In this document: positions 1-64,000 of the stretch, one piece after another | Numbering within the stretch: position 1 is the stretch's first letter | Layout: each line of letters starts with the position of its first letter | DNA from: Patescibacteria group bacterium | Lineage (GTDB): Bacteria; Patescibacteriota; Gracilibacteria; UBA4473 | Assembly: GCA_965660445.1 (NCBI GenBank) | Contig: CBFIAK010000001.1 | Span: 352,001 to 416,000, forward strand | Reading direction: 5' to 3' | DNA: 64,000 nucleotides | The notes under the pieces: model-generated | Databases searched by the model: none | The model's input: only the letters and a program-made list of their open reading frames with translations | Told to the model about the DNA's origin: nothing | Position numbers and translations under genes: made by a program

Positions 1-738
1 TAAAGCCTGACTCATTGCACTACATTCTATATGCCATCCCGGAAATCCCGCTCTTGTTGGATACTGAGCCTGAAACGATTCGATGTCTTCGGGGTTGATT
101 CGTCTCCCTGTTTCAAAATCCCATTGCATAAGGTGTGAGGTTTCCGCACGTTTCCAGAGGGCAAAATCGAGCGGATCTTTTTTGTCGCTGTGAACATCGA
201 TACGGATTCCAGCCTGTAGAGACTCAAGATTATTTTTTGAAAGAGCACCGTATTGAGGAAACGTTTTTGTGGAAAAATACACTGATCCATTTGCGTGATA
301 AGCATGTCCTTTTTGAATAAGTGATTGAATAAGGGCTATTTGATGAGGAATGTATTCGGTTGCTTTTGGACGATACGAGGGTGGAAGAATGCGCAAAGTA
401 TGTTCGTCTTCTAAAAAAGCCTCTGTGTAATATTGAACGATTTGGTATGGGTCTTTATGTTGCGTACGAGCTTTTTTTTGAATTTTGTCTTCTCCGTTTC
501 CGTCAGCACTATCATCGTTTGTGAGGTGTCCAACATCAGTTATGTTTTGTACATTGGTGACGTTATATCCAGCGTATCGAAGCGTTCTGCTGAGCAAATC
601 TGAAAAAAGAAACGATCGAAAGTTACCAATATGCGCGTAGTCATATACGGTTGGTCCACACGAATACAGTCGAACATGATTGGGTTCAAGGGGAGTAAAT
701 TTTTCTTTTGTTCCTGAAAGTGTATTAAAGAGGTACAT
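1..738 (-). CDS. cysS: Cysteine--tRNA ligase, N-terminal part (runs off window start)
   Basis: Not in ORF track. Manual minus-strand translation from ATG at 738 gives MYLFNTLSGTKEKF..YSCGPTVYDYAHIGNFR..NITDVGH..GFPGWHIECSAMS (HIGH-type and PGWHIECSAM motifs). Confidence 0.96.
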   Translation of the reverse strand, partial: MYLFNTLSGTKEKFTPLEPNHVRLYSCGPTVYDYAHIGNFRSFLFSDLLSRTLRYAGYNVTNVQNITDVGHLTNDDSADGNGEDKIQKKARTQHKDPYQIVQYYTEAFLEDEHTLRILPPSYRPKATEYIPHQIALIQSLIQKGHAYHANGSVYFSTKTFPQYGALSKNNLESLQAGIRIDVHSDKKDPLDFALWKRAETSHLMQWDFETGRRINPEDIESFQAQYPTRAGFPGWHIECSAMSQAL

Positions 739-756
739 ATAAAAAAATTGTGAGTG

Positions 757-1029
757 CTATACCAAGAATTGTGATAAAAACTGCAGTGCTAGATTCGCAA
801 GAATATCGAGAACCAAAAGAGCCACTATTGGAGAAAAATCGATCATACCAATACGTGCCCACCGAAAAGGTTTGAGGAGAGGATGAACGATACTTCCTAA
901 AAGATTCCAGAGGACGTTTGGTCGTTGGATAAACCAAGAAAGAATAACGTATGCAATCATAGTCCAGTAAAAAATCTGGAGTACGATACTTATGAAAAGA
1001 ATTAAAAACTGAATAACAGCAATGGGCAT
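757..1029 (-). CDS. YggT family membrane protein
   Basis: YVILSWF...PLLKPFR...IGMIDFSPIVA, typical YggT pattern. Confidence 0.9.
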   Translation of the reverse strand: MPIAVIQFLILFISIVLQIFYWTMIAYVILSWFIQRPNVLWNLLGSIVHPLLKPFRWARIGMIDFSPIVALLVLDILANLALQFLSQFLV

Positions 1030-1041
1030 AGAGAAAGAAGT

Positions 1042-1413
1042 TTAATAAATACCAGGTTGAGGAATGGCTTCTAAAAATGATTTGAGGTCTAAAAAATATT
1101 CCCCAATAAGAGGGAAATTTACAAATTGAGTAATAATCGCTACGAGAACTCCCAAAACGATTGTCATTCCAATAAGAATTCCAAGTCCTTTAAAAACGCC
1201 TGCGAGAAAATTGCTCCATATAATATGCCAAGGAGAATGAAGGTGTTGAATGAATTCAGAAAATCCACTGGAATTGATAAGACGAATGAAACGTTGCGTA
1301 TCGATTTCAGTGTCTTGTGTGATGCGAGATGGGGTTGATTTTGGTATGATTTTTGTATCGAGTGTTTTATCGATAGAATCAATTGAAAGGGGGGTATCGT
1401 CTTGTTTTTTCAT
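1042..1413 (-). CDS. DUF5665-like small membrane protein
   Basis: IIWSNFLAGVFKGLGILIG motif; start moved to ATG of MKKQDD. Confidence 0.7.
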   Translation of the reverse strand: MKKQDDTPLSIDSIDKTLDTKIIPKSTPSRITQDTEIDTQRFIRLINSSGFSEFIQHLHSPWHIIWSNFLAGVFKGLGILIGMTIVLGVLVAIITQFVNFPLIGEYFLDLKSFLEAIPQPGIY

Positions 1414-1521
1414 GGCTGTATAATATGTGTTTGAAAGAGAAAGTAAAGAGAAGGCATAGTTTGAAATAGAAAACAAGTGAAACTTTTTTTTGATTCCTGA
1501 AAACTGTCTTATACTAGATAT

Positions 1522-3618
1522 ATGAAAAACTTACTCACTCCACGATCGGTTGCATTGATAGGGGCATCAACAAATCCTGAGAAGCTCGGGTATGCTATTT
1601 TATCAAATATCGTTCATTCTGAATACAAAGGATCTGTGTATCCGATTAACCCAACGGCAAATGAAATTCTCGGAAAAAAAACATATGCATCAGTAAAGCA
1701 AGTTAACTCACCAATTGATTTAGCGGTTATTGCCATTCCAGCACGATATGTATTGGCGGTGGTAGACGAATGTATTGAAAAATCGATTCCAAACATTGTT
1801 ATTATTTCTGCTGGGTTTAAGGAAATTGGAGGTGAGGGCGTACGCTTAGAAGCAGAGTTAGTACACCGTATGAAAATCCACAATATTACGCTCGTGGGGC
1901 CGAATTGTTTAGGAATCATAAATACCCATATTGGGCTTAATGCTTCGTTTGGAGAAGGAATGCCAAAAAAAGGAAATATTGCATTATTGTCTCAATCGGG
2001 AGCAATGGCGGTGGCGATTACAGATTGGGCATCACAAGAAAACATTGGATTCAGCAGTATTATTTCGTTAGGCAATAAAGCGGGTATAAATGAGAACGAT
2101 TGTTTGGAATTTTTTGAACATGATAAAAATACCGATGTTATTCTCATGTACTTAGAGAGTTTTGTTGATGGTCAACGTTTTATGGAATCTGCACGTCGGG
2201 TAGCAATGAAAAAACCAGTGATTGTATTAAAATCAGGGACTTCTCAAGCCGGAAGTGCAGCCGTTAGTTCTCACACGGGTGCTTTGGCAGGGGGTGATGT
2301 GGCGGTCGAAACCGCATTAGCTCAATCTGGGGTGATTCGTGCGCATACTATTGAAGACTTTTTTGTGTATGCACAGATGTTTAGTATGCAACCGATTCCA
2401 AAAGGAAACCGAATAGCAGTGGTGACGAACGCCGGAGGACCAGGTGTTATAACGACCGATGCAATTGATACGTCCCGATATGTGGTATTGGCACCATTTG
2501 ATAAAAAAACGAGAGAAAATCTTGAAGGATGTTTGCCATCAACAGCGAATACTCATAACCCTGTTGATATTATTGGAGATGCTTTAGCTGATCGATATAA
2601 ATCTGCTTTTTCAGCGGTATTGGAAGACAAAAATGTTGATATTTTGTTATCAATTTTGACACCACAAATTATGACTCAAAAAGAGGATACGGTACGGACT
2701 TTGGTAGAACATAATGCACAGTACCCCAAAAAAACATTTGTGGCATCGTTTATGGGCGGACGAAATATAGAGTATGCCGCTCAAAAATTGGAAGAAAACC
2801 GGATTCCAAACTTTATTTATCCTCACAGTGCGGTTCGAGGGCTTGAAGCAATGATTCAGTTGCGAGAATGGAGAGAAAAACAAAAAAAGAGACGTATTTT
2901 TGTGCCAGAAAACACGAAAGCCGCTGATATTCGAGCGGATATTTTGAATCTGGTTGATAAGGATGAATCTGTTGTTTTGTCTCCTGCGTTTGTGACCCGA
3001 ATACTGAAGAACTATGGCGTTACTGTTCCTGAAGTGGCAGTGGTAAAATCAGCAGCAGATGCAGTGGAGCAAGCAAAAAAAGTCGGGTTTCCGGTAGTCT
3101 TAAAAATCGTATCGGAGGATGTGTTACATAAAACAGATAGTGGTGGTGTTCGGCTTGGGCTGGAATCTGATATTGAGGTTTCGAACGGGTATGACGATAT
3201 TATGAAGAACGTAAAAAAGAATTGCCCAGGCGCAAGTATTGATGGGGTGTTGGTACAAAAAATGTACCATATGGGGCGAGAAGTCTTGATTGGAATGAAG
3301 CGAGATCCTGTGTTTGGTCCGTTGATTGCCTTTGGGCTTGGAGGAATTTATGTAGAAGTGCTGAAAGATGTATCGTTTCGGGTAGCCCCTGTGTCACTAA
3401 AAGATGCATATGAGATGATTGATGAAATCAAAACGGTTCAGTTACTCAAAGGAGTAAGAGGAGAAGCAGCATCTGATATTGATGTACTTGCGAAAACAAT
3501 TGTGCAGGTTTCACATATTGCACAAGATATTCCTGAAATTCATGAAATCGATTTAAATCCATTGATGGTGTTTGAAAAAGGTGCTGTCGCATTGGATGGG
3601 CGTATGATTTGTGAGTAG
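1522..3618 (+). CDS. Acetate--CoA ligase (ADP-forming), fused alpha/beta
   Basis: CoA-binding N-terminus (VALIGAS, GPNCLG), SSHTGALAG phospho-His motif, NPVDIIGDA, C-terminal ATP-grasp (HKTDSGGV, EIDLNP). Confidence 0.95.
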   Translation: MKNLLTPRSVALIGASTNPEKLGYAILSNIVHSEYKGSVYPINPTANEILGKKTYASVKQVNSPIDLAVIAIPARYVLAVVDECIEKSIPNIVIISAGFKEIGGEGVRLEAELVHRMKIHNITLVGPNCLGIINTHIGLNASFGEGMPKKGNIALLSQSGAMAVAITDWASQENIGFSSIISLGNKAGINENDCLEFFEHDKNTDVILMYLESFVDGQRFMESARRVAMKKPVIVLKSGTSQAGSAAVSSHTGALAGGDVAVETALAQSGVIRAHTIEDFFVYAQMFSMQPIPKGNRIAVVTNAGGPGVITTDAIDTSRYVVLAPFDKKTRENLEGCLPSTANTHNPVDIIGDALADRYKSAFSAVLEDKNVDILLSILTPQIMTQKEDTVRTLVEHNAQYPKKTFVASFMGGRNIEYAAQKLEENRIPNFIYPHSAVRGLEAMIQLREWREKQKKRRIFVPENTKAADIRADILNLVDKDESVVLSPAFVTRILKNYGVTVPEVAVVKSAADAVEQAKKVGFPVVLKIVSEDVLHKTDSGGVRLGLESDIEVSNGYDDIMKNVKKNCPGASIDGVLVQKMYHMGREVLIGMKRDPVFGPLIAFGLGGIYVEVLKDVSFRVAPVSLKDAYEMIDEIKTVQLLKGVRGEAASDIDVLAKTIVQVSHIAQDIPEIHEIDLNPLMVFEKGAVALDGRMICE

Positions 3619-3811
3619 TGTTTAGGGTGCTTGTGTTTTAGTGGGAATGTTTTATTAAGCGTTTTCTTTATAAAAAATTTGCATTATTTTTTTGGCTCTC
3701 TATTATGGAGGAGATTATGGTCATGGAGTTCGATACTGTACTTGTTTAAGTGTTAGGGTAGAGGATGACGGGAACATATAATCATTCTTTATTTCTAACA
3801 TTTTTGTTATC

Positions 3812-4078
3812 ATGAATAATTCAAAATTATTTATTGGAAGCTTGTCTTGGGGAGTTCGAGACGATTCGCTTCGAGCTGCTTTTGAAAAAGCAGGAACCGT
3901 TATTGATGCGGTAGTTATTACAGATCGTATGTCAGGACGATCAAAAGGGTTTGGTTTTGTTGAGATGGGAAGTGCTGAAGAAGCACAAGCTGCTATTGAT
4001 ATGTGGCATGAAAAAGAGCTCGATGGTCGAAAGATCATGGTAAATGTAGCTCGACCAAAAGAAGAACGTTCATACTAA
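3812..4078 (+). CDS. RRM RNA-binding protein
   Basis: RNP2 LFIGSL and RNP1 KGFGFVEM. Confidence 0.95.
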   Translation: MNNSKLFIGSLSWGVRDDSLRAAFEKAGTVIDAVVITDRMSGRSKGFGFVEMGSAEEAQAAIDMWHEKELDGRKIMVNVARPKEERSY

Positions 4079-4097
4079 TTCTTTTTGAAAACCTACT

Positions 4098-4125
4098 AAA
4101 AAAGAGCCGAAAGGCTCTTTTTTTT
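4098..4125. terminator. Bidirectional intrinsic terminator
   Basis: AAAAAAGAGCC-GAAA-GGCTCTTTTTTTT between convergent genes. Confidence 0.85.
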
Positions 4126-4357
4126 ATTTGTTTTTCCAGAGGTCTTTCCAGAATTCAGTTTTATGAAACTCTCGTATAGTTATGACTCGTAGTATTGTAG
4201 CGATAATTATACAGGCAATAATCGGAACAAAGAAAAGAGCGAGTAAGTTCGGATAATACAAGTTCTGAGTGACATGAATGGCAATACTCAATCCGAGAGC
4301 AACACCAAGAAACAAAGAAACCGAATGAGATAAGAATTGTACGTGTTTGAATTTCAT
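4124..4357 (-). CDS. Small hypothetical membrane protein (2 TM)
   Basis: 77 aa, ATG start, two hydrophobic segments. Confidence 0.6.
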   Translation of the reverse strand: MKFKHVQFLSHSVSLFLGVALGLSIAIHVTQNLYYPNLLALFFVPIIACIIIATILRVITIREFHKTEFWKDLWKNK

Positions 4358-4403
4358 AAAAATATGTTATTAAATGTAATTATAACATATTTTCATTGTA
4401 AAA

Positions 4404-5267
4404 TCAAATATTAGATTGTTTCATAATTGGGAATGATGCTCCGATTCCTCCTACTGGGTTCGCTTCGCCTGAACCCATGGCAACAACAAGTGTTCCGTCT
4501 TCTGTGTATAGACGAATGGGGTTTCCTTGAATATCTTCTGAGTTGAGGCAGAGATAGTCTTCTTCTAGAAGTGTGTCTGGTTTTATAAGGTTTTTAAGAG
4601 CAAAAGCAAGAACGGCATCGGTTCTCATTTTTGGGGTTGGGCATACGTCTTTTTGTAGAGTACATTGGTCTTTAAATGATTTGTCTTTAGAGTTTTTAAG
4701 ACTTGTTGGTGTATAAACCCGAATTTTTGGTACGTATGCTGTGTGGTATATTTCTTGTGGAACATGGTCATCGATGATGATGGGTCTAAATGTATTGTTA
4801 TTTCGTGGTAGGGTCTCTGTGCGAGAAGCTTTGATGATTATTTCATTAAATGTTTCTACAGTGAACGGTTTTTCTTTTCCGTTTATATTCACGACTCTTG
4901 GAAGTTGAACCGCGAACGGAGCAATATCGTTTTCGGTGTTTTCTTGAAGTGATTGTATGTGTTGGACTGTTTCGGGTGTGAGTGTTTGGGGCATTAGTGT
5001 ATTGATATACTCCATTTCTTTGTCGGGGATAAAAACATGTACTCCTGGTAATGATTGCAGAATCGTATTGATTGTTTCGGCAGAAAAAAAGTTCCCATTA
5101 GTAAGGTCTCTCAGTGTTTCAAACACAGATTCTTTCTCTTTGGTTATTTTCTGAATACGGTCACTGATAGATGTTTTGGTTGTTTCAATGTTATGCTCTG
5201 AGACAGAACTCTCATTGTGTGTTCGATTATTTTGAGAATCAGGATGTGAAGCAGGAATTTTTTCCAT
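4404..5267 (-). CDS. Hypothetical protein
   Basis: 287-aa ORF, no family recognised. Confidence 0.7.
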   Translation of the reverse strand: MEKIPASHPDSQNNRTHNESSVSEHNIETTKTSISDRIQKITKEKESVFETLRDLTNGNFFSAETINTILQSLPGVHVFIPDKEMEYINTLMPQTLTPETVQHIQSLQENTENDIAPFAVQLPRVVNINGKEKPFTVETFNEIIIKASRTETLPRNNNTFRPIIIDDHVPQEIYHTAYVPKIRVYTPTSLKNSKDKSFKDQCTLQKDVCPTPKMRTDAVLAFALKNLIKPDTLLEEDYLCLNSEDIQGNPIRLYTEDGTLVVAMGSGEANPVGGIGASFPIMKQSNI

Positions 5268-5319
5268 AGATTGAATGATAAGAAGTATTTTTACTTGTAT
5301 TTATTAAAAACTTTTATAT

Positions 5320-6099
5320 TTATTTGTCAATACGCAGTGGTATTTGTTTCGGTTTTATAACTCGTGTAGCACGGCGTAAGATCCATTGTGTATGTGGGTT
5401 TGTATCTTCCTTGTATTGATCAATAAATTGTGAAGCGGCGTGGTGGTTTACTTTGAGGTAATCGGTGAGATGGTTGGCGACTGATTTTTTCACAAACAAG
5501 ATTTCGTCGTGCATGAGGAGATGTAATATTTCAAAAACGGGGGCTGGTTTATCAATAAACGAATCAAGTTTTTTTGCCCATGGGAGTTTTGGACGGAGTC
5601 CTTCGCTTGCGAGTCTGCGGAGATGAAAATTAGGTGACAGAGCCCATTGTTTCAGAATGGAGAGTGTTTTTTGAGGATAGGCAGTAATAAACGGACGAAT
5701 AGCGTATTCACTGGTGTTTCGTTTTGTTATTTCTTCGAGTGCATGGAAAGAAACATCAAAATAATTGAGCCCGTATTTTTCAACTATTTTTCCAATGGGC
5801 ATGATCCAATAAAAATGAGAAAACATACCTGTTTGGTTTGGGTTTTCGTCACCGAGTATTTTGATAAGAATATTTATGGCGTTGGGGTATGGGTGTGGCA
5901 GGAGTAAAAAAAGAGTATCAGCGTGCAGTTCAATGCGTTGTGTAAGGGAAAGTGGTGGGCATTTTTGGGTGATTGTTTGTGTGTAGAGTGTGTGGTTAAA
6001 TTCGGGATAGACGGTGATTATTTTTTCAGAAATAAGGCGTGCTAAAGACTCATCAAACCATCGTTTAATACTGGTATCTTGTGTTTTTATTTGTACCAT
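5320..6099 (-). CDS. DNA alkylation repair protein (AlkC/AlkD-like HEAT-repeat glycosylase)
   Basis: TSEYAIRPF, HLRRLASEGLRPKLPWA, FVKKSVANHL motifs; start moved to MVQIK. Confidence 0.88.
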   Translation of the reverse strand: MVQIKTQDTSIKRWFDESLARLISEKIITVYPEFNHTLYTQTITQKCPPLSLTQRIELHADTLFLLLPHPYPNAINILIKILGDENPNQTGMFSHFYWIMPIGKIVEKYGLNYFDVSFHALEEITKRNTSEYAIRPFITAYPQKTLSILKQWALSPNFHLRRLASEGLRPKLPWAKKLDSFIDKPAPVFEILHLLMHDEILFVKKSVANHLTDYLKVNHHAASQFIDQYKEDTNPHTQWILRRATRVIKPKQIPLRIDK

Positions 6100-6617
6100 T
6101 GAGGAGAAAGGAATGGAGCAAGAGCACATTTTGTGGCGTCTTTAAATTCGTCTATGCGAGTATAAAGCCCTTGAGAGAGAATACCGTTCGTGCCTTCGTT
6201 GTGTCGAACGGTGTTTTGGGTATCATTGAGTATTGTTTGGATAATGGGACCGAGTTCTTCGCCTTGGTTGATACGTGTTTGGATACGAGGTGGAATTTGA
6301 AGTTTTGCACTCACTCCGATTCCTTTTTTTTGGTTTTGATCGATTATAACAACGACTCCACCAAGAAACATTCCAAACGAGTTTGTATGCACGTATCCTT
6401 CCATACCGATACAGAGATCGGCTTGAGTATGTTTTTGTTGTGCATTTTGTGCACGGTTCAAGGCTCCTTGTATGGCTTCTTCTTCACTGGTGGGTTGATC
6501 GGCAATATCAGAACTAAACTTTTCAGCATGAAACGTGCAGTTGGGAATAGCTTCTGAAAACACATCGCATACAGCTTGTACTTTTGCTTTGTTTTCTGTG
6601 GTGATAATTATATGCAT
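6087..6617 (-). CDS. yjjX: Non-canonical inosine/xanthosine triphosphatase (YjjX/DUF84)
   Basis: NKAKVQAV, DQPTSEEEAIQGALNRA, IGMEG, GEELG, GILSQG..TR. Confidence 0.85.
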   Translation of the reverse strand: MHIIITTENKAKVQAVCDVFSEAIPNCTFHAEKFSSDIADQPTSEEEAIQGALNRAQNAQQKHTQADLCIGMEGYVHTNSFGMFLGGVVVIIDQNQKKGIGVSAKLQIPPRIQTRINQGEELGPIIQTILNDTQNTVRHNEGTNGILSQGLYTRIDEFKDATKCALAPFLSPQWYK

Positions 6618-6631
6618 GAGGGAAGAGGAGG

Positions 6632-6901
6632 TTAAGTAAACCATTTTTGAGTGTTAGGGTTTCTGTGAGGACATCCAGGCCAACAACAAGGGCGACGTTT
6701 ACCAGTTCGGATATCAGTGACAAATCGTTCAAGGTGTTGAGTTCTTGTTTCTGGTTTTTTTACAATTGTGATCCAGCAAATCCATTCGTTTCGGGCTAAA
6801 GGGGTGAGGGTGCTCCATTGTGTGAGAATATCAGGGTTTTCTATAAGTACTAATTGTAGGTCTTCCGGAAGTTCGTGTATCGTGCCTTGAGGAATATTCA
6901 T
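6632..6901 (-). CDS. YdeI/OmpD-associated family protein
   Basis: LPEDL..LTPLARNEWICWI..KKPETR..RRPCCWPGCPHR. Confidence 0.85.
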   Translation of the reverse strand: MNIPQGTIHELPEDLQLVLIENPDILTQWSTLTPLARNEWICWITIVKKPETRTQHLERFVTDIRTGKRRPCCWPGCPHRNPNTQKWFT

Positions 6902-7109
6902 GAGGTTCTATTGATGTTGTTCTTATTATACTCGAATATTTTATTATTTATATATATTTTGAGGACCCTCAAAACAAATAAGAACTTATACAATAAAGAG
7001 GGGTTTTAAAATATCGTTCTGTTTTATATGACTTTTCTCTCTATCAAAAAACACAAAAAAACCCTTCGTATAAAGTTACGAAAGGAGTGTTTTTCCCATA
7101 GCATAAGAA

Positions 7110-7185
7110 TGGTGGGCCAGGCAGGAATTGAACCTGCGACCAAGGCGTTATGAGCGCCCTGCTCTAACCACTGAGCTACTGGCCC
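7110..7185 (-). tRNA. tRNA with CAU anticodon, most likely tRNA-Ile2
   Basis: Cloverleaf GGGCCAG TAGCTCAGTGGTTAGAGC..CT-CAT-AA..TTCAAT..CTGGCCC A CCA; paired G1-C72 excludes initiator; resembles Ile2, and tilS is in the window. Confidence 0.93.
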
Positions 7186-7276
7186 GTCCTCGTTTATGAC
7201 TTCATACTTCCAGTAAATGGTATACACCATTGACTTACAGTATTGCGTCATAACCTCGTCTTAAAAAAAATTCTTG

Positions 7277-7640
7277 ACGCTACCGCTAAATTTTTTTTAG
7301 CAATCGCACTATTGCATGAATGACTTCATACTTCCAGTAAATGGAGAAGTTGGAATCTGGAATCCGGAATCTTGAATCTAGAATGAATCACAAGAAGCAC
7401 AGATAATCACAAGGTTTCAGATTCAAGCGCTTTAGCGCTCTGCGCTTCCCCATAATTCTTACTTCATACTTCTTATTCCATACGCTACCGCTAAATTTTT
7501 TTTAGCAATCGCATTATCGCATGAATGACTTCATACTTCCAGTAAATGGAGAAGTTGGAATCTGGAATCCGGAATCTTGAATGAATCACAAGAAGCACAG
7601 ATAATCACAAGATTCCAGATTCAGGATTCTAGATTCGAGC
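7277..7640. repeat. Tandem duplication (period 205 nt) containing heptamer arrays; 25-mer core also present at 7196-7220
   Basis: Copies start at 7277 and 7482 (ACGCTACCGCTAAATTTT..); ATGACTTCATACTTCCAGTAAATGG at 7196, 7320 and 7525. Confidence 0.92.
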
Positions 7641-7801
7641 TCTTTAGAGCTTCCATGCTTCATACCTTTGGAGTTTGTCTCAAACAGCCACAGAACTATA
7701 TCAAAAAAATTCATTTTGTGAAATTTATTTTGTGTACCTGTTTATAAATACATTGACTTTGTAAAAAAAAGATGTAAAAACTATTTACAAAAAAAATTAA
7801 A

Positions 7802-8818
7802 ATGAATTTATATAAACTTGTTGGGGTCGTGCTCTCGTTTTGTTGTGTGGCTTCGGTTTCTGCGCAATCAGTGAAATATAGGTTAATAGAGGGAGGAGAA
7901 GACCTTATTATGCATTACGAAAAAGAAAAGAACCTTTCGGCAAATAAAGAAACGATTAGCATTCGTACAACACTTGATAAAGCCCAATGGATGTCGAGTA
8001 TACGTGATGAAAATGAAGAAAATACAACACATTTACCACAAGAAGAAAATGAGGATTTGGAAACAGCTTCCTCCCAGATTCCAAACGAAACTATAAAAAA
8101 ATTGGTTTTCTCAAAATCCGATCCAAAAACAAAAAAATCTAAAAAACGGTCTCGAATAATCATACCTATCCCCCCACAAACGAATGCCGTACCAATAGGA
8201 AGAGATATGATTCAAGAACTTGATAAAGAATCAATGGTTGATGAAATCCTCTCTGATGTGAAACATTTAAACTATACCTATAAAAAAGTGAATTTTTATA
8301 CATTTCTTCGAAAAAAGTTACTCACCGATATTCCGTCGAATATCCATACAGAATCGCAATACCGTCAATGGGCAACGGATACAAAATGGAGAATTGTGAG
8401 TATGCATGCTGTGTTTCAAGTGGCTGTAGAAAACATTTCTCAATATGAGCCTATTATTCAAAAAGCATCTCGTGATTATGGTGTACCAGTCTCACTTATT
8501 AGAGCTATAATCACGCAAGAATCACATGCAAACCCTCAGGTAAGATCTCATAAAGGAGCAAAAGGACTTATGCAAGTAATAGACACAACAGGGGATCTCT
8601 TTGGAGTTGATGACCTGTATGACCCCGTACAAAATATACGTGCTGGTACACAATATATCCGAGATATGATCTATCTTTTTCAAGGAAATAAAGACCTCGC
8701 CATTGCTGCCTATAACGCAGGGGGTGGCGCTGTCCAAAGATATGGGGAAATTCCCCCATACAGAGAAACACAAAACTATGTCGAACGAGTGAAAGATTTT
8801 ATGGTTCTTTACCAATAA
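7802..8818 (+). CDS. Lytic transglycosylase (SLT domain) with signal peptide
   Basis: IITQES, GAKGLMQV, AIAAYNAG, PPYRETQNYV. Confidence 0.93.
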   Translation: MNLYKLVGVVLSFCCVASVSAQSVKYRLIEGGEDLIMHYEKEKNLSANKETISIRTTLDKAQWMSSIRDENEENTTHLPQEENEDLETASSQIPNETIKKLVFSKSDPKTKKSKKRSRIIIPIPPQTNAVPIGRDMIQELDKESMVDEILSDVKHLNYTYKKVNFYTFLRKKLLTDIPSNIHTESQYRQWATDTKWRIVSMHAVFQVAVENISQYEPIIQKASRDYGVPVSLIRAIITQESHANPQVRSHKGAKGLMQVIDTTGDLFGVDDLYDPVQNIRAGTQYIRDMIYLFQGNKDLAIAAYNAGGGAVQRYGEIPPYRETQNYVERVKDFMVLYQ

Positions 8819-8827
8819 AAAAACACT

Positions 8828-9265
8828 CTATAACGCGTCAAGCTGGTTTCGTCGACGTTGATGACGTTCATCAAAATCTATTTCTGTACCTAAAAACGTA
8901 TCAACAATAGACAACGCATCATCAAAAAGATGTGTGCGCCCACCAAGTGCGAGTATCTGCGCTCCGTTGTGAGCCCGCCCAAGTTGTGCCATTTCTTTTG
9001 AGTATGCGAGCACTGCACGAGCTCCTTTAACCTTATTGGCGGCTATAGAAATACCGATTCCTGATCCGCAAATAATAATGCCTAATGCGTTTCTATGAGC
9101 CACAACTTTTTGTGCAACAGCCTGTCCAAACGCTGGGTAATCACATGTATCAGAAGAAGTGCACCCTTCGTCATGCACCTGATATGATTTCCCTTGTAAA
9201 TATGTTTTAATACGTTCTTTTAAAGCAAACCCTGCGTGATCGGAACCGAGAAAAATGTCAGTCAT
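8828..9265 (-). CDS. rpiB: Ribose-5-phosphate isomerase B
   Basis: GSDHAG, DYP, ICGSGIGISIAANK, RHQRR. Confidence 0.95.
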   Translation of the reverse strand: MTDIFLGSDHAGFALKERIKTYLQGKSYQVHDEGCTSSDTCDYPAFGQAVAQKVVAHRNALGIIICGSGIGISIAANKVKGARAVLAYSKEMAQLGRAHNGAQILALGGRTHLFDDALSIVDTFLGTEIDFDERHQRRRNQLDAL

Positions 9266-10407
9266 GAGAGAAGTGATTGAATATAAGTTTCTAAATTTTT
9301 TTGAAACATGCGTACATCAAATTTCTGTCCGCGGTTCGATAAGGTATCACCATCAAACTCAGATTGATGAGACTCGAACCAATCAATAGATTTTTGTAAA
9401 CTCTCAACGGTTTGTGCATCAAACGGTACGCCGTAAGGCATCCCCCCAACTGATTCACAAGCGCCTCCTTTGTTGTAATAAAGCACAGGTGTACCACTGC
9501 TCAGTGATTCTACAGGGACAAGCCCAAAGTCTTCTTCCGAAGGAAAAATCAGAGCTTTCGCTTCTGCGTATAAACGAGGTAGGTCTTTGGTGTGCGTAAA
9601 CCCTAAAAATTCAATATTCGAAGCATTGTGATCGCGTGCCTTTTGACGACATCGGTCGTATTCAGGACCAATTCCTGCCAGTTTTAATGGTTTTTTGTTG
9701 GCAATAAAAGTATCGACCAAAAGATCAAATTTTTTATAAGGAATAAACCGACCAACGCCTAAGTAATACGATTTTTTTTGAGCTGATGATGCGTTTTTTA
9801 TATATGGAGTTGTGTCTATACCAGGGTGAATGGTTTTTGAGTCACGGTTATAATACGTTTTAATACGGTTTCCTACAAAATGAGAGTTTGAAATAAAATA
9901 ATCAACCCCCGAAATAGCCTTTTGATCTATCTTCTCCAGTTGATTTAAGAGAAAAGGAAGTATCCATTTTACCGGACGAGCAAACCAAGGGAGGGGATAG
10001 GTTTGTAAGTACTCTTTACGTGCGTTATATAAAAACCGTATGGGTGTGTGACAATAACAAATATGGATTTGGTCTTTCCTTGTTTTTTGTACGCATTTAG
10101 AAAACCCAGAACTCGATGAGGAAATAAGTATATCAAACTCTGAAAAATCAAACTGCCGAAACGCTCTTGGAAAAAAGGGGAGTAAAAACTGGTGCTTGTG
10201 TCGTAAAAATGCTGGTAGTTTTTGAAGGAAGCTGGTGTGTACACGATACGGACGAAACTCAGGAAATAAGTCTTCATTGTAGACTGATGTAAAAACCTCT
10301 ACGTTTTCAAATAAATCAGCAAGAGCGAGTACTACGTGTTCTGCTCCTCCTCGAGAGGTGAGCCAGTCGGCAACAATTGCTACTTTTTTTTGGGGAAACG
10401 ATTTCAT
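9262..10407 (-). CDS. Glycosyltransferase family 4
   Basis: RGGAE, YCHTP, GRFIPYKK, EDFGLVPVES. Confidence 0.93.
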   Translation of the reverse strand: MKSFPQKKVAIVADWLTSRGGAEHVVLALADLFENVEVFTSVYNEDLFPEFRPYRVHTSFLQKLPAFLRHKHQFLLPFFPRAFRQFDFSEFDILISSSSSGFSKCVQKTRKDQIHICYCHTPIRFLYNARKEYLQTYPLPWFARPVKWILPFLLNQLEKIDQKAISGVDYFISNSHFVGNRIKTYYNRDSKTIHPGIDTTPYIKNASSAQKKSYYLGVGRFIPYKKFDLLVDTFIANKKPLKLAGIGPEYDRCRQKARDHNASNIEFLGFTHTKDLPRLYAEAKALIFPSEEDFGLVPVESLSSGTPVLYYNKGGACESVGGMPYGVPFDAQTVESLQKSIDWFESHQSEFDGDTLSNRGQKFDVRMFQKNLETYIQSLLS

Positions 10408-10447
10408 ATCGTCTGTATTGTGGGGAAAAACAATCAGTTTGTAAATC

Positions 10448-10894
10448 TTATTTCAGAAAAGACAGTATCTTTCGGGCATATGTTTTTGATGTATACGATT
10501 CAAGATCAGAAACCGCAACCCATGTACCATCACAGAGTTCTGATTCTTGCAACATAATATCACCCGATATATATACCGCATGAAAAAAAACGACAAACGC
10601 TCCTTTATAGAATGTATGACGAGCAAACTCTGGAGGAAAATTGTACCAATAGGTTCCTTTTGGACAGGGAGAAAATCGAACTATAATATCACCACATTCT
10701 TCACAAAGTTCTCGTTTTGCCGCTTCAAGGAATGTTTCGTGCAAATCTTTGCCTCCTTGTGGGAGTTGCCATGCATGATCTTTTCGGGGTTTTTTTACTA
10801 AAAAAAGAGCGTTTCCTCTTTGAAGAATAATCCCTGAAACAGGTCGAAATGCCCGAATTCTGCAAAAATAAAACTGTTGAAGTTTATGCAACAT
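10448..10894 (-). CDS. NUDIX hydrolase
   Basis: Nudix box WQLPQGGKDLHETFLEAAKRELCEECG. Confidence 0.9.
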   Translation of the reverse strand: MLHKLQQFYFCRIRAFRPVSGIILQRGNALFLVKKPRKDHAWQLPQGGKDLHETFLEAAKRELCEECGDIIVRFSPCPKGTYWYNFPPEFARHTFYKGAFVVFFHAVYISGDIMLQESELCDGTWVAVSDLESYTSKTYARKILSFLK

Positions 10895-11375
10895 TCAGAA
10901 TTTCGTAGTGAAAAACTCCTCCTGGAGCTTTTACCTCAACAGTATCTTTTACTTTTTTTCCTAAGATAGCTGTTCCAACAGGGGATTCGTTTGAAATTTT
11001 GTGCATAATAGGATCAGCCTCTGTTGATCCAACAATAGTGTATTCGTGTTGTTCACCCGTTTCATTGAGTTTGAGCATAACAGTTGATCCAATTTGAATG
11101 ATTCCTGTAGCATTTTTTGATTCTTGAATGACTTCTGCGTATTTGATTTGTTCTTCGAGTTCTGAAATTCGGTACTCTAAAAACGATTGTTCGGTTTTTG
11201 CTTCATCGTATTCTGAGTTTTCAGATAAGTCTCCATACGAAATAGCTTCTTTGAGTCGTTCAGCTATCTCTTTTCGACGGGTGTCTTTGAGGTATGCTAA
11301 TTCTTCCTCAAGCTTTTGAAGTCCCTTCGTGGTTACGAGAATTTTTTTTACTGATGATTCGTTCTTTTTAGACAT
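10884..11375 (-). CDS. greA: Transcription elongation factor GreA
   Basis: GDLSENSEYDEAK, ISNESPVG; start moved to MSKKN. Confidence 0.97.
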   Translation of the reverse strand: MSKKNESSVKKILVTTKGLQKLEEELAYLKDTRRKEIAERLKEAISYGDLSENSEYDEAKTEQSFLEYRISELEEQIKYAEVIQESKNATGIIQIGSTVMLKLNETGEQHEYTIVGSTEADPIMHKISNESPVGTAILGKKVKDTVEVKAPGGVFHYEILNVA

Positions 11376-11444
11376 AGTACTAAGAAAAAATATTAAAAAA
11401 GCCTCCAAAATCTAATAGATTCCTAAAAAAAAGCAAGTTTTTAT

Positions 11445-11478
11445 AAAAAAAGGCAGATAGAATTCATTCTATCTGCCT
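11445..11478 (-). terminator. Intrinsic terminator
   Basis: AGGCAGATAGAAT/ATTCTATCTGCCT hairpin followed by T-run on minus strand. Confidence 0.8.
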
Positions 11479-11485
11479 GTAGTTT

Positions 11486-12043
11486 TTACTGGAACTTATC
11501 CAGTATCATGAACTGAGTTATCATTTTTGCAAAAAGATTGAGCGTTTCGAGCTGATCTTTTGGTTTGAATCTATTTCTTAATTTCTCAATATCTCCAGTG
11601 ACCATAACCAGTATTTCGTCGTCTAGGGGAGCCGTTGTAAAAGATATCATTAAGAAAATATCTTCATCTGCCATATAGAGAATAATAACAAGTGCATCGT
11701 ATGATTTTTTCCCTACAGACATACGGTTTTCCTCAATGGCAACTGTCATATAGATGTTACCAGCAGAGGCGTCTTCTCGTTCAATGTAGATATGATTATT
11801 ATGTAAATAATAATCTCCTGCATTATGATTCTCGCGCGTCATATTATTTTTTTCAAGCAATACATGCATTGCTTTTGTGTTGTCTTTCGCTTTTTCAATA
11901 TACCAAAAAGGAAAAGAAACAACCTCCATGTTCATATTTCTCGATTCTAGATCTTCAAGAGAATTGAGCACTTCCACTGCATCTCGTGCTTGCGAAAATG
12001 CAAGAGATGGTATGAACATCAGTGCTACAAAGAATAATTGCAT
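11486..12043 (-). CDS. Secreted hypothetical protein
   Basis: Signal-peptide-like MQLFFVALMFIPSLAFSQA. Confidence 0.7.
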   Translation of the reverse strand: MQLFFVALMFIPSLAFSQARDAVEVLNSLEDLESRNMNMEVVSFPFWYIEKAKDNTKAMHVLLEKNNMTRENHNAGDYYLHNNHIYIEREDASAGNIYMTVAIEENRMSVGKKSYDALVIILYMADEDIFLMISFTTAPLDDEILVMVTGDIEKLRNRFKPKDQLETLNLFAKMITQFMILDKFQ

Positions 12044-12160
12044 AAAAACCTCCAATCTTTATTAAATGATTACTGTCAAAGAAAGAATAATCAGTGTGAA
12101 CTTTTTCGTACCACAGATTATATATTCTAAAATAGCATGTATTTATAATAAGTCAATTTC

Positions 12161-13678
12161 TTAGTTTTTAAAGTTTCGGATGAGACGTTTTTGTTCTTTG
12201 TTGAGTAAGAACTTATTAAATATACGTCCGCTTGGAGTGAGTTTTAAAAACGCGTCTTTAATACTTGGAACACTCATCCGAATGACTTCTCCTCGGGCGG
12301 CTTTTACTCCTGTTTTAGCCGCATTCCCAGCACTTTTCTCCGTAATTTCTTTTGCGGCTTTTTGCTCAGCCTTTTGAAGACCTTCTTTTGTGACTTTTAT
12401 GGTTTGTTTTTTGACTCCATCTTTTGTTTTCTCGGTAATTCCATCTTTTAATACTCGTTTTGTGAGTTGGTCTCGAATTTCAGATTGTGCTATTTTTGTT
12501 CCTCCTCGTAGAGCAAGACCACCTCCCATTGTAGCAAAAATAAACCCAATATCAGCGAGTCCGAATCCCATTTCTATAATAATATCAACAATTTCTTCCG
12601 TTGTGGCGGGTTCTTTTGATTGAAGCGCCGCAATGAGTTTTTCTCCTCCTGTCCAGACTCCATACCCAGGCATCCAGGTTTTGATATTGTCCCAATCGAA
12701 AAAGTCTTCTTTGAATTGTCCAAAATCATCTGCCTCAAGACCTGTTATAAGAGCATCGACGGTTACTTGTGCAACCATCAGTCCTCCAACTCCTTTTACC
12801 ATGCGCATTCCGTTTACTCCTTTTCCTTTTGAGAGTTGTTTCTGGAATCCTTCAGGATCAGCTTTCATACCTTTTTCTAACGCATCACCATAAATTTTCT
12901 GTGTTTGCTTGAGCATGTCTCCACTATGGACGGTATTTCCTTTTTTAAATAAATCATCTAATTGTCCTTTCTGTGCATTTTTGACATGATCGAGGGCTAA
13001 TTTATCAGCTTTGTGTTCGCGAACTTCTGAGGCAACAGCTGTGGCGGTTTTTACATTTTTTTCAGCTAAATCCATGATCTGGTCTTTGTGTTTTCCGATA
13101 TCATGGGCGAGTGATCGTGTTGGAGTCCATAATAATAACTCGTTTTTGTTTGATCGTGCTACTTGATACCCCACGACAGATTTTAAAGCACTCCAAAGTC
13201 CGGAAAAAAATCCGTTTCCACTGTGATATGCTTTTTTGGCAACGTCACCCATGGATCTCATTTTTACAACTCCTTTTTCGTTTTTGTGTGTATAGGTATG
13301 GGCGAAAGTATCAATTCTATCAACCATGCCCCCTCCTCCGCCGTTTCCCATGAACTTTTTCAGTATTGGGTTTTGGCTTGTTTTTTTTAGTGTTTCAAAT
13401 TTTGTGTTGAATTTTCCAAGTTTTGCTTCATCAAAAAACATATCGGTGGCTTCTTTGGCTTTTGGGTTTTTTAAAATATCCTCAATAGTGCCACTGTGTT
13501 TATCGAGTCCAAGCGATTCGGGTGCTATATCTGAGAGTCGCGAAGCAGTGCGTTCTAAAATATCAGTCTTCTTTGTTGTTTCGACTGTGCGGGAGAGCCC
13601 GCGTAGTTCTAAATCAGCTTCAGCATTTGAGCGAATTGTTGGAGATGACGAAATTTTTTCAGGCATGCGTTCAACCAT
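12161..13678 (-). CDS. Hypothetical Lys/Gly-rich protein with C-terminal hydrophobic helices
   Basis: 505-aa ORF; no signal peptide; hydrophobic IVDIIIEMGFGLADIGFIFATMGGGLAL. Confidence 0.75.
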   Translation of the reverse strand: MVERMPEKISSSPTIRSNAEADLELRGLSRTVETTKKTDILERTASRLSDIAPESLGLDKHSGTIEDILKNPKAKEATDMFFDEAKLGKFNTKFETLKKTSQNPILKKFMGNGGGGGMVDRIDTFAHTYTHKNEKGVVKMRSMGDVAKKAYHSGNGFFSGLWSALKSVVGYQVARSNKNELLLWTPTRSLAHDIGKHKDQIMDLAEKNVKTATAVASEVREHKADKLALDHVKNAQKGQLDDLFKKGNTVHSGDMLKQTQKIYGDALEKGMKADPEGFQKQLSKGKGVNGMRMVKGVGGLMVAQVTVDALITGLEADDFGQFKEDFFDWDNIKTWMPGYGVWTGGEKLIAALQSKEPATTEEIVDIIIEMGFGLADIGFIFATMGGGLALRGGTKIAQSEIRDQLTKRVLKDGITEKTKDGVKKQTIKVTKEGLQKAEQKAAKEITEKSAGNAAKTGVKAARGEVIRMSVPSIKDAFLKLTPSGRIFNKFLLNKEQKRLIRNFKN

Positions 13679-13737
13679 AGGGAATAATAAATAAAAATCT
13701 TTTTATTATACCAGAGAAAAACGAAAAAATCAACATA

Positions 13738-14325
13738 TCAGTTTTCGAGTTGTGTGCATCGGAGCAGTAAATGAGGTTCCCATTGAAAAGTGAAAGTGTG
13801 TGAAGAGAACGATTTATTGTCTTGAGCAAGAAATGTTCGAATATGGCTCAAGAATTGTACACAGAGTTCTTTTTGAGTACGAAAATCATGGAGAGACGTT
13901 GTCGTCGAAAGATGATCAGCACCTAATACAAAAGTCCACCAACGAGATATTTCTTGTTGTAGCGATTCTTGAATATTCCAGTGGTTGTATTGTGCCCATG
14001 TGGTTACAAATGGGGTGAATTCTTTTTCGCATAATGCTTTACACCGATATTCATGAAGAGAAAGAAACGCAATAATTGTGAGACTCGGCACTTGGTTATC
14101 AATAAGAAATAGAACAAAAAGGATAGATTCTTTTTCAAGTGATGGAATAATGTTTGCTAAAAATCGATCAAACTCAGTTTGTTTGGTTTCATCTTTTTTG
14201 AGTCCTTGCAGTTTTGCTTGAGTGGCTGCAATGCGTTGAGTTATTTCTTCATTTGGGGTTTCAGAAACGGTTTCTGATACATTCCCCATTAAAAGATTAT
14301 CGAGTGAATCGGGTGCGGTTTCCAT
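13738..14325 (-). CDS. Hypothetical protein
   Basis: Start moved to METAP to avoid overlap with rpmA and its terminator. Confidence 0.65.
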   Translation of the reverse strand: METAPDSLDNLLMGNVSETVSETPNEEITQRIAATQAKLQGLKKDETKQTEFDRFLANIIPSLEKESILFVLFLIDNQVPSLTIIAFLSLHEYRCKALCEKEFTPFVTTWAQYNHWNIQESLQQEISRWWTFVLGADHLSTTTSLHDFRTQKELCVQFLSHIRTFLAQDNKSFSSHTFTFQWEPHLLLRCTQLEN

Positions 14326-14370
14326 ACAAAAAAATAAGAAAGACGCGCCTATCATACTTGAAAAAAACAG

Positions 14371-14400
14371 AAAAAAAAGACACTTTTGGTGTCTTTTTTT
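14371..14400 (-). terminator. rpmA terminator
   Basis: AAAAAAAAGACAC-TTTTG-GTGTCTTTTTTT hairpin. Confidence 0.8.
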
Positions 14401-14422
14401 GTTTTGTTTCTTGAATTGGTGC

Positions 14423-14698
14423 TTATGCAACAACGTTGACAAACCGACGAGGGTATCGACGACCATCAAACCGAATAATTGCTTTTTCGCTAAACTCTAC
14501 TTTTCCGTCTGCTAAAGCAAACAAAGTAAAATCTCGTCCTAAACCAACATTTTTTCCAGGACGAAACACGGTTCCTTTTTGTCGTACAAGAACTTCTCCT
14601 GCACGTACCATTTGTTCCCCAAACCGTTTCACGCCTCGGCGTTTGGCATTGGAGTCTCTACCGTTTTTGGACGAACCACCTGCTTTCTTGTGAGCCAT
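14423..14698 (-). CDS. rpmA: 50S ribosomal protein L27
   Basis: [16 protein letters not shown]. Confidence 0.98.
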
Positions 14699-14831
14699 AA
14701 GAGTATTTTCTTAAAAAAATGCTTTCCAACTTTAATAGTTTTTATGACCTTGTCAATTTTTCGTGCTTTTTTTTTGCCGAAACAAGAAAAAGACGCATAA
14801 TGCGGATGTATCATTTCTTGATTTTGTTTCT

Positions 14832-16013
14832 ATGTCTCTCTATTTATGCGTTTTAGGACGTAACCATGAGCTTTCTCGTTCAGAGCTGCAGTATTTTGGA
14901 ACAGAGGTGTTTTCTGATTCAGAGAAAGCGTTATCGATTATGGAACTGAATCGGTTTGAAAACCCACGAAATCTTCCAAGACAAAAAGAACAACTTCTTC
15001 TTGATCGACTTGGAGGTGTTATTCGTATGGCTGAAATTATTGGGGAGTTTCGGAGCGAAACAGAGCTAAAACAATCAATTATTCGGTCTATCCAAAACCA
15101 AAAACCAGAAGGAAAAGTTCATTTAGGCGTTTCTGCGTGGGGGTGTGGACGATCGTTTTTAAAACCATTTTTAAGTACGCTCAAACAAGCACTAAAAGAC
15201 CAAGATCGAAATTGTCGTATTATAAATATTTATGGAGACAACCTGGATTCAGGAAAAATATTCGGAGAGAGATTGTTACAGAAAGGGTTTGAATTTATTA
15301 TTTGGAAACGAGGGGATTCGTATTTATTGAGTCAAACTTGTGCGAACCAAAATTTACAAAATTATACTCTGCGTGATCGACATAAAGGGTTTCGTGATGC
15401 ACAAATGGGAATGTTGCCTCCAAAACTAGCACAAATACTTTTAAATATAGCGAATCCGTCATGGGATGATATTGTTATTGACCCGTTTTGTGGAAGCGGA
15501 ACGGTGAATATTGAAGCTGCTATCGTAGGATACTCAACGCTCGGGAGTGATATTGTCGAAAAACATGTCGTAGAATCACAAAGAAACTATAATGAAATGG
15601 GAGAGAAGTTTCGATATGAGGTAAAGGGCAACGAATTTTTTGTGTCGGATGTACAAAAGTTTCCGTTTTCAAAATATACAAATGCAGTTGTTGTAACAGA
15701 AGGAACACTTGGTACAAATTTTCATCATCGTCCGACACTGAATGATATAGAAAAAGAAAAACAGTCTCTTATTCGTCTCTGGAAAAATGTGTTTGGAACA
15801 ATGAAAGACTCTTCTGTTTCAACTGTTGTATTTTGTTTACCGGCTTGGTTTTTACATGGGAAAACGGTGAGTATTGCCCATCAAGTATTGCAATTAGCGC
15901 AAGATCAAGGGTTTGTGTGTGAACCAGTTGTAAGCTCATCAAATACCTATATTTATGCCCGTCCAGGGGCTTTTGTAGGACGTGAAATTTGCAAAGTAGT
16001 TCGACGCAGCTAG
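14832..16013 (+). CDS. Trm11-like SAM-dependent RNA methyltransferase
   Basis: GMLPPKLAQILLN, DPFCGSGT motif I, THUMP-like N-terminal half. Confidence 0.75.
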   Translation: MSLYLCVLGRNHELSRSELQYFGTEVFSDSEKALSIMELNRFENPRNLPRQKEQLLLDRLGGVIRMAEIIGEFRSETELKQSIIRSIQNQKPEGKVHLGVSAWGCGRSFLKPFLSTLKQALKDQDRNCRIINIYGDNLDSGKIFGERLLQKGFEFIIWKRGDSYLLSQTCANQNLQNYTLRDRHKGFRDAQMGMLPPKLAQILLNIANPSWDDIVIDPFCGSGTVNIEAAIVGYSTLGSDIVEKHVVESQRNYNEMGEKFRYEVKGNEFFVSDVQKFPFSKYTNAVVVTEGTLGTNFHHRPTLNDIEKEKQSLIRLWKNVFGTMKDSSVSTVVFCLPAWFLHGKTVSIAHQVLQLAQDQGFVCEPVVSSSNTYIYARPGAFVGREICKVVRRS

Positions 16014-16159
16014 GGAGTGGAGTTGACTTATTTGTTGTTTTTATTATAAAACACGTGTTCTTTAACACGTAGATATCGGTTCGTTTTTTAAAAACGAGAC
16101 AGGTATCTCAATACATTTTTAACAGAAAAGTAATACATAATAATTCAAGGAGGTCCGTA

Positions 16160-17152
16160 ATGGATAATTCAATAACAATAAAACAGATAGAAGAAAATCT
16201 ATCTCAAAGGATTCAGAGTGTAGAATCCTATTTCACAAGGGTACTTGATGCACTAAAGAATCGTCCTCAAACCCAATATATAAGGGTGAGAACGGAAGAA
16301 ACAAAGGCTGAGCTTATTGTGCGGAGATATGTACATAAAAAGCTTTCACAAGATCCAAGTGCGTTAATTGATCCAATAGCATTTTATGATCGATTAATTC
16401 AAAAGATATCAGGAGAACTTCTCAATGAAGGGATTCAGATGTTTGGTGCAGGGATTTTTATTCAAGATGAAATAGCACAATTGTGTTTGAGTGATGTGTA
16501 TTTGAACACAACTAATACAGAAAACTTATCATCAAGGGTGTCATCTCAGTATATTCAGTTGGAAAAAGAAAACCAGCGTTTATATAAAGATATTCATTCT
16601 TTAAAACAAAAGTACGAAGAAGTAACTCTGCGTGCGACACAGAATTCTGCTGAGGTGAGTGCGCTCAAATCGGCTCTTGATAAGGCACATGCTGTTTTAT
16701 CGGAGAAGATAAAAGAAAAAGAGGCGTCGTTATCTGTTCGCTCTTCAGAAACTCTCGAAAGTGCTCATCGGGAAGAACAAATTCAAGTGTTTAATAATCA
16801 TTTCCCTTTATCTTTTGATGAGGTTATACACGCTTTATCGGAAAACGGAATAGTTCAACCATCTTTAAAAGGGGTAACTATAAAAATGAGGTATTTGTGT
16901 TCGATCGTTATCCCTCATAATGCGGAAGAAATTATTGAAACAATTTTAGAGAATCTTGATACAGAAAAAGAGTCTCGAGAAAAGTTTTGGCAATTTGTTT
17001 TAGAAGCAGGACGTAAGAACAAAATTCTTCATGACAAAGATCTCATTCAGGACCAAGATCCTGTCTACTGGAAAGAAGTATTTCGTATTGGAATTGATCC
17101 TCATATCTCTCATCAAGAACTTATGAGAGCTGCTTTACGGTTTAAAGTGTAA
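16160..17152 (+). CDS. Hypothetical coiled-coil protein
   Basis: 330 aa, AAGGAGG RBS, central heptad pattern. Confidence 0.75.
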   Translation: MDNSITIKQIEENLSQRIQSVESYFTRVLDALKNRPQTQYIRVRTEETKAELIVRRYVHKKLSQDPSALIDPIAFYDRLIQKISGELLNEGIQMFGAGIFIQDEIAQLCLSDVYLNTTNTENLSSRVSSQYIQLEKENQRLYKDIHSLKQKYEEVTLRATQNSAEVSALKSALDKAHAVLSEKIKEKEASLSVRSSETLESAHREEQIQVFNNHFPLSFDEVIHALSENGIVQPSLKGVTIKMRYLCSIVIPHNAEEIIETILENLDTEKESREKFWQFVLEAGRKNKILHDKDLIQDQDPVYWKEVFRIGIDPHISHQELMRAALRFKV

Positions 17153-17186
17153 ACCCCCCCTCTTTCTAAGGAAAGAGGGTTTTTTT
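17153..17186 (+). terminator. Intrinsic terminator
   Basis: CCCTCTTTC-TAAG-GAAAGAGGG followed by T-run. Confidence 0.85.
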
Positions 17187-17267
17187 AATGACTCTTGTGT
17201 TGATCGGGTTCTTGCGCGATGCGCCAAGTGTGGCATCTCGACCATTCGGGACTCTACCGCTGAAGCA

Positions 17268-17293
17268 CAAAAAACCCCCATAAAGGGGTTCTT
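17268..17293 (-). terminator. Probable original tRNA-Asn terminator displaced by the island
   Basis: Minus strand AAGAACCCCTTTATGGGGGTTTTTT directly outside the left att repeat. Confidence 0.75.
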
Positions 17294-17294
17294 G

Positions 17295-17311
17295 ATTTTC
17301 TAACTGGCTCC
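17295..17311. repeat. Left att core (17 bp)
   Basis: ATTTTCTAACTGGCTCC, identical to 35529-35545. Confidence 0.92.
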
Positions 17312-17490
17312 AAAGATTGGAGTTGATTGCTCGCTATTTCGCTTTTGAGAAAGGGGCTTATTGCCCGAATCTGAGACTTGAGGAGAGGTTGGCGAATGAG
17401 ACGGATGAGTGGGTGATGTAGAACAAATTTTCAGTTGAATTTTTAGAGCTAATTGGTAAACTAAAAATAACATACTAATACTTTCACACT

Positions 17491-17712
17491 ATGGAGGAAA
17501 AAAACTCACAAGAAGAAAGAACTATTGGCAAAAAAATCAAAACTTTGCGGAATGAAAGAGGTCTTACTGCAGAAGCTTTGGCTCGTAAAGCGGATATTCC
17601 TTACACTACGCTTTCAAAAATCGAAAGTGACGTGATAAAAAGCCCTACTCTGCCGACTGTGATTAAGATTGCAGAAGGTTTGGAGATTACTTTAGATGAA
17701 TTAATTAAATAA
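17491..17712 (+). CDS. XRE-family HTH regulator (C-protein-like)
   Basis: IKTLRNERGLTAEALARKADI..LSKIES..PTL; directly upstream of hsdM. Confidence 0.92.
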   Translation: MEEKNSQEERTIGKKIKTLRNERGLTAEALARKADIPYTTLSKIESDVIKSPTLPTVIKIAEGLEITLDELIK

Positions 17713-17715
17713 ATT

Positions 17716-20103
17716 ATGGCAATAAAAAAATCAGAATTATATAGCTCGCTTTGGAAAAGTTGCGATGAGCTCCGTGGAGGCATGGATGCATCACAATATA
17801 AAGACTACGTTCTTGTACTTTTATTTGTGAAGTATGTCTCGGATAAATACGCAGGAAAAGCTAATGCCCTTATAGAAATCCCAACAGGAGGCGGTTTTAA
17901 TGACATGGTGAATCTAAAAGGGCAAAAAGATATTGGAGATGGAATAAATAAAATTATTACAAAACTAGCGGAAGAAAATGACTTAAAAGGTGTTATTGAT
18001 CAAACAGATTTTAATGACGATACAAAGCTCGGAAAAGGTAAGGAAATGGTGGATCGATTAACCAAACTGATCGCTATTTTTGAAAATGAAGCTTTGAATT
18101 TTAGTAAAAATAAAGCCGAAGGTGATGATATTTTAGGAGATGCTTATGAGTATCTGATGAGACATTTTGCGACAGAATCAGGGAAAAGTAAGGGGCAATT
18201 TTATACTCCTGCAGAAGTTTCTCGGGTAATGGCAAAAGTAATTGAAATTAATAATTCACAAAGACAAGACCAGACGATTTATGATCCAACTTGCGGAAGT
18301 GGGTCACTTCTTTTGAAAGCGGCAGATGAATCAAGTGTAGGGGTGACAATTTATGGACAAGAAAATGACAATGCCACAGCGGCACTTGCCAAGATGAATA
18401 TGATCTTACATGGAAATCCAACAGCAGAAATTTATAAAGATAATACGCTTTCAAAGCCATTTTTTAAGAATAATGACGGGAGCCTGAAAACTTTTGATTA
18501 TGTGGTGGCTAACCCTCCATTTTCGACCAAGTCATGGAGCAATGGTTTTGATCCTGCAAATGATGAATTTAATCGATTCGAAGACGGTATTCCGCCAGCA
18601 AAAAACGGCGATTACGCTTTTTTCTTGCATATCATTCGCTCACTAAAATCCACAGGAAAAGGAGCGGTGATCTTGCCTCATGGTGTGCTTTTCCGAGGCA
18701 ATGCCGAGGGTGGTATTCGCCGAAATATTATCAAAAAAGGCTATATCAAAGGAATCATCGGACTACCCGCAAACTTGTTTTATGGAACGGGTATTCCCGC
18801 CTGCATTATCGTACTGGATAAAGAGCATGCCCAAAGTCGTAAAGGGATTTTTATGATTGATGCGAGCAAAGGATTTGTAAAAGATGGCAACAAGAATCGC
18901 CTACGATACCAAGATATTCACAAGATTGTGGATGTGTTTAACAAACAAAGTGAAGTACCAAAATTTTCTCGAGTGGTTTCACTCGCTGAGATTGAAAAAA
19001 ACGACTACAACCTCAACATTCCTCGCTATATTGATACGCAAGAAGAGGAAGATATTCAGGATATCGAGGCACATTTACAGGGTGGTATCCCAAGCCGAGA
19101 TATTGATGCACTTGCGAAATACTGGCAAGTGTTCCCAAATCTCCGAAGTGAGCTTTTTATCAATGGAAAACGAGCGAATTATCACGAGGCAAAAGTAGTG
19201 CCCGAGCAGGTAAAAACAACGATCGCCGAACATGGCGAATTCCTAAATTATGCCAAAACAGTGCAGACGATTTTTACCAAATGGAGAGAGAAAAACACGC
19301 AGAAACTCAAAAATATCGGGGTGGGAGTGAAACCGAAGGAACTGATTGTTGAAATTTCCGAAGATATTTTGCAAAGCTTCGCCAGCTCCGAGCTAATTGA
19401 TAAATATGATGTGTACCAAAGCCTGATGTTTTATTGGAACGAGGTGATGCAAGATGATCTCTATATGATCGGCATAGATGGCTGGAAAGCGGAAGTGTAT
19501 CAAGTGGTCGATGCCAAAGGAAAAGCAAAAAAAGATGAGTGGGACTGTGATTTGATTCCAAAAAACCTCGTTATCAATCGCTATTTTGCCGAAGATAAAA
19601 CTGCAATCGAAAATCTCAATGTGGAACTGGAAGAAATCGCTCGAAAAAAGGAAGAAATGGAAGAAGAACACAGCGGAGATGAAGGAGCTTTCTCCTCTCT
19701 CGATAAAATCAACAAAGGAACGGTAAAGGCTCAGATGAAAGAAGTGGAAAAAGATGATGAAGAATACGAGGTTTTGACGAGTTATTTACAGTTTCTGGAA
19801 GAAGAATCAGAACTCAAAAGGCAGATTAAAGAAGCGGAAAAGGCTCTTGATAAAAAACTCTTTGGGAAATACAAAACGCTCACCGAAGACGAGATAAAAA
19901 CGCTCGTGGTGAAGGATAAATGGATGACTGCGGTACACAGTGCCATTGAAGCCGAAATCGAGCGAATTTCGCAAAGTCTGTCGCAAAGAATCAAAGATCT
20001 GACCGAGAGATACACTGCCCCTTTGCCACAGCTGGAAGCTGAAACGGCGGATTTGACTAAAAAGGTCGAGGCTCATTTGGAGAAAATGGGGTTTAGAATT
20101 TAA
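17716..20103 (+). CDS. hsdM: Type I R-M methyltransferase subunit
   Basis: LWKSCDELRG, GQFYTP, DPTCGSGS, NPPF, PHGVLFRG, YNLNIPRYID. Confidence 0.97.
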   Translation: MAIKKSELYSSLWKSCDELRGGMDASQYKDYVLVLLFVKYVSDKYAGKANALIEIPTGGGFNDMVNLKGQKDIGDGINKIITKLAEENDLKGVIDQTDFNDDTKLGKGKEMVDRLTKLIAIFENEALNFSKNKAEGDDILGDAYEYLMRHFATESGKSKGQFYTPAEVSRVMAKVIEINNSQRQDQTIYDPTCGSGSLLLKAADESSVGVTIYGQENDNATAALAKMNMILHGNPTAEIYKDNTLSKPFFKNNDGSLKTFDYVVANPPFSTKSWSNGFDPANDEFNRFEDGIPPAKNGDYAFFLHIIRSLKSTGKGAVILPHGVLFRGNAEGGIRRNIIKKGYIKGIIGLPANLFYGTGIPACIIVLDKEHAQSRKGIFMIDASKGFVKDGNKNRLRYQDIHKIVDVFNKQSEVPKFSRVVSLAEIEKNDYNLNIPRYIDTQEEEDIQDIEAHLQGGIPSRDIDALAKYWQVFPNLRSELFINGKRANYHEAKVVPEQVKTTIAEHGEFLNYAKTVQTIFTKWREKNTQKLKNIGVGVKPKELIVEISEDILQSFASSELIDKYDVYQSLMFYWNEVMQDDLYMIGIDGWKAEVYQVVDAKGKAKKDEWDCDLIPKNLVINRYFAEDKTAIENLNVELEEIARKKEEMEEEHSGDEGAFSSLDKINKGTVKAQMKEVEKDDEEYEVLTSYLQFLEEESELKRQIKEAEKALDKKLFGKYKTLTEDEIKTLVVKDKWMTAVHSAIEAEIERISQSLSQRIKDLTERYTAPLPQLEAETADLTKKVEAHLEKMGFRI

Positions 20104-20121
20104 TAATTAAATTTTTTTATC

Positions 20122-20379
20122 ATGACTAAATCAAACGCAAAAAAGGTTACTAGCAAAAAGGCTGCAACTGCTGCGAGCAAAACCTTAAAAGACGGCAGAA
20201 CTTCTAAAACTACCAAAAGTGCTGCTGGTAGTGCCCTTGCTCAACGCAAAGCACCGAAAAAAACAACAAGTAATAAAGCTGCAACTGCTGCCAGTAAGAC
20301 GCTGAGAACTAAATCCACAGCGAAAAAATCAAAGACTGCTGCTGGTAGTGCTTTAGCTCAAAAACCTAAGAAAAGATAA
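20122..20379 (+). CDS. Small basic K/A/T/S-rich protein with two 39-aa repeats
   Basis: KAATAASKTL...AAGSALAQ twice; stop overlaps next start (TAATG). Confidence 0.8.
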   Translation: MTKSNAKKVTSKKAATAASKTLKDGRTSKTTKSAAGSALAQRKAPKKTTSNKAATAASKTLRTKSTAKKSKTAAGSALAQKPKKR

Positions 20380-21143
20380 TGACCATGGATTTTAAACAAT
20401 CAACTTTCGGCGAAATTATTGAGAGCGAACGAGAAATGGTACTGAAAGGTGCAGAACTTTATGGTGATTTTTTCGTTAATGCTTTTGAATTCAATAATTT
20501 ATTAAATAATTTCGTAAAATCAATTGATGATGTTGAAAAATACATTTTTATTGCATTTTTATCTCAAGTAAAAAAACATCATACCCTCGCATTATTTTCC
20601 GCGGTGCGACAACATCATGTACAAACAGGTATGAATTTGAGACAGGTGCTGGAAGCAGGTTCATGGGCTGCCTACGCAATGGGAAATAAGGAACAAGAAA
20701 AATTTTGTGAACAAGATTTAAATGGGGTTTTACAAGTTCCAGATAAACTTATGAAAGCAAAGAATAAATGGCTTACTGATAAATATAAAAACGGATCTGA
20801 TGCAATTAGAAGATTGAAAGATTTAATCAATAGCTCTATGGCACACTCAAATATTGTGTACACATTTCAAAACTTTCAAGCAAGACCAACAGATAATCCT
20901 GGCTTTGATATTCCGTTTTTTGATTATTCTGATGATTTTAAGACAAAAACAGATTTATGGTTTATAGGAAATATTGCCTTAGGTTTGCTGGATTTGTTTT
21001 ATGGTGTGAATAAAGATTTCAAAGTTTTTCAATTCATAGATGATTATTTGCCAAGATTTAAAAAGCTCGTTGCTCAGAATGAAGCGCTGAAAGCGGAAAT
21101 GATGAAGCATGAAAGATTTAAAAGTGTAACTCAACAGAAATAA
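20379..21143 (+). CDS. Hypothetical helical protein, possibly DUF5677/HEPN-like
   Basis: LRQVLE and SSMAHS motifs; TAATG coupling at both ends. Confidence 0.7.
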   Translation: MTMDFKQSTFGEIIESEREMVLKGAELYGDFFVNAFEFNNLLNNFVKSIDDVEKYIFIAFLSQVKKHHTLALFSAVRQHHVQTGMNLRQVLEAGSWAAYAMGNKEQEKFCEQDLNGVLQVPDKLMKAKNKWLTDKYKNGSDAIRRLKDLINSSMAHSNIVYTFQNFQARPTDNPGFDIPFFDYSDDFKTKTDLWFIGNIALGLLDLFYGVNKDFKVFQFIDDYLPRFKKLVAQNEALKAEMMKHERFKSVTQQK

Positions 21144-22309
21144 TGACCACAACCACTATAAAAGCAGGCTACAAGATGACCGAGATCGGGGTGATACCCG
21201 AGGATTGGGAGGTGTGGAATTTGGGTGTTATTGGGGAAATTAAGATGTGCAGACGCGTTTTTAATGATCAAACGAAAGCAATTGACGCCATCCCGTTTTA
21301 TAAAATTGGTACTTTTGGAAAAGAAGCTGATGCATATATTTCAAAGAATTTGTATGAAAGTTACAGGAAGAAATTTTCATTTCCTAGAAAAGGAGATATT
21401 TTGATCTCTGCTGCTGGTACAATAGGAAGAACAGTTGTCTACGATGGAAAGCCAGCTTATTTTCAAGATTCAAATATTGTATGGATTGATAATAACGAAA
21501 ATCTGGTTTTTAACACTTATCTTTATTATGTTTATCAGGTTGTAAAATATGATACAGAAGGTGGAACAATTCAGAGACTGTACAATTCCATAATTAAAAA
21601 TGCAGAATTTGCTAAGCCTTTAAAGCTTGAACAACAAGCCATCGCCACTGTCCTCTCCGACACCGACGAGCTGATCCGCTCGCTCTCTGCTCTCATCGCC
21701 AAGAAACGGCAGATAAAAGAAGGAGCAATGCAAGAACTGCTGACAGGGAAAAAGCGACTAGCAGGGTTTAGTGGTGAGTGGGAGGTGAAGAAGTTGGGAG
21801 AAATGTGCGGAAATATTACTACTGGAAAACTTGATGCGAATGCAATGGTCGAAAATGGAGAATATCGTTTTTATACCTGTGCAAAAGAACATTATCGGAT
21901 TAACAATTATGCTTTTGATACAGAAGCTTTGCTCGTTTCAGGGAATGGAGCGAATGTCGGATATGTTCATTACTACAAAGGAAAATTCAATGCTTATCAA
22001 AGAACCTATGTTTTATCTAATTTTTTAGAAGAAGTTCACTTTATAAAAGTGTTTATGGATAGAAATTTGCAAGAAAGAATTAGAGTTGAAGTTAATGCTG
22101 GAAATACACCATACATCACAATGGGAACTTTAACGGAAATGGAAATAAATATTCCTCCAACCAAAGAAGAACAACAAGCTATCGCTGAGATCCTTTCAGG
22201 CATGGACAGTGAGATGACCGCTCTCGAACAGAAGCGAGAGAAATATCGCCTCGTGAAGCAAGGTATGATGCAACAGCTTTTGACTGGCAAGATCAGAATT
22301 CCGAATTAG
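21143..22309 (+). CDS. hsdS: Type I R-M specificity subunit
   Basis: GVIPEDW; two TRDs each followed by EQQAIA..L....MQ.LLTGK. Confidence 0.96.
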   Translation: MTTTTIKAGYKMTEIGVIPEDWEVWNLGVIGEIKMCRRVFNDQTKAIDAIPFYKIGTFGKEADAYISKNLYESYRKKFSFPRKGDILISAAGTIGRTVVYDGKPAYFQDSNIVWIDNNENLVFNTYLYYVYQVVKYDTEGGTIQRLYNSIIKNAEFAKPLKLEQQAIATVLSDTDELIRSLSALIAKKRQIKEGAMQELLTGKKRLAGFSGEWEVKKLGEMCGNITTGKLDANAMVENGEYRFYTCAKEHYRINNYAFDTEALLVSGNGANVGYVHYYKGKFNAYQRTYVLSNFLEEVHFIKVFMDRNLQERIRVEVNAGNTPYITMGTLTEMEINIPPTKEEQQAIAEILSGMDSEMTALEQKREKYRLVKQGMMQQLLTGKIRIPN

Positions 22310-22375
22310 TGTGAACCGTCGACAATTTGTCGATAACTGAATTTATCAGTTTCTAATGCGAAAAATTAGCTTCAT

Positions 22376-22496
22376 TGATAAGTAAGGAGGGTTAGCGATG
22401 ATAAGTAAGGAATGCAGGAAATGATAAGTAAGGTATTTCTGTTAGTTAAAAATACTTGCATAAAAAAGCCTGTTTAGCTAAACTTATGATAAGTAA
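22376..22496 (+). promoter_or_regulatory. Direct-repeat array plus sigma70-like promoter upstream of fic
   Basis: TGATAAGTAAGG at 22376, 22399, 22422; TGATAAGTAA at 22487; TTGCAT(22456)-17 bp-TAAACT(22479). Confidence 0.7.
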
Positions 22497-22516
22497 TAAA
22501 AATTTATATTGAAAGT

Positions 22517-23680
22517 ATGAGTAACTCAAATTTGCAAATAACGATTCCCGATCCAACATGGGGTAGTAAGCTCGCCAATATTGTTTTGGATTTGGAAAAA
22601 TTGCGCTCAAAAAAGCTTCATGGAGAAGTTCCTCCGCATATCTTTTTTCAACTCAAAGACATCTTTCAAATTTTGGAAACTTTGGGTTCGGCGAGAATTG
22701 AGGGAAACAATACCACTCTTTCGGAATATGTGGAGAAAATCATAGAAAACAAGGCAAAGAAAGACGAAAGTCAAAAAGAAGTTTCCAATCTTGATGAAGC
22801 CATTAAATTTATTGAAGAAAATACAGACGAAGAAACAGTCCTTTCTCGGGCTTTTATTTCAGAGCTACATAAGATAATCACTCGAGACCTCACCCCTCCG
22901 CCAAGCGGAGAAGGATCAAACAATCCTGGGAATCTCCGCACGCACAATGTGCAAATCAAAAAGGCAAAACATACGCCCCCTGATTTTGCTGTTTTGCCCG
23001 ATCATTTTGAAGAGTTTTTAAAATTTATAAACAACACTTTTCCTGAGCAATATCAGCTCCTTATGGTGGCTATTGCTCATCATCGTTTTGCTTACATTCA
23101 CCCGTTTGATAATGGAAATGGAAGGATGGGAAGGCTTTTGAATTATGTGCTTCTTATCAAGCTTGGGTTTCGGGTGAAAAACGGAAGAATTATCAACCCA
23201 TCATCAGTTTTTTATACTGATCGAGATAAATATTACGATATGCTCGGAAAAGCAGATTCTTTGGAAAATGCTGATGTTTTAGAGTGGGCGGAGTATTTTC
23301 TTTTAGGACTTAAAAATGAAATTGAAAAAATTGATAGTCTACTGAGTCGCGAATATGTGCAGGAGAAAATTCTTTTACCAGCATTGGATTTTGCCCTAGA
23401 GCGTGAAAATATTACCGAACAAGAATTTAAGATTTTAAAATATCTTTTGCAAAAAGACGATATGGTTATCAAGTCTGAAGAACTCGATGAGTTTGGTATT
23501 GAGAATTCTGTGCAAAAATCCCGTATTATGGCTCGTCTTCGTGAAAAGAAAATAATTCACCCCCTCAAAAAAGGAGGGAGAATTTATACCATTAGTTTTG
23601 TGAATAATTACCTTTTGCGTGGAGTTATCAAAAGCCTTACGGATCAAGGTTTTGTTTCTGATTTTTTAAATACGAATTAA
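22517..23680 (+). CDS. Fic family protein
   Basis: HPFDNGNGRMGR Fic motif; SARIEGN inhibitory-helix motif; C-terminal wHTH-like region. Confidence 0.95.
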   Translation: MSNSNLQITIPDPTWGSKLANIVLDLEKLRSKKLHGEVPPHIFFQLKDIFQILETLGSARIEGNNTTLSEYVEKIIENKAKKDESQKEVSNLDEAIKFIEENTDEETVLSRAFISELHKIITRDLTPPPSGEGSNNPGNLRTHNVQIKKAKHTPPDFAVLPDHFEEFLKFINNTFPEQYQLLMVAIAHHRFAYIHPFDNGNGRMGRLLNYVLLIKLGFRVKNGRIINPSSVFYTDRDKYYDMLGKADSLENADVLEWAEYFLLGLKNEIEKIDSLLSREYVQEKILLPALDFALERENITEQEFKILKYLLQKDDMVIKSEELDEFGIENSVQKSRIMARLREKKIIHPLKKGGRIYTISFVNNYLLRGVIKSLTDQGFVSDFLNTN

Positions 23681-23683
23681 ATT

Positions 23684-26600
23684 ATGAATTCTCAATCAAT
23701 CAAAGTCGGCCAAATAGAAAGACTCACACAAGATCGCGTGGTGCAGTTTTTTCAGGACTCTCTCGGCTACGACTACCTCGGAGACTGGCAAGACCGCGAT
23801 GGTAATTCGTGTATTGAGGAGGAATATTTGCGGAAATTTTTGGTGTCTCAAGGATATAGCGACTCGCTCATTACCAAAGCTTTGTATGAAATAAATAAAG
23901 TCGCAGGCGACCAAGTAAAAAGCCTGTATGACATCAATAAAGAAGTGTACAGCCTGCTTCGCTACGGGGTAAAAGTAAAAGAAGGTGTGGGCGAAAACAC
24001 GCAAGATGTGTGGTTGATTGACTGGAAAAATCCAAGCAAAAATCACTTTGCTATTGCAGAGGAAGTGACCGTGCAAGGACAAAATACCAAACGCCCCGAT
24101 ATTGTGCTGTATGTGAATGGGATCGCCCTCGGCGTGATCGAACTCAAACGCAGTAAAGTGTCTGTCGCCGAAGGAATCCGTCAAAACCTCGACAATCAAA
24201 AGAAACTTTTTATTCAGGGCTTTTTTGCTTGCATGCAATATGTAATGGCGGGAAATGACACGGAGGGACTTCGCTACGGAACCATTGAAACCTCGGAGAA
24301 GTATTATCTTTCTTGGAAAGAATCAGGCACAGAAAGCAATCTCCTCGACCGTCATATCGGACAAATGTGCCAAAAGGAGCGGTTTCTGGAGCTGATTCAT
24401 GACTTTATCGTCTATGATAAGGGGGTAAAAAAAGTTTGCCGACACAATCAATATTTTGGAATAAAAGCGGCTCAAGATTCACTCCACCGAAGAGAAGGCG
24501 GAATTATTTGGCACACACAAGGAAGCGGAAAAAGCCTCACCATGGTTTGGCTTGCCAAGTGGATAAAGGAAAACATCAATGATTCACGAATTCTTATTAT
24601 TACCGATCGAGAGGAGCTGGATGATCAAATCAAAAAAGTATTCAAAGGTGTTGGAGAAACAGATATTCATCGAACAAGTAGCGGAAATGATCTCATCAAG
24701 CAGCTCAACTTAAAAGAAAAATCACTTCTCTGCTCGCTGGTGCACAAATTTGGCGGAAAAGATGAAGATGGCACAGACGACTACATTGCCGAACTCAAGA
24801 AAAATCTGCCAAAAGACTTCAAAGCCAAGGGCGATATTTATGTGTTTGTCGATGAATGTCATCGAACCCAATCGGGAAAATTGCACGAAGCGATGAAGGA
24901 GATTTTGCCGAATGCTGTGTTTATCGGTTTCACAGGTACGCCACTACTCAAAAAAGATAAGCAAAAGAGTATCGAGATCTTTGGGAAATACATTCACACT
25001 TACAAATTTGATGAAGCGGTGCGAGATGAAGTGGTGCTGGATTTGCGTTATGAAGCTCGGGACATTGACCAAAAAATAACTTCTCAAGATAAAATCGACG
25101 CTTGGTTTGACGCCAAGACTCGCGGACTGACGGATTTTGCCAAAGTAGAACTCAAGAAAAAATGGGGAACCATGCAAAAGGTGCTAAGTTCTCTTTCTCG
25201 ACTCAATAAAATCACTTCCGATATTTTGCTCGATTTTGAGACCAAACCACGGCTTTATGATGGAAGCGGAAACGCCATGCTGGTCGCTGGCAGTATTTAC
25301 GAAGCGTGTAAGTATTACGAGATTTTCCAAAATCACGGCTTCAAAAAATGTGCGATTATTTCTTCTTACAACCCGACCGTTGCCTCAATCAAAGGTGAAA
25401 GCACGGGAGAAGACGAAGAATCAGACAATTTGAAAAAATACGAGGTATACAACCGCATGATCAAGCAATGGTTTAATTATCCCGAAAACAAAGCTCTGAC
25501 CGATAAAGATACCGAGAAATTTGAGGATGATATTAAAAAGAAATTCATCGAAGAACCTGGCCAAATGAAACTGCTGATCGTAGTGGACAAACTGCTTACG
25601 GGCTTTGATGCGCCGTCGGCTTCGTACTTGTATATCGATAAAAATATGCAAGACCACGGGCTATTTCAGGCAATTTGCCGAGTAAATCGACTTGATGGTG
25701 AAAGCAAAGAATACGGCTACATCGTGGATTACAAAGATCTTTTCAAAAAACTGGAAAATGCCGTTGGTGATTATACTTCGGAAGCCTTTGATAGTTTTGA
25801 TGCGGAAGATGTGGAAGGACTTTTGAAAGACCGTTTGGAAAAAGGAAAAGAGCGACTGGATGAGGCCTTGGAAGTGGTGCGCGCACTGTGCGAAGGTGTG
25901 GCTGCTCCAAAGCAGTCGCCTGAGTACATTGCCTATTTCTGCGGTGATGATCTCAAAGCAAATGAGCAAAAACGAGTTCATCTTTATAAAAAAACAGCTT
26001 CACTAATCCGAGCCTATGCCAACTTGGCAAATGAAATGCAAGAAGCGGGCTACACCGAAGCGGAGATTGCACAAATTAAAAAAGAAGTGGAACACTACAA
26101 AGACGTGCGTGAAGAGGTGCAGCTCTCAAGCGGTGATTACATTGATCTCAAGGCCTACGAGCCAGCCATGAGGCATTTGATTGATTCGTATATCAGCGCA
26201 GAAGAAAGCGAAAAAATCTCGGCATTTGACGATATGAGCTTGCTTCAGTTGATTGTGGAGCGTGGCATTGATGAAGCAATTAAGGCACTTCCCCGAAGCA
26301 TTGGCAAACACAAGGAATCCATTGCCGAAACAATCGAAAACAATATTCGCAAACTCATCACCGACGAGCAATCAGTCAATCCGAAGTTTTACGAGCGTAT
26401 GTCTATCCTGCTCGATGAACTCATCGAAGCTCGCCGAAAATCATCCATCAATTATCAGGAATATTTGAAACGAGTGGTGGAATTGACCAAGTTGGTGCGA
26501 GGAGATGAAAAAGAATCAAGTTATCCAAGCACTCTTGATGGCAAAGCCCAAAAAGCCATCTACGATAACCTTGGGCAAGATGAAGATTTGGCAATTGCGA

Positions 26601-26752
26601 TTGATGAAGCTGTGCGCACTACCAAAAAAGACGGCTGGCGTGGAAATCGAATCAAAGAGCGAGAAGTGAAAAATGCTCTTCGTAAATTTATCCAAGATGA
26701 ACATGCTCTGGAAAAATTATTTGAACTCATAAAAAACCAAGATGAATACTAA
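23684..26752 (+). CDS. hsdR: Type I R-M restriction subunit
   Basis: RPDIVLYVNGIALGVIELK nuclease, HTQGSGKS, DECHR, FTGTP, LLTGFDAP, QAICRVNR. Confidence 0.97.
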   Translation: MNSQSIKVGQIERLTQDRVVQFFQDSLGYDYLGDWQDRDGNSCIEEEYLRKFLVSQGYSDSLITKALYEINKVAGDQVKSLYDINKEVYSLLRYGVKVKEGVGENTQDVWLIDWKNPSKNHFAIAEEVTVQGQNTKRPDIVLYVNGIALGVIELKRSKVSVAEGIRQNLDNQKKLFIQGFFACMQYVMAGNDTEGLRYGTIETSEKYYLSWKESGTESNLLDRHIGQMCQKERFLELIHDFIVYDKGVKKVCRHNQYFGIKAAQDSLHRREGGIIWHTQGSGKSLTMVWLAKWIKENINDSRILIITDREELDDQIKKVFKGVGETDIHRTSSGNDLIKQLNLKEKSLLCSLVHKFGGKDEDGTDDYIAELKKNLPKDFKAKGDIYVFVDECHRTQSGKLHEAMKEILPNAVFIGFTGTPLLKKDKQKSIEIFGKYIHTYKFDEAVRDEVVLDLRYEARDIDQKITSQDKIDAWFDAKTRGLTDFAKVELKKKWGTMQKVLSSLSRLNKITSDILLDFETKPRLYDGSGNAMLVAGSIYEACKYYEIFQNHGFKKCAIISSYNPTVASIKGESTGEDEESDNLKKYEVYNRMIKQWFNYPENKALTDKDTEKFEDDIKKKFIEEPGQMKLLIVVDKLLTGFDAPSASYLYIDKNMQDHGLFQAICRVNRLDGESKEYGYIVDYKDLFKKLENAVGDYTSEAFDSFDAEDVEGLLKDRLEKGKERLDEALEVVRALCEGVAAPKQSPEYIAYFCGDDLKANEQKRVHLYKKTASLIRAYANLANEMQEAGYTEAEIAQIKKEVEHYKDVREEVQLSSGDYIDLKAYEPAMRHLIDSYISAEESEKISAFDDMSLLQLIVERGIDEAIKALPRSIGKHKESIAETIENNIRKLITDEQSVNPKFYERMSILLDELIEARRKSSINYQEYLKRVVELTKLVRGDEKESSYPSTLDGKAQKAIYDNLGQDEDLAIAIDEAVRTTKKDGWRGNRIKEREVKNALRKFIQDEHALEKLFELIKNQDEY

Positions 26753-27476
26753 AGTCATTCATAGCGAAATGTTGGTCGGCAACCTGCAGGTAAGCGTCTT
26801 GAAAAAGGCGGTGAAAAACCTGCATTTAAATGTGCTTCCTCCACATGGTAAGGTGCGTGTGTCTGTACCGCCAAGCATGGATGATGATGCGATCCGAGTA
26901 TTTATTGCCAGCAAAATACCGTGGATCAATAAGCAAATCGAAAAATTTAAAAACCAACCCCGAGAAAGTAAGCGAGAATTTATGACGGGAGAAAGCCATT
27001 ATTTTCAAGGGAAACGCTATCTTTTGCATGTTGTAGAGTCAGAAGGTCGGGCGAAGGTGGAAATCAGAAATAAGAAGTATTTGGATTTGCATATTTCCAA
27101 AGGTTCCAGCTCAGCGGAGCGAGAAAGAATATTGACCGTGTGGTATCGCAACGAACTCAAAAAACAAGTGCCTACATTGCTCGAGAAATGGGAGAAAATC
27201 ATGGGCGTAAAAGCCAATGAATGGCGAGTAAAGTATATGAAAACCAAATGGGGAACCTGCAATAGTCAGGCAAAACGAATTTGGCTCAACCTAGAACTCG
27301 CAAAAAAGCCCCTACATTGCCTTGAATACATCATTGTGCATGAACTAGCCCACTTGCTCGAAAGAAGCCACAACGAGCGATTTGTGGCCTACATGGACAA
27401 GTTTATGCCCGAGTGGAGAGTTCGAAAGGAGGAACTCAACAAATTCATCCTGACTTATGAGGAGTGGGGGGAGTGA
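26742..27476 (+). CDS. M48/YgjP (DUF45) metal-dependent hydrolase
   Basis: MKTKWGTC, YIIVHELAHL..H; typical hsdR neighbour. Confidence 0.92.
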   Translation: MNTKVIHSEMLVGNLQVSVLKKAVKNLHLNVLPPHGKVRVSVPPSMDDDAIRVFIASKIPWINKQIEKFKNQPRESKREFMTGESHYFQGKRYLLHVVESEGRAKVEIRNKKYLDLHISKGSSSAERERILTVWYRNELKKQVPTLLEKWEKIMGVKANEWRVKYMKTKWGTCNSQAKRIWLNLELAKKPLHCLEYIIVHELAHLLERSHNERFVAYMDKFMPEWRVRKEELNKFILTYEEWGE

Positions 27477-27492
27477 AATTAATTCAAAAAAT

Positions 27493-29475
27493 ATGAGAAT
27501 ACATAAAATCAACGTCATCAATTACAGGTTGTTAAAAGATTTTTCTATCGATTTGGCAGAAGATTTCTCTTTGGTAATTGGGAAAAATAACACGGGGAAA
27601 ACATCATTTCTCCAAATTTTACAAAAATTTCTATCTGCAAACTCAAATAATTTTAGTTTTGAGGATTTTCATGTTGATATTCAAAAGGATATTTCCCAAA
27701 AAATAGAAGCTACAGATGAATTAGCAGAAGAAAACTATGAGGAGCCCAAAATAAAATTACTGATTGCTATTGAAAGAGATGACAATGATAGTCTTGAGAA
27801 TATCTCTGATTTGATTATTGACCTAGATCCAAACAACAAAACCTTGCTTTTATCTTTTGAGTACGCTCTTAATTTTGAAAACTTTATAAAAATTAGAAGT
27901 GATTTTAAGGATCATCACTTGGAAAGAGTTGCTGATTTTTTGAGTAAACATCATAAAGCTTATTTCAAAATTAAAAAAAGTGTTATTGATAAAAATGATG
28001 AAGATAATTTCATAGAAATTGAGGACTCTAAGCTCAAGAGAATTATAAATATTCAGACAATCTCTGCTAAACGAGATGTTTTAAATGAAGATGGTGAGGA
28101 TTCCAAATCTAACAATGCCTTATCAAAATTATCGTATAAATACTATGAGCCATCCAAAAATTCTAATGCTCCTCATGTAATTGATCTACAAAAAAAATTA
28201 ATTGAAACAGATAATAACTTAACTCAGTCCTATGAGGGTATTTTTAAGAAAGTAACAGAAGACGTAAAAAAATTCAGTTATAGCGGATCAAAAATTTTCG
28301 TTAAATCAAATTTCCAAGAAATAAGCCTTTTAAAAGAAAACACTTCTGTCGTTTATGACGAAAAGGGATGCCACTTACCTGAGGATCATAACGGTTTGGG
28401 ATATATGAATCTGTTTGCAATGATTTTCAAATTGCACATTATTTTTGATGAGTTCAAAAAGGTTCATTCTGACTCTAAAATGGCAGATATAAACTTACTT
28501 TTCATTGAAGAACCTGAAGCGCATACTCATCCACAAATGCAGTATGTCTTTATTAAGAATATTAAAAACTTCTTAAGTGAAAATAAAGAAAGTTTGAATT
28601 TGCAAACAGTAATCACAACTCATTCTGCACATATTGGATCTCAGAGTGATTTCAGTGATATAAAATATTTTCTTTGTAGAGATGATCGGGTTGTTGTAAA
28701 AAATCTATCCATCTTGGAGGATAAATACGGAAAAGACGATGAAGGTAAGGCAAGTTTTAAATTCCTAAAACAATATCTAACCTTGCATAGGGCGGAACTC
28801 TTCTTCTCTGACAAAATTATTTTTATTGAGGGTGATACGGAAAGGATTTTGTTGCCAGCTATGATGAAAAAGCTTGATGACGAAAATAAAGAGACGGAAG
28901 GTTTTAGCCCATTATTATCTCAAAAAATATCGATTATTGAGGTTGGTGCGCACTCCAAATTATTTGATAAATTCCTTGAGTTTTTGGAAATTAAAACCTT
29001 AATTATTACAGATTTAGATTCTGTAAAAGATAATGGTGCAGGTAGAAAAGAATCGTGCAAAGTCTCAGAAGGAACAGATACTTGTAATTCTTCCATTAAG
29101 CATTATTTGCAAGGAAAAAACTGGGATGATTTAAAAAGTATTACGAATGAGCAAAGAGTTGTGACTAGAGAAAATACAGAAATATACATAGCTTATCAGT
29201 CAGAGGAAGAAAGTTATCAGGCAAGATCTTTTGAAGATGCTTTTTTGAGCCTTAATCTTGAGTTTATCAAATCAAAAAAGGATGATTTTAATAGCTTGAA
29301 AAATATAAATATCATAGATTCAACTACACCTGATTATTTCGAGATTGGAGAAAAATGCATTGATAAAAAGACGGAATTTTCAACGGATATTTTATTTTAT
29401 TCTGATGAAGGATTTACGAATTGGAAAACACCTGCATATATTAATAATGGATTACTATGGCTGATGAAAAAATAA
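27493..29475 (+). CDS. OLD-family ATP-dependent nuclease (GajA-like)
   Basis: GKNNTGKT, IEEPEAHTHP, TTHS, TOPRIM FIEGDTE and ITDLDS; start moved to MRIHK. Confidence 0.92.
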   Translation: MRIHKINVINYRLLKDFSIDLAEDFSLVIGKNNTGKTSFLQILQKFLSANSNNFSFEDFHVDIQKDISQKIEATDELAEENYEEPKIKLLIAIERDDNDSLENISDLIIDLDPNNKTLLLSFEYALNFENFIKIRSDFKDHHLERVADFLSKHHKAYFKIKKSVIDKNDEDNFIEIEDSKLKRIINIQTISAKRDVLNEDGEDSKSNNALSKLSYKYYEPSKNSNAPHVIDLQKKLIETDNNLTQSYEGIFKKVTEDVKKFSYSGSKIFVKSNFQEISLLKENTSVVYDEKGCHLPEDHNGLGYMNLFAMIFKLHIIFDEFKKVHSDSKMADINLLFIEEPEAHTHPQMQYVFIKNIKNFLSENKESLNLQTVITTHSAHIGSQSDFSDIKYFLCRDDRVVVKNLSILEDKYGKDDEGKASFKFLKQYLTLHRAELFFSDKIIFIEGDTERILLPAMMKKLDDENKETEGFSPLLSQKISIIEVGAHSKLFDKFLEFLEIKTLIITDLDSVKDNGAGRKESCKVSEGTDTCNSSIKHYLQGKNWDDLKSITNEQRVVTRENTEIYIAYQSEEESYQARSFEDAFLSLNLEFIKSKKDDFNSLKNINIIDSTTPDYFEIGEKCIDKKTEFSTDILFYSDEGFTNWKTPAYINNGLLWLMKK

Positions 29476-31052
29476 AACCTATCGAGCAAATAGAACAATG
29501 CATTAAGGCAAAAGATAATTTTGTTTTAAATGGAGGCGCAGGAAGTGGAAAAACAAAAACGCTTATTGATGTTTTGGATTTATTATATTCAATTGATTCT
29601 GCTTGTAAGATTGCGTGTATCACTTTTACAAATGTAGCTGCAGATGAAATTTCGAATAGGGTTGCTAATAAGAATATTCAACTCAGAGCTTCAACGATCC
29701 ATGACTTTCTTTGGGATATCGTTAAAAATTATCAAAAAAATCTAAAAATAGCTCTTATTGAGCTGATTGATTCTGGAAAAATTTCATATAAAGGGGAAGA
29801 AACCTTAAATAATGATTGGTTCAAAGGAAAAACCATTGATTATCGTGAATGGAAAAAAATTGAAGATGGAATAATTTCACATAATGAGGTTTTGCAATTG
29901 GCAAATAAGCTTTTTCAAGAATTTCCGCTTTTGAGAAAGATCTTAAAAGACAAATACGATGTAGTTTTGATTGATGAATATCAGGATACAGAAAAACAAA
30001 TTATTGAAATTTTCCTCAATTTTTTACAGGAAGATAAAGGAGATTTTATCGTTGGTTTTTTTGGGGATTCAATGCAAGCAATTTATAACAAGGGTATCGG
30101 TGATTTATCGGAGTATGTAAATGCTGGCATAGTCAAAGAGGTGCAGAAAGAAGATAATTGGAGATGTTCAAAAAGCGTGATTGATTTAATTAATAAAATT
30201 CGAAATGACGGACTTGAGCAAAAATCTGCAGGAGATAATGTAAATGGGAAAATAACCTTTTTATACAGCAATACAAATGAGTTCGATATTCAGGAAATTA
30301 AAAAGCATGACGCTTTTAGTGATTTTGATTTTGAAAACGTTGCTGAAAACAAGGAGCTTTACTTGACTCATAAACTAATTGCCACTCAATTTGGTTTTAA
30401 GAATCTTTTAGAAAAATATGAATATACGGAGAATTTAATGGGTGATAATCCTGATCGGTTATCAAAACATTTGTTTAGAATACAAGAGATTATTCATCTT
30501 TATCAAAATAGACACTTTAATGAATTCATCAAAAAAACCGATTACAAGGTTATTAAAAATAGCGATCTCCAATTACTGAAAGACAGTATTGAACAACTTG
30601 TTGATTGTTCCAAGAAGACAATTGAAGAATCTATAAATTTAGCTGACGAACTTAAGCTTGTAATAAAAGATGATAGATTGAACAATTTTATCGTCGAACA
30701 TGAAGAACAATACAATGCAATTAAAGATCTGTCATATGGCGAGATAGTGAATGTTTTTAATTATAAAAATGAGCACTCTCCATATTCAACACAACACGGC
30801 GTAAAAGGAGCGGAATTCGATAATGTTTTTGTCATTCTAGATAATGGAAAGTGGAATCAATACAATTTTACTCATTTATTCAAATTAACTTCAGGAAAAG
30901 AAGATATTATAGAAAGAACAAGAAAAATGTTTTATGTTTCATGCTCTAGGGCAAAAAAGAACCTTGTGGTATTTTTTCCAAATCCTGATGTCCATGTTTT
31001 GGATCAAGCTCGAATATGGTTTGGCACCAAAAATGTTGTTGAAATAGAATAA
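29457..31052 (+). CDS. UvrD-like helicase (GajB-like)
   Basis: GAGSGKT, ITFTN, DEYQD, GDSMQAIY, HGVKGAEFD, YVSCSRAK; overlaps the OLD gene. Confidence 0.92.
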   Translation: MADEKIKPIEQIEQCIKAKDNFVLNGGAGSGKTKTLIDVLDLLYSIDSACKIACITFTNVAADEISNRVANKNIQLRASTIHDFLWDIVKNYQKNLKIALIELIDSGKISYKGEETLNNDWFKGKTIDYREWKKIEDGIISHNEVLQLANKLFQEFPLLRKILKDKYDVVLIDEYQDTEKQIIEIFLNFLQEDKGDFIVGFFGDSMQAIYNKGIGDLSEYVNAGIVKEVQKEDNWRCSKSVIDLINKIRNDGLEQKSAGDNVNGKITFLYSNTNEFDIQEIKKHDAFSDFDFENVAENKELYLTHKLIATQFGFKNLLEKYEYTENLMGDNPDRLSKHLFRIQEIIHLYQNRHFNEFIKKTDYKVIKNSDLQLLKDSIEQLVDCSKKTIEESINLADELKLVIKDDRLNNFIVEHEEQYNAIKDLSYGEIVNVFNYKNEHSPYSTQHGVKGAEFDNVFVILDNGKWNQYNFTHLFKLTSGKEDIIERTRKMFYVSCSRAKKNLVVFFPNPDVHVLDQARIWFGTKNVVEIE

Positions 31053-31243
31053 TTGTTTGATTTTGGCATAGGTTGTGATACCATTTTGGTACGGAATTTC
31101 TAATTTTTAGTAGTTGCGCAGAGTCTTAAAGACTAACTCGTTTCCGCTTAGCGGAGGCAAGGAGAGTTGGTATTTTTGCGTTTAAATTTACGCAACTTCT
31201 CTCACTTCTCACACGGAGCCCCCCCCATTATTAAGCCAAAATT

Positions 31244-31595
31244 ATGCAAGGAAAAAAGACTACATCTCGGGATAAGAAACGCTTTCTTGATGCCTTCAAG
31301 CGAAGACATGGAATTGTCACACTTGCTTGCAACGACGCAGGTATCTCAAATTTTACTTTTTATAAGTGGATGAGAGATGATCCTGAATTCGCAGAACAAG
31401 CCGAAGAAGTCCGCGACATTGAGATCGGGATCATTGCCGAAGACCGTCTTGCCGAAGCCGATCATCGTGCATAAAGACATGGCGATGGTTCGGTTTTACC
31501 TGCAATCACGAAATCGCAAATATATGCAAAAAATTCAAACAGAAATCCATGATCCAACCAAAGAGCTGGCGGATCTGCTCTGTTTGGATGAGTAG
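31244..31595 (+). pseudogene. Frameshifted terminase-small-subunit-like HTH gene
   Basis: KKRFLDAF..GIVTLAC..AGIS..TFYKWM..DPEF..AEDRL continues in another frame as IIVHKDMAMVRFYLQSR; one extra base near 31460. Confidence 0.65.
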
Positions 31596-31609
31596 AAATT
31601 AACCAACCA

Positions 31610-32335
31610 ATGAAATATAAAGATGTAATCACAAACGAGGCACACGTTCGCCCACAGGCGCGAATGAATCCCTTTGACCTAGTTGTTAGCCAATACTGGG
31701 GCAAGCCAAGCACACAGGCCGTATTTCGGGCTTTATTTCAAAAGGTGAAGCAACTTCCCTTTGATACTTTGTACATTACTTGGAATAATGCCGACTTTCG
31801 CAGATCTTTCTTGCAATCTGGTGTTGATTTGGAGTATGTCTTTTTTGAGCTTTGCAATCTTTCGGAAGAAGCTTGTTTGGATGAGGAAGAATCTCGCTTT
31901 GTAATTCACGATACTGGATTTTTGTGGAAAAATAATCCGAATGGTTCGCTTACCTTTTTCATTTCTGATCGCGAAAAAATGGAGGACTTTTTGGAAAGCA
32001 AGCAGGGAGTTAGATTCAAGGTTTATCCACACAAAACACAGAGATACAAAGATATCACTTTTGACCTAACTACAGGAGAGATTTTTAAATCAGGCAAGCA
32101 GATAGATAAAATTGAACTAGGTACTGACTACGAAAAATTAATCAAACTTCTGCTTGAAAATCGTGGGTATAATTTCTCATATTTGGAATTAGCCCGAACT
32201 TTGGGGATAGAGCAACTTTATACGAGAAATAAATTTGATACAGAAAAATCAATCAGCACCAAATTTTCTCGGCTCAATGCCAAGTGTCGTGAGAAAGTTT
32301 TTCAGTGCAATAACGGCTACTTTGTGGCTATTTAA
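31610..32335 (+). CDS. Hypothetical protein with C-terminal winged-helix (OmpR-like) domain
   Basis: KLIKLLLENRGYNFSYLELA...ISTKFSRL...NNGY. Confidence 0.65.
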   Translation: MKYKDVITNEAHVRPQARMNPFDLVVSQYWGKPSTQAVFRALFQKVKQLPFDTLYITWNNADFRRSFLQSGVDLEYVFFELCNLSEEACLDEEESRFVIHDTGFLWKNNPNGSLTFFISDREKMEDFLESKQGVRFKVYPHKTQRYKDITFDLTTGEIFKSGKQIDKIELGTDYEKLIKLLLENRGYNFSYLELARTLGIEQLYTRNKFDTEKSISTKFSRLNAKCREKVFQCNNGYFVAI

Positions 32336-32426
32336 AGCACTTGCGAAAGGATGACGAAACGATGTGGGTGCCTTTTTGTAGTGCTCAAATGACAATGTGT
32401 GCGAGTTCAACAAAGTAACCGCACAT

Positions 32427-32612
32427 ATGAATCGAGATGTAAAAAGACAAGACGGGCAAGATATGACCTCCTCGCAGAAAGAGAAACTGCGAGAGATTTT
32501 TGCATGTCGCTACGAGCGGGAGCTTGATGACCAAGAACTTTTTGAAATCCACTTCAATTTGAAGCGGTTTTTCAGTCTGCTTGATAAGTTCGAGTCAGGC
32601 AATGATTTATAG
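32427..32612 (+). CDS. Small hypothetical protein
   Basis: Co-oriented ORF in replication module; start uncertain. Confidence 0.55.
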   Translation: MNRDVKRQDGQDMTSSQKEKLREIFACRYERELDDQELFEIHFNLKRFFSLLDKFESGNDL

Positions 32613-32631
32613 CCTTTAATTTTTTTACACT

Positions 32632-32877
32632 ATGACAAACATTGAAAACCTCTACCAAACTTCCGATTGGTACCTCTGTGTATTTTTAATCGCACGAGAG
32701 CATGAACTCATCGACGTCGATCGACGAGATGGTAAGCGATGTAAATTCATTTTTGAAGATGATTTTGACCTCCAAAGTGATGTACGAGGCTTTTGGGGAA
32801 ATGAGGATATTGGTGTGCAGGATTTTGTGGCTGCGGTAAAAAAAGCAAAATCAATTCTCTATTCCGATAGCTATTAG
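32632..32877 (+). CDS. DUF5659-like small protein
   Basis: YQTSDWYLCVFL..L..VDR....KFIFE pattern. Confidence 0.65.
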   Translation: MTNIENLYQTSDWYLCVFLIAREHELIDVDRRDGKRCKFIFEDDFDLQSDVRGFWGNEDIGVQDFVAAVKKAKSILYSDSY

Positions 32878-32928
32878 ACGTCTATAAGCCGTCTATTAGT
32901 CGTCGCAAACTTTTTAAGATAAAGATAT

Positions 32929-33690
32929 ATGGATCACGAAAATTTCACCAGAATCCCCAACGATGTCCTCGAAGAGGCAATTGGCAACAAAGCGATGTGT
33001 GCAAGAGCACGCGTTTTTATGGCTATTTTGCGGAAAACTTACGGCTGGAATAAAAAGGAAGACTGGATCGCTTTATCCCAATTTGAGAAGATGACGGGAA
33101 TCAGTAAAGCGAATATTTGCCGAACTCTCAGGCAGCTGACCGCCCTAAAAATCATTATCAAATCTGACAACAAATACCGCATAAATCCCATTGGTAAGAC
33201 GTGGGAGTCATTATCAAATATGACAAAGAAAAAGCCCGTTATCAAATCTGATAAACCCCTTTGTCAAAACGGACAATCTCCTTTGTCGGATATGACACCC
33301 ACAAAAGACACTCTTACAAAAAACACTTTTTTACAAAAGAAAGATAAAACCTTGCAAAATTCTTTTGCAAGGGAGCTCTCAAATAAAATGACTAAAAAAC
33401 ATTTTGATTTGTTTTATAGGCACTTCCCAAAGAAAGGGAAAAAGAAAACTTCAGAAAGAAGATTTATGAAACTCGACCGTTCAAGATTCGGGCTAATCAT
33501 GACCGCGATGTGTTCCAAAATAAACACTCCAACTTGGAATATAAACAGAAAACAATACACGCCATACGCCAGCGATTGGATTGCGGGCGATATGGAAGAA
33601 GATATTGCTGCGCTGGATTTGGAAAATCCTAGATACAAAACATTGTTTGAATGTTATTCCGATGAAAAATATCACGGAATCTTTGAATAA
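32929..33690 (+). CDS. Phage replication initiator (lambda O-like N-terminal domain)
   Basis: FTRIPNDVLE..RVFMAILRKTYGWNKKEDWIALSQFEKMTG. Confidence 0.9.
   Translation: MDHENFTRIPNDVLEEAIGNKAMCARARVFMAILRKTYGWNKKEDWIALSQFEKMTGISKANICRTLRQLTALKIIIKSDNKYRINPIGKTWESLSNMTKKKPVIKSDKPLCQNGQSPLSDMTPTKDTLTKNTFLQKKDKTLQNSFARELSNKMTKKHFDLFYRHFPKKGKKKTSERRFMKLDRSRFGLIMTAMCSKINTPTWNINRKQYTPYASDWIAGDMEEDIAALDLENPRYKTLFECYSDEKYHGIFE
33155..33298. repeat. Five palindromic iterons inside the replication gene (probable origin)
   Basis: TTRTC-N6-GAYAA-like 16-mers at 33155, 33211, 33239, 33261, 33283, then A-rich tract. Confidence 0.75.
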
Positions 33691-33747
33691 CTTGCTATTC
33701 CCACCCCTTCGAGCAATGTATACCTAACAACATTTATAAGAATACCC

Positions 33748-35580
33748 ATGCAGAAAACCATACTTTATTGCCGTAAATCTACGGAGTCGGATGAACGCCA
33801 AGTGCAGTCGCTCGACGATCAAATTTCCGAGATGAAAGAGTTTGTAACCCGCTTTAACACGGGCTTTGCTCGCACACCCGATGATCAACTCAAGCTCATC
33901 AGTACCAAGACGGAAAGCTTTTCCGCCAAGATGTGTGGCAGGCGCAAGGTGTTCAACGAGGTGATGACAGAGGTAGAAAACGGGCAATGTGACTGCATTC
34001 TAGTGTGGTCAATCGATCGTTTGTCTCGGAATGTGGGAGATGTGGAGCGAGTTATTGCCTTATTGGAATGCGGACTCCTCAAACAAATCCGTACACCGAG
34101 CCAAGAATTCAAAAATGAGCCGTTTCACAAATATATGCTCGTGCAGGCGGTGGCGAATGCCAAACTAGAGAACGATCAAAAAGGTGTAAATGTGGTGCGT
34201 GGGCTGAAATCCAAAATCCGAAGCGGAGACTGGATCGGCTGGGCGCGAATCGGCTACGAAAACTTTGGAAACAAAAAGGGGCAAAAATGGGTGGATAAAG
34301 ACGAGACTCGTTGGGAAGTTGTGAAAAACTGCTGGGATATGTTTGCGACGGGGAGTTATTCCGTTCCGCAAATCAAAGAATATGCCGAGAAAATGGGGCT
34401 TCGTGCCAGACCGACTCGCAGACAACCTGAAGGCTCAATGGTCGGGATCAACACTTATTACGGCATGTTTCGCAATCCTTTCTATATGGGCAAAATGCGG
34501 ATTGGTAATTCACACAGCGGAAAAGGCGTGAAGATTTTTGCCGAAGCCAAAGAGCTGCTTACCCGAGGCGAGATCGAGGGCGAACTCTGCGAAGACTGCG
34601 TGGTAGTCGAAGCCAATCATCCGCCGATGATCAGTGAAGAGATGTTTTATAGGGTGCAAGAAGTACTCAAACAGCGCGGCCTTGCCCATCACACGGCGAG
34701 GAAACGCATTCACAACTATCTTTTTGCGGGAGCGATCCATTGCAAAAAATGCGGATGTGCGACCGTAACCGAGGAAAAGCGGAAATACAAATGCTCACAT
34801 TGCCATAAATGGTTTACACGATCTAAAAATCACCCTCTACCTCTTGATTGTCCGAAATGCAAAGAATCCATCACCGAAGAAACAAGAGAAAGTGTTGTAA
34901 TCCACCGATATGTCCGCTGTACGGGGCATAACAAAAACAAAAAGCCCTGCTCGCAGGGAGAATGCCAAAACGGAAGTTACAAAAGAACCGCTGTAGAAGC
35001 CGAGATTTGCCAACAAATCGAGGATTATCTCGATAGCCTATCGATTTCCCCCGAGATTCTCGAATATGCTCAAGAAACTCTCCGTGACGAGCATTTCCAA
35101 AAGAAGGTACTGGAAAACAAATCATTACAGAATCTGCAAAAAGATCACCAGCTCATCAAGAATAAGCTCGATAACTTACTCGAGATGAGGCTTGCGGGTG
35201 AGATAGAAAGCGACCTGTTTGCGCAGAAAAAGGCGGATCTCACTACAAAGCAAGATGAGATCATGAAACAAATCCAAAAGCTCAACGATAAAAACACCGA
35301 CTGGGTCGAACAAGCCGATAACTGCCTGAATCTGGCTAACAGAGCCAAAAGAGCATGGAAGAGCGGATCAAAACAGCTAAAACGCGAAATCTTGAAAAGT
35401 TTGAGTTCGAACGCGTATTTAGTGGATGGAAAAATCGAACTGGAATTGCGGAAACCTTTTGACACACTGCTTATTCCGCGACTTGACGAAGACAAGAAAA
35501 AAGCACAGAAATCTCTTTCTGCGCCTGAATTTTCTAACTGGCTCCCGGGGTCGGGTTCGAACCGACGGCCAAGTGGTTAA
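33748..35580 (+). CDS. Large serine recombinase (integrase)
   Basis: YCRKS catalytic motif, DRLSRN, recombinase domain (RNPFYMG, HPPMISEEMF), Zn-ribbon CxxC motifs, coiled coil. Confidence 0.95.
   Translation: MQKTILYCRKSTESDERQVQSLDDQISEMKEFVTRFNTGFARTPDDQLKLISTKTESFSAKMCGRRKVFNEVMTEVENGQCDCILVWSIDRLSRNVGDVERVIALLECGLLKQIRTPSQEFKNEPFHKYMLVQAVANAKLENDQKGVNVVRGLKSKIRSGDWIGWARIGYENFGNKKGQKWVDKDETRWEVVKNCWDMFATGSYSVPQIKEYAEKMGLRARPTRRQPEGSMVGINTYYGMFRNPFYMGKMRIGNSHSGKGVKIFAEAKELLTRGEIEGELCEDCVVVEANHPPMISEEMFYRVQEVLKQRGLAHHTARKRIHNYLFAGAIHCKKCGCATVTEEKRKYKCSHCHKWFTRSKNHPLPLDCPKCKESITEETRESVVIHRYVRCTGHNKNKKPCSQGECQNGSYKRTAVEAEICQQIEDYLDSLSISPEILEYAQETLRDEHFQKKVLENKSLQNLQKDHQLIKNKLDNLLEMRLAGEIESDLFAQKKADLTTKQDEIMKQIQKLNDKNTDWVEQADNCLNLANRAKRAWKSGSKQLKREILKSLSSNAYLVDGKIELELRKPFDTLLIPRLDEDKKKAQKSLSAPEFSNWLPGSGSNRRPSG
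35497..35524 (-). terminator. Element-supplied tRNA-Asn terminator antisense to the integrase 3' end
   Basis: Minus strand GCGCAGAAA-GAGA-TTTCTGTGC-TTTTTT, 14 nt after the tRNA CCA. Confidence 0.7.
35529..35545. repeat. Right att core (17 bp)
   Basis: ATTTTCTAACTGGCTCC; includes last 7 nt of tRNA-Asn. Confidence 0.92.
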
Positions 35581-35613
35581 CAGCCACTTGCTCTACCGCT
35601 GAGCTACCCGGGA
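35539..35613 (-). tRNA. tRNA-Asn (GUU)
   Basis: TCCCGGG TAGCTCAGCGGTAGAGC AAGTGG CT-GTT-AA CCACT..GGTTCGAACCC..CCCGGGA G CCA. Confidence 0.97.
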
Positions 35614-35781
35614 GTATGTAAGTAGAAAACATATTCTTATTATAGATACTTGAGATGAGATATCTAAGTGGTTCATCCCGACCAGTCGGGACTCTGTGCC
35701 TGAACTATCTGAGAGTATGTGAAGATGAAATGTTGAAGAACTGTTTTGTGCTCGAAACAGCTCGCTTATTCTTTTTATTTT

Positions 35782-36444
35782 TTAAAAAATTGCAAGTTTT
35801 TTTTCTGTTTCTGGTGCTAAGACTTCTTCTTTGTAAAAATCATCTTTGTGAAGCATTACGAGTTCTCCAATACGATTACGAACAGATTCTTTATAAACCT
35901 TTTTATTGCGTTCAAAATCTTTTTCTAAAATCTCAAGAGGATGTTTGTTGCCATATAATGTGTGCCAACGTGCATGAAACTGCCTGCCAATATCTCGAAA
36001 ACTATTAATACCTCGTCGTGTTTCAAAACCATCATTTCTGCGTGATCGAGGAATGATGTGGTGTTCATCTCGTTCTCGTTTTCGGGGCTGAGCCCCATTT
36101 CCATCAACAAAAATTCGTTTTCCGTTTTGAATGTACTCTACAAACCTCCGAACATCGTGATCTGTGGGGTCTGATAAAACCGTGTCTTCAAAAAATTCAT
36201 CCGGTGGTAGAATTGATAAATCGCGTATCTCTGATCGGACGTCATGTCGAAGAACACTTTGATTGATTAAATAAAATAATGCGAGTTGTTCGAGCGGTGT
36301 TTTTTGTTTGTATAAATCATCAACCCTGTGAGACATTTTACTTGATAAAAGAATAATGTTTTCTGGTGCAGTCGTGTTGTAACCATGCTTCTCTCTAGCG
36401 CTTGGTATTATCTCATGTGCGGTTTCGTCTTCATGAATATACAT
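35782..36444 (-). CDS. Hypothetical protein with two tandem HNH-like repeats
   Basis: HEIIPSAR.. and HHIIPRSR..N..H..WH halves align. Confidence 0.65.
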   Translation of the reverse strand: MYIHEDETAHEIIPSAREKHGYNTTAPENIILLSSKMSHRVDDLYKQKTPLEQLALFYLINQSVLRHDVRSEIRDLSILPPDEFFEDTVLSDPTDHDVRRFVEYIQNGKRIFVDGNGAQPRKRERDEHHIIPRSRRNDGFETRRGINSFRDIGRQFHARWHTLYGNKHPLEILEKDFERNKKVYKESVRNRIGELVMLHKDDFYKEEVLAPETEKKLAIF

Positions 36445-36719
36445 GATTCTTTTTTATATTATAAAATTTTTAAAAACATTGGGTCAAGACAAAAACTGAA
36501 CCTTATTTGTGTTCATTTTCCCCATTGTGAACACAAAAAAAATACATAAAGTATATTTCCTTAGTGAGAGAAAGGGGAAATGATTTGTAAAAACAAAAAA
36601 TGTGTTCTACTATGGCAATGAAACGAGCTTTATTCCTTTTTGATAGCGGTTTTAGCGAGTTTCTGTTTTTCAACACTTTGTGCACAACTTTTGCACATTT
36701 ATAAAAAAAAAGAACAAGC

Positions 36720-37658
36720 ATGAATAGTCATACACTCTCACATTCGCCAGTACTTCAGAAAGAAGTTTTGGCGTTTTTATTTTTTGATGGTGTGCAGACC
36801 GTTTTTGATGGAACGTTGGGATTGGGGGGGCATGCAGAAAGTATTTTGCAACAGTTTCCGTTAGTTTCACAGTATATTGCTTGTGATTTAGATATGCAGC
36901 ATCTTCTGTTTGCAAAAAAACGACTTCATGCTTGGGAGCAGAAACTTGAATTACATCATGCTAATTTTTCAGAAATCGCGTCTCTTTTAGCGAAATCAAA
37001 GAGAGTTCATCCATTAGTTATTTTGCTTGATTTAGGCTTGTGTTCAAACCATGTAGATGATGCTCAAAAAGGGTTTAGTCTGCAGCAAGATGGACCTTTG
37101 TCTATGGCATTTGATGTTGAAAATGCAGAAAAAACAGCAGAAACAGTTTTAAACTCATATTCTCTTGATGAATTGACACATTTATTGCGTCATTATGGAG
37201 AGGAACCATCGGCACGAAAGATTGCACAAGCACTCGTTGATGCTCGTCAAGAAGTGCCTCTAAAAACAACGTTTGATTTGCGAGCGGTTATTGAACGTTG
37301 TATTCATCCAAAAGACAGGAATAAGACACTTATGCGTGTTTTTCAGGCAGTTCGTATTGAAGTAAACGATGAACTCGTGCATTTGAAAAAAACACTAGAA
37401 TCTGTGTTATCGGTTATGCAGTCGGGTGATCGACTTGGTGTTATTTCTTATCACGCTTTAGAAGATCGGATGGTAAAACAATATTTTGCTTTGTATTCAC
37501 AACCAAAAACAGCTCCCACTGAGTTTTCGTTGCATACCGTTATTGCCGAGGCGCAAGCAAAAACCCAAACGAAAAAACCAATAGTGCCTTCTTCGCAGGA
37601 GATAGAATCAAATCCTCGTGCGAGAAGTGCGAAGTTTCGTATCCTTCAGAAAATATAA
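36720..37658 (+). CDS. rsmH: 16S rRNA m4C1402 methyltransferase
   Basis: HSPVL, DGTLGLGGHA, YGEE, FQAVRIEVN, ISYHALEDR, NPRARSAK. Confidence 0.97.
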   Translation: MNSHTLSHSPVLQKEVLAFLFFDGVQTVFDGTLGLGGHAESILQQFPLVSQYIACDLDMQHLLFAKKRLHAWEQKLELHHANFSEIASLLAKSKRVHPLVILLDLGLCSNHVDDAQKGFSLQQDGPLSMAFDVENAEKTAETVLNSYSLDELTHLLRHYGEEPSARKIAQALVDARQEVPLKTTFDLRAVIERCIHPKDRNKTLMRVFQAVRIEVNDELVHLKKTLESVLSVMQSGDRLGVISYHALEDRMVKQYFALYSQPKTAPTEFSLHTVIAEAQAKTQTKKPIVPSSQEIESNPRARSAKFRILQKI

Positions 37659-37664
37659 ATTTTT

Positions 37665-38024
37665 ATGACAAAAACACGTATCCACACTCATACTGAAACT
37701 GAAAAAAATAAATCTGAATCAATAGCAGTGTATGATAGTTATCGTCATTTTCAAAAATTAGTAATGGGGGGGAGTCTCCTTGTTTTGGTTCTTGGATTTA
37801 CGTATCTCATTGCGCTGAATTCTATTGCAACCCGTGGATTTGCGTTAGAACAAATAAAAGCCGATCGAATTACAATTGTAAAACGATTAGAGCAAGTGGA
37901 GATTCAGTCAGCCATTCCGTTGAGTCTTTATGCTTTACAAAGTTCTTCTCAAATACAAAATATGGAGATGGTCGAAAAAAAACAATATCTTCATATTGAA
38001 AACGGACGAGTCGCAATTCGGTAA
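37665..38024 (+). CDS. FtsL-like bitopic protein
   Basis: Single TM plus coiled coil directly after rsmH. Confidence 0.55.
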   Translation: MTKTRIHTHTETEKNKSESIAVYDSYRHFQKLVMGGSLLVLVLGFTYLIALNSIATRGFALEQIKADRITIVKRLEQVEIQSAIPLSLYALQSSSQIQNMEMVEKKQYLHIENGRVAIR

Positions 38025-38036
38025 TAGTTTGAATAC

Positions 38037-39413
38037 ATGTTTTCTTTTCTTCGTCGGTTCCATCTTCATCCTCATTTTTTAGATATCGATCACGCGCTTG
38101 TTCGATTACTCAAAACCAAACTATGGCTTCAAATTCTTATAGGGCTTTTTTGTGGGGTTGGTGTGGGTGTATGGTTGCATAGTGTATATGCGGACTCTCA
38201 AGCTGATACATTACATTTGTGGACACAATGGCTTTCATTTCCTGGGCAAATATTTCTGACGATGATTCAAATGATCATTGTTCCTTTGATAATTGCTTCT
38301 GTTATTCTCGGTGTTGGCGCAAGTGAAAATCTTCAACAGTTGCGACGTATGGGAGGACGAATTGTGTTTTATTTTTTAATGACAACATCGATTGCTATTG
38401 TGATTGGCGTCGGAACGGCATCGGTTATTCGTCCGGGAAGTTATATAGACCAATCGTTTGTTCGTATGCATGTTTCAGAGGTCGATTTTGCTACAGCAGA
38501 TACCTCGGCACAAGGGGTTAGCTGGGCCTCTATACCCACAGCTATTGTGAATATATTACCGCAAAATCCAACAGAATCGATTGTAAAAAAAGATATGCTT
38601 CAGATTGTTTTGTTTTCTCTTATTTTTGGAGTAGCACTGGTTTCAATTTCAAGTACCCAATCAAAACCGTTGTATGCTTTTTTTGAAGGAGTACAAGCGG
38701 TTACTCTAAAAATTGTTCATTGGGTTATGATGATAGCTCCTTTGGCAGTTTTTGGGCTTATGGCACAAATTATCGCACAAACAGGAGTTCAAGCATTCGC
38801 TGGTATTGGGCTCTATATGGCGACCGTTATCATCGGTCTTCTTTTGCTTTTAATCGTCTATATGCTTTTGGTATTTTTTGTAGGAAAACGAAATCCATTG
38901 ACGGTACTTGGTCATATTCGAGAAGCACAATTACTGGCTTTTTCTACCTCAAGTTCGGCAGCTGTTATGCCTGTATCACTCAAAATAGCGATTGAGAAAC
39001 TCAAAATAAAACCATCAATTGCTGAGTTTTTAATTCCGTTAGGAGCGACCATTAACATGGATGGAACAGCACTCTATCAAGGAGTGGCAGCTGTTTTTTT
39101 GTCACAAGTGTTTCAGATGGATTTATCCCTTTTGGAAATGGGAATTATTCTTATCACCTCCATTGGCGCCTCTATTGGAACACCCGCGACCCCTGGAGTC
39201 GGTATTGTTATTCTTTCGACGGTTCTCTCGAGTGTTGGAATCCCTCCATCAGGAATAGCTCTTATTATTGGTGTTGATCGAATCCTCGATATGTGTCGAA
39301 CAACAATTAATACAACAGGTGATTTGGTTGCGTGTATTGTTATTGATAAAATTATGCAACAGAGAACGAAAGCTCAACGAGTATGGAGTAAATTGACATC
39401 ATCTTTATCGTGA
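38037..39413 (+). CDS. Dicarboxylate/amino acid:cation symporter (DAACS)
   Basis: AFSTSSSAA, GATINMDGTALY, VDRILDMCRT. Confidence 0.95.
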   Translation: MFSFLRRFHLHPHFLDIDHALVRLLKTKLWLQILIGLFCGVGVGVWLHSVYADSQADTLHLWTQWLSFPGQIFLTMIQMIIVPLIIASVILGVGASENLQQLRRMGGRIVFYFLMTTSIAIVIGVGTASVIRPGSYIDQSFVRMHVSEVDFATADTSAQGVSWASIPTAIVNILPQNPTESIVKKDMLQIVLFSLIFGVALVSISSTQSKPLYAFFEGVQAVTLKIVHWVMMIAPLAVFGLMAQIIAQTGVQAFAGIGLYMATVIIGLLLLLIVYMLLVFFVGKRNPLTVLGHIREAQLLAFSTSSSAAVMPVSLKIAIEKLKIKPSIAEFLIPLGATINMDGTALYQGVAAVFLSQVFQMDLSLLEMGIILITSIGASIGTPATPGVGIVILSTVLSSVGIPPSGIALIIGVDRILDMCRTTINTTGDLVACIVIDKIMQQRTKAQRVWSKLTSSLS

Positions 39414-41318
39414 GCACATATTCTGTATAGCATTACTTATATACGAAGCACTTATACCAGCGGAATGATATAACTCTTTTGGAGTTCCTGAAAGTTGATA
39501 GGATTGTACACCAAGAGATTCTGACTGAATAATGTTTTGAAGATTGTTCTTTTGTATGTATCGCAAAACACCAGCCCCAAGTCCGTTATATGGATTATGG
39601 TCTTCAACGGTTATGACTTTTTTTGTTTTCTGAATAGATCTGAGTAGCGTTTCGTCAAAATCTTTTGGAGAACTGGCGATAATAACTTCTATTGAATAAG
39701 AACTTTTTTCCAGTGCTTCAAGTACTTCTTGTACAATCGATCCACTACAAACAATCGTTATATCAGTGCCTTCTCGGTATATATCAGTTTTCCCGTATGT
39801 GAAAACATAGTCAGTATCATAAAAAGGAGTACCGTCTTTTTTCGTGAGAATAGGGAGCGGATGTCTCCCCATACGAACATAAAAGTTTCCGTAATGAGAT
39901 GCCACATATCGAATAATACGATCGCAATGGTTTGCATCAGCTGGTTCACAAATATAGGTATGGAAAAACCCCATAAATGATCCCATATCATCAATCGCTT
40001 GATGAGTTGGACCATCAGTTCCAACAGAAAGTCCACAATGGGTAGATACCATTTTTACGTTTGTTTGGTTTATATCGTTTACTCGTGCTTGGTCTTTTGC
40101 TCTGCTCGTCATAAACGCACCAAACGTAGAACAAAATGGAATAATACCTGAAAAAGAGAGACCGCCTGAGCAAGAAACCATGTTTTGCTCAGCAATACCG
40201 TATTCAATATGCTGTTGTGGAAGATCTTTTTCGATAACATTTGTCTTTACTGATCCTCCTAGGTCGGCTGTTTCTGCAAGAAGGTTTTTGTTTTTTTGAG
40301 CGAGATCAAGTAACGCGTTTCCATACGCTTTTCGACATGCAACTGGTTTTTCCGGTGTGTAAAGTCGAGGATCAGAATGTTCGATATCATATGGAGCAAG
40401 TCCTTTTGGTGACTCGAAAGCAACTGGATGAAACGATCGAGATTGTCTGAATGATTCCAAAACTTCTTGTTCTTCTAATGATATTTGAAACTGAGGAAGT
40501 GTTTGGTGTATCTGTTCGGAAGAAGGTGCTTTTCCATGCCATGTTGATTCAAGTTTTCGTCCATCGTTTTCCATAAATGGAACACCATGTCCCATGATAG
40601 TGTGTCCAATAATCAATGTTGGGGCAGATGTTGTGTGTGATTCTTGAATGGCTTGCCATATTTTTTCTGGGTCGTGACCATCAATACGCACTACGTGCCA
40701 TTGACCAGCTTCAAACATTTCTTGGATATGAATAGGAAGAATGTCTTCCAGAGACGATGAGAGTTGCACTCGATTATAGTCAACGAATACCGTCAGGTTA
40801 TTAAGTTTGTATTTTGCTGCAAAAAGCATCATTTCATGAACTTGACCTTCTTGGCATTCGCCATCACCGATAAGCGCAAACACTTGGTCTTGTTTACCAG
40901 TTTTTTTATACCCAAGCGCTATACCTGCAGCTGCAGAAACGCCAACTCCGAGTGGTCCGGTTCCGTACCATATTCCTGGTACATGACGGGTAACATGTCC
41001 TTCAAATATCGATCCAAATTGTCTGTATTGGCGAATAAGATTGTGATGTTCGAACGCACCGCATTCGGCAAGTACACTGTAGACCCCTGGAGATATATGC
41101 CCGTTAGAGATTACAACCGGTTCGTTTGTGTGTGAAATACGAAATGCATACAGCACACTTAAAAAATCGAGTGAAGAAAGTGATCCTCCGGGGTGTCCGG
41201 CTTGTGATGTTTCAAGCATTCTGAGAATCGTTGAAATACATGATTTTTTAAATATGTTCAGAAATTGAATACGGCTTGATCCGAGTTTGAAATTTGATTG
41301 TGGAAGAGAAAAATCCAT
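39405..41318 (-). CDS. tkt: Transketolase
   Basis: GHPGGSLS, SNGH, TGPLG, GDGECQEG TPP motif, GIAEQNM, DGPTHQ. Confidence 0.95.
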   Translation of the reverse strand: MDFSLPQSNFKLGSSRIQFLNIFKKSCISTILRMLETSQAGHPGGSLSSLDFLSVLYAFRISHTNEPVVISNGHISPGVYSVLAECGAFEHHNLIRQYRQFGSIFEGHVTRHVPGIWYGTGPLGVGVSAAAGIALGYKKTGKQDQVFALIGDGECQEGQVHEMMLFAAKYKLNNLTVFVDYNRVQLSSSLEDILPIHIQEMFEAGQWHVVRIDGHDPEKIWQAIQESHTTSAPTLIIGHTIMGHGVPFMENDGRKLESTWHGKAPSSEQIHQTLPQFQISLEEQEVLESFRQSRSFHPVAFESPKGLAPYDIEHSDPRLYTPEKPVACRKAYGNALLDLAQKNKNLLAETADLGGSVKTNVIEKDLPQQHIEYGIAEQNMVSCSGGLSFSGIIPFCSTFGAFMTSRAKDQARVNDINQTNVKMVSTHCGLSVGTDGPTHQAIDDMGSFMGFFHTYICEPADANHCDRIIRYVASHYGNFYVRMGRHPLPILTKKDGTPFYDTDYVFTYGKTDIYREGTDITIVCSGSIVQEVLEALEKSSYSIEVIIASSPKDFDETLLRSIQKTKKVITVEDHNPYNGLGAGVLRYIQKNNLQNIIQSESLGVQSYQLSGTPKELYHSAGISASYISNAIQNMCSR

Positions 41319-41418
41319 AAAAGATAAATATACAAAAATGTACTTGTATTGTATTCTGAATACAGAGAAAAGAAAAATTCGTTTTTCTTTTTACAAATCT
41401 ATATACTCCACATTGTTT

Positions 41419-42696
41419 ATGAAATACGTTTTTTATTCTCTCGTTTTTAGTTTCGTGACATTCTCGTCACTTGTTTTTGCGCAGAGCACATCTTTTGCGC
41501 CTCTTGTTATTCAAGATACTGGCAAAATTGAAAACTGTGGTATGAATAGGGAAGGAAAGATGGGCGTTCAGGATTTGCAATGTGACGTAGCGGAACTGAA
41601 GAAATGTGATGATGAACCAGGGTATACAAAACAAGCGTGTCGTATGCAGGTATGTGAAGACGCTGCAAAAAAGTTAGTGCAAGAAGCGTTTGAATTACCT
41701 CGGAATATATTATCAGAAGGTTTTTCACAAAACTTTAATACTGCTCGAGAATACAAAGACGCTTCTGATACAGGCAGTGTTTCGTATACAGGTATCGAAA
41801 AACGTATACAAGACAAAAAAAATAATATTCCTTCAGGGGCAGATATATATATGCAAACGGCTTGGAGTAACATTTCTGCAGAAGAATTTTATATACTTAC
41901 ACCAATCAATGAAACACGAACAACGTTTGATACCAGTACGAGACAATATAACTTAATAATGACCGATGTGCTTGATAATACAAAACAGATTATCAAACCG
42001 GTAGACATGAAGTTTTCAAACGGGACAAAAAACATGTTTTTAAGTAATGATGTCAGTAAACCTCTAGAAGAGCGTGCTATTGTTGCTAATGCCAGACGTG
42101 TACGAGAAAAACTGAATGAAAATATAAAAATTGCAGCTGAGTTTGCCAAAACGGCTTCTGACTCTGCCGCAACATATGATTTGGGGAGTGCGGAATATGA
42201 AAAATATAGGCAAGAATCAGCTGAATGGAAAGTTCGAGAAGAAGGCTGGCATATTGCAACCGCAGCACTTGACGCAGCTATCAATACTATTAATCAGCTT
42301 ATTGCAGAGAAAGAAGGAGCGTGTTTGCGTGCGGTTCAAGAAGAGTTAGGGCATTTAACACTCAAAGCTCTCGGAGAACGAACTCGATCGTTTAATATTG
42401 CTCAAAAATTAAGTGTGGGGCAAGAAGGAAAACTCACACTCCTTGATACGGATCCCATAACAGGGGAGCGGAGTGTGTTTGATAAAGTTATTCGATTTAT
42501 GGCTCAAATAACAGGAACACTAGCGGTCCTTTTAATTATTGTAGGTGCATTTTTGATGATTGTCGCTCGTGGAAGTGATGCATTACTGACGAAAGGAAAA
42601 AATATAGTTCTGTATACACTTGGGGGAGTGGTTTTAGTGTTTGTGAGTTATATTTTGGTGCAGTTTGTAATTTCATTCCTCTTTAGTATTGGATAA
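41419..42696 (+). CDS. Secreted protein with C-terminal TrbC/VirB2-like pilin domain
   Basis: Signal peptide; C-terminal LAVLLIIVGAFLMIVARG....KGKNIVLYTLGG; start moved to MKYVF. Confidence 0.75.
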   Translation: MKYVFYSLVFSFVTFSSLVFAQSTSFAPLVIQDTGKIENCGMNREGKMGVQDLQCDVAELKKCDDEPGYTKQACRMQVCEDAAKKLVQEAFELPRNILSEGFSQNFNTAREYKDASDTGSVSYTGIEKRIQDKKNNIPSGADIYMQTAWSNISAEEFYILTPINETRTTFDTSTRQYNLIMTDVLDNTKQIIKPVDMKFSNGTKNMFLSNDVSKPLEERAIVANARRVREKLNENIKIAAEFAKTASDSAATYDLGSAEYEKYRQESAEWKVREEGWHIATAALDAAINTINQLIAEKEGACLRAVQEELGHLTLKALGERTRSFNIAQKLSVGQEGKLTLLDTDPITGERSVFDKVIRFMAQITGTLAVLLIIVGAFLMIVARGSDALLTKGKNIVLYTLGGVVLVFVSYILVQFVISFLFSIG

Positions 42697-42697
42697 T

Positions 42698-43888
42698 ATG
42701 AAACTTTTTTTTCGAAATATCGTTGTCATATCTCTTATGGTTTGGGCGTCATTCGTCTTTGCACAACAAGGAGGTGTGGTTAACGTCGTTCTTTCAACAA
42801 TTGATACCAACCCCGTAACAACCACCCCACTTAAAGTAAATATTAATTTTTCAGAACCCGTCAAAGGGTTTAATCCTGCTCTCAATAAACCCCATATTAT
42901 TATTTCACATCCTACTTATTCACAAGATAACCTTTCTCTCAAATGGAGTTGGGCGGTGCCCGATGTCAGTGGAGTTTTGGAAATCACGTTTAGTTCAGAT
43001 CCCAATATTCAGGATTCTCGTTTCGGAGAATACAAAATCGTCATACCTGCCGATATTACAAGTTCCGTATATCTCGATAAACCCAATGCACAATCAAATG
43101 AGCTCAAGATTGATTACCAACCCAATTGTGATAACGAGAATATGAGTGAATCAGAATTCTGTATCGAGTTTTCTGAAAGCATTGGGCAAAACAAAGTTAT
43201 TCGAAGTGATACCGGACTTGGGCTTTTTGGAGACTATGTAGTCATGATTTACCAATATGCCGCTTCTATTATTGGTGTTATATCGGTTCTCGTTCTTGTT
43301 GTTGGTGGGGTTATGATTATTATGGGAGGAGCAAGTACAGAAACGGTGAATACCGCCAAAGGAATTATAGGGAAAGCTTTAGTGAGCTTAGTTCTTTTGT
43401 TTCTCGTGGGGCTGATTTTAAAAACGATTAACCCTGCGTTTTATACGACTCACGAATGTGAAGACGGCATTGATAATGATGAAGACGGACTTTCCGATGA
43501 ACGAGACGAAGGATGTAAGGGATATGTTCCTGGGAGTGCTGATTTTACGTATTATGAAGCAAAGGCGGACGGGTTTGAATGTAGTAATAATAAAGATGAT
43601 GATGGTGATGGGCTTGTTGATGCTGATGATCCGGGGTGTTATTACCCAGCGACAAGTTTTAATCCGCGACAAGGTTCAGAATCTCGGTGTACACAAGAAC
43701 AACAATTATTCCAAGCTGCAGAACAAGATAAAGCCGCTGCACAAGATGCATTAGATGTTTGTATTGCCTCTACTGTTGCGGGGTATGCAAGAGGGAAATG
43801 TCCATTTGAAGAAGCTCGTGTTGCTCAAACAAATCAATTCTTCATAGGTGCAAAAGGTGAGTTAGAAGATTGTCAGGATCAGTCGTAG
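42698..43888 (+). CDS. Pilin-like protein with Ig-like N-domain and Cys/Asp Ca-binding repeats
   Basis: INFSEPV Ig-like; IIGVISVLVLVVGG..AKGIIGKAL pilin core; CEDGIDNDEDGLSD and CSNNKDDDGDGLVDADDPGC. Confidence 0.75.
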   Translation: MKLFFRNIVVISLMVWASFVFAQQGGVVNVVLSTIDTNPVTTTPLKVNINFSEPVKGFNPALNKPHIIISHPTYSQDNLSLKWSWAVPDVSGVLEITFSSDPNIQDSRFGEYKIVIPADITSSVYLDKPNAQSNELKIDYQPNCDNENMSESEFCIEFSESIGQNKVIRSDTGLGLFGDYVVMIYQYAASIIGVISVLVLVVGGVMIIMGGASTETVNTAKGIIGKALVSLVLLFLVGLILKTINPAFYTTHECEDGIDNDEDGLSDERDEGCKGYVPGSADFTYYEAKADGFECSNNKDDDGDGLVDADDPGCYYPATSFNPRQGSESRCTQEQQLFQAAEQDKAAAQDALDVCIASTVAGYARGKCPFEEARVAQTNQFFIGAKGELEDCQDQS

Positions 43889-43932
43889 CTTTCAGTTGCA
43901 TTTCTTTCTCAAAACCCGTATGAACAAAAGGT

Positions 43933-44853
43933 ATGAGTCTTGTTGAAACAGTTCGTTCGTTTCTTGTATCTGAATCATTAGAGCAGAAGCCTTTGTGTGT
44001 AGCGGTATCGGGAGGAATTGATTCTTCTGTGTTATTTGATGTGTTGTTGCAGTGCGTCGATGTACGTTTGATTTCGGTGTTTCATGTGCATCATGGAGTG
44101 AGAGCACAATCAGATATAGAATACGAGTTTCTCAAAACTCAGTGTGAAAAAAAAGGAGTTCCGTTTTATGGGTATATGGTAAAAAATGTGCCCAATGCTA
44201 ATAAAGAATCGTTTTGGCGTGACCAAAGGCGTTTGTATGCTCAAGAGGTATTGCAACACACTGGTGCCGATAGAGTTTTAACAGCTCATCATGCAACAGA
44301 TTTAGTAGAAACTATGCTTTTTCGTATGACAAAAGGGTGTGGTGTTGATGGGTTAAGTCCGTTTGATATATCAACTAAACCTTTGTGGAGTGTTCCAAAA
44401 TCAGAGATTAAAGAATATGCTCAACGGCATAATGTTTTATATCAAGAAGATGAATCAAATCAAGATACGCAGTATGCGAGAAATAGGATTCGTCATAACG
44501 TTATACCTGAACTTCGTATTATTACTCCGAATATAGAAAAAGTTATGGTCCATGAATCGCTTCTTTTTCAAGAAGTGTCAGACTATATAAATATTCAGGT
44601 GCGTGATTTTTTAAAAAAGTATGCCAATGGCATACCTCTCAATATATTTACAAACCAACCAAAGCTTCTTCAGCGAGAAGTGTTTCGGCAAGAAGCATCT
44701 TCTTCTATGAGTTTTTCAGAAACAGAAGATGCTCTGCGTTGGATTAATGGGAATGTACGTGGGAATTCTAAAAAACAGATAGGCGGAAAATTATGGACCG
44801 TTAAAAAAGGAATTCTTTTCAAAGGAAAGGGGGACGAAAGCCCCCCCTCTTAA
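43933..44853 (+). CDS. tilS: tRNA(Ile)-lysidine synthetase
   Basis: AVSGGIDS, HVHHG, TAHHATD..ET, EDESN..YARNRIR. Confidence 0.95.
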   Translation: MSLVETVRSFLVSESLEQKPLCVAVSGGIDSSVLFDVLLQCVDVRLISVFHVHHGVRAQSDIEYEFLKTQCEKKGVPFYGYMVKNVPNANKESFWRDQRRLYAQEVLQHTGADRVLTAHHATDLVETMLFRMTKGCGVDGLSPFDISTKPLWSVPKSEIKEYAQRHNVLYQEDESNQDTQYARNRIRHNVIPELRIITPNIEKVMVHESLLFQEVSDYINIQVRDFLKKYANGIPLNIFTNQPKLLQREVFRQEASSSMSFSETEDALRWINGNVRGNSKKQIGGKLWTVKKGILFKGKGDESPPS

Positions 44854-44862
44854 ATACCTTTT

Positions 44863-45900
44863 TTAGAGACAAAAGTTTCGAACTGCTTGTACGGCACATG
44901 TATACTCATAACCATCAACAAGACGTTTTTCACATACTTGCGCGGTAATGACTCCGTCTTTGATGTAATAACTATTGCGTTGTGTAACATCTGAGATGTA
45001 ATCGAGCCCCGAGAATTTTTGGTTGTAGTCGTATTCTACACAGATAACTTCACTGTGAAAATCGGCATCAAGATCAGTTTCCCATATCTTTATGTTTTTG
45101 TATCCACCAAATAACGGTTTTCGTTTCGAAAGTTCACTCATCATGTATTCGTTTCCAGATGTACATTTTTTATCAGAAACGAGATTACAAGCGGTTTCAA
45201 AATCGTTTTTTGAAAACGAATCAAAATAAGACTCAACAATACCTACTCCTGATGAGATGTTTTCTTGAGTGTCTTGAGTTTCCTCTTCTTTTGGGGCGGT
45301 TCCAAAGAATTCTTCTTCATTTATTTCGTCTTCAAGTACGGTATTATCTTCATCAATCGGTTCTTGTGTTGTTGCGATTGGGGTTTGAGGGACTGTTTTT
45401 TCTTGTACTATTTGTTGATTTGATTGTTGTTGAATGGTGAGATAGATAATAATATCGGGAACAAGACTCAAAAGAAATACAAAAATAATCAGTGCATACT
45501 GAAGTTTGTCTGTCGACAAGCTCAGTTTCGAAGATGTTTTTTCTGCGTTTTTTGGAATACTTGCTGAAACTTTTTGAGACGTTTTTTCTTGTTTTCCGTC
45601 TTCTTTTTTCTCTTCAGTTTGTTGAGGCGCTTCGGTTTCTTTTGTAGATGGCGTTTCCTCTTCTTCAAGAGATAATGACGTTTCAGGTGTTTTGTTTTGA
45701 GTGGTTTCCGTCTGAGCCTCTATTGCTTTATTATCTTCAGTTTTTTCAAGAGTATCTTGTGTTTTTTCAACCGTTTTTTTGTGTTTCTTTTTTTGAAAAA
45801 GTGACTGAATAAACGAAATAGCCATAATCTTTGATTTGAGTTTTTCAAACGCTGACGGCTCTTTTTTAACACCTCGCTGAATTGGATCTGGTCTTTTCAT
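44863..45900 (-). CDS. Hypothetical bitopic membrane protein
   Basis: Acidic/low-complexity N-terminus, one TM, Cys-containing C-domain. Confidence 0.7.
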   Translation of the reverse strand: MKRPDPIQRGVKKEPSAFEKLKSKIMAISFIQSLFQKKKHKKTVEKTQDTLEKTEDNKAIEAQTETTQNKTPETSLSLEEEETPSTKETEAPQQTEEKKEDGKQEKTSQKVSASIPKNAEKTSSKLSLSTDKLQYALIIFVFLLSLVPDIIIYLTIQQQSNQQIVQEKTVPQTPIATTQEPIDEDNTVLEDEINEEEFFGTAPKEEETQDTQENISSGVGIVESYFDSFSKNDFETACNLVSDKKCTSGNEYMMSELSKRKPLFGGYKNIKIWETDLDADFHSEVICVEYDYNQKFSGLDYISDVTQRNSYYIKDGVITAQVCEKRLVDGYEYTCAVQAVRNFCL

Positions 45901-46043
45901 GGGAACAAATAGATTAATAAATCTCATCATTGTATCATATTTCTTTTAAAAAAACAAGAGCAATCTATAGCGCTTCTGTCTTATCTTTGGAATACAAAAA
46001 AAATATATTTTTAAGAATACAAAAATAGGATATAATGGGAGGT

Positions 46044-47660
46044 ATGAAACATCAGAAATTTATTTTCGTCACTGGTGGTGTGTGTTCAAGCTTAGGAAAA
46101 GGGATTGTTGCCTCTTCTACCGCATCAATTCTTAAATCTGCTGGTGTGCAGGTGGGAATGATGAAACTCGATCCGTATTTAAATGTTGATCCGGGAACAA
46201 TGAGTCCGTTTCAGCACGGAGAAGTGTTTGTATTAGACGATGGAGGGGAAACAGATCTTGATTTAGGGCACTACGAACGGTTTACAGACATTCCATTGCA
46301 GAAATTCTGTTCTATTACAACTGGAAAAATTTATTCTGAAGTGCTCAAAGAAGAACGAGACGGGAAATATTTGGGCGGAACGATTCAAATTGTTCCTCAT
46401 ATAACGACGAAAATTATTTCTAAAATTGAGAAAGCAGCGCAAAAACTAAAAACAGATGTACTGGTGCTCGAAATTGGAGGAACGGTTGGGGATATTGAGG
46501 GCGAACCGTTTATAGAGGTCGTCCGTCAGATGCAACGAAAATATGGGAAGAATGTATTAACCATGCATTTGACGTTATTACCCTTTTTAGCAGCATCAAA
46601 TGAACTGAAAACAAAACCAACACAACTTTCCGTAAGGGAATTGCGTCGTTTAGGAGTTTCTCCAGATATTATCTTTACCCGTGCTGATGTAAGAATCCCA
46701 AAAGAGTTATTAAAAAAAGTATCTTATTTCTGTGATGTTGATGAAAAAGCAGTTATTCCTGCTCAAACAGTCAGTTCTATTTACGAAGTACCTTTACGGT
46801 TTCAGAAACACGGTTTAGGATCCATTATTGCTGAGAAATTAGATTTGGGAAATCTTGAGTTTGATATGTCAATGTGGGAAGAAGGTATCACGCATATAAA
46901 AAATGCAAAAGAAGAAATTTCTATTGGGCTTGCTGGTAAATACAATGATTTAGATGATGCGTATATATCAGTTATTGAAGCATTGAAGGCTGCCGGATTT
47001 TTTTATACGAAAAAGGTGTCTATTGTGTGGATTGATACAGAGAAAATAGAGAATAATGACCCAGATGAGTTTCAAAAACTTCAAGATGTGAGTGGAATTG
47101 TTGTTCCTGGTGGGTTTGGAAACCGTGGAATAGAAGGAAAAATAAAAGTTGCACAGTTTTGCAGAGAACACAAAAAACCATATTTAGGGTTATGTTTGGG
47201 GTCTCAAATTATGGCTATTGAGTTCGCTCGAAATGTATTAGGCATTACTGATGCAACAAGTGAAGAATTTGATGAAGAAGGAAAGTCTCAACATCATATT
47301 ATTCATTTTATTCCAGAACAACGAGATGTTCAGCAAAAAGGAGCGAGTATGCGGTTAGGAGCATATCCATGTCTTATTCAAAAAGGAACAAAAGCATATG
47401 ACATATATCAATCAGAAAAAATATCAGAACGACATCGTCATCGGTTTGAGTTTAATAATCAATACCGAACACAGTTTGAATCACATGGGTTTTGTATATC
47501 AGGGGAATCACCTGATAAAAAACTTGTAGAAATCGTTGAAATTTCAGATCATCCTTTTATGGTTGCGTGTCAGTTCCATCCTGAATTTACAAGTAGACCG
47601 TTTCGTCCACATCCTTTGTTTCGATCTTTTATGGACTCTGTATTAAAGAAGAAGTCTTGA
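46044..47660 (+). CDS. pyrG: CTP synthase
   Basis: FVTGGVCSSLGKG, DPYLNVDPGTMSPFQHGE, LGLCLG, QFHPEF. Confidence 0.98.
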   Translation: MKHQKFIFVTGGVCSSLGKGIVASSTASILKSAGVQVGMMKLDPYLNVDPGTMSPFQHGEVFVLDDGGETDLDLGHYERFTDIPLQKFCSITTGKIYSEVLKEERDGKYLGGTIQIVPHITTKIISKIEKAAQKLKTDVLVLEIGGTVGDIEGEPFIEVVRQMQRKYGKNVLTMHLTLLPFLAASNELKTKPTQLSVRELRRLGVSPDIIFTRADVRIPKELLKKVSYFCDVDEKAVIPAQTVSSIYEVPLRFQKHGLGSIIAEKLDLGNLEFDMSMWEEGITHIKNAKEEISIGLAGKYNDLDDAYISVIEALKAAGFFYTKKVSIVWIDTEKIENNDPDEFQKLQDVSGIVVPGGFGNRGIEGKIKVAQFCREHKKPYLGLCLGSQIMAIEFARNVLGITDATSEEFDEEGKSQHHIIHFIPEQRDVQQKGASMRLGAYPCLIQKGTKAYDIYQSEKISERHRHRFEFNNQYRTQFESHGFCISGESPDKKLVEIVEISDHPFMVACQFHPEFTSRPFRPHPLFRSFMDSVLKKKS

Positions 47661-47691
47661 AAAGTATTGATTTATATGGTATAATTGTACG

Positions 47692-48894
47692 ATGATTATT
47701 CCTCAAACACCCACTCCTGCGATTCAAAAGTTTTATTTTGAGTCTATGAGTGAATCTGGTAAACAAGTAACCGGATATATTTTTGCTGAGAATCAAACAA
47801 TTGCTCGTGAAAAGCTCAATGATAATGGGATGGTTGTTATGACTTTGCAGTTATATAAAGAAAAACCTCTTCCTGATGGTGTAAAGAAGTATGAGTTTGA
47901 GGCAATGGATAAAAATGGAAAAATGTTTCATGGGGAAATTGAGAGTGAAGACGATTATCAAGCTTATAAGAAACTTGTTTCTGATTATAAATTTACTGTT
48001 AATTTTATTGTGAATACTTCTTGGGATGATGCAAAAAAAGAAGAATGGAAAAAGAAAGGTGTTAATCCTTCATGGGCTATTCAGGTTCAAGAAGAGAAAT
48101 CAAAAGAAAAAGATACGCCTTCGTTTGCTTCTGTTGTGCAGCATGAAGATGATGATCAGAACAAAAAAATACAAACCATTCTTCAAGAAAAACAAGAACG
48201 AATGGAGTTTTTGCAGAAACAAATTGATGAAATAATAGCGAAAGTTCAATTATTGATTAAGAAACACGAACAAATATTACAACCTGAAAAAAGACGATAT
48301 ATTCAAGGAACGCTTGATAGAATGTCTCGTTTAAAACGTTCTAATTCGGTAGAACATTTAAAGAATATTATGTTAGAATTGTTTGAATTATTATCAAGTG
48401 ATGATATTTTTGTGAACTTGCAGGGGGAAATGCTTGAAGAAATGGACGCTATTAAAGGAGAATTTAAAACTTTTTCTCTTGGGTTTTCTAATAAAATTAA
48501 TAGAGGGCTTTCTTCTATTAAAATTGATACAAAAGAAATACAAGAAACTTTTTCAAAACTGATGAATATGTCACATGTTTTCGATGAGGTGTTGAGTATA
48601 TTCCTTTGGCTGTGTATAGGAGGTGTTGGGGGGAGTTTTCTATTTCTTGTAGGACAATATATCAGATCTTTGGTTATTGGTGATTCTACGATTATTTTGT
48701 TTTATCTGAGTTCGTGGTTTATTTGGTTTTTCGTATGGGTGTCTTCTCTTTTAGGAACAGGACTCTGGGCTGAAAGAAAATATGGTCTTTCTCTACCGTT
48801 GTCTCAGAATCTATTAGCCGTTTTTGTAGGACTTATTCTTTTTATTGTGGCTCTTATTCAGTTTCCAGTCCTCTTTTTCTGGGTTCGGTTTTAA
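47692..48894 (+). CDS. Membrane protein with duplicated PilC-like N-terminal motif
   Basis: FYFESMSESGKQVTGYIFAEN and YEFEAMDKNGKMFHGEIESED; coiled coil; three C-terminal TM. Confidence 0.65.
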   Translation: MIIPQTPTPAIQKFYFESMSESGKQVTGYIFAENQTIAREKLNDNGMVVMTLQLYKEKPLPDGVKKYEFEAMDKNGKMFHGEIESEDDYQAYKKLVSDYKFTVNFIVNTSWDDAKKEEWKKKGVNPSWAIQVQEEKSKEKDTPSFASVVQHEDDDQNKKIQTILQEKQERMEFLQKQIDEIIAKVQLLIKKHEQILQPEKRRYIQGTLDRMSRLKRSNSVEHLKNIMLELFELLSSDDIFVNLQGEMLEEMDAIKGEFKTFSLGFSNKINRGLSSIKIDTKEIQETFSKLMNMSHVFDEVLSIFLWLCIGGVGGSFLFLVGQYIRSLVIGDSTIILFYLSSWFIWFFVWVSSLLGTGLWAERKYGLSLPLSQNLLAVFVGLILFIVALIQFPVLFFWVRF

Positions 48895-48905
48895 TCACAA
48901 ATAAT

Positions 48906-48939
48906 AAAAAAACACTGATGCATTGATCGGTGTTTTTTT
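48906..48939. terminator. Bidirectional terminator
   Basis: AAAAAAACACTGAT..ATCGGTGTTTTTTT between convergent genes. Confidence 0.75.
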
Positions 48940-48967
48940 GAATGATTTCTTTTAGAAAGTCTTGTGT

Positions 48968-49333
48968 TTATACACTTACCTTTTTTGATTTTCGAGCAAC
49001 ATCGACGACTTTTTCAAATACTTGTGGATACTGAACGGCTAGTTCAGATAAGTTTTTTCGATCAACATTCATTTGAGCATGAAGCCATTGATTTTTAACT
49101 TCAGAATATCGAAGCCCAATAGCACGAAGTGCAGAAGAAATACGAGTAATCCAAAGTCGTCGGAAATCTCGTTTCTTTTGTTTTCGTCCTACATAGGCAT
49201 GCATTCCGGCTTTCATGAAAGCTTGATGTGCTAATCGAAATGTAGAATGATTTTTACCACGATATCCCTTTGTGGCTTTACGAACTTTTCGATGTCGTTC
49301 TCGTGTAGCTGGACCGCTTGTAACTCGTACCAT
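48968..49333 (-). CDS. rplT: 50S ribosomal protein L20
   Basis: MVRVT..KGYRG..KKRDFRRLWITRI. Confidence 0.97.
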   Translation of the reverse strand: MVRVTSGPATRERHRKVRKATKGYRGKNHSTFRLAHQAFMKAGMHAYVGRKQKKRDFRRLWITRISSALRAIGLRYSEVKNQWLHAQMNVDRKNLSELAVQYPQVFEKVVDVARKSKKVSV

Positions 49334-49533
49334 TATTGTGAAATATTAAGAAGTCGTGAAAGTGTTTTCATGTGTCCTGCTGGAGCAGCAAGCCCGAGAA
49401 CACCTGATTTTTTTTGTCGTTTTGATTTAGAACTCAAAAGATGATTTTTGCATGATTTCTGAAACAAGAGTTTCCCAGAACCTGTGCGTTTGATTCGTTT
49501 TTTGAGACCGGAATGTACTTTTATTTTAGGCAT
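49333..49533 (-). CDS. rpmI: 50S ribosomal protein L35
   Basis: MPKIKVHSGLKKRIKRTGSGK. Confidence 0.96.
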   Translation of the reverse strand: MPKIKVHSGLKKRIKRTGSGKLLFQKSCKNHLLSSKSKRQKKSGVLGLAAPAGHMKTLSRLLNISQ

Positions 49534-49542
49534 ATGAATGAA

Positions 49543-50109
49543 TTACTTTAATGATTTACACGGCTTAACGACAGCAATAATTTGATGAGAGGAAAGCTTT
49601 GGTTCGGACTCAAGTTGACCTTCTCCTGATAAAAGATGAATGAAGGCGTTTGTTTTTTCAAGTGCTAAGTCTTTATGAGCTTTTTCCCGTCCTTTCATGA
49701 GCAGTTGAATCTTTACAGAATGACCTTCTGATAAAAATTCTTGTGCCTTTTCTGCTTGACGATGCATATCCCCGTCTCCCATACGGAAGGTAAGGCGGAT
49801 ACCTTTCATTTCAAGTGGTTTATTGGCAAGTTTCTTTTTTTGCTCTTTCTTTTGGAGAGAATAAAGCATTTTTCCGTAGTCGCATAATCGACATACAGGT
49901 GGCACTGCCTTTGATGATATTTCAATAAGATCAACCCCTTTTTCTTTTGCCATCGAAAGTGCATCTTCAAGAGATACAACCCCCAATGGTTCTTCATTTA
50001 CGTCAAGTAAACGCACTTCTTGCGCACGAATCTCTTCGTTTGTCCGATGCTGTTTTTTAGGCTTCGGATTGAAGTTTTGTTTTTTGTGTCGACCCCTGCG
50101 AAATGAAAT
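49543..50109 (-). CDS. infC: Translation initiation factor IF-3, probable ATT start
   Basis: Frame open upstream of the GTG through RTNEEIRAQEVR to ATT at 50109; PPVCRLCDYGK, KGRE; infC-rpmI-rplT order. Confidence 0.93.
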   Translation of the reverse strand: MSFRRGRHKKQNFNPKPKKQHRTNEEIRAQEVRLLDVNEEPLGVVSLEDALSMAKEKGVDLIEISSKAVPPVCRLCDYGKMLYSLQKKEQKKKLANKPLEMKGIRLTFRMGDGDMHRQAEKAQEFLSEGHSVKIQLLMKGREKAHKDLALEKTNAFIHLLSGEGQLESEPKLSSHQIIAVVKPCKSLK

Positions 50110-50279
50110 ACCTATGAGATAAAAACTTAAAAAGCGTATGAATGGTAATGTAGAGCTTTATTTTGTCAAATTTTTTTAAGGTAAAAAAGACTCTTTCTAA
50201 AGAGATGTCAAAAAAAGAATTGTACAAAATATAAGAAACGGTTATAAAACAAGAGGTTTGTGATTTTTATTTTTTGTGG

Positions 50280-51836
50280 ATGACCTACTACAAAGCAAGA
50301 CAATATCGATATAATAAAAAACGAGTGACTCAGCGGTATAGGAGTCGTCGAGGACGATCACGATGGAATACGTCCCTATTGAGAAGTCAAACACTCAAAC
50401 GATTAGTGGTTTTTGGAGTGGTGTTTTTTGTTGTTATTCGACTTATTGGGGGGTTATTTGCATCTCATAGTTTTGAACAAGTAAGTGCAACACTTACTAT
50501 CGGTGAAGGAAGTACGGAATATTATTTTCCTGAGCAGTCAGAATGGCAACGTGCAGCATCTGGGTTAGAGTTTCGAGAAGGTGACCATATTCGAACCAGA
50601 AGTGTCTCTCAATCATCATTAGAAATTTTTCCCGGAACGGTTCTATTTTTAAATCAAGACACAGAGCTAAAGATACAAACAATGCAAGAATCCTCTTCAG
50701 GAATAAAACAAGTTGCGCTCTCTTTAGAGAAAGGACAAATATGGATCAAAACTTCGTCTGAAGATTTCGGTGTAGAACCTGATTCGTATTTCACTGTTCG
50801 TGTTCCACGTGGAGAAATTTCGATTAAAGGAACCATTGTCGACATTGCTTCATCAGAAGTACGAGATGTTATTCGTTTAGTGCGTGGAAGTGTTGATGTT
50901 GATATCTTCAATCCAGAAACTGATTCTGCTCAGTGGACGAAAAGTGTTGACGTTGGTCAACAAATTACACTTGATGAAACAACCATTGGAAAACTCGAAT
51001 CAGATTTGGATATCAAAGATATTATAGATTCTAGTTTTGTAGAATCAGAATGGCATATATCAAACCTTCAGAGATTTTCTCCAGAAGAGGCAGCAGAGTT
51101 GCGACGACAAGTTGAATCAAGAGTTTCTGCTCGAACAGCACCATCAACCCCTCCAACAGAAGAGCCAGTAGAAGATAAAAATACGTCTTTTCCGTCTCCT
51201 TCAGTTACATCTCATCAGGATGGGGGTGTTATTCCAGCTTCCCAAACAAGTATAACACTTGAAGGAACCGCTCCTGAAAACACTCGGCAAATTATTGTGA
51301 ATGGGTATACACTGAACCGATTTAATGCGGGGGATCGGATATGGCGATATATTGCGAGTACTGAATTCGGAACGCTTCTTTCTGGAAATAATGTTTATGA
51401 GGTTGTCGCTGTTTCTCGAGCAGGTGTTCGATCACAACCGTTTTCTATTACGCTTCAATACGAGGGAAGTCCTGTGGAATCGAGTAGTAATACAGGGATG
51501 GAAACATCTGTAATCAGATCTGATATTCAAGAATATAAATCTCCTGTTGTTACCGATCCTGTTGCGATTCCTGATGGAGGTGTCTATGAGACATCATCAC
51601 CATCGTTTACTATTTCTGGATTGGTAGACCCGAAAACAAATGGAATTATGGTGAATGATTATCGATTGCGTCAGTTTCTACCAGGGAATACAAATTTTCG
51701 ATATACTGTAAACGCAAAGGCGTCATCGCCAAACATGGTCCCCGGAGAGAACACTTATTCAATTACTTCTTTTGGTCCTGATGGAAAAGAAGCAAACACC
51801 CTTATTAAAGTGATTTATACACCTATTGATTTATAG
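50280..51836 (+). CDS. FecR-domain membrane protein with two Ig-like domains
   Basis: TM, GDHIRT, LEKGQIW, ISIKGT, LVRGSVDV; repeated ITLEG..IIVNGY..G.N.Y modules. Confidence 0.8.
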   Translation: MTYYKARQYRYNKKRVTQRYRSRRGRSRWNTSLLRSQTLKRLVVFGVVFFVVIRLIGGLFASHSFEQVSATLTIGEGSTEYYFPEQSEWQRAASGLEFREGDHIRTRSVSQSSLEIFPGTVLFLNQDTELKIQTMQESSSGIKQVALSLEKGQIWIKTSSEDFGVEPDSYFTVRVPRGEISIKGTIVDIASSEVRDVIRLVRGSVDVDIFNPETDSAQWTKSVDVGQQITLDETTIGKLESDLDIKDIIDSSFVESEWHISNLQRFSPEEAAELRRQVESRVSARTAPSTPPTEEPVEDKNTSFPSPSVTSHQDGGVIPASQTSITLEGTAPENTRQIIVNGYTLNRFNAGDRIWRYIASTEFGTLLSGNNVYEVVAVSRAGVRSQPFSITLQYEGSPVESSSNTGMETSVIRSDIQEYKSPVVTDPVAIPDGGVYETSSPSFTISGLVDPKTNGIMVNDYRLRQFLPGNTNFRYTVNAKASSPNMVPGENTYSITSFGPDGKEANTLIKVIYTPIDL

Positions 51837-52833
51837 GAATTGATTGGCACGTATACAGAATGAATTTTTCAATAGCAAACTCAAGTGATGAATTATTCCC
51901 TTGTGATGTTTGTATTTTTCCTGTCTTTATTTGACTGTCGAGTATAAAAAGTTGGTCGTAAAGAAATAAAAGAAACGGGAGTGAAAACTTCTTACTGCTT
52001 GGCATTGTCTTTTGTACTACGAATGGGTGAAGCCCCGCTTCTTGAGCTATTTCTTTTGATGATAAGTTTTGCATGAGTCCATCTTTGATTTGGGTATGAA
52101 TTCGAATTTCTCGAATAATCATGGGCAGTATTTCGTGAGGAGATACTTTGCTTTCGAGGAGTGATTGAAAATGGTGGAGTGCTTTTGCTTGGTTTTGGTC
52201 ACTTAAGGCACTTAAAAAATCCCATATAACAGCATTTGGATGAGTAAAACACAACTCATCAATATGATGAGTTGAAATCGGTTTTTTGTCTGTATAAAGA
52301 CAGAGTTTTTTAATTTCTTGAGAAACATGCCACAAATTCGTGCCACATTTCTCAATTAAATAAGAGCTGGTTTTATAATCGAGAACTCCTTCTTGTGTTT
52401 CAGCATATTTCTGAGCCCATGTTATGGTTTGTGACTCATCGAGTGGATCAAATGTTTTTATTTTTCCGAGAGGAGTTCTCCCTTTTGAGCCTAAGAAAAA
52501 CTGAGTACTCTTGAGGCGTTTATCAAACTTGGGTTCTTGAATAAAAAGGGTGCAGGTTTCGCTCATCTGTTGTAGATGTGTGAAAAAATCTGTTTTCTGT
52601 GCTGTTTCAAAAATTTCAGGAGTCCAAAAATTTTCCGTGCAAATAAGACGTTTTTCTCCAAAAAGATTCGGTGTGTACACACTATTTCTTAAATCAAGGA
52701 ATGTGTTTTCATTATTGAGTGTTTGAATATCTCCTTGAGGATATTTTTGCAGAAACAATGATTTATAGGTTCGTATTTCTTCTTGCATACGAAAATCATC
52801 TTCTCCGGTAAAGATTACCACATTATTCATCAT
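51823..52833 (-). CDS. holA: DNA polymerase III delta subunit
   Basis: IFTGEDDF, LFGEKRL, DKRLK, QEIKKL, HPFVVQK, DSQIKTG. Confidence 0.92.
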   Translation of the reverse strand: MMNNVVIFTGEDDFRMQEEIRTYKSLFLQKYPQGDIQTLNNENTFLDLRNSVYTPNLFGEKRLICTENFWTPEIFETAQKTDFFTHLQQMSETCTLFIQEPKFDKRLKSTQFFLGSKGRTPLGKIKTFDPLDESQTITWAQKYAETQEGVLDYKTSSYLIEKCGTNLWHVSQEIKKLCLYTDKKPISTHHIDELCFTHPNAVIWDFLSALSDQNQAKALHHFQSLLESKVSPHEILPMIIREIRIHTQIKDGLMQNLSSKEIAQEAGLHPFVVQKTMPSSKKFSLPFLLFLYDQLFILDSQIKTGKIQTSQGNNSSLEFAIEKFILYTCQSIPINQ

Positions 52834-53288
52834 TGCGAATGAGATAAGACTTCAAGTGTGCGCATACTCACCCCTATTCCATGTTTTAAGAGAATGACAA
52901 AATGAGTCCCTGAAAATAATTGTTTCATCTCAGGGGTTATTTTTTCTGGCCATTCAACAAACTTTATACCATCTTGTTCTGCGATATCTTGAAATCCTCT
53001 TTCCATAAATTCTTGGGGGGATTTGAGTCGGTATAAATCAAAATGTGAAAAATGTTGTGTTGGGGTATTGTATTCTTGAATAAGTGTATAAGTGGGCGAT
53101 GTGACGGGATCAGTAACTCCTGCTTCTTTGAGCATGCACTGCACGAAAAATGTTTTTCCAGCGCCAAGTCCTCCTTCTAAAAAAAGAGTTGCTTGTGTTT
53201 CTTTGCTTAAGAAGTCACGATAAAATTTTTGGGCTTGTTTCTCTGTGTCCTGAAGATTGCTGATATTTTTCTTAAAAATTGATTTCAT
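52830..53288 (-). CDS. tsaE: t6A biosynthesis ATPase TsaE
   Basis: GGLGAGKT, VTSPTYTL, HFDLYRL, VEWP. Confidence 0.95.
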   Translation of the reverse strand: MKSIFKKNISNLQDTEKQAQKFYRDFLSKETQATLFLEGGLGAGKTFFVQCMLKEAGVTDPVTSPTYTLIQEYNTPTQHFSHFDLYRLKSPQEFMERGFQDIAEQDGIKFVEWPEKITPEMKQLFSGTHFVILLKHGIGVSMRTLEVLSHSQ

Positions 53289-53340
53289 TTTTTTCGAGAT
53301 TTGAATAGTATACAAAGCGTACCCATTATACAAAGAAGAA

Positions 53341-53889
53341 ATGAAAGTTCAATTTTATGGCGATGATTGTTTTTCTGTGAAGACGAAAGCGAATATGTGT
53401 GTGTTTTATCCAACAGACGCATGGAAAACAAAAGTTGATATTGCTTTTTTCCCACGGAACGAAAAAAAAATAAAGGTTGAATACGCAAAAAAAACAATTG
53501 ATTTGCCCGGAGAGTTTGAAACATCTGGAGTGTTGGTACGAGGTTTTTTAGCTGATGATAGAGCGAATGTGATTTATAAAGTGGTTATGGATGATATCTC
53601 AAGTGTGTATTTTGGAAACCTTCAAACCATGCCATCGAAAGAGATAATGAAAAAAATAGGAGAAAATATTGATATTGTGTTTATCAATCTTAATAGCGAG
53701 TTTCATGGAAAAAAAGTGAGAGAGTTTCTTGAAACGCTTGATCCTCGATTTGCTTTTTTAGGAGGTGATACGCAATATTTTCCCAAGATGGTAGAGTTGG
53801 GCGCTAAAAATGAATCAGAATTACCAGCCCTTACAAAATCAATGATGCAAGAAGAAAAGTTGGATATAGTTATTCTTCCAACAGTTTAA
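53341..53889 (+). CDS. MBL-fold hydrolase-like protein (metal motif degenerate)
   Basis: YGDDCF, PGEFETSGV, YFGNL, IDIVFI, LDPR pattern; HxHxDH absent. Confidence 0.65.
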   Translation: MKVQFYGDDCFSVKTKANMCVFYPTDAWKTKVDIAFFPRNEKKIKVEYAKKTIDLPGEFETSGVLVRGFLADDRANVIYKVVMDDISSVYFGNLQTMPSKEIMKKIGENIDIVFINLNSEFHGKKVREFLETLDPRFAFLGGDTQYFPKMVELGAKNESELPALTKSMMQEEKLDIVILPTV

Positions 53890-53890
53890 A

Positions 53891-55915
53891 TTATTCTTGT
53901 GCAAGGAGCGTTTCGGTTTGAAAAGAATCAATTTTCGGAAGCACAACTATGAGTACATCATTACTTGCTTCTCCTACAAGATCACGGGTAACATATGATA
54001 CTGAGTCTTGAAGGATATGAATACATCCAAGGCTAGTTCCTTGTGTTTTAGAAAGAATTCGGTTTTCTTGTGTTTGGTAATATTTTTTAAGTGGGGAATG
54101 AACCATGATTCCATTTCCAGCAGAGACTTTTAGTTCTTGAGCTTGTTTTTGGTGTGCAGGGAGTGGATAATTGAGATGGAGTGACGATTTTACTTTTTCT
54201 CCATAAGACTGCCGAGCATTAAAAATACCTAAAGGGGTAGTTCTATCACCTTCTTTGACTTTATCAAAAAAGACGCTTCCCCATTGCCCTTGCCCGCTGA
54301 TTATTTTTTTATCGAGTTTTCCGTTTTTAAAAACATAGGTTTGGTAGTTTTCTTTATCAACAATAAGAACATTCCCAGATTTACTTTTTTGAGTGAGTTG
54401 TTGAATATGTGTCTGTGTGACAGAGACTTTTCCTTCTGGAGTGGTAAAATTTATATTTTGATACACCTTTGGGTATATACCTTCAAAATTATAAAAATCT
54501 GATTCTTGTTGTATTCGCAGTATTTTTTCTGCAGGACTCATTGCCTGAATAAATGGAGTGAGTTTTGTGTCTCTGTGTGAAACAGGGTTTTCTTTTGCTT
54601 TATCAATGAAGTATTGATTGAGTTGAAGTATGTCTTTTTGGTCAAGATTTTCTTTTTTTGAGAGTGTGTGAAGAACTTTTCTTTTCTTTGATTTTTCTTT
54701 CTGAATAAATGTACGAATAGATTCAGAAGTCCAGTCAATTTTTTCTTCTGGATTTTCTGCTGAAATAAGAGAGATATAGTCTTTATCAATATTGAATAAA
54801 TAGTCATTATCCATAAAGAATGAAATATCTTGAATAGAAAAATTATGTTTTAATATGTTTGTATAAAGAGATTTTCCTTGTTCTGCACGATGGAAACATT
54901 GTTCGATATTATGAAGTGTCTGTAAATCTTGAATTTTGTTTCCGAGTGAGGTGATGGAACTTTTAAAATTTTGAATGTAGAGAGGAGAGAGGTTTGTGTT
55001 TTTAAGTGTATCGTATTTTTGAATGAGTTTTTGTATTCCTTGTTGGAACTCTTTTTCTGTTATTTCTGGGTCAATATCGGTTATCTTGTCTTCTTCGTTT
55101 TCGGATTCTAATGTTCCGTCCATATCTTCTTCTATTCCGTTTAAGTTTAAGAATTCAATTATTTTTGCAAGAATCGATAAAAACGTATTACTTGATTCGT
55201 TTACTTCGTTTGATTCAATCATCTTTGATGGAAAGAGTGCGTTTTGAGTGTTGAGGTTTTCTCGAATACTTTTTTCTTCTTCTGGAGAAAGCGGACGACC
55301 TTTTTCAAGACTTCTTTTATCAATACTATGAGCGAGTGCAATGTCATACAGGAAAGATTTTTGTTTTGCAATACTGTGTTTTGTATCAGGGGCGAGAGAA
55401 TAGTGAATAAGGTTGGTGAGTTCAGATCCGATCATTTTTTGGGTTTCAGATTCTATGTTTTTTATTTCCGATTGTATACGAGGAGAGTCTTTGTATTTCT
55501 CGAGTATTTTTGATTCTTTTTCCTGAAGAATATTATCATTTTCTTTTGGGTCTAATGTGTTTATTTCTTCAAAAAAGGAATAATATCGAAACTCTTCTTG
55601 CACTCTCTCTGGACTCCATGTGTTGAGTTGTTGTGCAAAATATGTTTTATCTTCAGGTACTGTAAAATTTTGTTTTTGAAGAATGTATTCTTTTTGTTGT
55701 TTCAGTACAGCCTCATTGAGATGTGTTAATTTTTCTCGTGTTTGGGTTGTGTTTTCTTGAATTTCTTGTGTGAGAGTTTGTAGACATTCTCCGATAGCGT
55801 GCAAATCGTTTCCTGTATAGTCTTTGAGTGCTTTTGCAAGGTCTTTTTGGGAAAGATTGAGAAGGTTTTGAGCTATTGCTTGAGGATCAAACGATGATTG
55901 AGATTCAAATGACAT
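53891..55915 (-). CDS. Helical protein with C-terminal L,D-transpeptidase (YkuD) domain
   Basis: LIVDK, KEGDRTTPLG, LNYP, GNGIMVH...SLGCI. Confidence 0.85.
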   Translation of the reverse strand: MSFESQSSFDPQAIAQNLLNLSQKDLAKALKDYTGNDLHAIGECLQTLTQEIQENTTQTREKLTHLNEAVLKQQKEYILQKQNFTVPEDKTYFAQQLNTWSPERVQEEFRYYSFFEEINTLDPKENDNILQEKESKILEKYKDSPRIQSEIKNIESETQKMIGSELTNLIHYSLAPDTKHSIAKQKSFLYDIALAHSIDKRSLEKGRPLSPEEEKSIRENLNTQNALFPSKMIESNEVNESSNTFLSILAKIIEFLNLNGIEEDMDGTLESENEEDKITDIDPEITEKEFQQGIQKLIQKYDTLKNTNLSPLYIQNFKSSITSLGNKIQDLQTLHNIEQCFHRAEQGKSLYTNILKHNFSIQDISFFMDNDYLFNIDKDYISLISAENPEEKIDWTSESIRTFIQKEKSKKRKVLHTLSKKENLDQKDILQLNQYFIDKAKENPVSHRDTKLTPFIQAMSPAEKILRIQQESDFYNFEGIYPKVYQNINFTTPEGKVSVTQTHIQQLTQKSKSGNVLIVDKENYQTYVFKNGKLDKKIISGQGQWGSVFFDKVKEGDRTTPLGIFNARQSYGEKVKSSLHLNYPLPAHQKQAQELKVSAGNGIMVHSPLKKYYQTQENRILSKTQGTSLGCIHILQDSVSYVTRDLVGEASNDVLIVVLPKIDSFQTETLLAQE

Positions 55916-55921
55916 GTTTTT

Positions 55922-57760
55922 TTATTGAGTAAGTGTTTTTTGTACGTTTTCTTTAATGCGGATAATTCTATCAATACTGCTATCAGAGCTTCCAAACTGA
56001 TTAAATGGCACTTCGTATACTCCTTCACGAGATCCAGAAGAATCCATGACGGTCAGGGGAAGTCCTTTGTCATCAACACCAGTAACTATCCCGATATGAC
56101 GAACGCTTTTGTTTTTATTGATAGTGATAATATCGCCCACTTCAAATATGTATTCTTTTTTGTGTACGTTTTGGCGAGTTGTTGATACGAGTTTCTGTGT
56201 ATAAAAGATATCGGTTTCTTTTTCAGCCCATAGTTCCAACGCCCATGTTCGGTCTTGGTTATTCGGGTCTTCTTTTGTTCCCGTGATAGTGAGGAGTCCA
56301 GATGTATCTATTCCAAGTGTTTTGAGTGTTTCTGTGACAAAACGAGCACAGACCATTGGCATTTTATCACTTTGTACGTTTCGTTTTAGTTTTTTATTGT
56401 ATGTAGTGTAGTATCCTTCATTGTTTGTGCGGAGTGAGTCTGCGTTGGCAAGGGCTGGTCCATTCTTTGTGTATATACGGGCATATGGATGACCTTTGTA
56501 GTTCGATGCAGAATCAAGTATTGCTTTTTTAAACTCGGCTTCATAGGAAAGCGATTCGGGTTCAAGCGTTTGTATAATACTTTCAGAAGTTAAATCGATA
56601 ACAGTTTTTTGGTGAAGATATATTTTTTCGTTTGGCGTAATGGTGAGCGATTCTCGGTTTATATTGAGGAGGGTAAGTGCTTTGAGAGAAAGATTTTTTT
56701 CAATAGCTTTTTGTGCTAAAATGTCTCCGGCAAGAGCTTTTACAAAAAAACTTTCAATATTATTGATTGTGTTTTCAGATTCTGTGTTTGCCGGTAGATT
56801 CTTGATGCTTTTTTCAAAGTCATTCAATCGGATAGTAATATCAGGATGTCTTTGTATTTGAGTGTATATTTTTAGTATGTGTTCTTTTTTGGCATCGATT
56901 TCCTTTTTTTCAATCGGTTTTACAACGTCTGGGATTGGTTTTTGTAATTCTTGTATAGCGTTCGTTTTTGTTTCTCGTGAGTCAGTTTCTGGTTTTTCAT
57001 TGAGGTTTAGATACCCAATAACTTGTTCTAAAATACCAAGAAACATGTTTTGTCTATTGGTGTTGATTGATGCTGGTGCTTTTGGGTCTGTTTCGCTGAC
57101 TAATCGGTAGAGCGGAATTCTTGATAAATCTTTTTGATTCTCGTTTGTTTTATCTTTGTTTGATTCTTTATATTTTTGCTCGATAACTGTTTTTATCGTA
57201 TATAAGCTTGGCAAGTCTCCGCTCTGATTTGGGGTAAGTCGTTTATATTGGTTTTGAAGTCTGTTGATAGATTCCTCAATAAGTGGGTTTGGTGTTTGTG
57301 TATGACCAATGGTGTCAAGAAGTGTTTTTTCTTTCTTTTTTATTTCAGCGTCATTGGGAATTGGTTGTGTTTCCGCATGAATTTCTTCAAGTTTTTCAAA
57401 AAACTTATAAAACCCAAACTCCGTACTTATACTCTCAGGGCTTCGTTTTCTGAGGTTTTCTTTGATATGGTTTTGTGTTTTTTCATCAAAATGAGAACAC
57501 CGAGAGAGAAGATATTCTCTTTGAGTGTTGGTAATAATTTCTTTCAGATTATTCAGGTTTTCTTTTGTTTGCGTGAGTGTTTCTTTTTTTTCAAGTGATA
57601 GAGTTTGAAGATGAGACTGGAGAATTATAATTTCTTTTGGAGAATAAGACTGTAGAGCAATCTTTTGTTCTTCTGGTGTCATAAATATGAGTTGACTACA
57701 GACTGATTCTTTATTGAAAGAATCAGCTTGTGTTTCAGGGGACTTATTTTCAGATTGCAT
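55922..57760 (-). CDS. Helical protein with C-terminal NlpC/P60- or CHAP-like cysteine hydrolase domain
   Basis: ASNYKGHPY, VCARFV, VGDII, HIGIV. Confidence 0.78.
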   Translation of the reverse strand: MQSENKSPETQADSFNKESVCSQLIFMTPEEQKIALQSYSPKEIIILQSHLQTLSLEKKETLTQTKENLNNLKEIITNTQREYLLSRCSHFDEKTQNHIKENLRKRSPESISTEFGFYKFFEKLEEIHAETQPIPNDAEIKKKEKTLLDTIGHTQTPNPLIEESINRLQNQYKRLTPNQSGDLPSLYTIKTVIEQKYKESNKDKTNENQKDLSRIPLYRLVSETDPKAPASINTNRQNMFLGILEQVIGYLNLNEKPETDSRETKTNAIQELQKPIPDVVKPIEKKEIDAKKEHILKIYTQIQRHPDITIRLNDFEKSIKNLPANTESENTINNIESFFVKALAGDILAQKAIEKNLSLKALTLLNINRESLTITPNEKIYLHQKTVIDLTSESIIQTLEPESLSYEAEFKKAILDSASNYKGHPYARIYTKNGPALANADSLRTNNEGYYTTYNKKLKRNVQSDKMPMVCARFVTETLKTLGIDTSGLLTITGTKEDPNNQDRTWALELWAEKETDIFYTQKLVSTTRQNVHKKEYIFEVGDIITINKNKSVRHIGIVTGVDDKGLPLTVMDSSGSREGVYEVPFNQFGSSDSSIDRIIRIKENVQKTLTQ

Positions 57761-57927
57761 TTATAAGAGAGTGGCAAGAATCTTATTATAATATCACAAA
57801 CTCATATTTTTATCAATATTTTTTTACGAAAAAGAGATAAAAAACAATTGTAATCTGCTGAGTTTAGACTACTATTTTTTTAGTTTTTATCTTTTTAATT
57901 CTTTTTACTTTTTAATTTTTATTACAG

Positions 57928-58359
57928 ATGAACTCATTGAACCGAGCAGAAATAATTGGGAACCTTACACGAGATCCGGAACTAAAAACAACACAAAACG
58001 GGAAAAGTGTATCAACGGTGGGGGTAGCAACGAATAGGACATGGAAGGACTCTTCAGGACAAAAACACGAAGAAGCTGAGTTTCATAACGTGGTTTGTTG
58101 GGGAAAACTCGCAGAAATTGTAAGCGAATATTTAAATAAAGGCATGAAGGCTTATTTTGCTGGTCGGCTTTCTACTCGTATGTGGGAAGATGAAGCAGGT
58201 ATGAAACATTACAGAACAGAAATTATTGCTGACGATATGATTATTTTATCTCCTAAGCATGGTGGTGGAGGTGAGAGTTATAGTTCACGAGACGAGGATG
58301 ATAATGACTCTTCTTTTTCGGGTTCTGATGAGATTTCAGCTGAAGATTTGCCATTTTAG
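57928..58359 (+). CDS. ssb: Single-stranded DNA-binding protein
   Basis: IIGNLTRDPE, VATN, HNVVCWGKLAE, C-terminal EDLPF. Confidence 0.97.
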   Translation: MNSLNRAEIIGNLTRDPELKTTQNGKSVSTVGVATNRTWKDSSGQKHEEAEFHNVVCWGKLAEIVSEYLNKGMKAYFAGRLSTRMWEDEAGMKHYRTEIIADDMIILSPKHGGGGESYSSRDEDDNDSSFSGSDEISAEDLPF

Positions 58360-58393
58360 TTTTGGTTCCGTTTTTTTTTAAACACTTTTTATT

Positions 58394-58879
58394 ATGACAA
58401 CTGTTGAACGAACACTCGTACTCATTAAACCTGATGCCATTCAGCGAGGATTGTGTGGTCGTATTTTACAGCGGTTTGAAGACGCGGGTTTAAAATTTGT
58501 AGCTATGAAAATGATATGGGCAGATCCGGCTTTATCAAAAAAACATTACAGTGAACACGTCCAAAAGCATTTTTATCCGGGACTTGAAACGATGATTACG
58601 GAAGGGCCTGTTTTATCACTCGTGATCGAGGGTATTCATGCGGTGGAAATTGTACGAAAGATTGTTGGAGCAACGGAACCAAAGTCATCTGTTCCGGGAA
58701 CTATTCGTGGTGACTTTGCTCATCATTCGTATCAACATACTGATCAAAGTGGACGAGCTATTAAGAATCTTATTCATGCTTCGTCCGATGTAAAAGAAGC
58801 CCAGAAAGAAGTTTCTCTTTGGTTTACTGATAAAGAGATTCATTCGTATAAAACCGTACATGAAATGCACGTGTTTTAA
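58394..58879 (+). CDS. ndk: Nucleoside diphosphate kinase
   Basis: ERTLVLIKPDA, PGTIRGDF, NLIHAS. Confidence 0.97.
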   Translation: MTTVERTLVLIKPDAIQRGLCGRILQRFEDAGLKFVAMKMIWADPALSKKHYSEHVQKHFYPGLETMITEGPVLSLVIEGIHAVEIVRKIVGATEPKSSVPGTIRGDFAHHSYQHTDQSGRAIKNLIHASSDVKEAQKEVSLWFTDKEIHSYKTVHEMHVF

Positions 58880-58922
58880 TATGAAGATTCTTTGGTGTTT
58901 TTGACACTTCTCTTTGCTGTTT

Positions 58923-64000: not shown

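Follow-up and report, generated by a model that had tools for sequence, protein, structure and literature searches.

Targeting of tRNA 3′ ends is usually credited to tyrosine integrases. The integrase of SSV1, an archaeal tyrosine recombinase, is encoded by a gene that spans attP; integration at a tRNA gene partitions this gene and separates off a large portion of it. The integration target of phage Mx8 is also a tRNA gene. In the large serine recombinase (LSR) systems of SPbeta (SprA/YokA), A118 (Listeria), phiC31, and Bxb1, attP lies outside the int ORF, and protein genes or intergenic regions serve as targets. Serine integrases are the main tools for the insertion of large DNA cargo, and the control of their direction is an active structural question. 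For Mx8, an excerpt of the published report (PMC6070905) describes an attP inside the integrase coding sequence; integration gives the gene a new 3′ end, and the prophage enzyme is altered rather than dead. Excerpts of the Islander paper (2014, PMC4383910) also allow for an attP inside an integrase gene, name the SSV1-type (fusellovirus) integrases as the split case, and state that no targeting of tRNA genes by serine integrases was known. In BPs, attP lies in a coding sequence, the viral and prophage forms of the product differ C-terminally, and the difference is used as a switch (excerpt of PMC3694055). The word tRNA is absent from the main text of Durrant et al. 2022. LSRs are carried by 27 of 937 tycheposons, and an association of LSRs with tRNA sites may therefore not be entirely new. 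A description of an attP inside a serine integrase gene was not found in the papers searched; LSRs at tRNA sites or LSR ORFs that overlap att sites may be listed in the supplementary tables published with Durrant et al. 2022 and with Islander/TIGER.

We analyzed a stretch of 64,000 nucleotides (the window) from a candidate-phyla-radiation bacterium. It carries a predicted integrative element of 18.2 kb that is inserted in an LSR-mediated manner at the 3′ end of a tRNA-Asn gene (Table 1). The 17-nt direct repeat at its ends occurs exactly twice in the window with up to two mismatches allowed (0.00 copies expected from shuffled sequences); the entire genome of 991,330 bases likewise contains exactly two copies when up to one mismatch is allowed. 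The repeat spans the final seven bases of tRNA-Asn including CCA, and the terminal tRNA bases are derived from the element side of the crossover. The layout is that of a tRNA island, with the intact tRNA at one end, the displaced 3′-end repeat at the other, and the integrase beside the tRNA.

Table 1. Coordinates of the features in and around the element (positions in the window).
Feature	Position	Strand	Remarks
Terminator-like hairpin and T-run	17275-17287	minus	Host DNA immediately left of attL
Left copy of 17-nt direct repeat (attL core)	17295-17311		Probable exchange region TGGCTCC at 17305-17311
Tail exon	17311-17421	+	36 codons and stop (17419-17421), LSR frame
Xre-type HTH gene (HTH_3)	17491-17712	+	First gene within the element
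hsdM	17716-20103	+	Type I restriction-modification; cargo 1 (17716-27476)
ORFs without family	20122-20379, 20379-21143	+	Cargo 1
hsdS	21143-22309	+	Type I restriction-modification; cargo 1
Fic/SoFic-like gene	22517-23680	+	Cargo 1
hsdR	23684-26752	+	Type I restriction-modification; cargo 1
YgjP-like metallopeptidase	26742-27476	+	Cargo 1
GajA (Gabija)	27457-29475	+	Cargo 2 (27457-31052); PADLOC E 6.5e-227
GajB (Gabija)	29457-31052	+	Cargo 2; PADLOC E 4.5e-179
Small HTH ORF	31244-31474	+	Backbone (31244-33690), common to related elements
Backbone ORFs	31377-31595, 31610-32335, 32397-32612	+	
DUF5659 gene	32632-32877	+	Backbone
Phage_rep_O-like gene	32929-33690	+	Backbone
LSR, integrated-state form, 610 aa	33748-35580	+	Last 11 codons antisense to tRNA-Asn
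Terminator-like hairpin (11 pairs and T-run)	35501-35526	minus (tRNA strand)	Within LSR linker codons
Right copy of 17-nt repeat (attR core)	35529-35545		TGGCTCC at 35539-35545
tRNA-Asn(gtt)	35539-35613	minus	Intact; encoded CCA at 35539-35541

The hairpin in the host DNA would lie downstream of tRNA-Asn in the empty site. The hairpin within the linker codons may give the P arm an extra role, in that the opposite strand would supply tRNA-Asn with an element-borne replacement terminator. The same antisense terminator-like hairpin was present in the related locus L013; in the related G352 element, a hairpin at the equivalent P-arm position was listed on the plus strand only in the scan, and an antisense terminator is therefore claimed for the window and L013 alone. 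For a 39-nt flank repeat, Rfam and folding gave no signal above noise. The bases immediately left of attL were also considered to derive from an older LSR 3′ end that has lost one base, but translation of the flank gave a faint likeness only. A search for the empty site in 40 relatives, all from other genera, matched the tRNA alone, and in these relatives the sequence 3′ of the tRNA-Asn genes differs. A near-match of the core (G105:C5), considered as an empty attB, lies in coding sequence without a tRNA and was taken as a chance match.

With regard to the cargo, GajA (ATPase and TOPRIM) adjoins GajB (UvrD-like helicase) as in Gabija systems, and the Pfam domains concur. The DNA of the Xre-type HTH gene is 77% identical in the G352 element. 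As in the earlier note on this DNA, no gene for a directionality factor (RDF) was recognizable within the element, the backbone of which contains several small ORFs without a family; we know of no signature common to RDFs.

The integrated-state LSR ORF crosses the right repeat and stops antisense within tRNA-Asn, and its C-terminus reads SAPEFSNWL followed by PGSGSNRRPSG, as the earlier note had described. Residues 5-162 match PF00239 (Resolvase, E 3.5e-13), which gives the enzyme the N-terminal resolvase-type catalytic domain of large serine recombinases. It also matches the Pfam Recombinase family PF07508, and no match to PF13408 was obtained with Pfam. A PDB match covers residues 16-357 of the SPbeta integrase, and LSR residues 282-387 match structures of the A118 integrase C-terminal domain, with Cys clusters visible. 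Homologues on annotated viral contigs were only 30-34% identical, and nothing in the phage or plasmid collections matched at E 1e-20.

Read in the LSR register, the left repeat gives FSNWL followed by QRLELIARYFAFEKGAYCPNLRLEERLANETDEWVM and a stop codon, the 36-codon open frame to which the earlier note had pointed. From base composition, the chance of 36 open codons was estimated at ~0.08. The open frame per se is weak evidence, and it is the comparative data that lift the case above chance. The C-terminal ends of the tails vary (..WVM, ..WVMAG, ..WIMVKK, and ..WVMAGAKQGA before the stop), and ~30 internal residues are conserved. No Pfam family matched the tail. In a profile search against the PDB, the tail weakly resembled a CCCH zinc finger (E 0.26), a match that was rejected because the tails differ in their Cys residues; beyond this, no solved structure was matched in that search.

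The selection acting on the tail was evaluated with four type-1 copies, that of the window and three related ones. Pairwise NG86 dN/dS values ranged from 0.04 to 0.11 and are non-independent because the four copies stem from related elements. The variable columns were distributed over the codon positions as 10/3/23, a pile-up at the third positions of the LSR frame, and pN/pS was 0.18 in this frame and ranged from 0.31 to 14 in the remaining five. Between the window and the G300 element, pS and pN amounted to 0.45 and 0.05 for the tail and to 0.47 and 0.05 for the LSR body, and the 60 nt past the tail stop were only 25% identical. Arg and Leu codons of the tail shift between synonymous families with the residue unchanged. 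On these figures, the tail evolves as a coding sequence precisely in the integrase frame, under purifying selection.

The same arrangement was found in relatives. At nine genome loci, the LSR end overlaps tRNA-Asn (six loci) or a truncated tRNA-Asn 3′ half (two), or continues into the tail (one); six close metagenome loci with complete ends gave tRNA-Asn four times, tRNA-Gln once, and neither once. When 58 family proteins with a complete C-terminus were sorted by a regular expression of our own, 43 ended in antisense-tRNA residues, ten in the motif tail, and five in something else. In some relatives, the tail is very short or of unrelated sequence (RSRG, PKP, and PEHFYYSNHS before the stop). 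In three genomes (G352, G368, G401), a second LSR subfamily (53% identical) has a corresponding tail, located at an attL independent of that of the window. The G352 tail has 35 codons (RILEAVSTCF...) at an attL-attR distance of 14.8 kb, and those of G368 and G401 are the same; in the first 28 codons, G352 and G368 differ by five synonymous and no non-synonymous changes.

Contiguous LSR-tail proteins, with the tail following W-L, were found in public data, in the family of the window LSR (P0184, P0181) and in other LSR lineages (P0179, P0180, P0182, P0183, P0189, P0190). The tails are joined after the same Trp-Leu codons to LSRs that are only 21-29% identical. One tail, identical in 36 of 38 residues, follows LSR bodies of only 21% identity, which disfavors docking of the tail on a lineage-specific surface of its own enzyme. 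In G040, a chromosomal tandem array contains an LSR with tail, next 15 kb of cargo in which the tail occurs a second time, and then tRNA-Asn. Contiguous proteins in databases therefore need not represent free attP forms, because at least one sits in such an array. Arrays containing decayed members are common at this tRNA. The claim of the earlier note that circularization would produce a longer alternative C-terminus gains support from the selection on the tail, its lack of an own start, the second subfamily, and the contiguous proteins; a tail drifting among homologues would have spoken against it, but the tail proved conserved.

The 17-nt repeats had been taken as the att core; both copies are present, but the exchange region appears shorter. 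In G300, attL and attR have TGGCTCC alone in common, and in one relative the same P arm is joined to tRNA-Gln, with divergence directly after TGGCTC. These comparisons place the crossover in TGGCTC(C), which is antisense to the 3′ terminus of the tRNA (..GGAGCCA-3′ on the tRNA strand) and in the LSR frame provides the Trp-Leu codons. The ten extra identical bases on the left in the window would be dispensable for recombination, since relatives share only TGGCTC(C). The dyad symmetry of the reconstructed attP peaked at the last two bases of TGGCTC in three of five sites; this support is modest, and the window attP had a dyad score of 9/24 at the favored offset versus 10/24 elsewhere.

Overall, these data are best explained by an att site that splits the LSR gene, with a conserved module that would be joined on excision and an isoform switch on integration, and we consider this probable with good confidence. 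The LSR up to Trp-Leu would lie on one side of attP, and the conserved module of ~36 residues on the other. In the excised circle, both parts would be contiguous, and the enzyme would bear the module; in the integrated state, the module would be 18 kb distant and untranslatable, and the enzyme would end in whatever the antisense tRNA encodes. We infer that the module is made and relevant solely in the excised state, for integration or episomal life, so that any excision would be carried out by the module-less enzyme. Integration would thus irreversibly switch the recombinase isoform, as from IntP to IntX in phage Mx8. Most likely, the module acts in the attP × attB reaction, which it would support or gate as a small folded or binding unit; the variation of the residues past ..DEWVM, with ~30 internal residues conserved, argues against a C-end degron. 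It is doubtful whether the tail also acts as a portable, frame-locked state sensor, in which case the module-bearing LSR would integrate, the module-less form would excise, and a directionality factor would be replaced partly or wholly. Such a module would be exchangeable across unrelated LSRs because all cross over in the same Trp-Leu codons.

The tail might alternatively be conserved as DNA, either as P′ half-site or as control DNA for the HTH gene, and be translated by accident. The first ~8 tail codons lie within ~24 bp of the inferred crossover and are thus expected to overlap the P′ half-site, and the HTH gene starts 70 nt past the tail stop codon. This reading is nevertheless scarcely credible in view of the third-position pile-up in the LSR frame, the synonymous switches of Arg and Leu codons, and a conservation that comprises all 36 codons, reaches well past a 50-bp att site, and ends at the stop codon. 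A small independent gene or a non-LSR fusion, translated in the integrated state, is very improbable. Gene callers do report ORFs of 62-82 aa that end in the tail at attL sites (P0177, P0178, P0185, P0186, P0187), and in G300 the tail is preceded in its frame by 99 open codons with in-frame starts, where separate translation may be possible. However, the sequence upstream of Trp-Leu is different in each host, and an in-frame stop precedes the tail by six codons in the window (TGA, 17293-17295, with no ATG, GTG, or TTG between) and by four codons in G023b. No ATG, GTG, or TTG occurs close to the start of the type-2 tails, and several of the short tail ORFs resemble leftover LSR 3′ ends (..KEPF..), which fits decayed older elements.

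Two further alternatives concern the function of the swap and its persistence in this genome. As a generic tag for stability, localization, or partner binding, the tail would make no specific contact with the enzyme, and its exchange would set the protein level in a BPs-like manner. Its occurrence behind LSRs of low mutual identity fits such a role, as does the tail of the relative P0014, which ends in ..LAA, an ending that resembles an ssrA-type tag. A precedent is given in the excerpt of PMC3694055, in which the attP of BPs lies in the gene and a C-terminal degradation tag is lost on integration. The variable extreme C-termini next to a conserved interior are unlike a simple C-end degron, and the tail matches no family or solved structure; we regard a generic tag as unlikely. 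There is also a small chance that this copy is a fixed fossil that no longer excises, so that no swap occurs in this genome, whatever its ancestors did. Among the source-run contigs, one spans positions 17000-35594, and no skip or back joints, attP, or empty attB were observed at the repeats, but this result carries no weight because contigs lose rare variants. Decayed array members at this tRNA and the lack of an identified RDF would also fit a fossil, against which stand the intact LSR ORF, the two perfect repeats, and the intact, in-frame tail ORF.

With its LSR gene split by the att site, the element would be a naturally occurring case of an enzyme whose C-terminus is rewritten by the DNA rearrangement itself. 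The displaced piece, which is under clear purifying selection and is common to several LSR lineages, would offer a testable handle on the control of direction or state without an added factor. The elements also reveal a group of serine integrases whose targets are tRNA 3′ ends. In tiny candidate-phyla-radiation genomes, defense islands (type I restriction-modification, Gabija, SoFic) appear to move and to stack in tandem at one tRNA. For annotation, the arrangement implies that integrated-state LSR genes of this type are mis-terminated inside tRNA genes, and that small orphan ORFs called many kilobases away are in fact their ends.

The SSV1 and BPs analogies drawn in the earlier note were apt, but the closest precedent is Mx8 with IntP and IntX. 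As in Mx8, attP lies in the integrase gene and integration changes the C-terminus; here, the core is within the LSR ORF, and the same is seen in the relatives. Mx8 Int belongs to the tyrosine recombinases and has a long attP, whereas the enzyme described here is a large serine recombinase, and the displaced end is a separately conserved module common to unrelated LSR lineages. Compared with SSV1, all recognized domains remain together, and the C-terminal tail alone is exchanged. With its serine chemistry, the system works similarly to those of Mx8 and SSV1 but is not a member of them. In BPs, the split gene is a repressor and the lost part a degradation tag, whereas here the recombinase gene is split, and the HTH gene lies whole inside the element, unlike in BPs-type immunity. 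With SPbeta SprA/YokA, A118, phiC31, and Bxb1, the enzyme has the resolvase catalytic domain and the recombinase domain in common, and probably also the Cys-rich zinc region and a short att core. The serine-integrase arrangement is a new variant of the "attP inside int" theme known from Mx8 and SSV1.

The earlier note had described a recombinase ORF that reads through the right att core and 36 open codons after the left core, and both were found where it placed them; the enzyme is a large serine recombinase (LSR). The 17-nt repeat forms an exact pair with no third copy in the window at up to two mismatches (0.00 matches expected), and these are the only two copies in the whole genome (991,330 bases, 5 contigs). 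It spans the last 7 bases of the tRNA-Asn gene, including the encoded CCA, and 10 bases outside the tRNA. The LSR ends in SAPEFSNWL followed by PGSGSNRRPSG and a stop, and in the same register the left repeat encodes FSNWL and continues into a 36-residue open frame (QRLELIARYF...TDEWVM). The split LSR gene with a tail at the far end of the element is a genuine feature.

Features of the element and its flanks in the window
Feature	Position	Strand	Remarks
Left repeat (attL core)	17295-17311		17 nt
Right repeat (attR core)	35529-35545		17 nt
Tail	17311-17421		stop at 17419-17421
LSR ORF	33748-35580		610 aa; Resolvase and Recombinase domains; matches SPbeta and A118 serine integrase structures
tRNA-Asn(gtt)	35539/35542-35613	minus	ARAGORN and Rfam
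Terminator-like hairpin	35526-35501	tRNA strand	within LSR linker codons; also in related locus L013
Native terminator-like hairpin	17287-17275		just outside attL
Flanking direct repeat	17226-17264; 35666-35704		39 nt, 77% identical
Promoter-like site	35639-35666	minus	TAGATA, 16 nt, TATAAT; 10/12 matches
Host methyltransferase gene	14763-16013		UPF0020/N6_N4_Mtase; left of attL
Xre-type HTH gene			between repeats
HsdM, HsdS, HsdR; Fic/SoFic-like gene; YgjP-like peptidase			type I restriction-modification set and companions, between repeats
Gabija pair			GajA E 6.5e-227, GajB E 4.5e-179
Small ORFs, DUF5659 gene, Phage_rep_O-like gene			between repeats

Conservation of the tail among homologues, proposed in the earlier note as a check, was borne out. 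Counterparts were identified in related genomes G300 (C6:12177-12299, 86% DNA identity) and G023 (two on contig C39, 77% and 75%). The frame is open for 36-38 codons in all four copies and ends in TDEWVM, alone or extended by AG or G. Pairwise Nei-Gojobori dN/dS values were 0.04-0.11, and variable columns numbered 10, 3 and 23 at codon positions 1, 2 and 3. Summed pN/pS was 0.18 in the LSR frame and 0.85, 3.3, 1.0, 0.31 and 14 in the other five, the last being the sole other frame free of stops in all copies. Between the window and G300, the tail (pS 0.45, pN 0.05) matched the LSR body (pS 0.47, pN 0.05; 597 codons), indicating that the tail diverges in step with the LSR gene despite a distance of 17-18 kb; the 60 nt past the tail stop were 25% identical. 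By this substitution pattern, the tail at the far end codes for protein in the frame of the integrase. In the window it has no start of its own, as an in-frame TGA (17293-17295) is followed by no ATG, GTG or TTG, and copy b of G023 carries a TAA 4 codons upstream. The G300 frame, however, is open for 99 codons upstream across tRNA-like debris, a caveat to the absence of an own start.

A second LSR subfamily, 53% identical to the window LSR, represents, as judged by sequence comparison, an independent replication of this arrangement. In G352, two copies of the core are separated by 14.8 kb, and the LSR frame after the attL core encodes RILEAVSTCFARGEAGYFPYHVVVEHMNEVMAKAG and a stop. The same type-2 tail is present at attL in G368 and G401, the host flanks being quite different; a comparison of G352 with G368 over the first 28 tail codons gave 5 synonymous and 0 nonsynonymous changes. 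The type-2 tail aligns with the type-1 (window) tail over its full length. The invariant residues are L, E, F and A towards the start, another E further on, and V and M close to the end.

LSR relatives 51-98% identical to the window's came from 9 loci in genomes, 7 in metagenomes and 10 protein clusters. The LSR end overlaps tRNA-Asn in 6 of the 9 genome loci; in two it enters the 3' half of a tRNA-Asn truncated at the anticodon loop, and in one (L018) it continues into a non-tRNA tail. Close metagenome loci with complete ends gave tRNA-Asn (4/6), tRNA-Gln (1/6) and an RSRG end without tRNA (1/6). After 11 of 69 family proteins without C-terminal body had been left out, the remaining 58 were classed by our own regular expressions (tail class: hydrophobic-hydrophobic-x-x-hydrophobic) into antisense-tRNA residues (43), tail (10) and other (5). 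Both end types occur inside single 90% clusters, such as PRLGSNQ (P0155-P0157) versus RIVNNVRDIF... (P0009, P0158) in cluster 5. An LSR ending inside a tRNA is a habit of the family and not a one-off.

Several loci showed individual features. Just past the LSR stop of L020 and L021, tRNA-Asn breaks off at the anticodon loop and unrelated DNA follows, as though a second element, with a different integrase, had inserted in that loop. At L029 (11792-11866), an LSR 89% identical to the window's lies at tRNA-Gln(ttg) rather than tRNA-Asn; its ORF runs antisense through the entire tRNA, with a 39-residue tail after Trp-Leu. In P0125 (695 aa, from the window LSR's cluster), approximately 66 extra residues interrupt the antisense-tRNA tail before tRNA-like residues resume, suggesting a duplicated or interrupted tRNA 3' part. 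The L018 contig (with P0014), from a bin labelled SAR324, encodes a family LSR with a contiguous tail ending in KLAA, beside a relaxase, a coupling-protein-like ATPase, two tyrosine integrases and a PIN gene; probably, the contig either represents a conjugative or mobilisable element or was mis-binned.

All genes between the repeats are co-directional. The 31.0-35.6 kb backbone is common to related loci, the cargo is not; the host genome is about 1 Mb, and related loci come from MAGs labelled Peribacteria, Peregrinibacteria, Gracilibacteria and Patescibacteria. The element provides a predicted terminator-like hairpin for tRNA-Asn. Just outside its ends, both copies of the flanking repeat resemble, on the minus strand, a tRNA-Asn 5' half with a short hairpin after it; they gave no Rfam match and folded no better than shuffles. 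The promoter-like site precedes tRNA-Asn and reaches the right copy. In several relatives (L013, L014, L019, L030), a homologue of the methyltransferase gene lies 5' of tRNA-Asn in the same orientation as the tRNA; this differs from its position in the window, so the neighbourhood has been rearranged.

The att comparisons and dyad symmetry point to TGGCTC, placing the crossover in the antisense of the tRNA end GAGCCA, which would account for the invariant Trp-Leu across the family. Sequence common to attL and attR was only TGGCTCC in G300 and 8-9 bases ending in TGGCTCC in G368 and G401, and the tRNA-Gln insertion diverged directly after TGGCTC. Dyad symmetry of reconstructed attP sites (24 positions), the joined sites of excised circles, peaked at the TC that ends TGGCTC in G352 (14/24), L018 (11/24) and G300 (10/24); this offset was second best in the window (9/24) and not the peak in L110 (7/24). 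The window, like G352, has 10 further identical bases to the left of TGGCTCC, which may, on a faint likeness, be what remains of the P arm of an older element.

The tail alone was searched against longer proteins, and a five-tail profile against 1.84 billion representatives (14 matches at E ≤0.001). In the matched proteins, the recombinase continues past Trp-Leu and on into the tail. Two of these contiguous forms, P0184 and P0181, come from the window's own LSR family, and the bodies of P0179, P0180, P0182, P0183, P0189 and P0190 are only 21-34% identical to the window LSR or each other. P0179 matches the window in 36/38 tail residues, and its body is 21% identical. Its gene (G040:C1:959082-960692) is followed by a transporter, a DUF302 gene and a second tail copy (963211-963320), then by a type I restriction-modification set, an AAA_21/RloB pair and tRNA-Asn (976052-976126), which no recombinase adjoins. 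Over 144 nt, of which 25 lie beyond the stop, the G040 tail DNA has 89% identity to that of the window. G105:C8 is similar: its LSR runs on into a tail, and a 5' fragment of tRNA-Asn lies 15.4 kb further on. We read both as tandem arrays, in which a newcomer would have inserted at the tRNA end beside a resident element, joining the resident's recombinase to the newcomer's tail. Since contiguous forms may thus arise in arrays, contiguous database proteins are not proof of free circles. Two tail copies lie 2.6 kb apart in the tRNA-Asn array of G040 (C1:959082-976126; L151, L152) and 1.7 kb apart in that of G023 (C39; L130, L133). The two genomes share an odd left junction at one of their copies, where an in-frame stop stands 4 codons upstream.

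The split arrangement, selection on the tail, its recurrence and the contiguous forms are shown by the sequences, and it is probable that the swap is real and the tail module functional. The module would be translated only where the P and P' arms adjoin, which is the case in the excised circle and, as a side effect, in arrays; selection on it would imply that it matters there. Excision, if any, would be carried out by the module-less enzyme; with that form left after integration, integration would be a one-way isoform switch of the Mx8 kind. That the module gates direction or supports integration is a tentative proposal. A swap mainly setting protein level appears rather unlikely. Approximately 30 internal residues are conserved and the extreme end is variable, favouring a small folded or binding unit over a C-terminal degron. 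The same Trp-Leu crossover in all these LSR lineages suggests that tail side and enzyme side are exchangeable, and the same tail on LSRs 21% identical points to a probably conserved partner for such a unit (the catalytic core, DNA, or a factor from the host or the element), a lineage-specific surface being unlikely. A 50-bp attP would span only about 8 of the 36 tail codons.

The split LSR is of clear interest for serine integrase control and for the annotation of such elements. In the literature searched, we found no paper describing attP within a serine integrase gene; supplementary data may hold such cases. The Islander study (2014; PMC4383910) gives tRNA gene use by serine integrases as not known, tRNA is absent from the main text of Durrant et al. 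2022, and a tycheposon preprint lists an LSR in 27 of 937 elements. In Mx8 (PMC6070905), integration gives the gene a new 3' end, by which the activity is altered without being lost; in mycobacteriophage BPs (PMC3694055), attP lies within the repressor gene, which loses a degradation tag on integration. Both are tyrosine-recombinase systems, whereas the window element employs a serine recombinase.

Follow-up and report, generated by a model that had tools for sequence, protein, structure and literature searches.

Two putative wall-cutting enzymes of a bacterium with a tiny genome are encoded side by side, are carried on the same almost unknown front part of about 400 residues and possess no export signal, which raises the question of where they act and what this front part does.

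Organization of the gene pair

Both genes are situated on the minus strand of the window, i.e., the whole stretch of 64,000 nt that was analysed. The gene p2 (55922..57760; 612 aa) encodes an N-terminal module (N-module) followed by a domain of the NlpC/P60-CHAP fold (open reading frame, Pfam, AF2 model and fold match), and p1 (53891..55915; 674 aa) encodes an N-module followed by a YkuD-type domain (open reading frame, Pfam, N-module model and YkuD alignment). The spacer between the stop of p2 and the start of p1 comprises 6 bp (55916..55921, minus) without a minus-strand terminator-like site, and the two genes are probably co-transcribed. The best promoter-like site 5' of p2 (57788..57816, minus; TTGATA, 17 nt, TATTAT, with TG) agrees with 10 of 12 consensus positions and is a weak candidate for the operon promoter, since shuffled sequences are as rich in such sites as the region itself (15 +/- 3.5 vs. 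17, i.e., no enrichment). The neighbours are housekeeping genes, and as GC3 of p1 (0.24) and p2 (0.28) equals theirs, nothing suggests that the pair was acquired recently.

Residues 2-400 of p1 align to residues 7-395 of p2 (BLASTP E 1e-21; 24% identity, 103 of 423 columns, composition-adjusted), and the Smith-Waterman score of the N-termini is 291, compared to 62 +/- 10 in 200 shuffles (maximum 89; z 22.5). Split by parts, shuffle z reaches 24 for domain A (residues 1-165 of p2 and 1-160 of p1) and 9.8 for domain B, with a marginal 2.8 for the middle linker; no relationship is seen between the C-terminal parts (z -1). An earlier sequence-only reading had described the pair as having a common N-terminus of about 400 aa and divergent C-termini; this description holds, the coordinates being exact and all four quoted motif pairs being found in the translations.

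Architecture of the N-module

According to the structural models, the N-module has two folded parts, the helical domain A and the alpha/beta domain B, joined by a linker that is disordered and contains an amphipathic helix (all positions on the minus strand). In p1, domain A (55451..55897; residues 7-155) is predicted to consist of helices only, a long one spanning 35-81 (AF2 pLDDT 80-92). The disordered acidic linker (55067..55246; residues 224-283; pLDDT <50) includes the amphipathic helix NTFLSILAKIIEFLNLN (55142-55183; residues 245-258, by DSSP) and is followed by domain B (54695..55057; residues 287-407; pLDDT 60-87 per 10-residue block), which aligns with domain B of p2. In p2, domain A and adjoining variable helices (57161..57721; residues ~14-200) contain a 46-residue helix at 41-86 and reach pLDDT values of 63-83 per 10-residue block, with one exception of 57 (151-160). 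The linker (56915..57160; residues 201-282; pLDDT <50) contains the conserved amphipathic helix NMFLGILEQVIGYLNLN (57017-57064; residues 233-248, by DSSP), a motif common to p1, and domain B (56561..56914; residues 283-400) is modelled as alpha/beta with pLDDT 64-90 per 10-residue block.

The N-module matches nothing in Pfam, NCBIfam, PHROG, PDB sequences or known folds, in agreement with its earlier designation as undescribed. Domain B is its best-conserved part across the family, and the reciprocal match of a leaderless protein of 1086 aa from another genome (G013) falls in domain B of p2 (E 2.8e-5). Compared with the ortholog P0005, shuffle z of p2 is 84 in the catalytic domain, 15.9 in domain B and 1.7 (unrecognisable) in domain A. 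That domain A is common to the paralogs yet lost from view in P0005 would, on these alignments, fit either a common partner specific to this genome or pairing of the two with each other.

Rarity and genomic context

A search of ~1.8 billion representatives and some 860 related genomes places four proteins from three sources in the N-module family. The sequence-only reading had regarded restriction to these two genes as speaking against a delivery module, and the distribution comes close to that: the source genome holds two copies, p1 and p2, and two further proteins exist elsewhere. The N-module profile matched 3 of 401 genomes of the class, counting G000 and one match read as spurious, and among the genomes of the family only G013 and G005. 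The pair is located at a synteny breakpoint and is absent from the conserved ssb-ndk block in 3/3 complete relatives examined; it is accessory.

Catalytic domains and fused relatives

The C-terminal domains belong to different peptidoglycan-enzyme families, as had been proposed, each exceeding its Pfam cut-off. The catalytic domain of p2 (55937..56545, minus; residues 406-608) matches Amidase_6 (PF12671; residues 450-575; 24.7 bits, cut-off 23.2), with DUF1287 and CHAP under their respective cut-offs, and has Cys471, His555 and Asp573 in the triad columns of the NlpC/P60-CHAP fold. Its best fold match is VIA (7v6s_A; Z 10.3, rmsd 3.2, 118 aligned), followed among others by MepS (Z 9.9) and the T6SS effectors Tse1 (Z 8.9) and Tae3 (Z 6.7); the best 37 matches are papain-like amidases or peptidases throughout, and Foldseek pairs the domain with Spr/MepS (probability 1.00, E 0.02-0.1). 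The catalytic Cys and His are kept in all 5 sequences bearing this type of domain, and p2 is a putative NlpC/P60-type cysteine peptidase/amidase acting on stem peptides.

The C-terminal unit of p1 (53894..54568, minus; residues 450-674) opens with an 'AMSP' helix common to the fused relatives described below and contains YkuD (PF03734; residues 515-635; 32.1 bits, cut-off 23.4) with TPLG at 560-563, His606 and Cys631, the latter two in register with the YkuD domains of relatives. Since it departs from the signature (SLGCIH vs. SHGC[IV]R; His-to-Cys spacing 25 vs. 16), its activity is uncertain. The nearest PDB sequences are weak matches, 4xzz (E 0.017) and 7o21 (E 0.019), which passages of PMC8938487 identify as the L,D-carboxypeptidases Csd6 and Bd1075. 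The Arg two residues past the Cys, given in the same passages as typical of cross-linking enzymes, is missing in p1, and a putative L,D-carboxypeptidase-like hydrolase is more likely than a cross-linking transpeptidase.

In G030 (L012:1372-2748) and G025 (L013:2-2068), genomes of the same family, YkuD and a P60-like domain are found in one open reading frame (P60-like unit E 3e-14 and 2e-13; YkuD and DUF1287/Amidase_6 by Pfam), and G223 likewise carries a fusion. These relatives resemble p1 and p2 in both units and in the helices that link them ('(G/A)MSP...' ahead of YkuD, '...GHPY' ahead of the Cys domain), whereas they form a single polypeptide, in which the N-module profile finds no match in the available sequence, all three being cut at contig ends with the true N-termini missing. 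Furthermore, their YkuD keeps the Arg after the Cys (CIR), where p1 has His. The G025 fusion additionally carries ERLRLEKEK repeats and PG_binding_1 (E 1.8e-14), and the position of the latter beside both catalytic units suggests that these units belong with the polymeric wall.

Leaderless state and possible export routes

In agreement with the sequence-only reading, neither protein possesses a leader or TM segment by Kyte-Doolittle hydropathy, and neither of the best 19-residue windows (1.22 in p1, 0.98 in p2) is close to the N-terminus. Within the first 70 aa, the best 15-residue windows are 0.38 (p1) and 0.61 (p2), compared to 1.62-3.02 in four leader-bearing proteins of the analysed stretch. 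An overlooked upstream leader is unlikely, because the open reading frames are maximal (first start after stop) and conservation begins at about residue 7. A leader or TM segment is present in the SLT, RlpA/SLH/CAP, fn3 and FecR-like proteins of the window and in all other wall or surface proteins checked in the genome, p1 and p2 being the exception. The short YkuD proteins of the relatives G002, G035 and G234 open with RR-type signals; TatC was not found in the source genome.

Concerning other routes, the source genome encodes a VirB4/TraG-type ATPase (PF19044, E 4e-23), adjoined by a gene for a PG_binding_1 protein with a Sec signal, and two TrwB/VirD4-like coupling-protein homologs. These T4SS-like genes are separated from p1 and p2 by over 100 kb or lie on a different contig, and no secretion gene is linked to the pair within the window. 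Known T4SS signals are C-terminal or internal, whereas the module of p1 and p2 is N-terminal. The survey PMC12102498 describes a monoderm-type T4SS as widespread in Patescibacteria; it has no relaxases and no known substrates, its coupling-protein genes mostly lie at a distance from virB4, and in one cultured species peptidase and lysozyme genes beside virB4 are essential.

The earlier proposal of an export or targeting device, possibly directed against a host, may hold, but the window lacks a linked secretion gene and Pfam detects no known trafficking domain in p1 or p2, both of which count against it. Of the proposed polymorphic-effector architecture, one type of N-terminus with swapped C-domains remains, whereas 24% identity, no abrupt break, no immunity-like gene after the pair and no trafficking domain speak against it. 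In polymorphic toxins the N-terminus is as a rule better conserved than the catalytic domain; between the orthologs studied here the reverse is found.

Proposed function and alternative explanations

Several explanations compete, and none of them is considered probable by itself. The one put forward here, possible rather than likely, is a leaderless, carrier-borne enzyme pair that would be exported by a Sec/Tat-independent route to cut wall peptides. Two putative stem-peptide enzymes, probably co-transcribed, each sit on a paralogous, near-orphan N-module, and the catalytic units that relatives fuse are here divided between two copies of the same carrier. As p1 and p2 lack the Sec leaders that ordinary wall enzymes have, we infer that the N-module may stand in for the leader and take the enzymes out, with the T4SS-like ATPases of the genome as candidate route. 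The target would be wall peptides, more likely those of another (host) cell than those of the producer. Fused relatives, leaders on ordinary wall enzymes and T4SS-like ATPases are supporting evidence for a wall-directed, non-Sec action.

The two carriers may also pair and thus bring both activities together. Prediction of an N-module heterodimer gave a score of 0.32 (best of 3 controls 0.00); agreement between runs covers at least 78% of contacts, and partner pLDDT is at least 68. Among 157 solved complexes, 116 pass the mark, and among 215 mismatched pairs, 2; passing scores of up to 0.60 come from only 18 of the 157 complexes and from both of these mismatches, counts that hold only roughly for the shallow alignments used here. 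By this calibration a call at such a score, unless a strong prior supports it, is wrong in more cases than it is right, and the modelled heterodimer is a weak suggestion.

A serious rival, though rather unlikely, is cytoplasmic salvage of muropeptides, in which an L,D-carboxypeptidase (tetrapeptide to tripeptide) and then a gamma-D-Glu-diamino-acid endopeptidase would degrade imported wall peptides to feed a biosynthesis-poor bacterium, with the N-module as a scaffold holding both steps together. Cytoplasmic recycling by such enzymes has precedents in the ykfABCD operon of B. subtilis and in LdcA/MpaA of E. coli. The leaderless state, the two consecutive activities fused in relatives, the weak Csd6/Bd1075 matches of p1 (E ~0.02), its missing Arg and an SBP_bac_5 oligopeptide-binding protein in the genome (E 1e-49) agree with salvage. 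However, Bd1075 itself has a predicted Sec signal (passages of PMC8938487), PG_binding_1 in the G025 fusion points to a polymeric substrate, a fast-diverging module of 400 aa with a disordered linker of ~60-80 residues would be odd for a metabolic enzyme, and conservation of the pair does not extend to related genomes of the same lifestyle, given the few profile matches.

Still less probable are autolysins of the bacterium's own wall, in which a helical N-domain, as in CwlO, PcsB or RipA, would keep the catalytic domain inactive and dock on a membrane regulator such as FtsEX during growth or division, export following an unrecognised route. A long helical N-region before a C-terminal NlpC/P60 domain is likewise seen in CwlO, RipA and Cg1735, and the fold matches of p2 include the catalytic domains of these proteins (8wt3 Z 8.6, 4q4t Z 7.5, 8auc Z 8.7); FtsX-family proteins exist in the genome (77.6 and 38.9 bits, both above cut-off), and the pair lies amid housekeeping genes. 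Against this, CwlO, PcsB and RipA have signal peptides, a core division autolysin would be expected to be conserved in relatives, which the pair is not, the predicted model of p1 packs the helices of domain A into a domain, and the searches run, weak evidence on this point, gave no sequence or fold similarity of the N-module to the coiled coils of these proteins. Very improbable is the reading of the pair as what is left of domesticated lysins from phages or mobile elements (virion- or conjugation-associated hydrolases). Such enzymes are naturally leaderless and often terminate long helical proteins, and phages typically have leaderless modular lysins that include PG_binding_1. The N-terminus of the G013 protein weakly matches PHROG endolysin (E 0.0027) and virion-protein (E 0.0015) families, and long-helix phage proteins (tape measure, ejection) occur among non-significant structural matches. 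However, p1, p2 and P0005 match 0 PHROG families, tblastn of p1 and p2 against 50,697 phage records gave no match, no viral structure was found at E <= 0.001 (TM-scores <=0.15), the neighbours are not phage genes, and GC3 of the pair is like theirs.

Comparison with known systems

Hydrolases such as CwlO, PcsB, RipA-RipC and Cg1735 share with p2 the order of parts and the catalytic fold, whereas they are conserved growth or division enzymes with Sec signals, p1 and p2 being accessory and their N-module without detectable similarity. The T6SS effectors Tlde1 (YkuD fold) and Tse1/Tae (NlpC/P60-like) are leaderless like p1 and p2, have the same two folds and hit the walls of other cells; according to PMC9638812, Tlde1a has L,D-carboxypeptidase as well as exchange-transpeptidase activity. 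The X-Tfe effectors of Xanthomonas/Stenotrophomonas T4SS are likewise counted among the leaderless effectors directed at peptidoglycan. T6SS and T4SS effectors are small or have known delivery domains and immunity genes, are usually encoded near the apparatus and occur in diderms, none of which is seen for p1 and p2.

Concerning p1, passages of PMC8938487 give Csd6, Pgp2 and Bd1075 the same YkuD fold, His/Cys pair and non-Arg residue two positions past the Cys, and NTF2-like domains; p1 has neither such a domain nor a Sec signal like that of Bd1075, shows a 25-residue His-Cys loop and is only weakly similar. Finally, VirB1-type proteins (TraG of pIP501, PrgK of pCF10) combine a glycosidase with CHAP inside the T4SS cluster, unlike the unlinked p1 and p2 without a glycosidase domain; they serve T4SS as CHAP-type wall hydrolases, and VirB4-like and VirD4-like genes are present in the source genome.

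Organization of the gene pair and its catalytic domains

The catalytic domains of the two genes are ordinary, whereas their packaging is unusual: two wall enzymes, which are found on one chain in relatives, are each joined in this genome to a copy of a module without known family or fold. The gene p2 (55922-57760, minus strand, 612 aa) is followed head-to-tail on the same strand by p1 (53891-55915, 674 aa) after a gap of 6 bp. No terminator-like site was seen on the minus strand between p2 and p1, and the promoter-like site ranked best in the region by a consensus scan of this strand lies 28-56 nt upstream of p2, promoter-like sites as such being not enriched in the region (17 vs 15 +/- 3.5 in shuffles).

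A sequence-only reading had described p1 and p2 as a paralogous pair with a common N-terminus, and all motif pairs that it quoted were found in the two translations. The similarity extends over about 400 residues (BLASTP E 1e-21, 24% identity), in the following referred to as N-module, which comprises a helical domain A, a linker and an alpha/beta domain B. Since K, E, Q, N and L abound in the N-terminal regions, a control of 200 shuffles was chosen, against which the alignment scores 291 vs 62 +/- 10 (maximum 89; z 22.5). Concerning the individual parts, domain A (around residues 1-160) reaches z 24 and domain B (around 285-400) z 9.8, whereas the residues separating the two domains are marginal (z 2.8). 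No relation exists between the C-terminal parts (shuffle z -1), equally in line with that reading.

In p1, residues 515-635 match the YkuD family as proposed (PF03734, 32.1 bits vs a cut-off of 23.4, E 2e-7). The domain is divergent: a genome-level search with the YkuD family returned nothing, p1 included, and is thus blind to other divergent copies in the genome of this organism (G000). His606 (GIMVHS) and Cys631 (SLGCIH) are in register with the YkuD domains of seven relatives in an alignment, in which TPLG at 560-563 is also retained. The canonical signature SHGC[IV]R, with Arg at Cys+2, is absent; p1 reads SLGCIH where signal-bearing relatives read SHGCIR, and the spacing from His to Cys is 25 in p1 vs 16 in these relatives. 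The closest solved sequences to the C-terminal domain, both weak at E ~0.02, are 4XZZ (Csd6) and 7O21 (Bd1075), which are described as L,D-carboxypeptidases in PMC8938487; according to the same source, the Cys+2 residue is Arg in most transpeptidases and another residue in hydrolytic or carboxypeptidase-type members. As p1 possesses no Arg at this position and its nearest solved sequences are L,D-carboxypeptidases, we infer a hydrolytic, carboxypeptidase-like rather than a cross-linking role. The residue at Cys+2 argues against cross-linking and leaves the assignment to the YkuD fold unaffected.

Concerning p2, the Pfam model Amidase_6 passes marginally (24.7 bits vs a cut-off of 23.2), DUF1287 (21.6 vs 25) and CHAP (18.9 vs 26) stay under their cut-offs, and NLPC_P60 is not among the Pfam matches listed. 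In an AlphaFold2 model built on a 7-sequence alignment (mean pLDDT 64.7, in the catalytic domain only 36-78), residues 406-608 adopt the NlpC/P60-CHAP fold that had been assigned to them. By VIA-align this fold is similar to 7v6s_A (Z 10.3, rmsd 3.2, 118 aligned), to MepS (8xud_I; Z 9.9, rmsd 3.7, 137 aligned) and to CHAP endolysins (Z 9.5-10.2), the top 37 rows being all papain-like amidases or peptidases; type VI secretion effectors are also found within the fold matches (Tse1, Z 8.9; Tae3, Z 6.7). Foldseek returned Spr/MepS with a probability of 1.00, a TM-score to target of 0.57-0.62 and E 0.02-0.1. By alignment, the putative triad consists of Cys471, His555 and Asp573. Cys and His are kept in all five sequences bearing the domain (5/5), and at the third position p2 and its ortholog P0005 (a 619-aa protein representative) have Asp, and the sequences from the related genomes G066, G030 and G025 have His.

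Fused and leaderless YkuD proteins in relatives

In G030 and G025, which belong to the same family, a single open reading frame comprises a YkuD domain directly followed by a p2-type Cys/His domain, and in G223 a contig-end fragment of the fused protein is found, 67% identical over the first 237 residues including the YkuD part. All three reading frames (loci L012, L013 and L018 in G030, G025 and G223, respectively) are cut at contig ends, such that their true starts are missing. The fused protein of G025 possesses in addition PG_binding_1 (E 1.8e-14) and ERLRLEKEK repeats; the gene with these repeats also holds a run of N, and the assemblies seem to break within it. Fused proteins and window genes have linking segments in common, '(G/A)MSP' ahead of YkuD and '...GHPY' ahead of the Cys domain, and the genome of the window thus contains both halves of the fusion, each half being preceded by a separate N-module copy.

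Short YkuD proteins in three further genomes of the family (G002, G035, G234) begin with RR-type signals. In G012 (L021) and G023 (L025), leaderless proteins of around 512 aa exhibit a long N-region that is hydrophilic or helical, and SHGC is retained in their C-terminal YkuD domain. Their N-regions were considered as relatives of the N-module and ruled out by hhalign (E 0.44 and 0.55). The layout is that of p1 with an unrelated N-region, a hint at the recurrence of leaderless YkuD proteins in the family. In the same class, TGA occurs in frame 5 and 11 times in the matches from L023 (G252) and L024 (G169), respectively, which suggests that TGA is read as a sense codon in parts of the class; the family of the window itself reads cleanly under table 11.

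Structure predictions and database comparisons of the N-module

Two separate predictions, one of p2 at full length and one of p1 residues 1-408 alone (4-sequence alignment, mean pLDDT 70), resulted in one and the same layout. Domain A is helical (p1 residues 7-155, pLDDT 80-92) with one helix of around 46 residues, and is followed by helices of lower confidence. The linker of 60-80 residues is disordered and acidic and carries a conserved amphipathic helix (N-x-FL-x-IL-x-x-II-x-FLNLN). Domain B is an alpha/beta domain of around 115 residues (pLDDT 60-90).

That the module is undescribed, as the sequence-only reading had assumed, is borne out by searches of domain families, solved sequences and folds. 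A Pfam scan of p1 and p2 to E 1 returned neither a family for the N-module nor any known trafficking domain; NCBIfam yielded no family for p1 and one for p2 at E 0.8, and PHROG none for p1, p2 and P0005. The best PDB sequence profile match of the N-module is a MarR regulator at E 0.007, all others being worse, and the ESM Atlas gave no usable match. In fold comparisons, none of 48,161 chains reached Z >= 8 by VIA-align (best Z 6.0, rmsd 4.4, 63 aligned), the best Foldseek match in the PDB had E 0.32, and the Foldseek viral library contained none at E <= 0.001; these models are shallow (4-7 sequences; pLDDT 65-70, pTM 0.33-0.42), and the absent fold match is no proof of a new fold. A full-text literature search, which is ill-suited to an unnamed domain and therefore weak evidence of absence, found no description of the module in print. 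For domain B, LysM was considered and rejected, as the Atlas values of 0.75-0.77 are below the level often reached by shuffled sequences and support came neither from profile comparison with the PDB nor from Pfam scanned to E 10.

A heterodimer of the p1 and p2 N-modules was predicted with a score of 0.32, vs 0.00 for the best of three controls, and its runs concur in at least 78% of contacts with a partner pLDDT of at least 68. Among 157 solved complexes, 116 reach the mark for this score, as do 2 of 215 mismatched pairs, with scores <=0.60 in 18 of the 157 solved complexes vs both passing mismatches, counts that apply only approximately here owing to the shallow custom alignments. The prediction lends weak support to a pairing of the two N-modules, which may serve as a lead.

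Family size and mosaic conservation

The 0.99-Mb genome G000 contains only two copies of the N-module, those of p1 and p2. When 1.84 billion representatives were searched exhaustively with HMMER, three proteins were returned, p1, p2 and P0005 (E 1.8e-5), the latter being a p2 ortholog (39% identity over residues 292-602, E 1e-67) and a singleton on a 2.6-kb contig (2,576 bp). The N-module profile matched 2 of 61 relatives and 3 of 401 genomes of the class, both counts including G000 and a match in G005 read as spurious; a domain-B profile matched 1 of 401 genomes of the phylum, which is G000 itself. The match in G005, a 600-aa transmembrane protein (E 0.004; 3e-5), was rejected as a chance match of helical, charged regions. 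In G013, of the same family as the window, a leaderless open reading frame of 1086 aa carries domain B in the middle of the protein (E 2e-6; hhalign E 0.002 over 105 columns), and when searched back in G000 it finds domain B of p2 as sole match (E 2.8e-5). The N-module family thus amounts to four proteins from three sources: within G000 the module is confined to the pair, and P0005 and the G013 protein are the sole further members found. Further searches recovered the queries alone (word-indexed homolog search with the N-module, and with p2 and P0005) or the four inputs alone (domain-B profile with 'longer' lengths), and nothing was found in a genome-contig scan or in two metagenome-contig scans, one of them with P0005.

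Conservation is distributed in a mosaic. Between p2 and P0005, the catalytic domain is strongly conserved (z 84, 49% identity), domain B is recognisable (z 15.9) and domain A is not (z 1.7), whereas domain A is the most similar part between p1 and p2. The mosaic may stem from gene conversion of the tandem copies, from a domain A that was replaced in one lineage, or from both copies following a shared genome-specific partner or one another, causes which three sequences, the entire basis of the pattern, are insufficient to separate.

The gene in G013 belongs to a group of three co-oriented genes (L010:5242-11654, minus strand), encoding the 1086-aa domain-B protein, a protein of 138 aa and a protein of 909 aa with hydrophobic stretches; none of them has a Pfam family, and no counterpart of the 909-aa protein was found in G000 with that query. 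The N-terminus of the 1086-aa protein exhibits some weak likeness to phage endolysin or virion families (PHROG endolysin E 0.0027). By eye, this N-terminus may be SLT-like, but there was no Pfam match at E <= 0.1 and the PDB sequence matches were spurious.

Leaders and candidate export route

Part of what is unusual is that the pair is without the leaders that the organism's other wall enzymes carry. As the sequence-only reading had noted, p1 and p2 lack a Sec signal peptide, scored by hydropathy alone, with N-terminal 15-residue maxima of 0.38 and 0.61, whereas the wall and surface proteins used for comparison reach 1.62-3.02 or have a visible Sec leader. A leader or anchor is clear in the SLT, RlpA/SLH/CAP, fn3 and FecR-like proteins of the window, and a clear hydrophobic one is found in the PG_binding_1 protein adjoining a VirB4-like gene. 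TatC was not found in G000.

The 64-kb window contains no secretion apparatus. Elsewhere in G000, a VirB4/TraG-type ATPase (PF19044, E 4e-23; C2:54693-56777, and C2:53759-58012 with its neighbours) stands between a sortase and a Sec-signal protein containing two PG_binding_1 repeats, and far from it two VirD4/TrwB-like proteins are encoded (C1:182100-184673 and C1:249329-251839), one with two N-terminal TM-like segments and the other without; a PilB-type ATPase is also encoded. According to a survey of 2025, a type IV secretion system (T4SS) of monoderm type is widespread in Patescibacteria and lacks key conjugation components, the genes of the coupling proteins mostly lie apart from virB4, and peptidase and lysozyme genes adjoining virB4 are essential in one cultured species (PMC12102498). 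Type II and IV secretion proteins are furthermore present in Gracilibacteria proteomes (PMC11452946). The T4SS-like genes of G000, taken together with the survey, make a T4SS a possible export route for p1 and p2.

Comparison with known systems and possible roles

The label of a polymorphic effector, which the sequence-only reading had attached to the pair, fails on three defining features, namely near-identity of the delivery regions and the presence of an immunity gene and of a known trafficking domain. Among reading frames of >=60 aa, no immunity gene is situated downstream: p2 is followed by p1, and p1 by an opposite-strand 182-aa reading frame resembling metallo-beta-lactamases. Polymorphic toxins (LXG, Rhs/PAAR, CDI, X-Tfe) possess a highly similar delivery region with an abrupt break, whereas the N-modules of p1 and p2 differ at three of four residues or so (24% identity); between the orthologs p2 and P0005, again unlike these toxins, conservation is lower in the N-terminus than in the catalytic domain.

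We lean towards p1 and p2 acting outside the cytoplasm of the producer. The N-module might then be a carrier with which both proteins would be exported by a Sec-independent route, a reading that we hold tentatively and at less than even confidence. A regulated autolysin acting on the cell's own wall, similar to CwlO or PcsB, would agree with the presence of FtsX-family genes in G000 (two ORFs over the PF02687 cut-off); hydrolases controlled by FtsEX (CwlO/PcsB/RipC) have a Sec signal, however, which p1 and p2 lack by hydropathy, and their coiled-coil chains are not listed among the sequence and fold matches of the N-module, an absence that is weak evidence. We consider this role rather unlikely. 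Salvage of muropeptides in the cytoplasm is in accordance with the carboxypeptidase-like features of p1 and with an oligopeptide-binding protein encoded in G000, and appears doubtful to us, if slightly less so than the autolysin. A relic of a phage or mobile element is highly improbable, as neither p1 nor p2 has a tblastn match in 50,697 phage records, a PHROG family or a prophage context, and the neighbours of the pair are housekeeping genes (infC, rplT, holA, tsaE, ssb, ndk).

Ultra-small bacteria of this group are thought to live on other cells. If the N-module is a carrier, it would offer a concrete handle on how such bacteria bring enzymes to the wall of a partner; if the pair is cytoplasmic, it would constitute a compact unit of muropeptide salvage, and under either reading a family of four proteins limits generality. 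Returning to the N-module as a carrier, the most specific form of this reading would regard it as a recognition domain that serves the relaxase-less monoderm-type T4SS found in Patescibacteria, or some other Sec-independent route. Pairing via domain A, the two carriers would bring in both enzymes as one unit, by which stem peptides of the host wall would be trimmed and cut at the contact site. The pair would then provide the first candidate substrates of a widespread system for which the available text of the survey names none (PMC12102498); as a whole, this scenario is speculative and improbable.

Genomic neighbourhood

The block ssb-(ndk)-RlpA/SLH/CAP-fn3-rluB is kept in all three complete relatives examined (3/3), with ndk missing from it in G016. 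Synteny stops exactly upstream of ssb, i.e., at the site of the p1/p2 pair, and at this site none of the three complete relatives has a p1 or p2 homolog. In GC3, the pair (0.24 and 0.28) does not stand out from its neighbours (0.24-0.30), so that nothing indicates a recent import. The 182-aa reading frame (53341-53889, plus strand) is convergent with p1, the stops being 1 bp apart, and exhibits a weak match to the metallo-beta-lactamase fold (Lactamase_B_3, E 2.7e-4, under the cut-off).

A defence and mobile island is situated at 17716-35580. It contains type I restriction-modification genes (HsdM 17716-20103, HsdS 21143-22309, HsdR 23684-26752), a Fic protein (22517-23680), a YgjP-like peptidase, a Gabija-like pair of an OLD-family AAA_15/TOPRIM ATPase followed by a UvrD-type helicase (27457-31052), a phage Rep-O-like protein (32929-33690) and a large serine recombinase (33748-35580). 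Within this island, the GC content falls to 0.306 at 28-30 kb.
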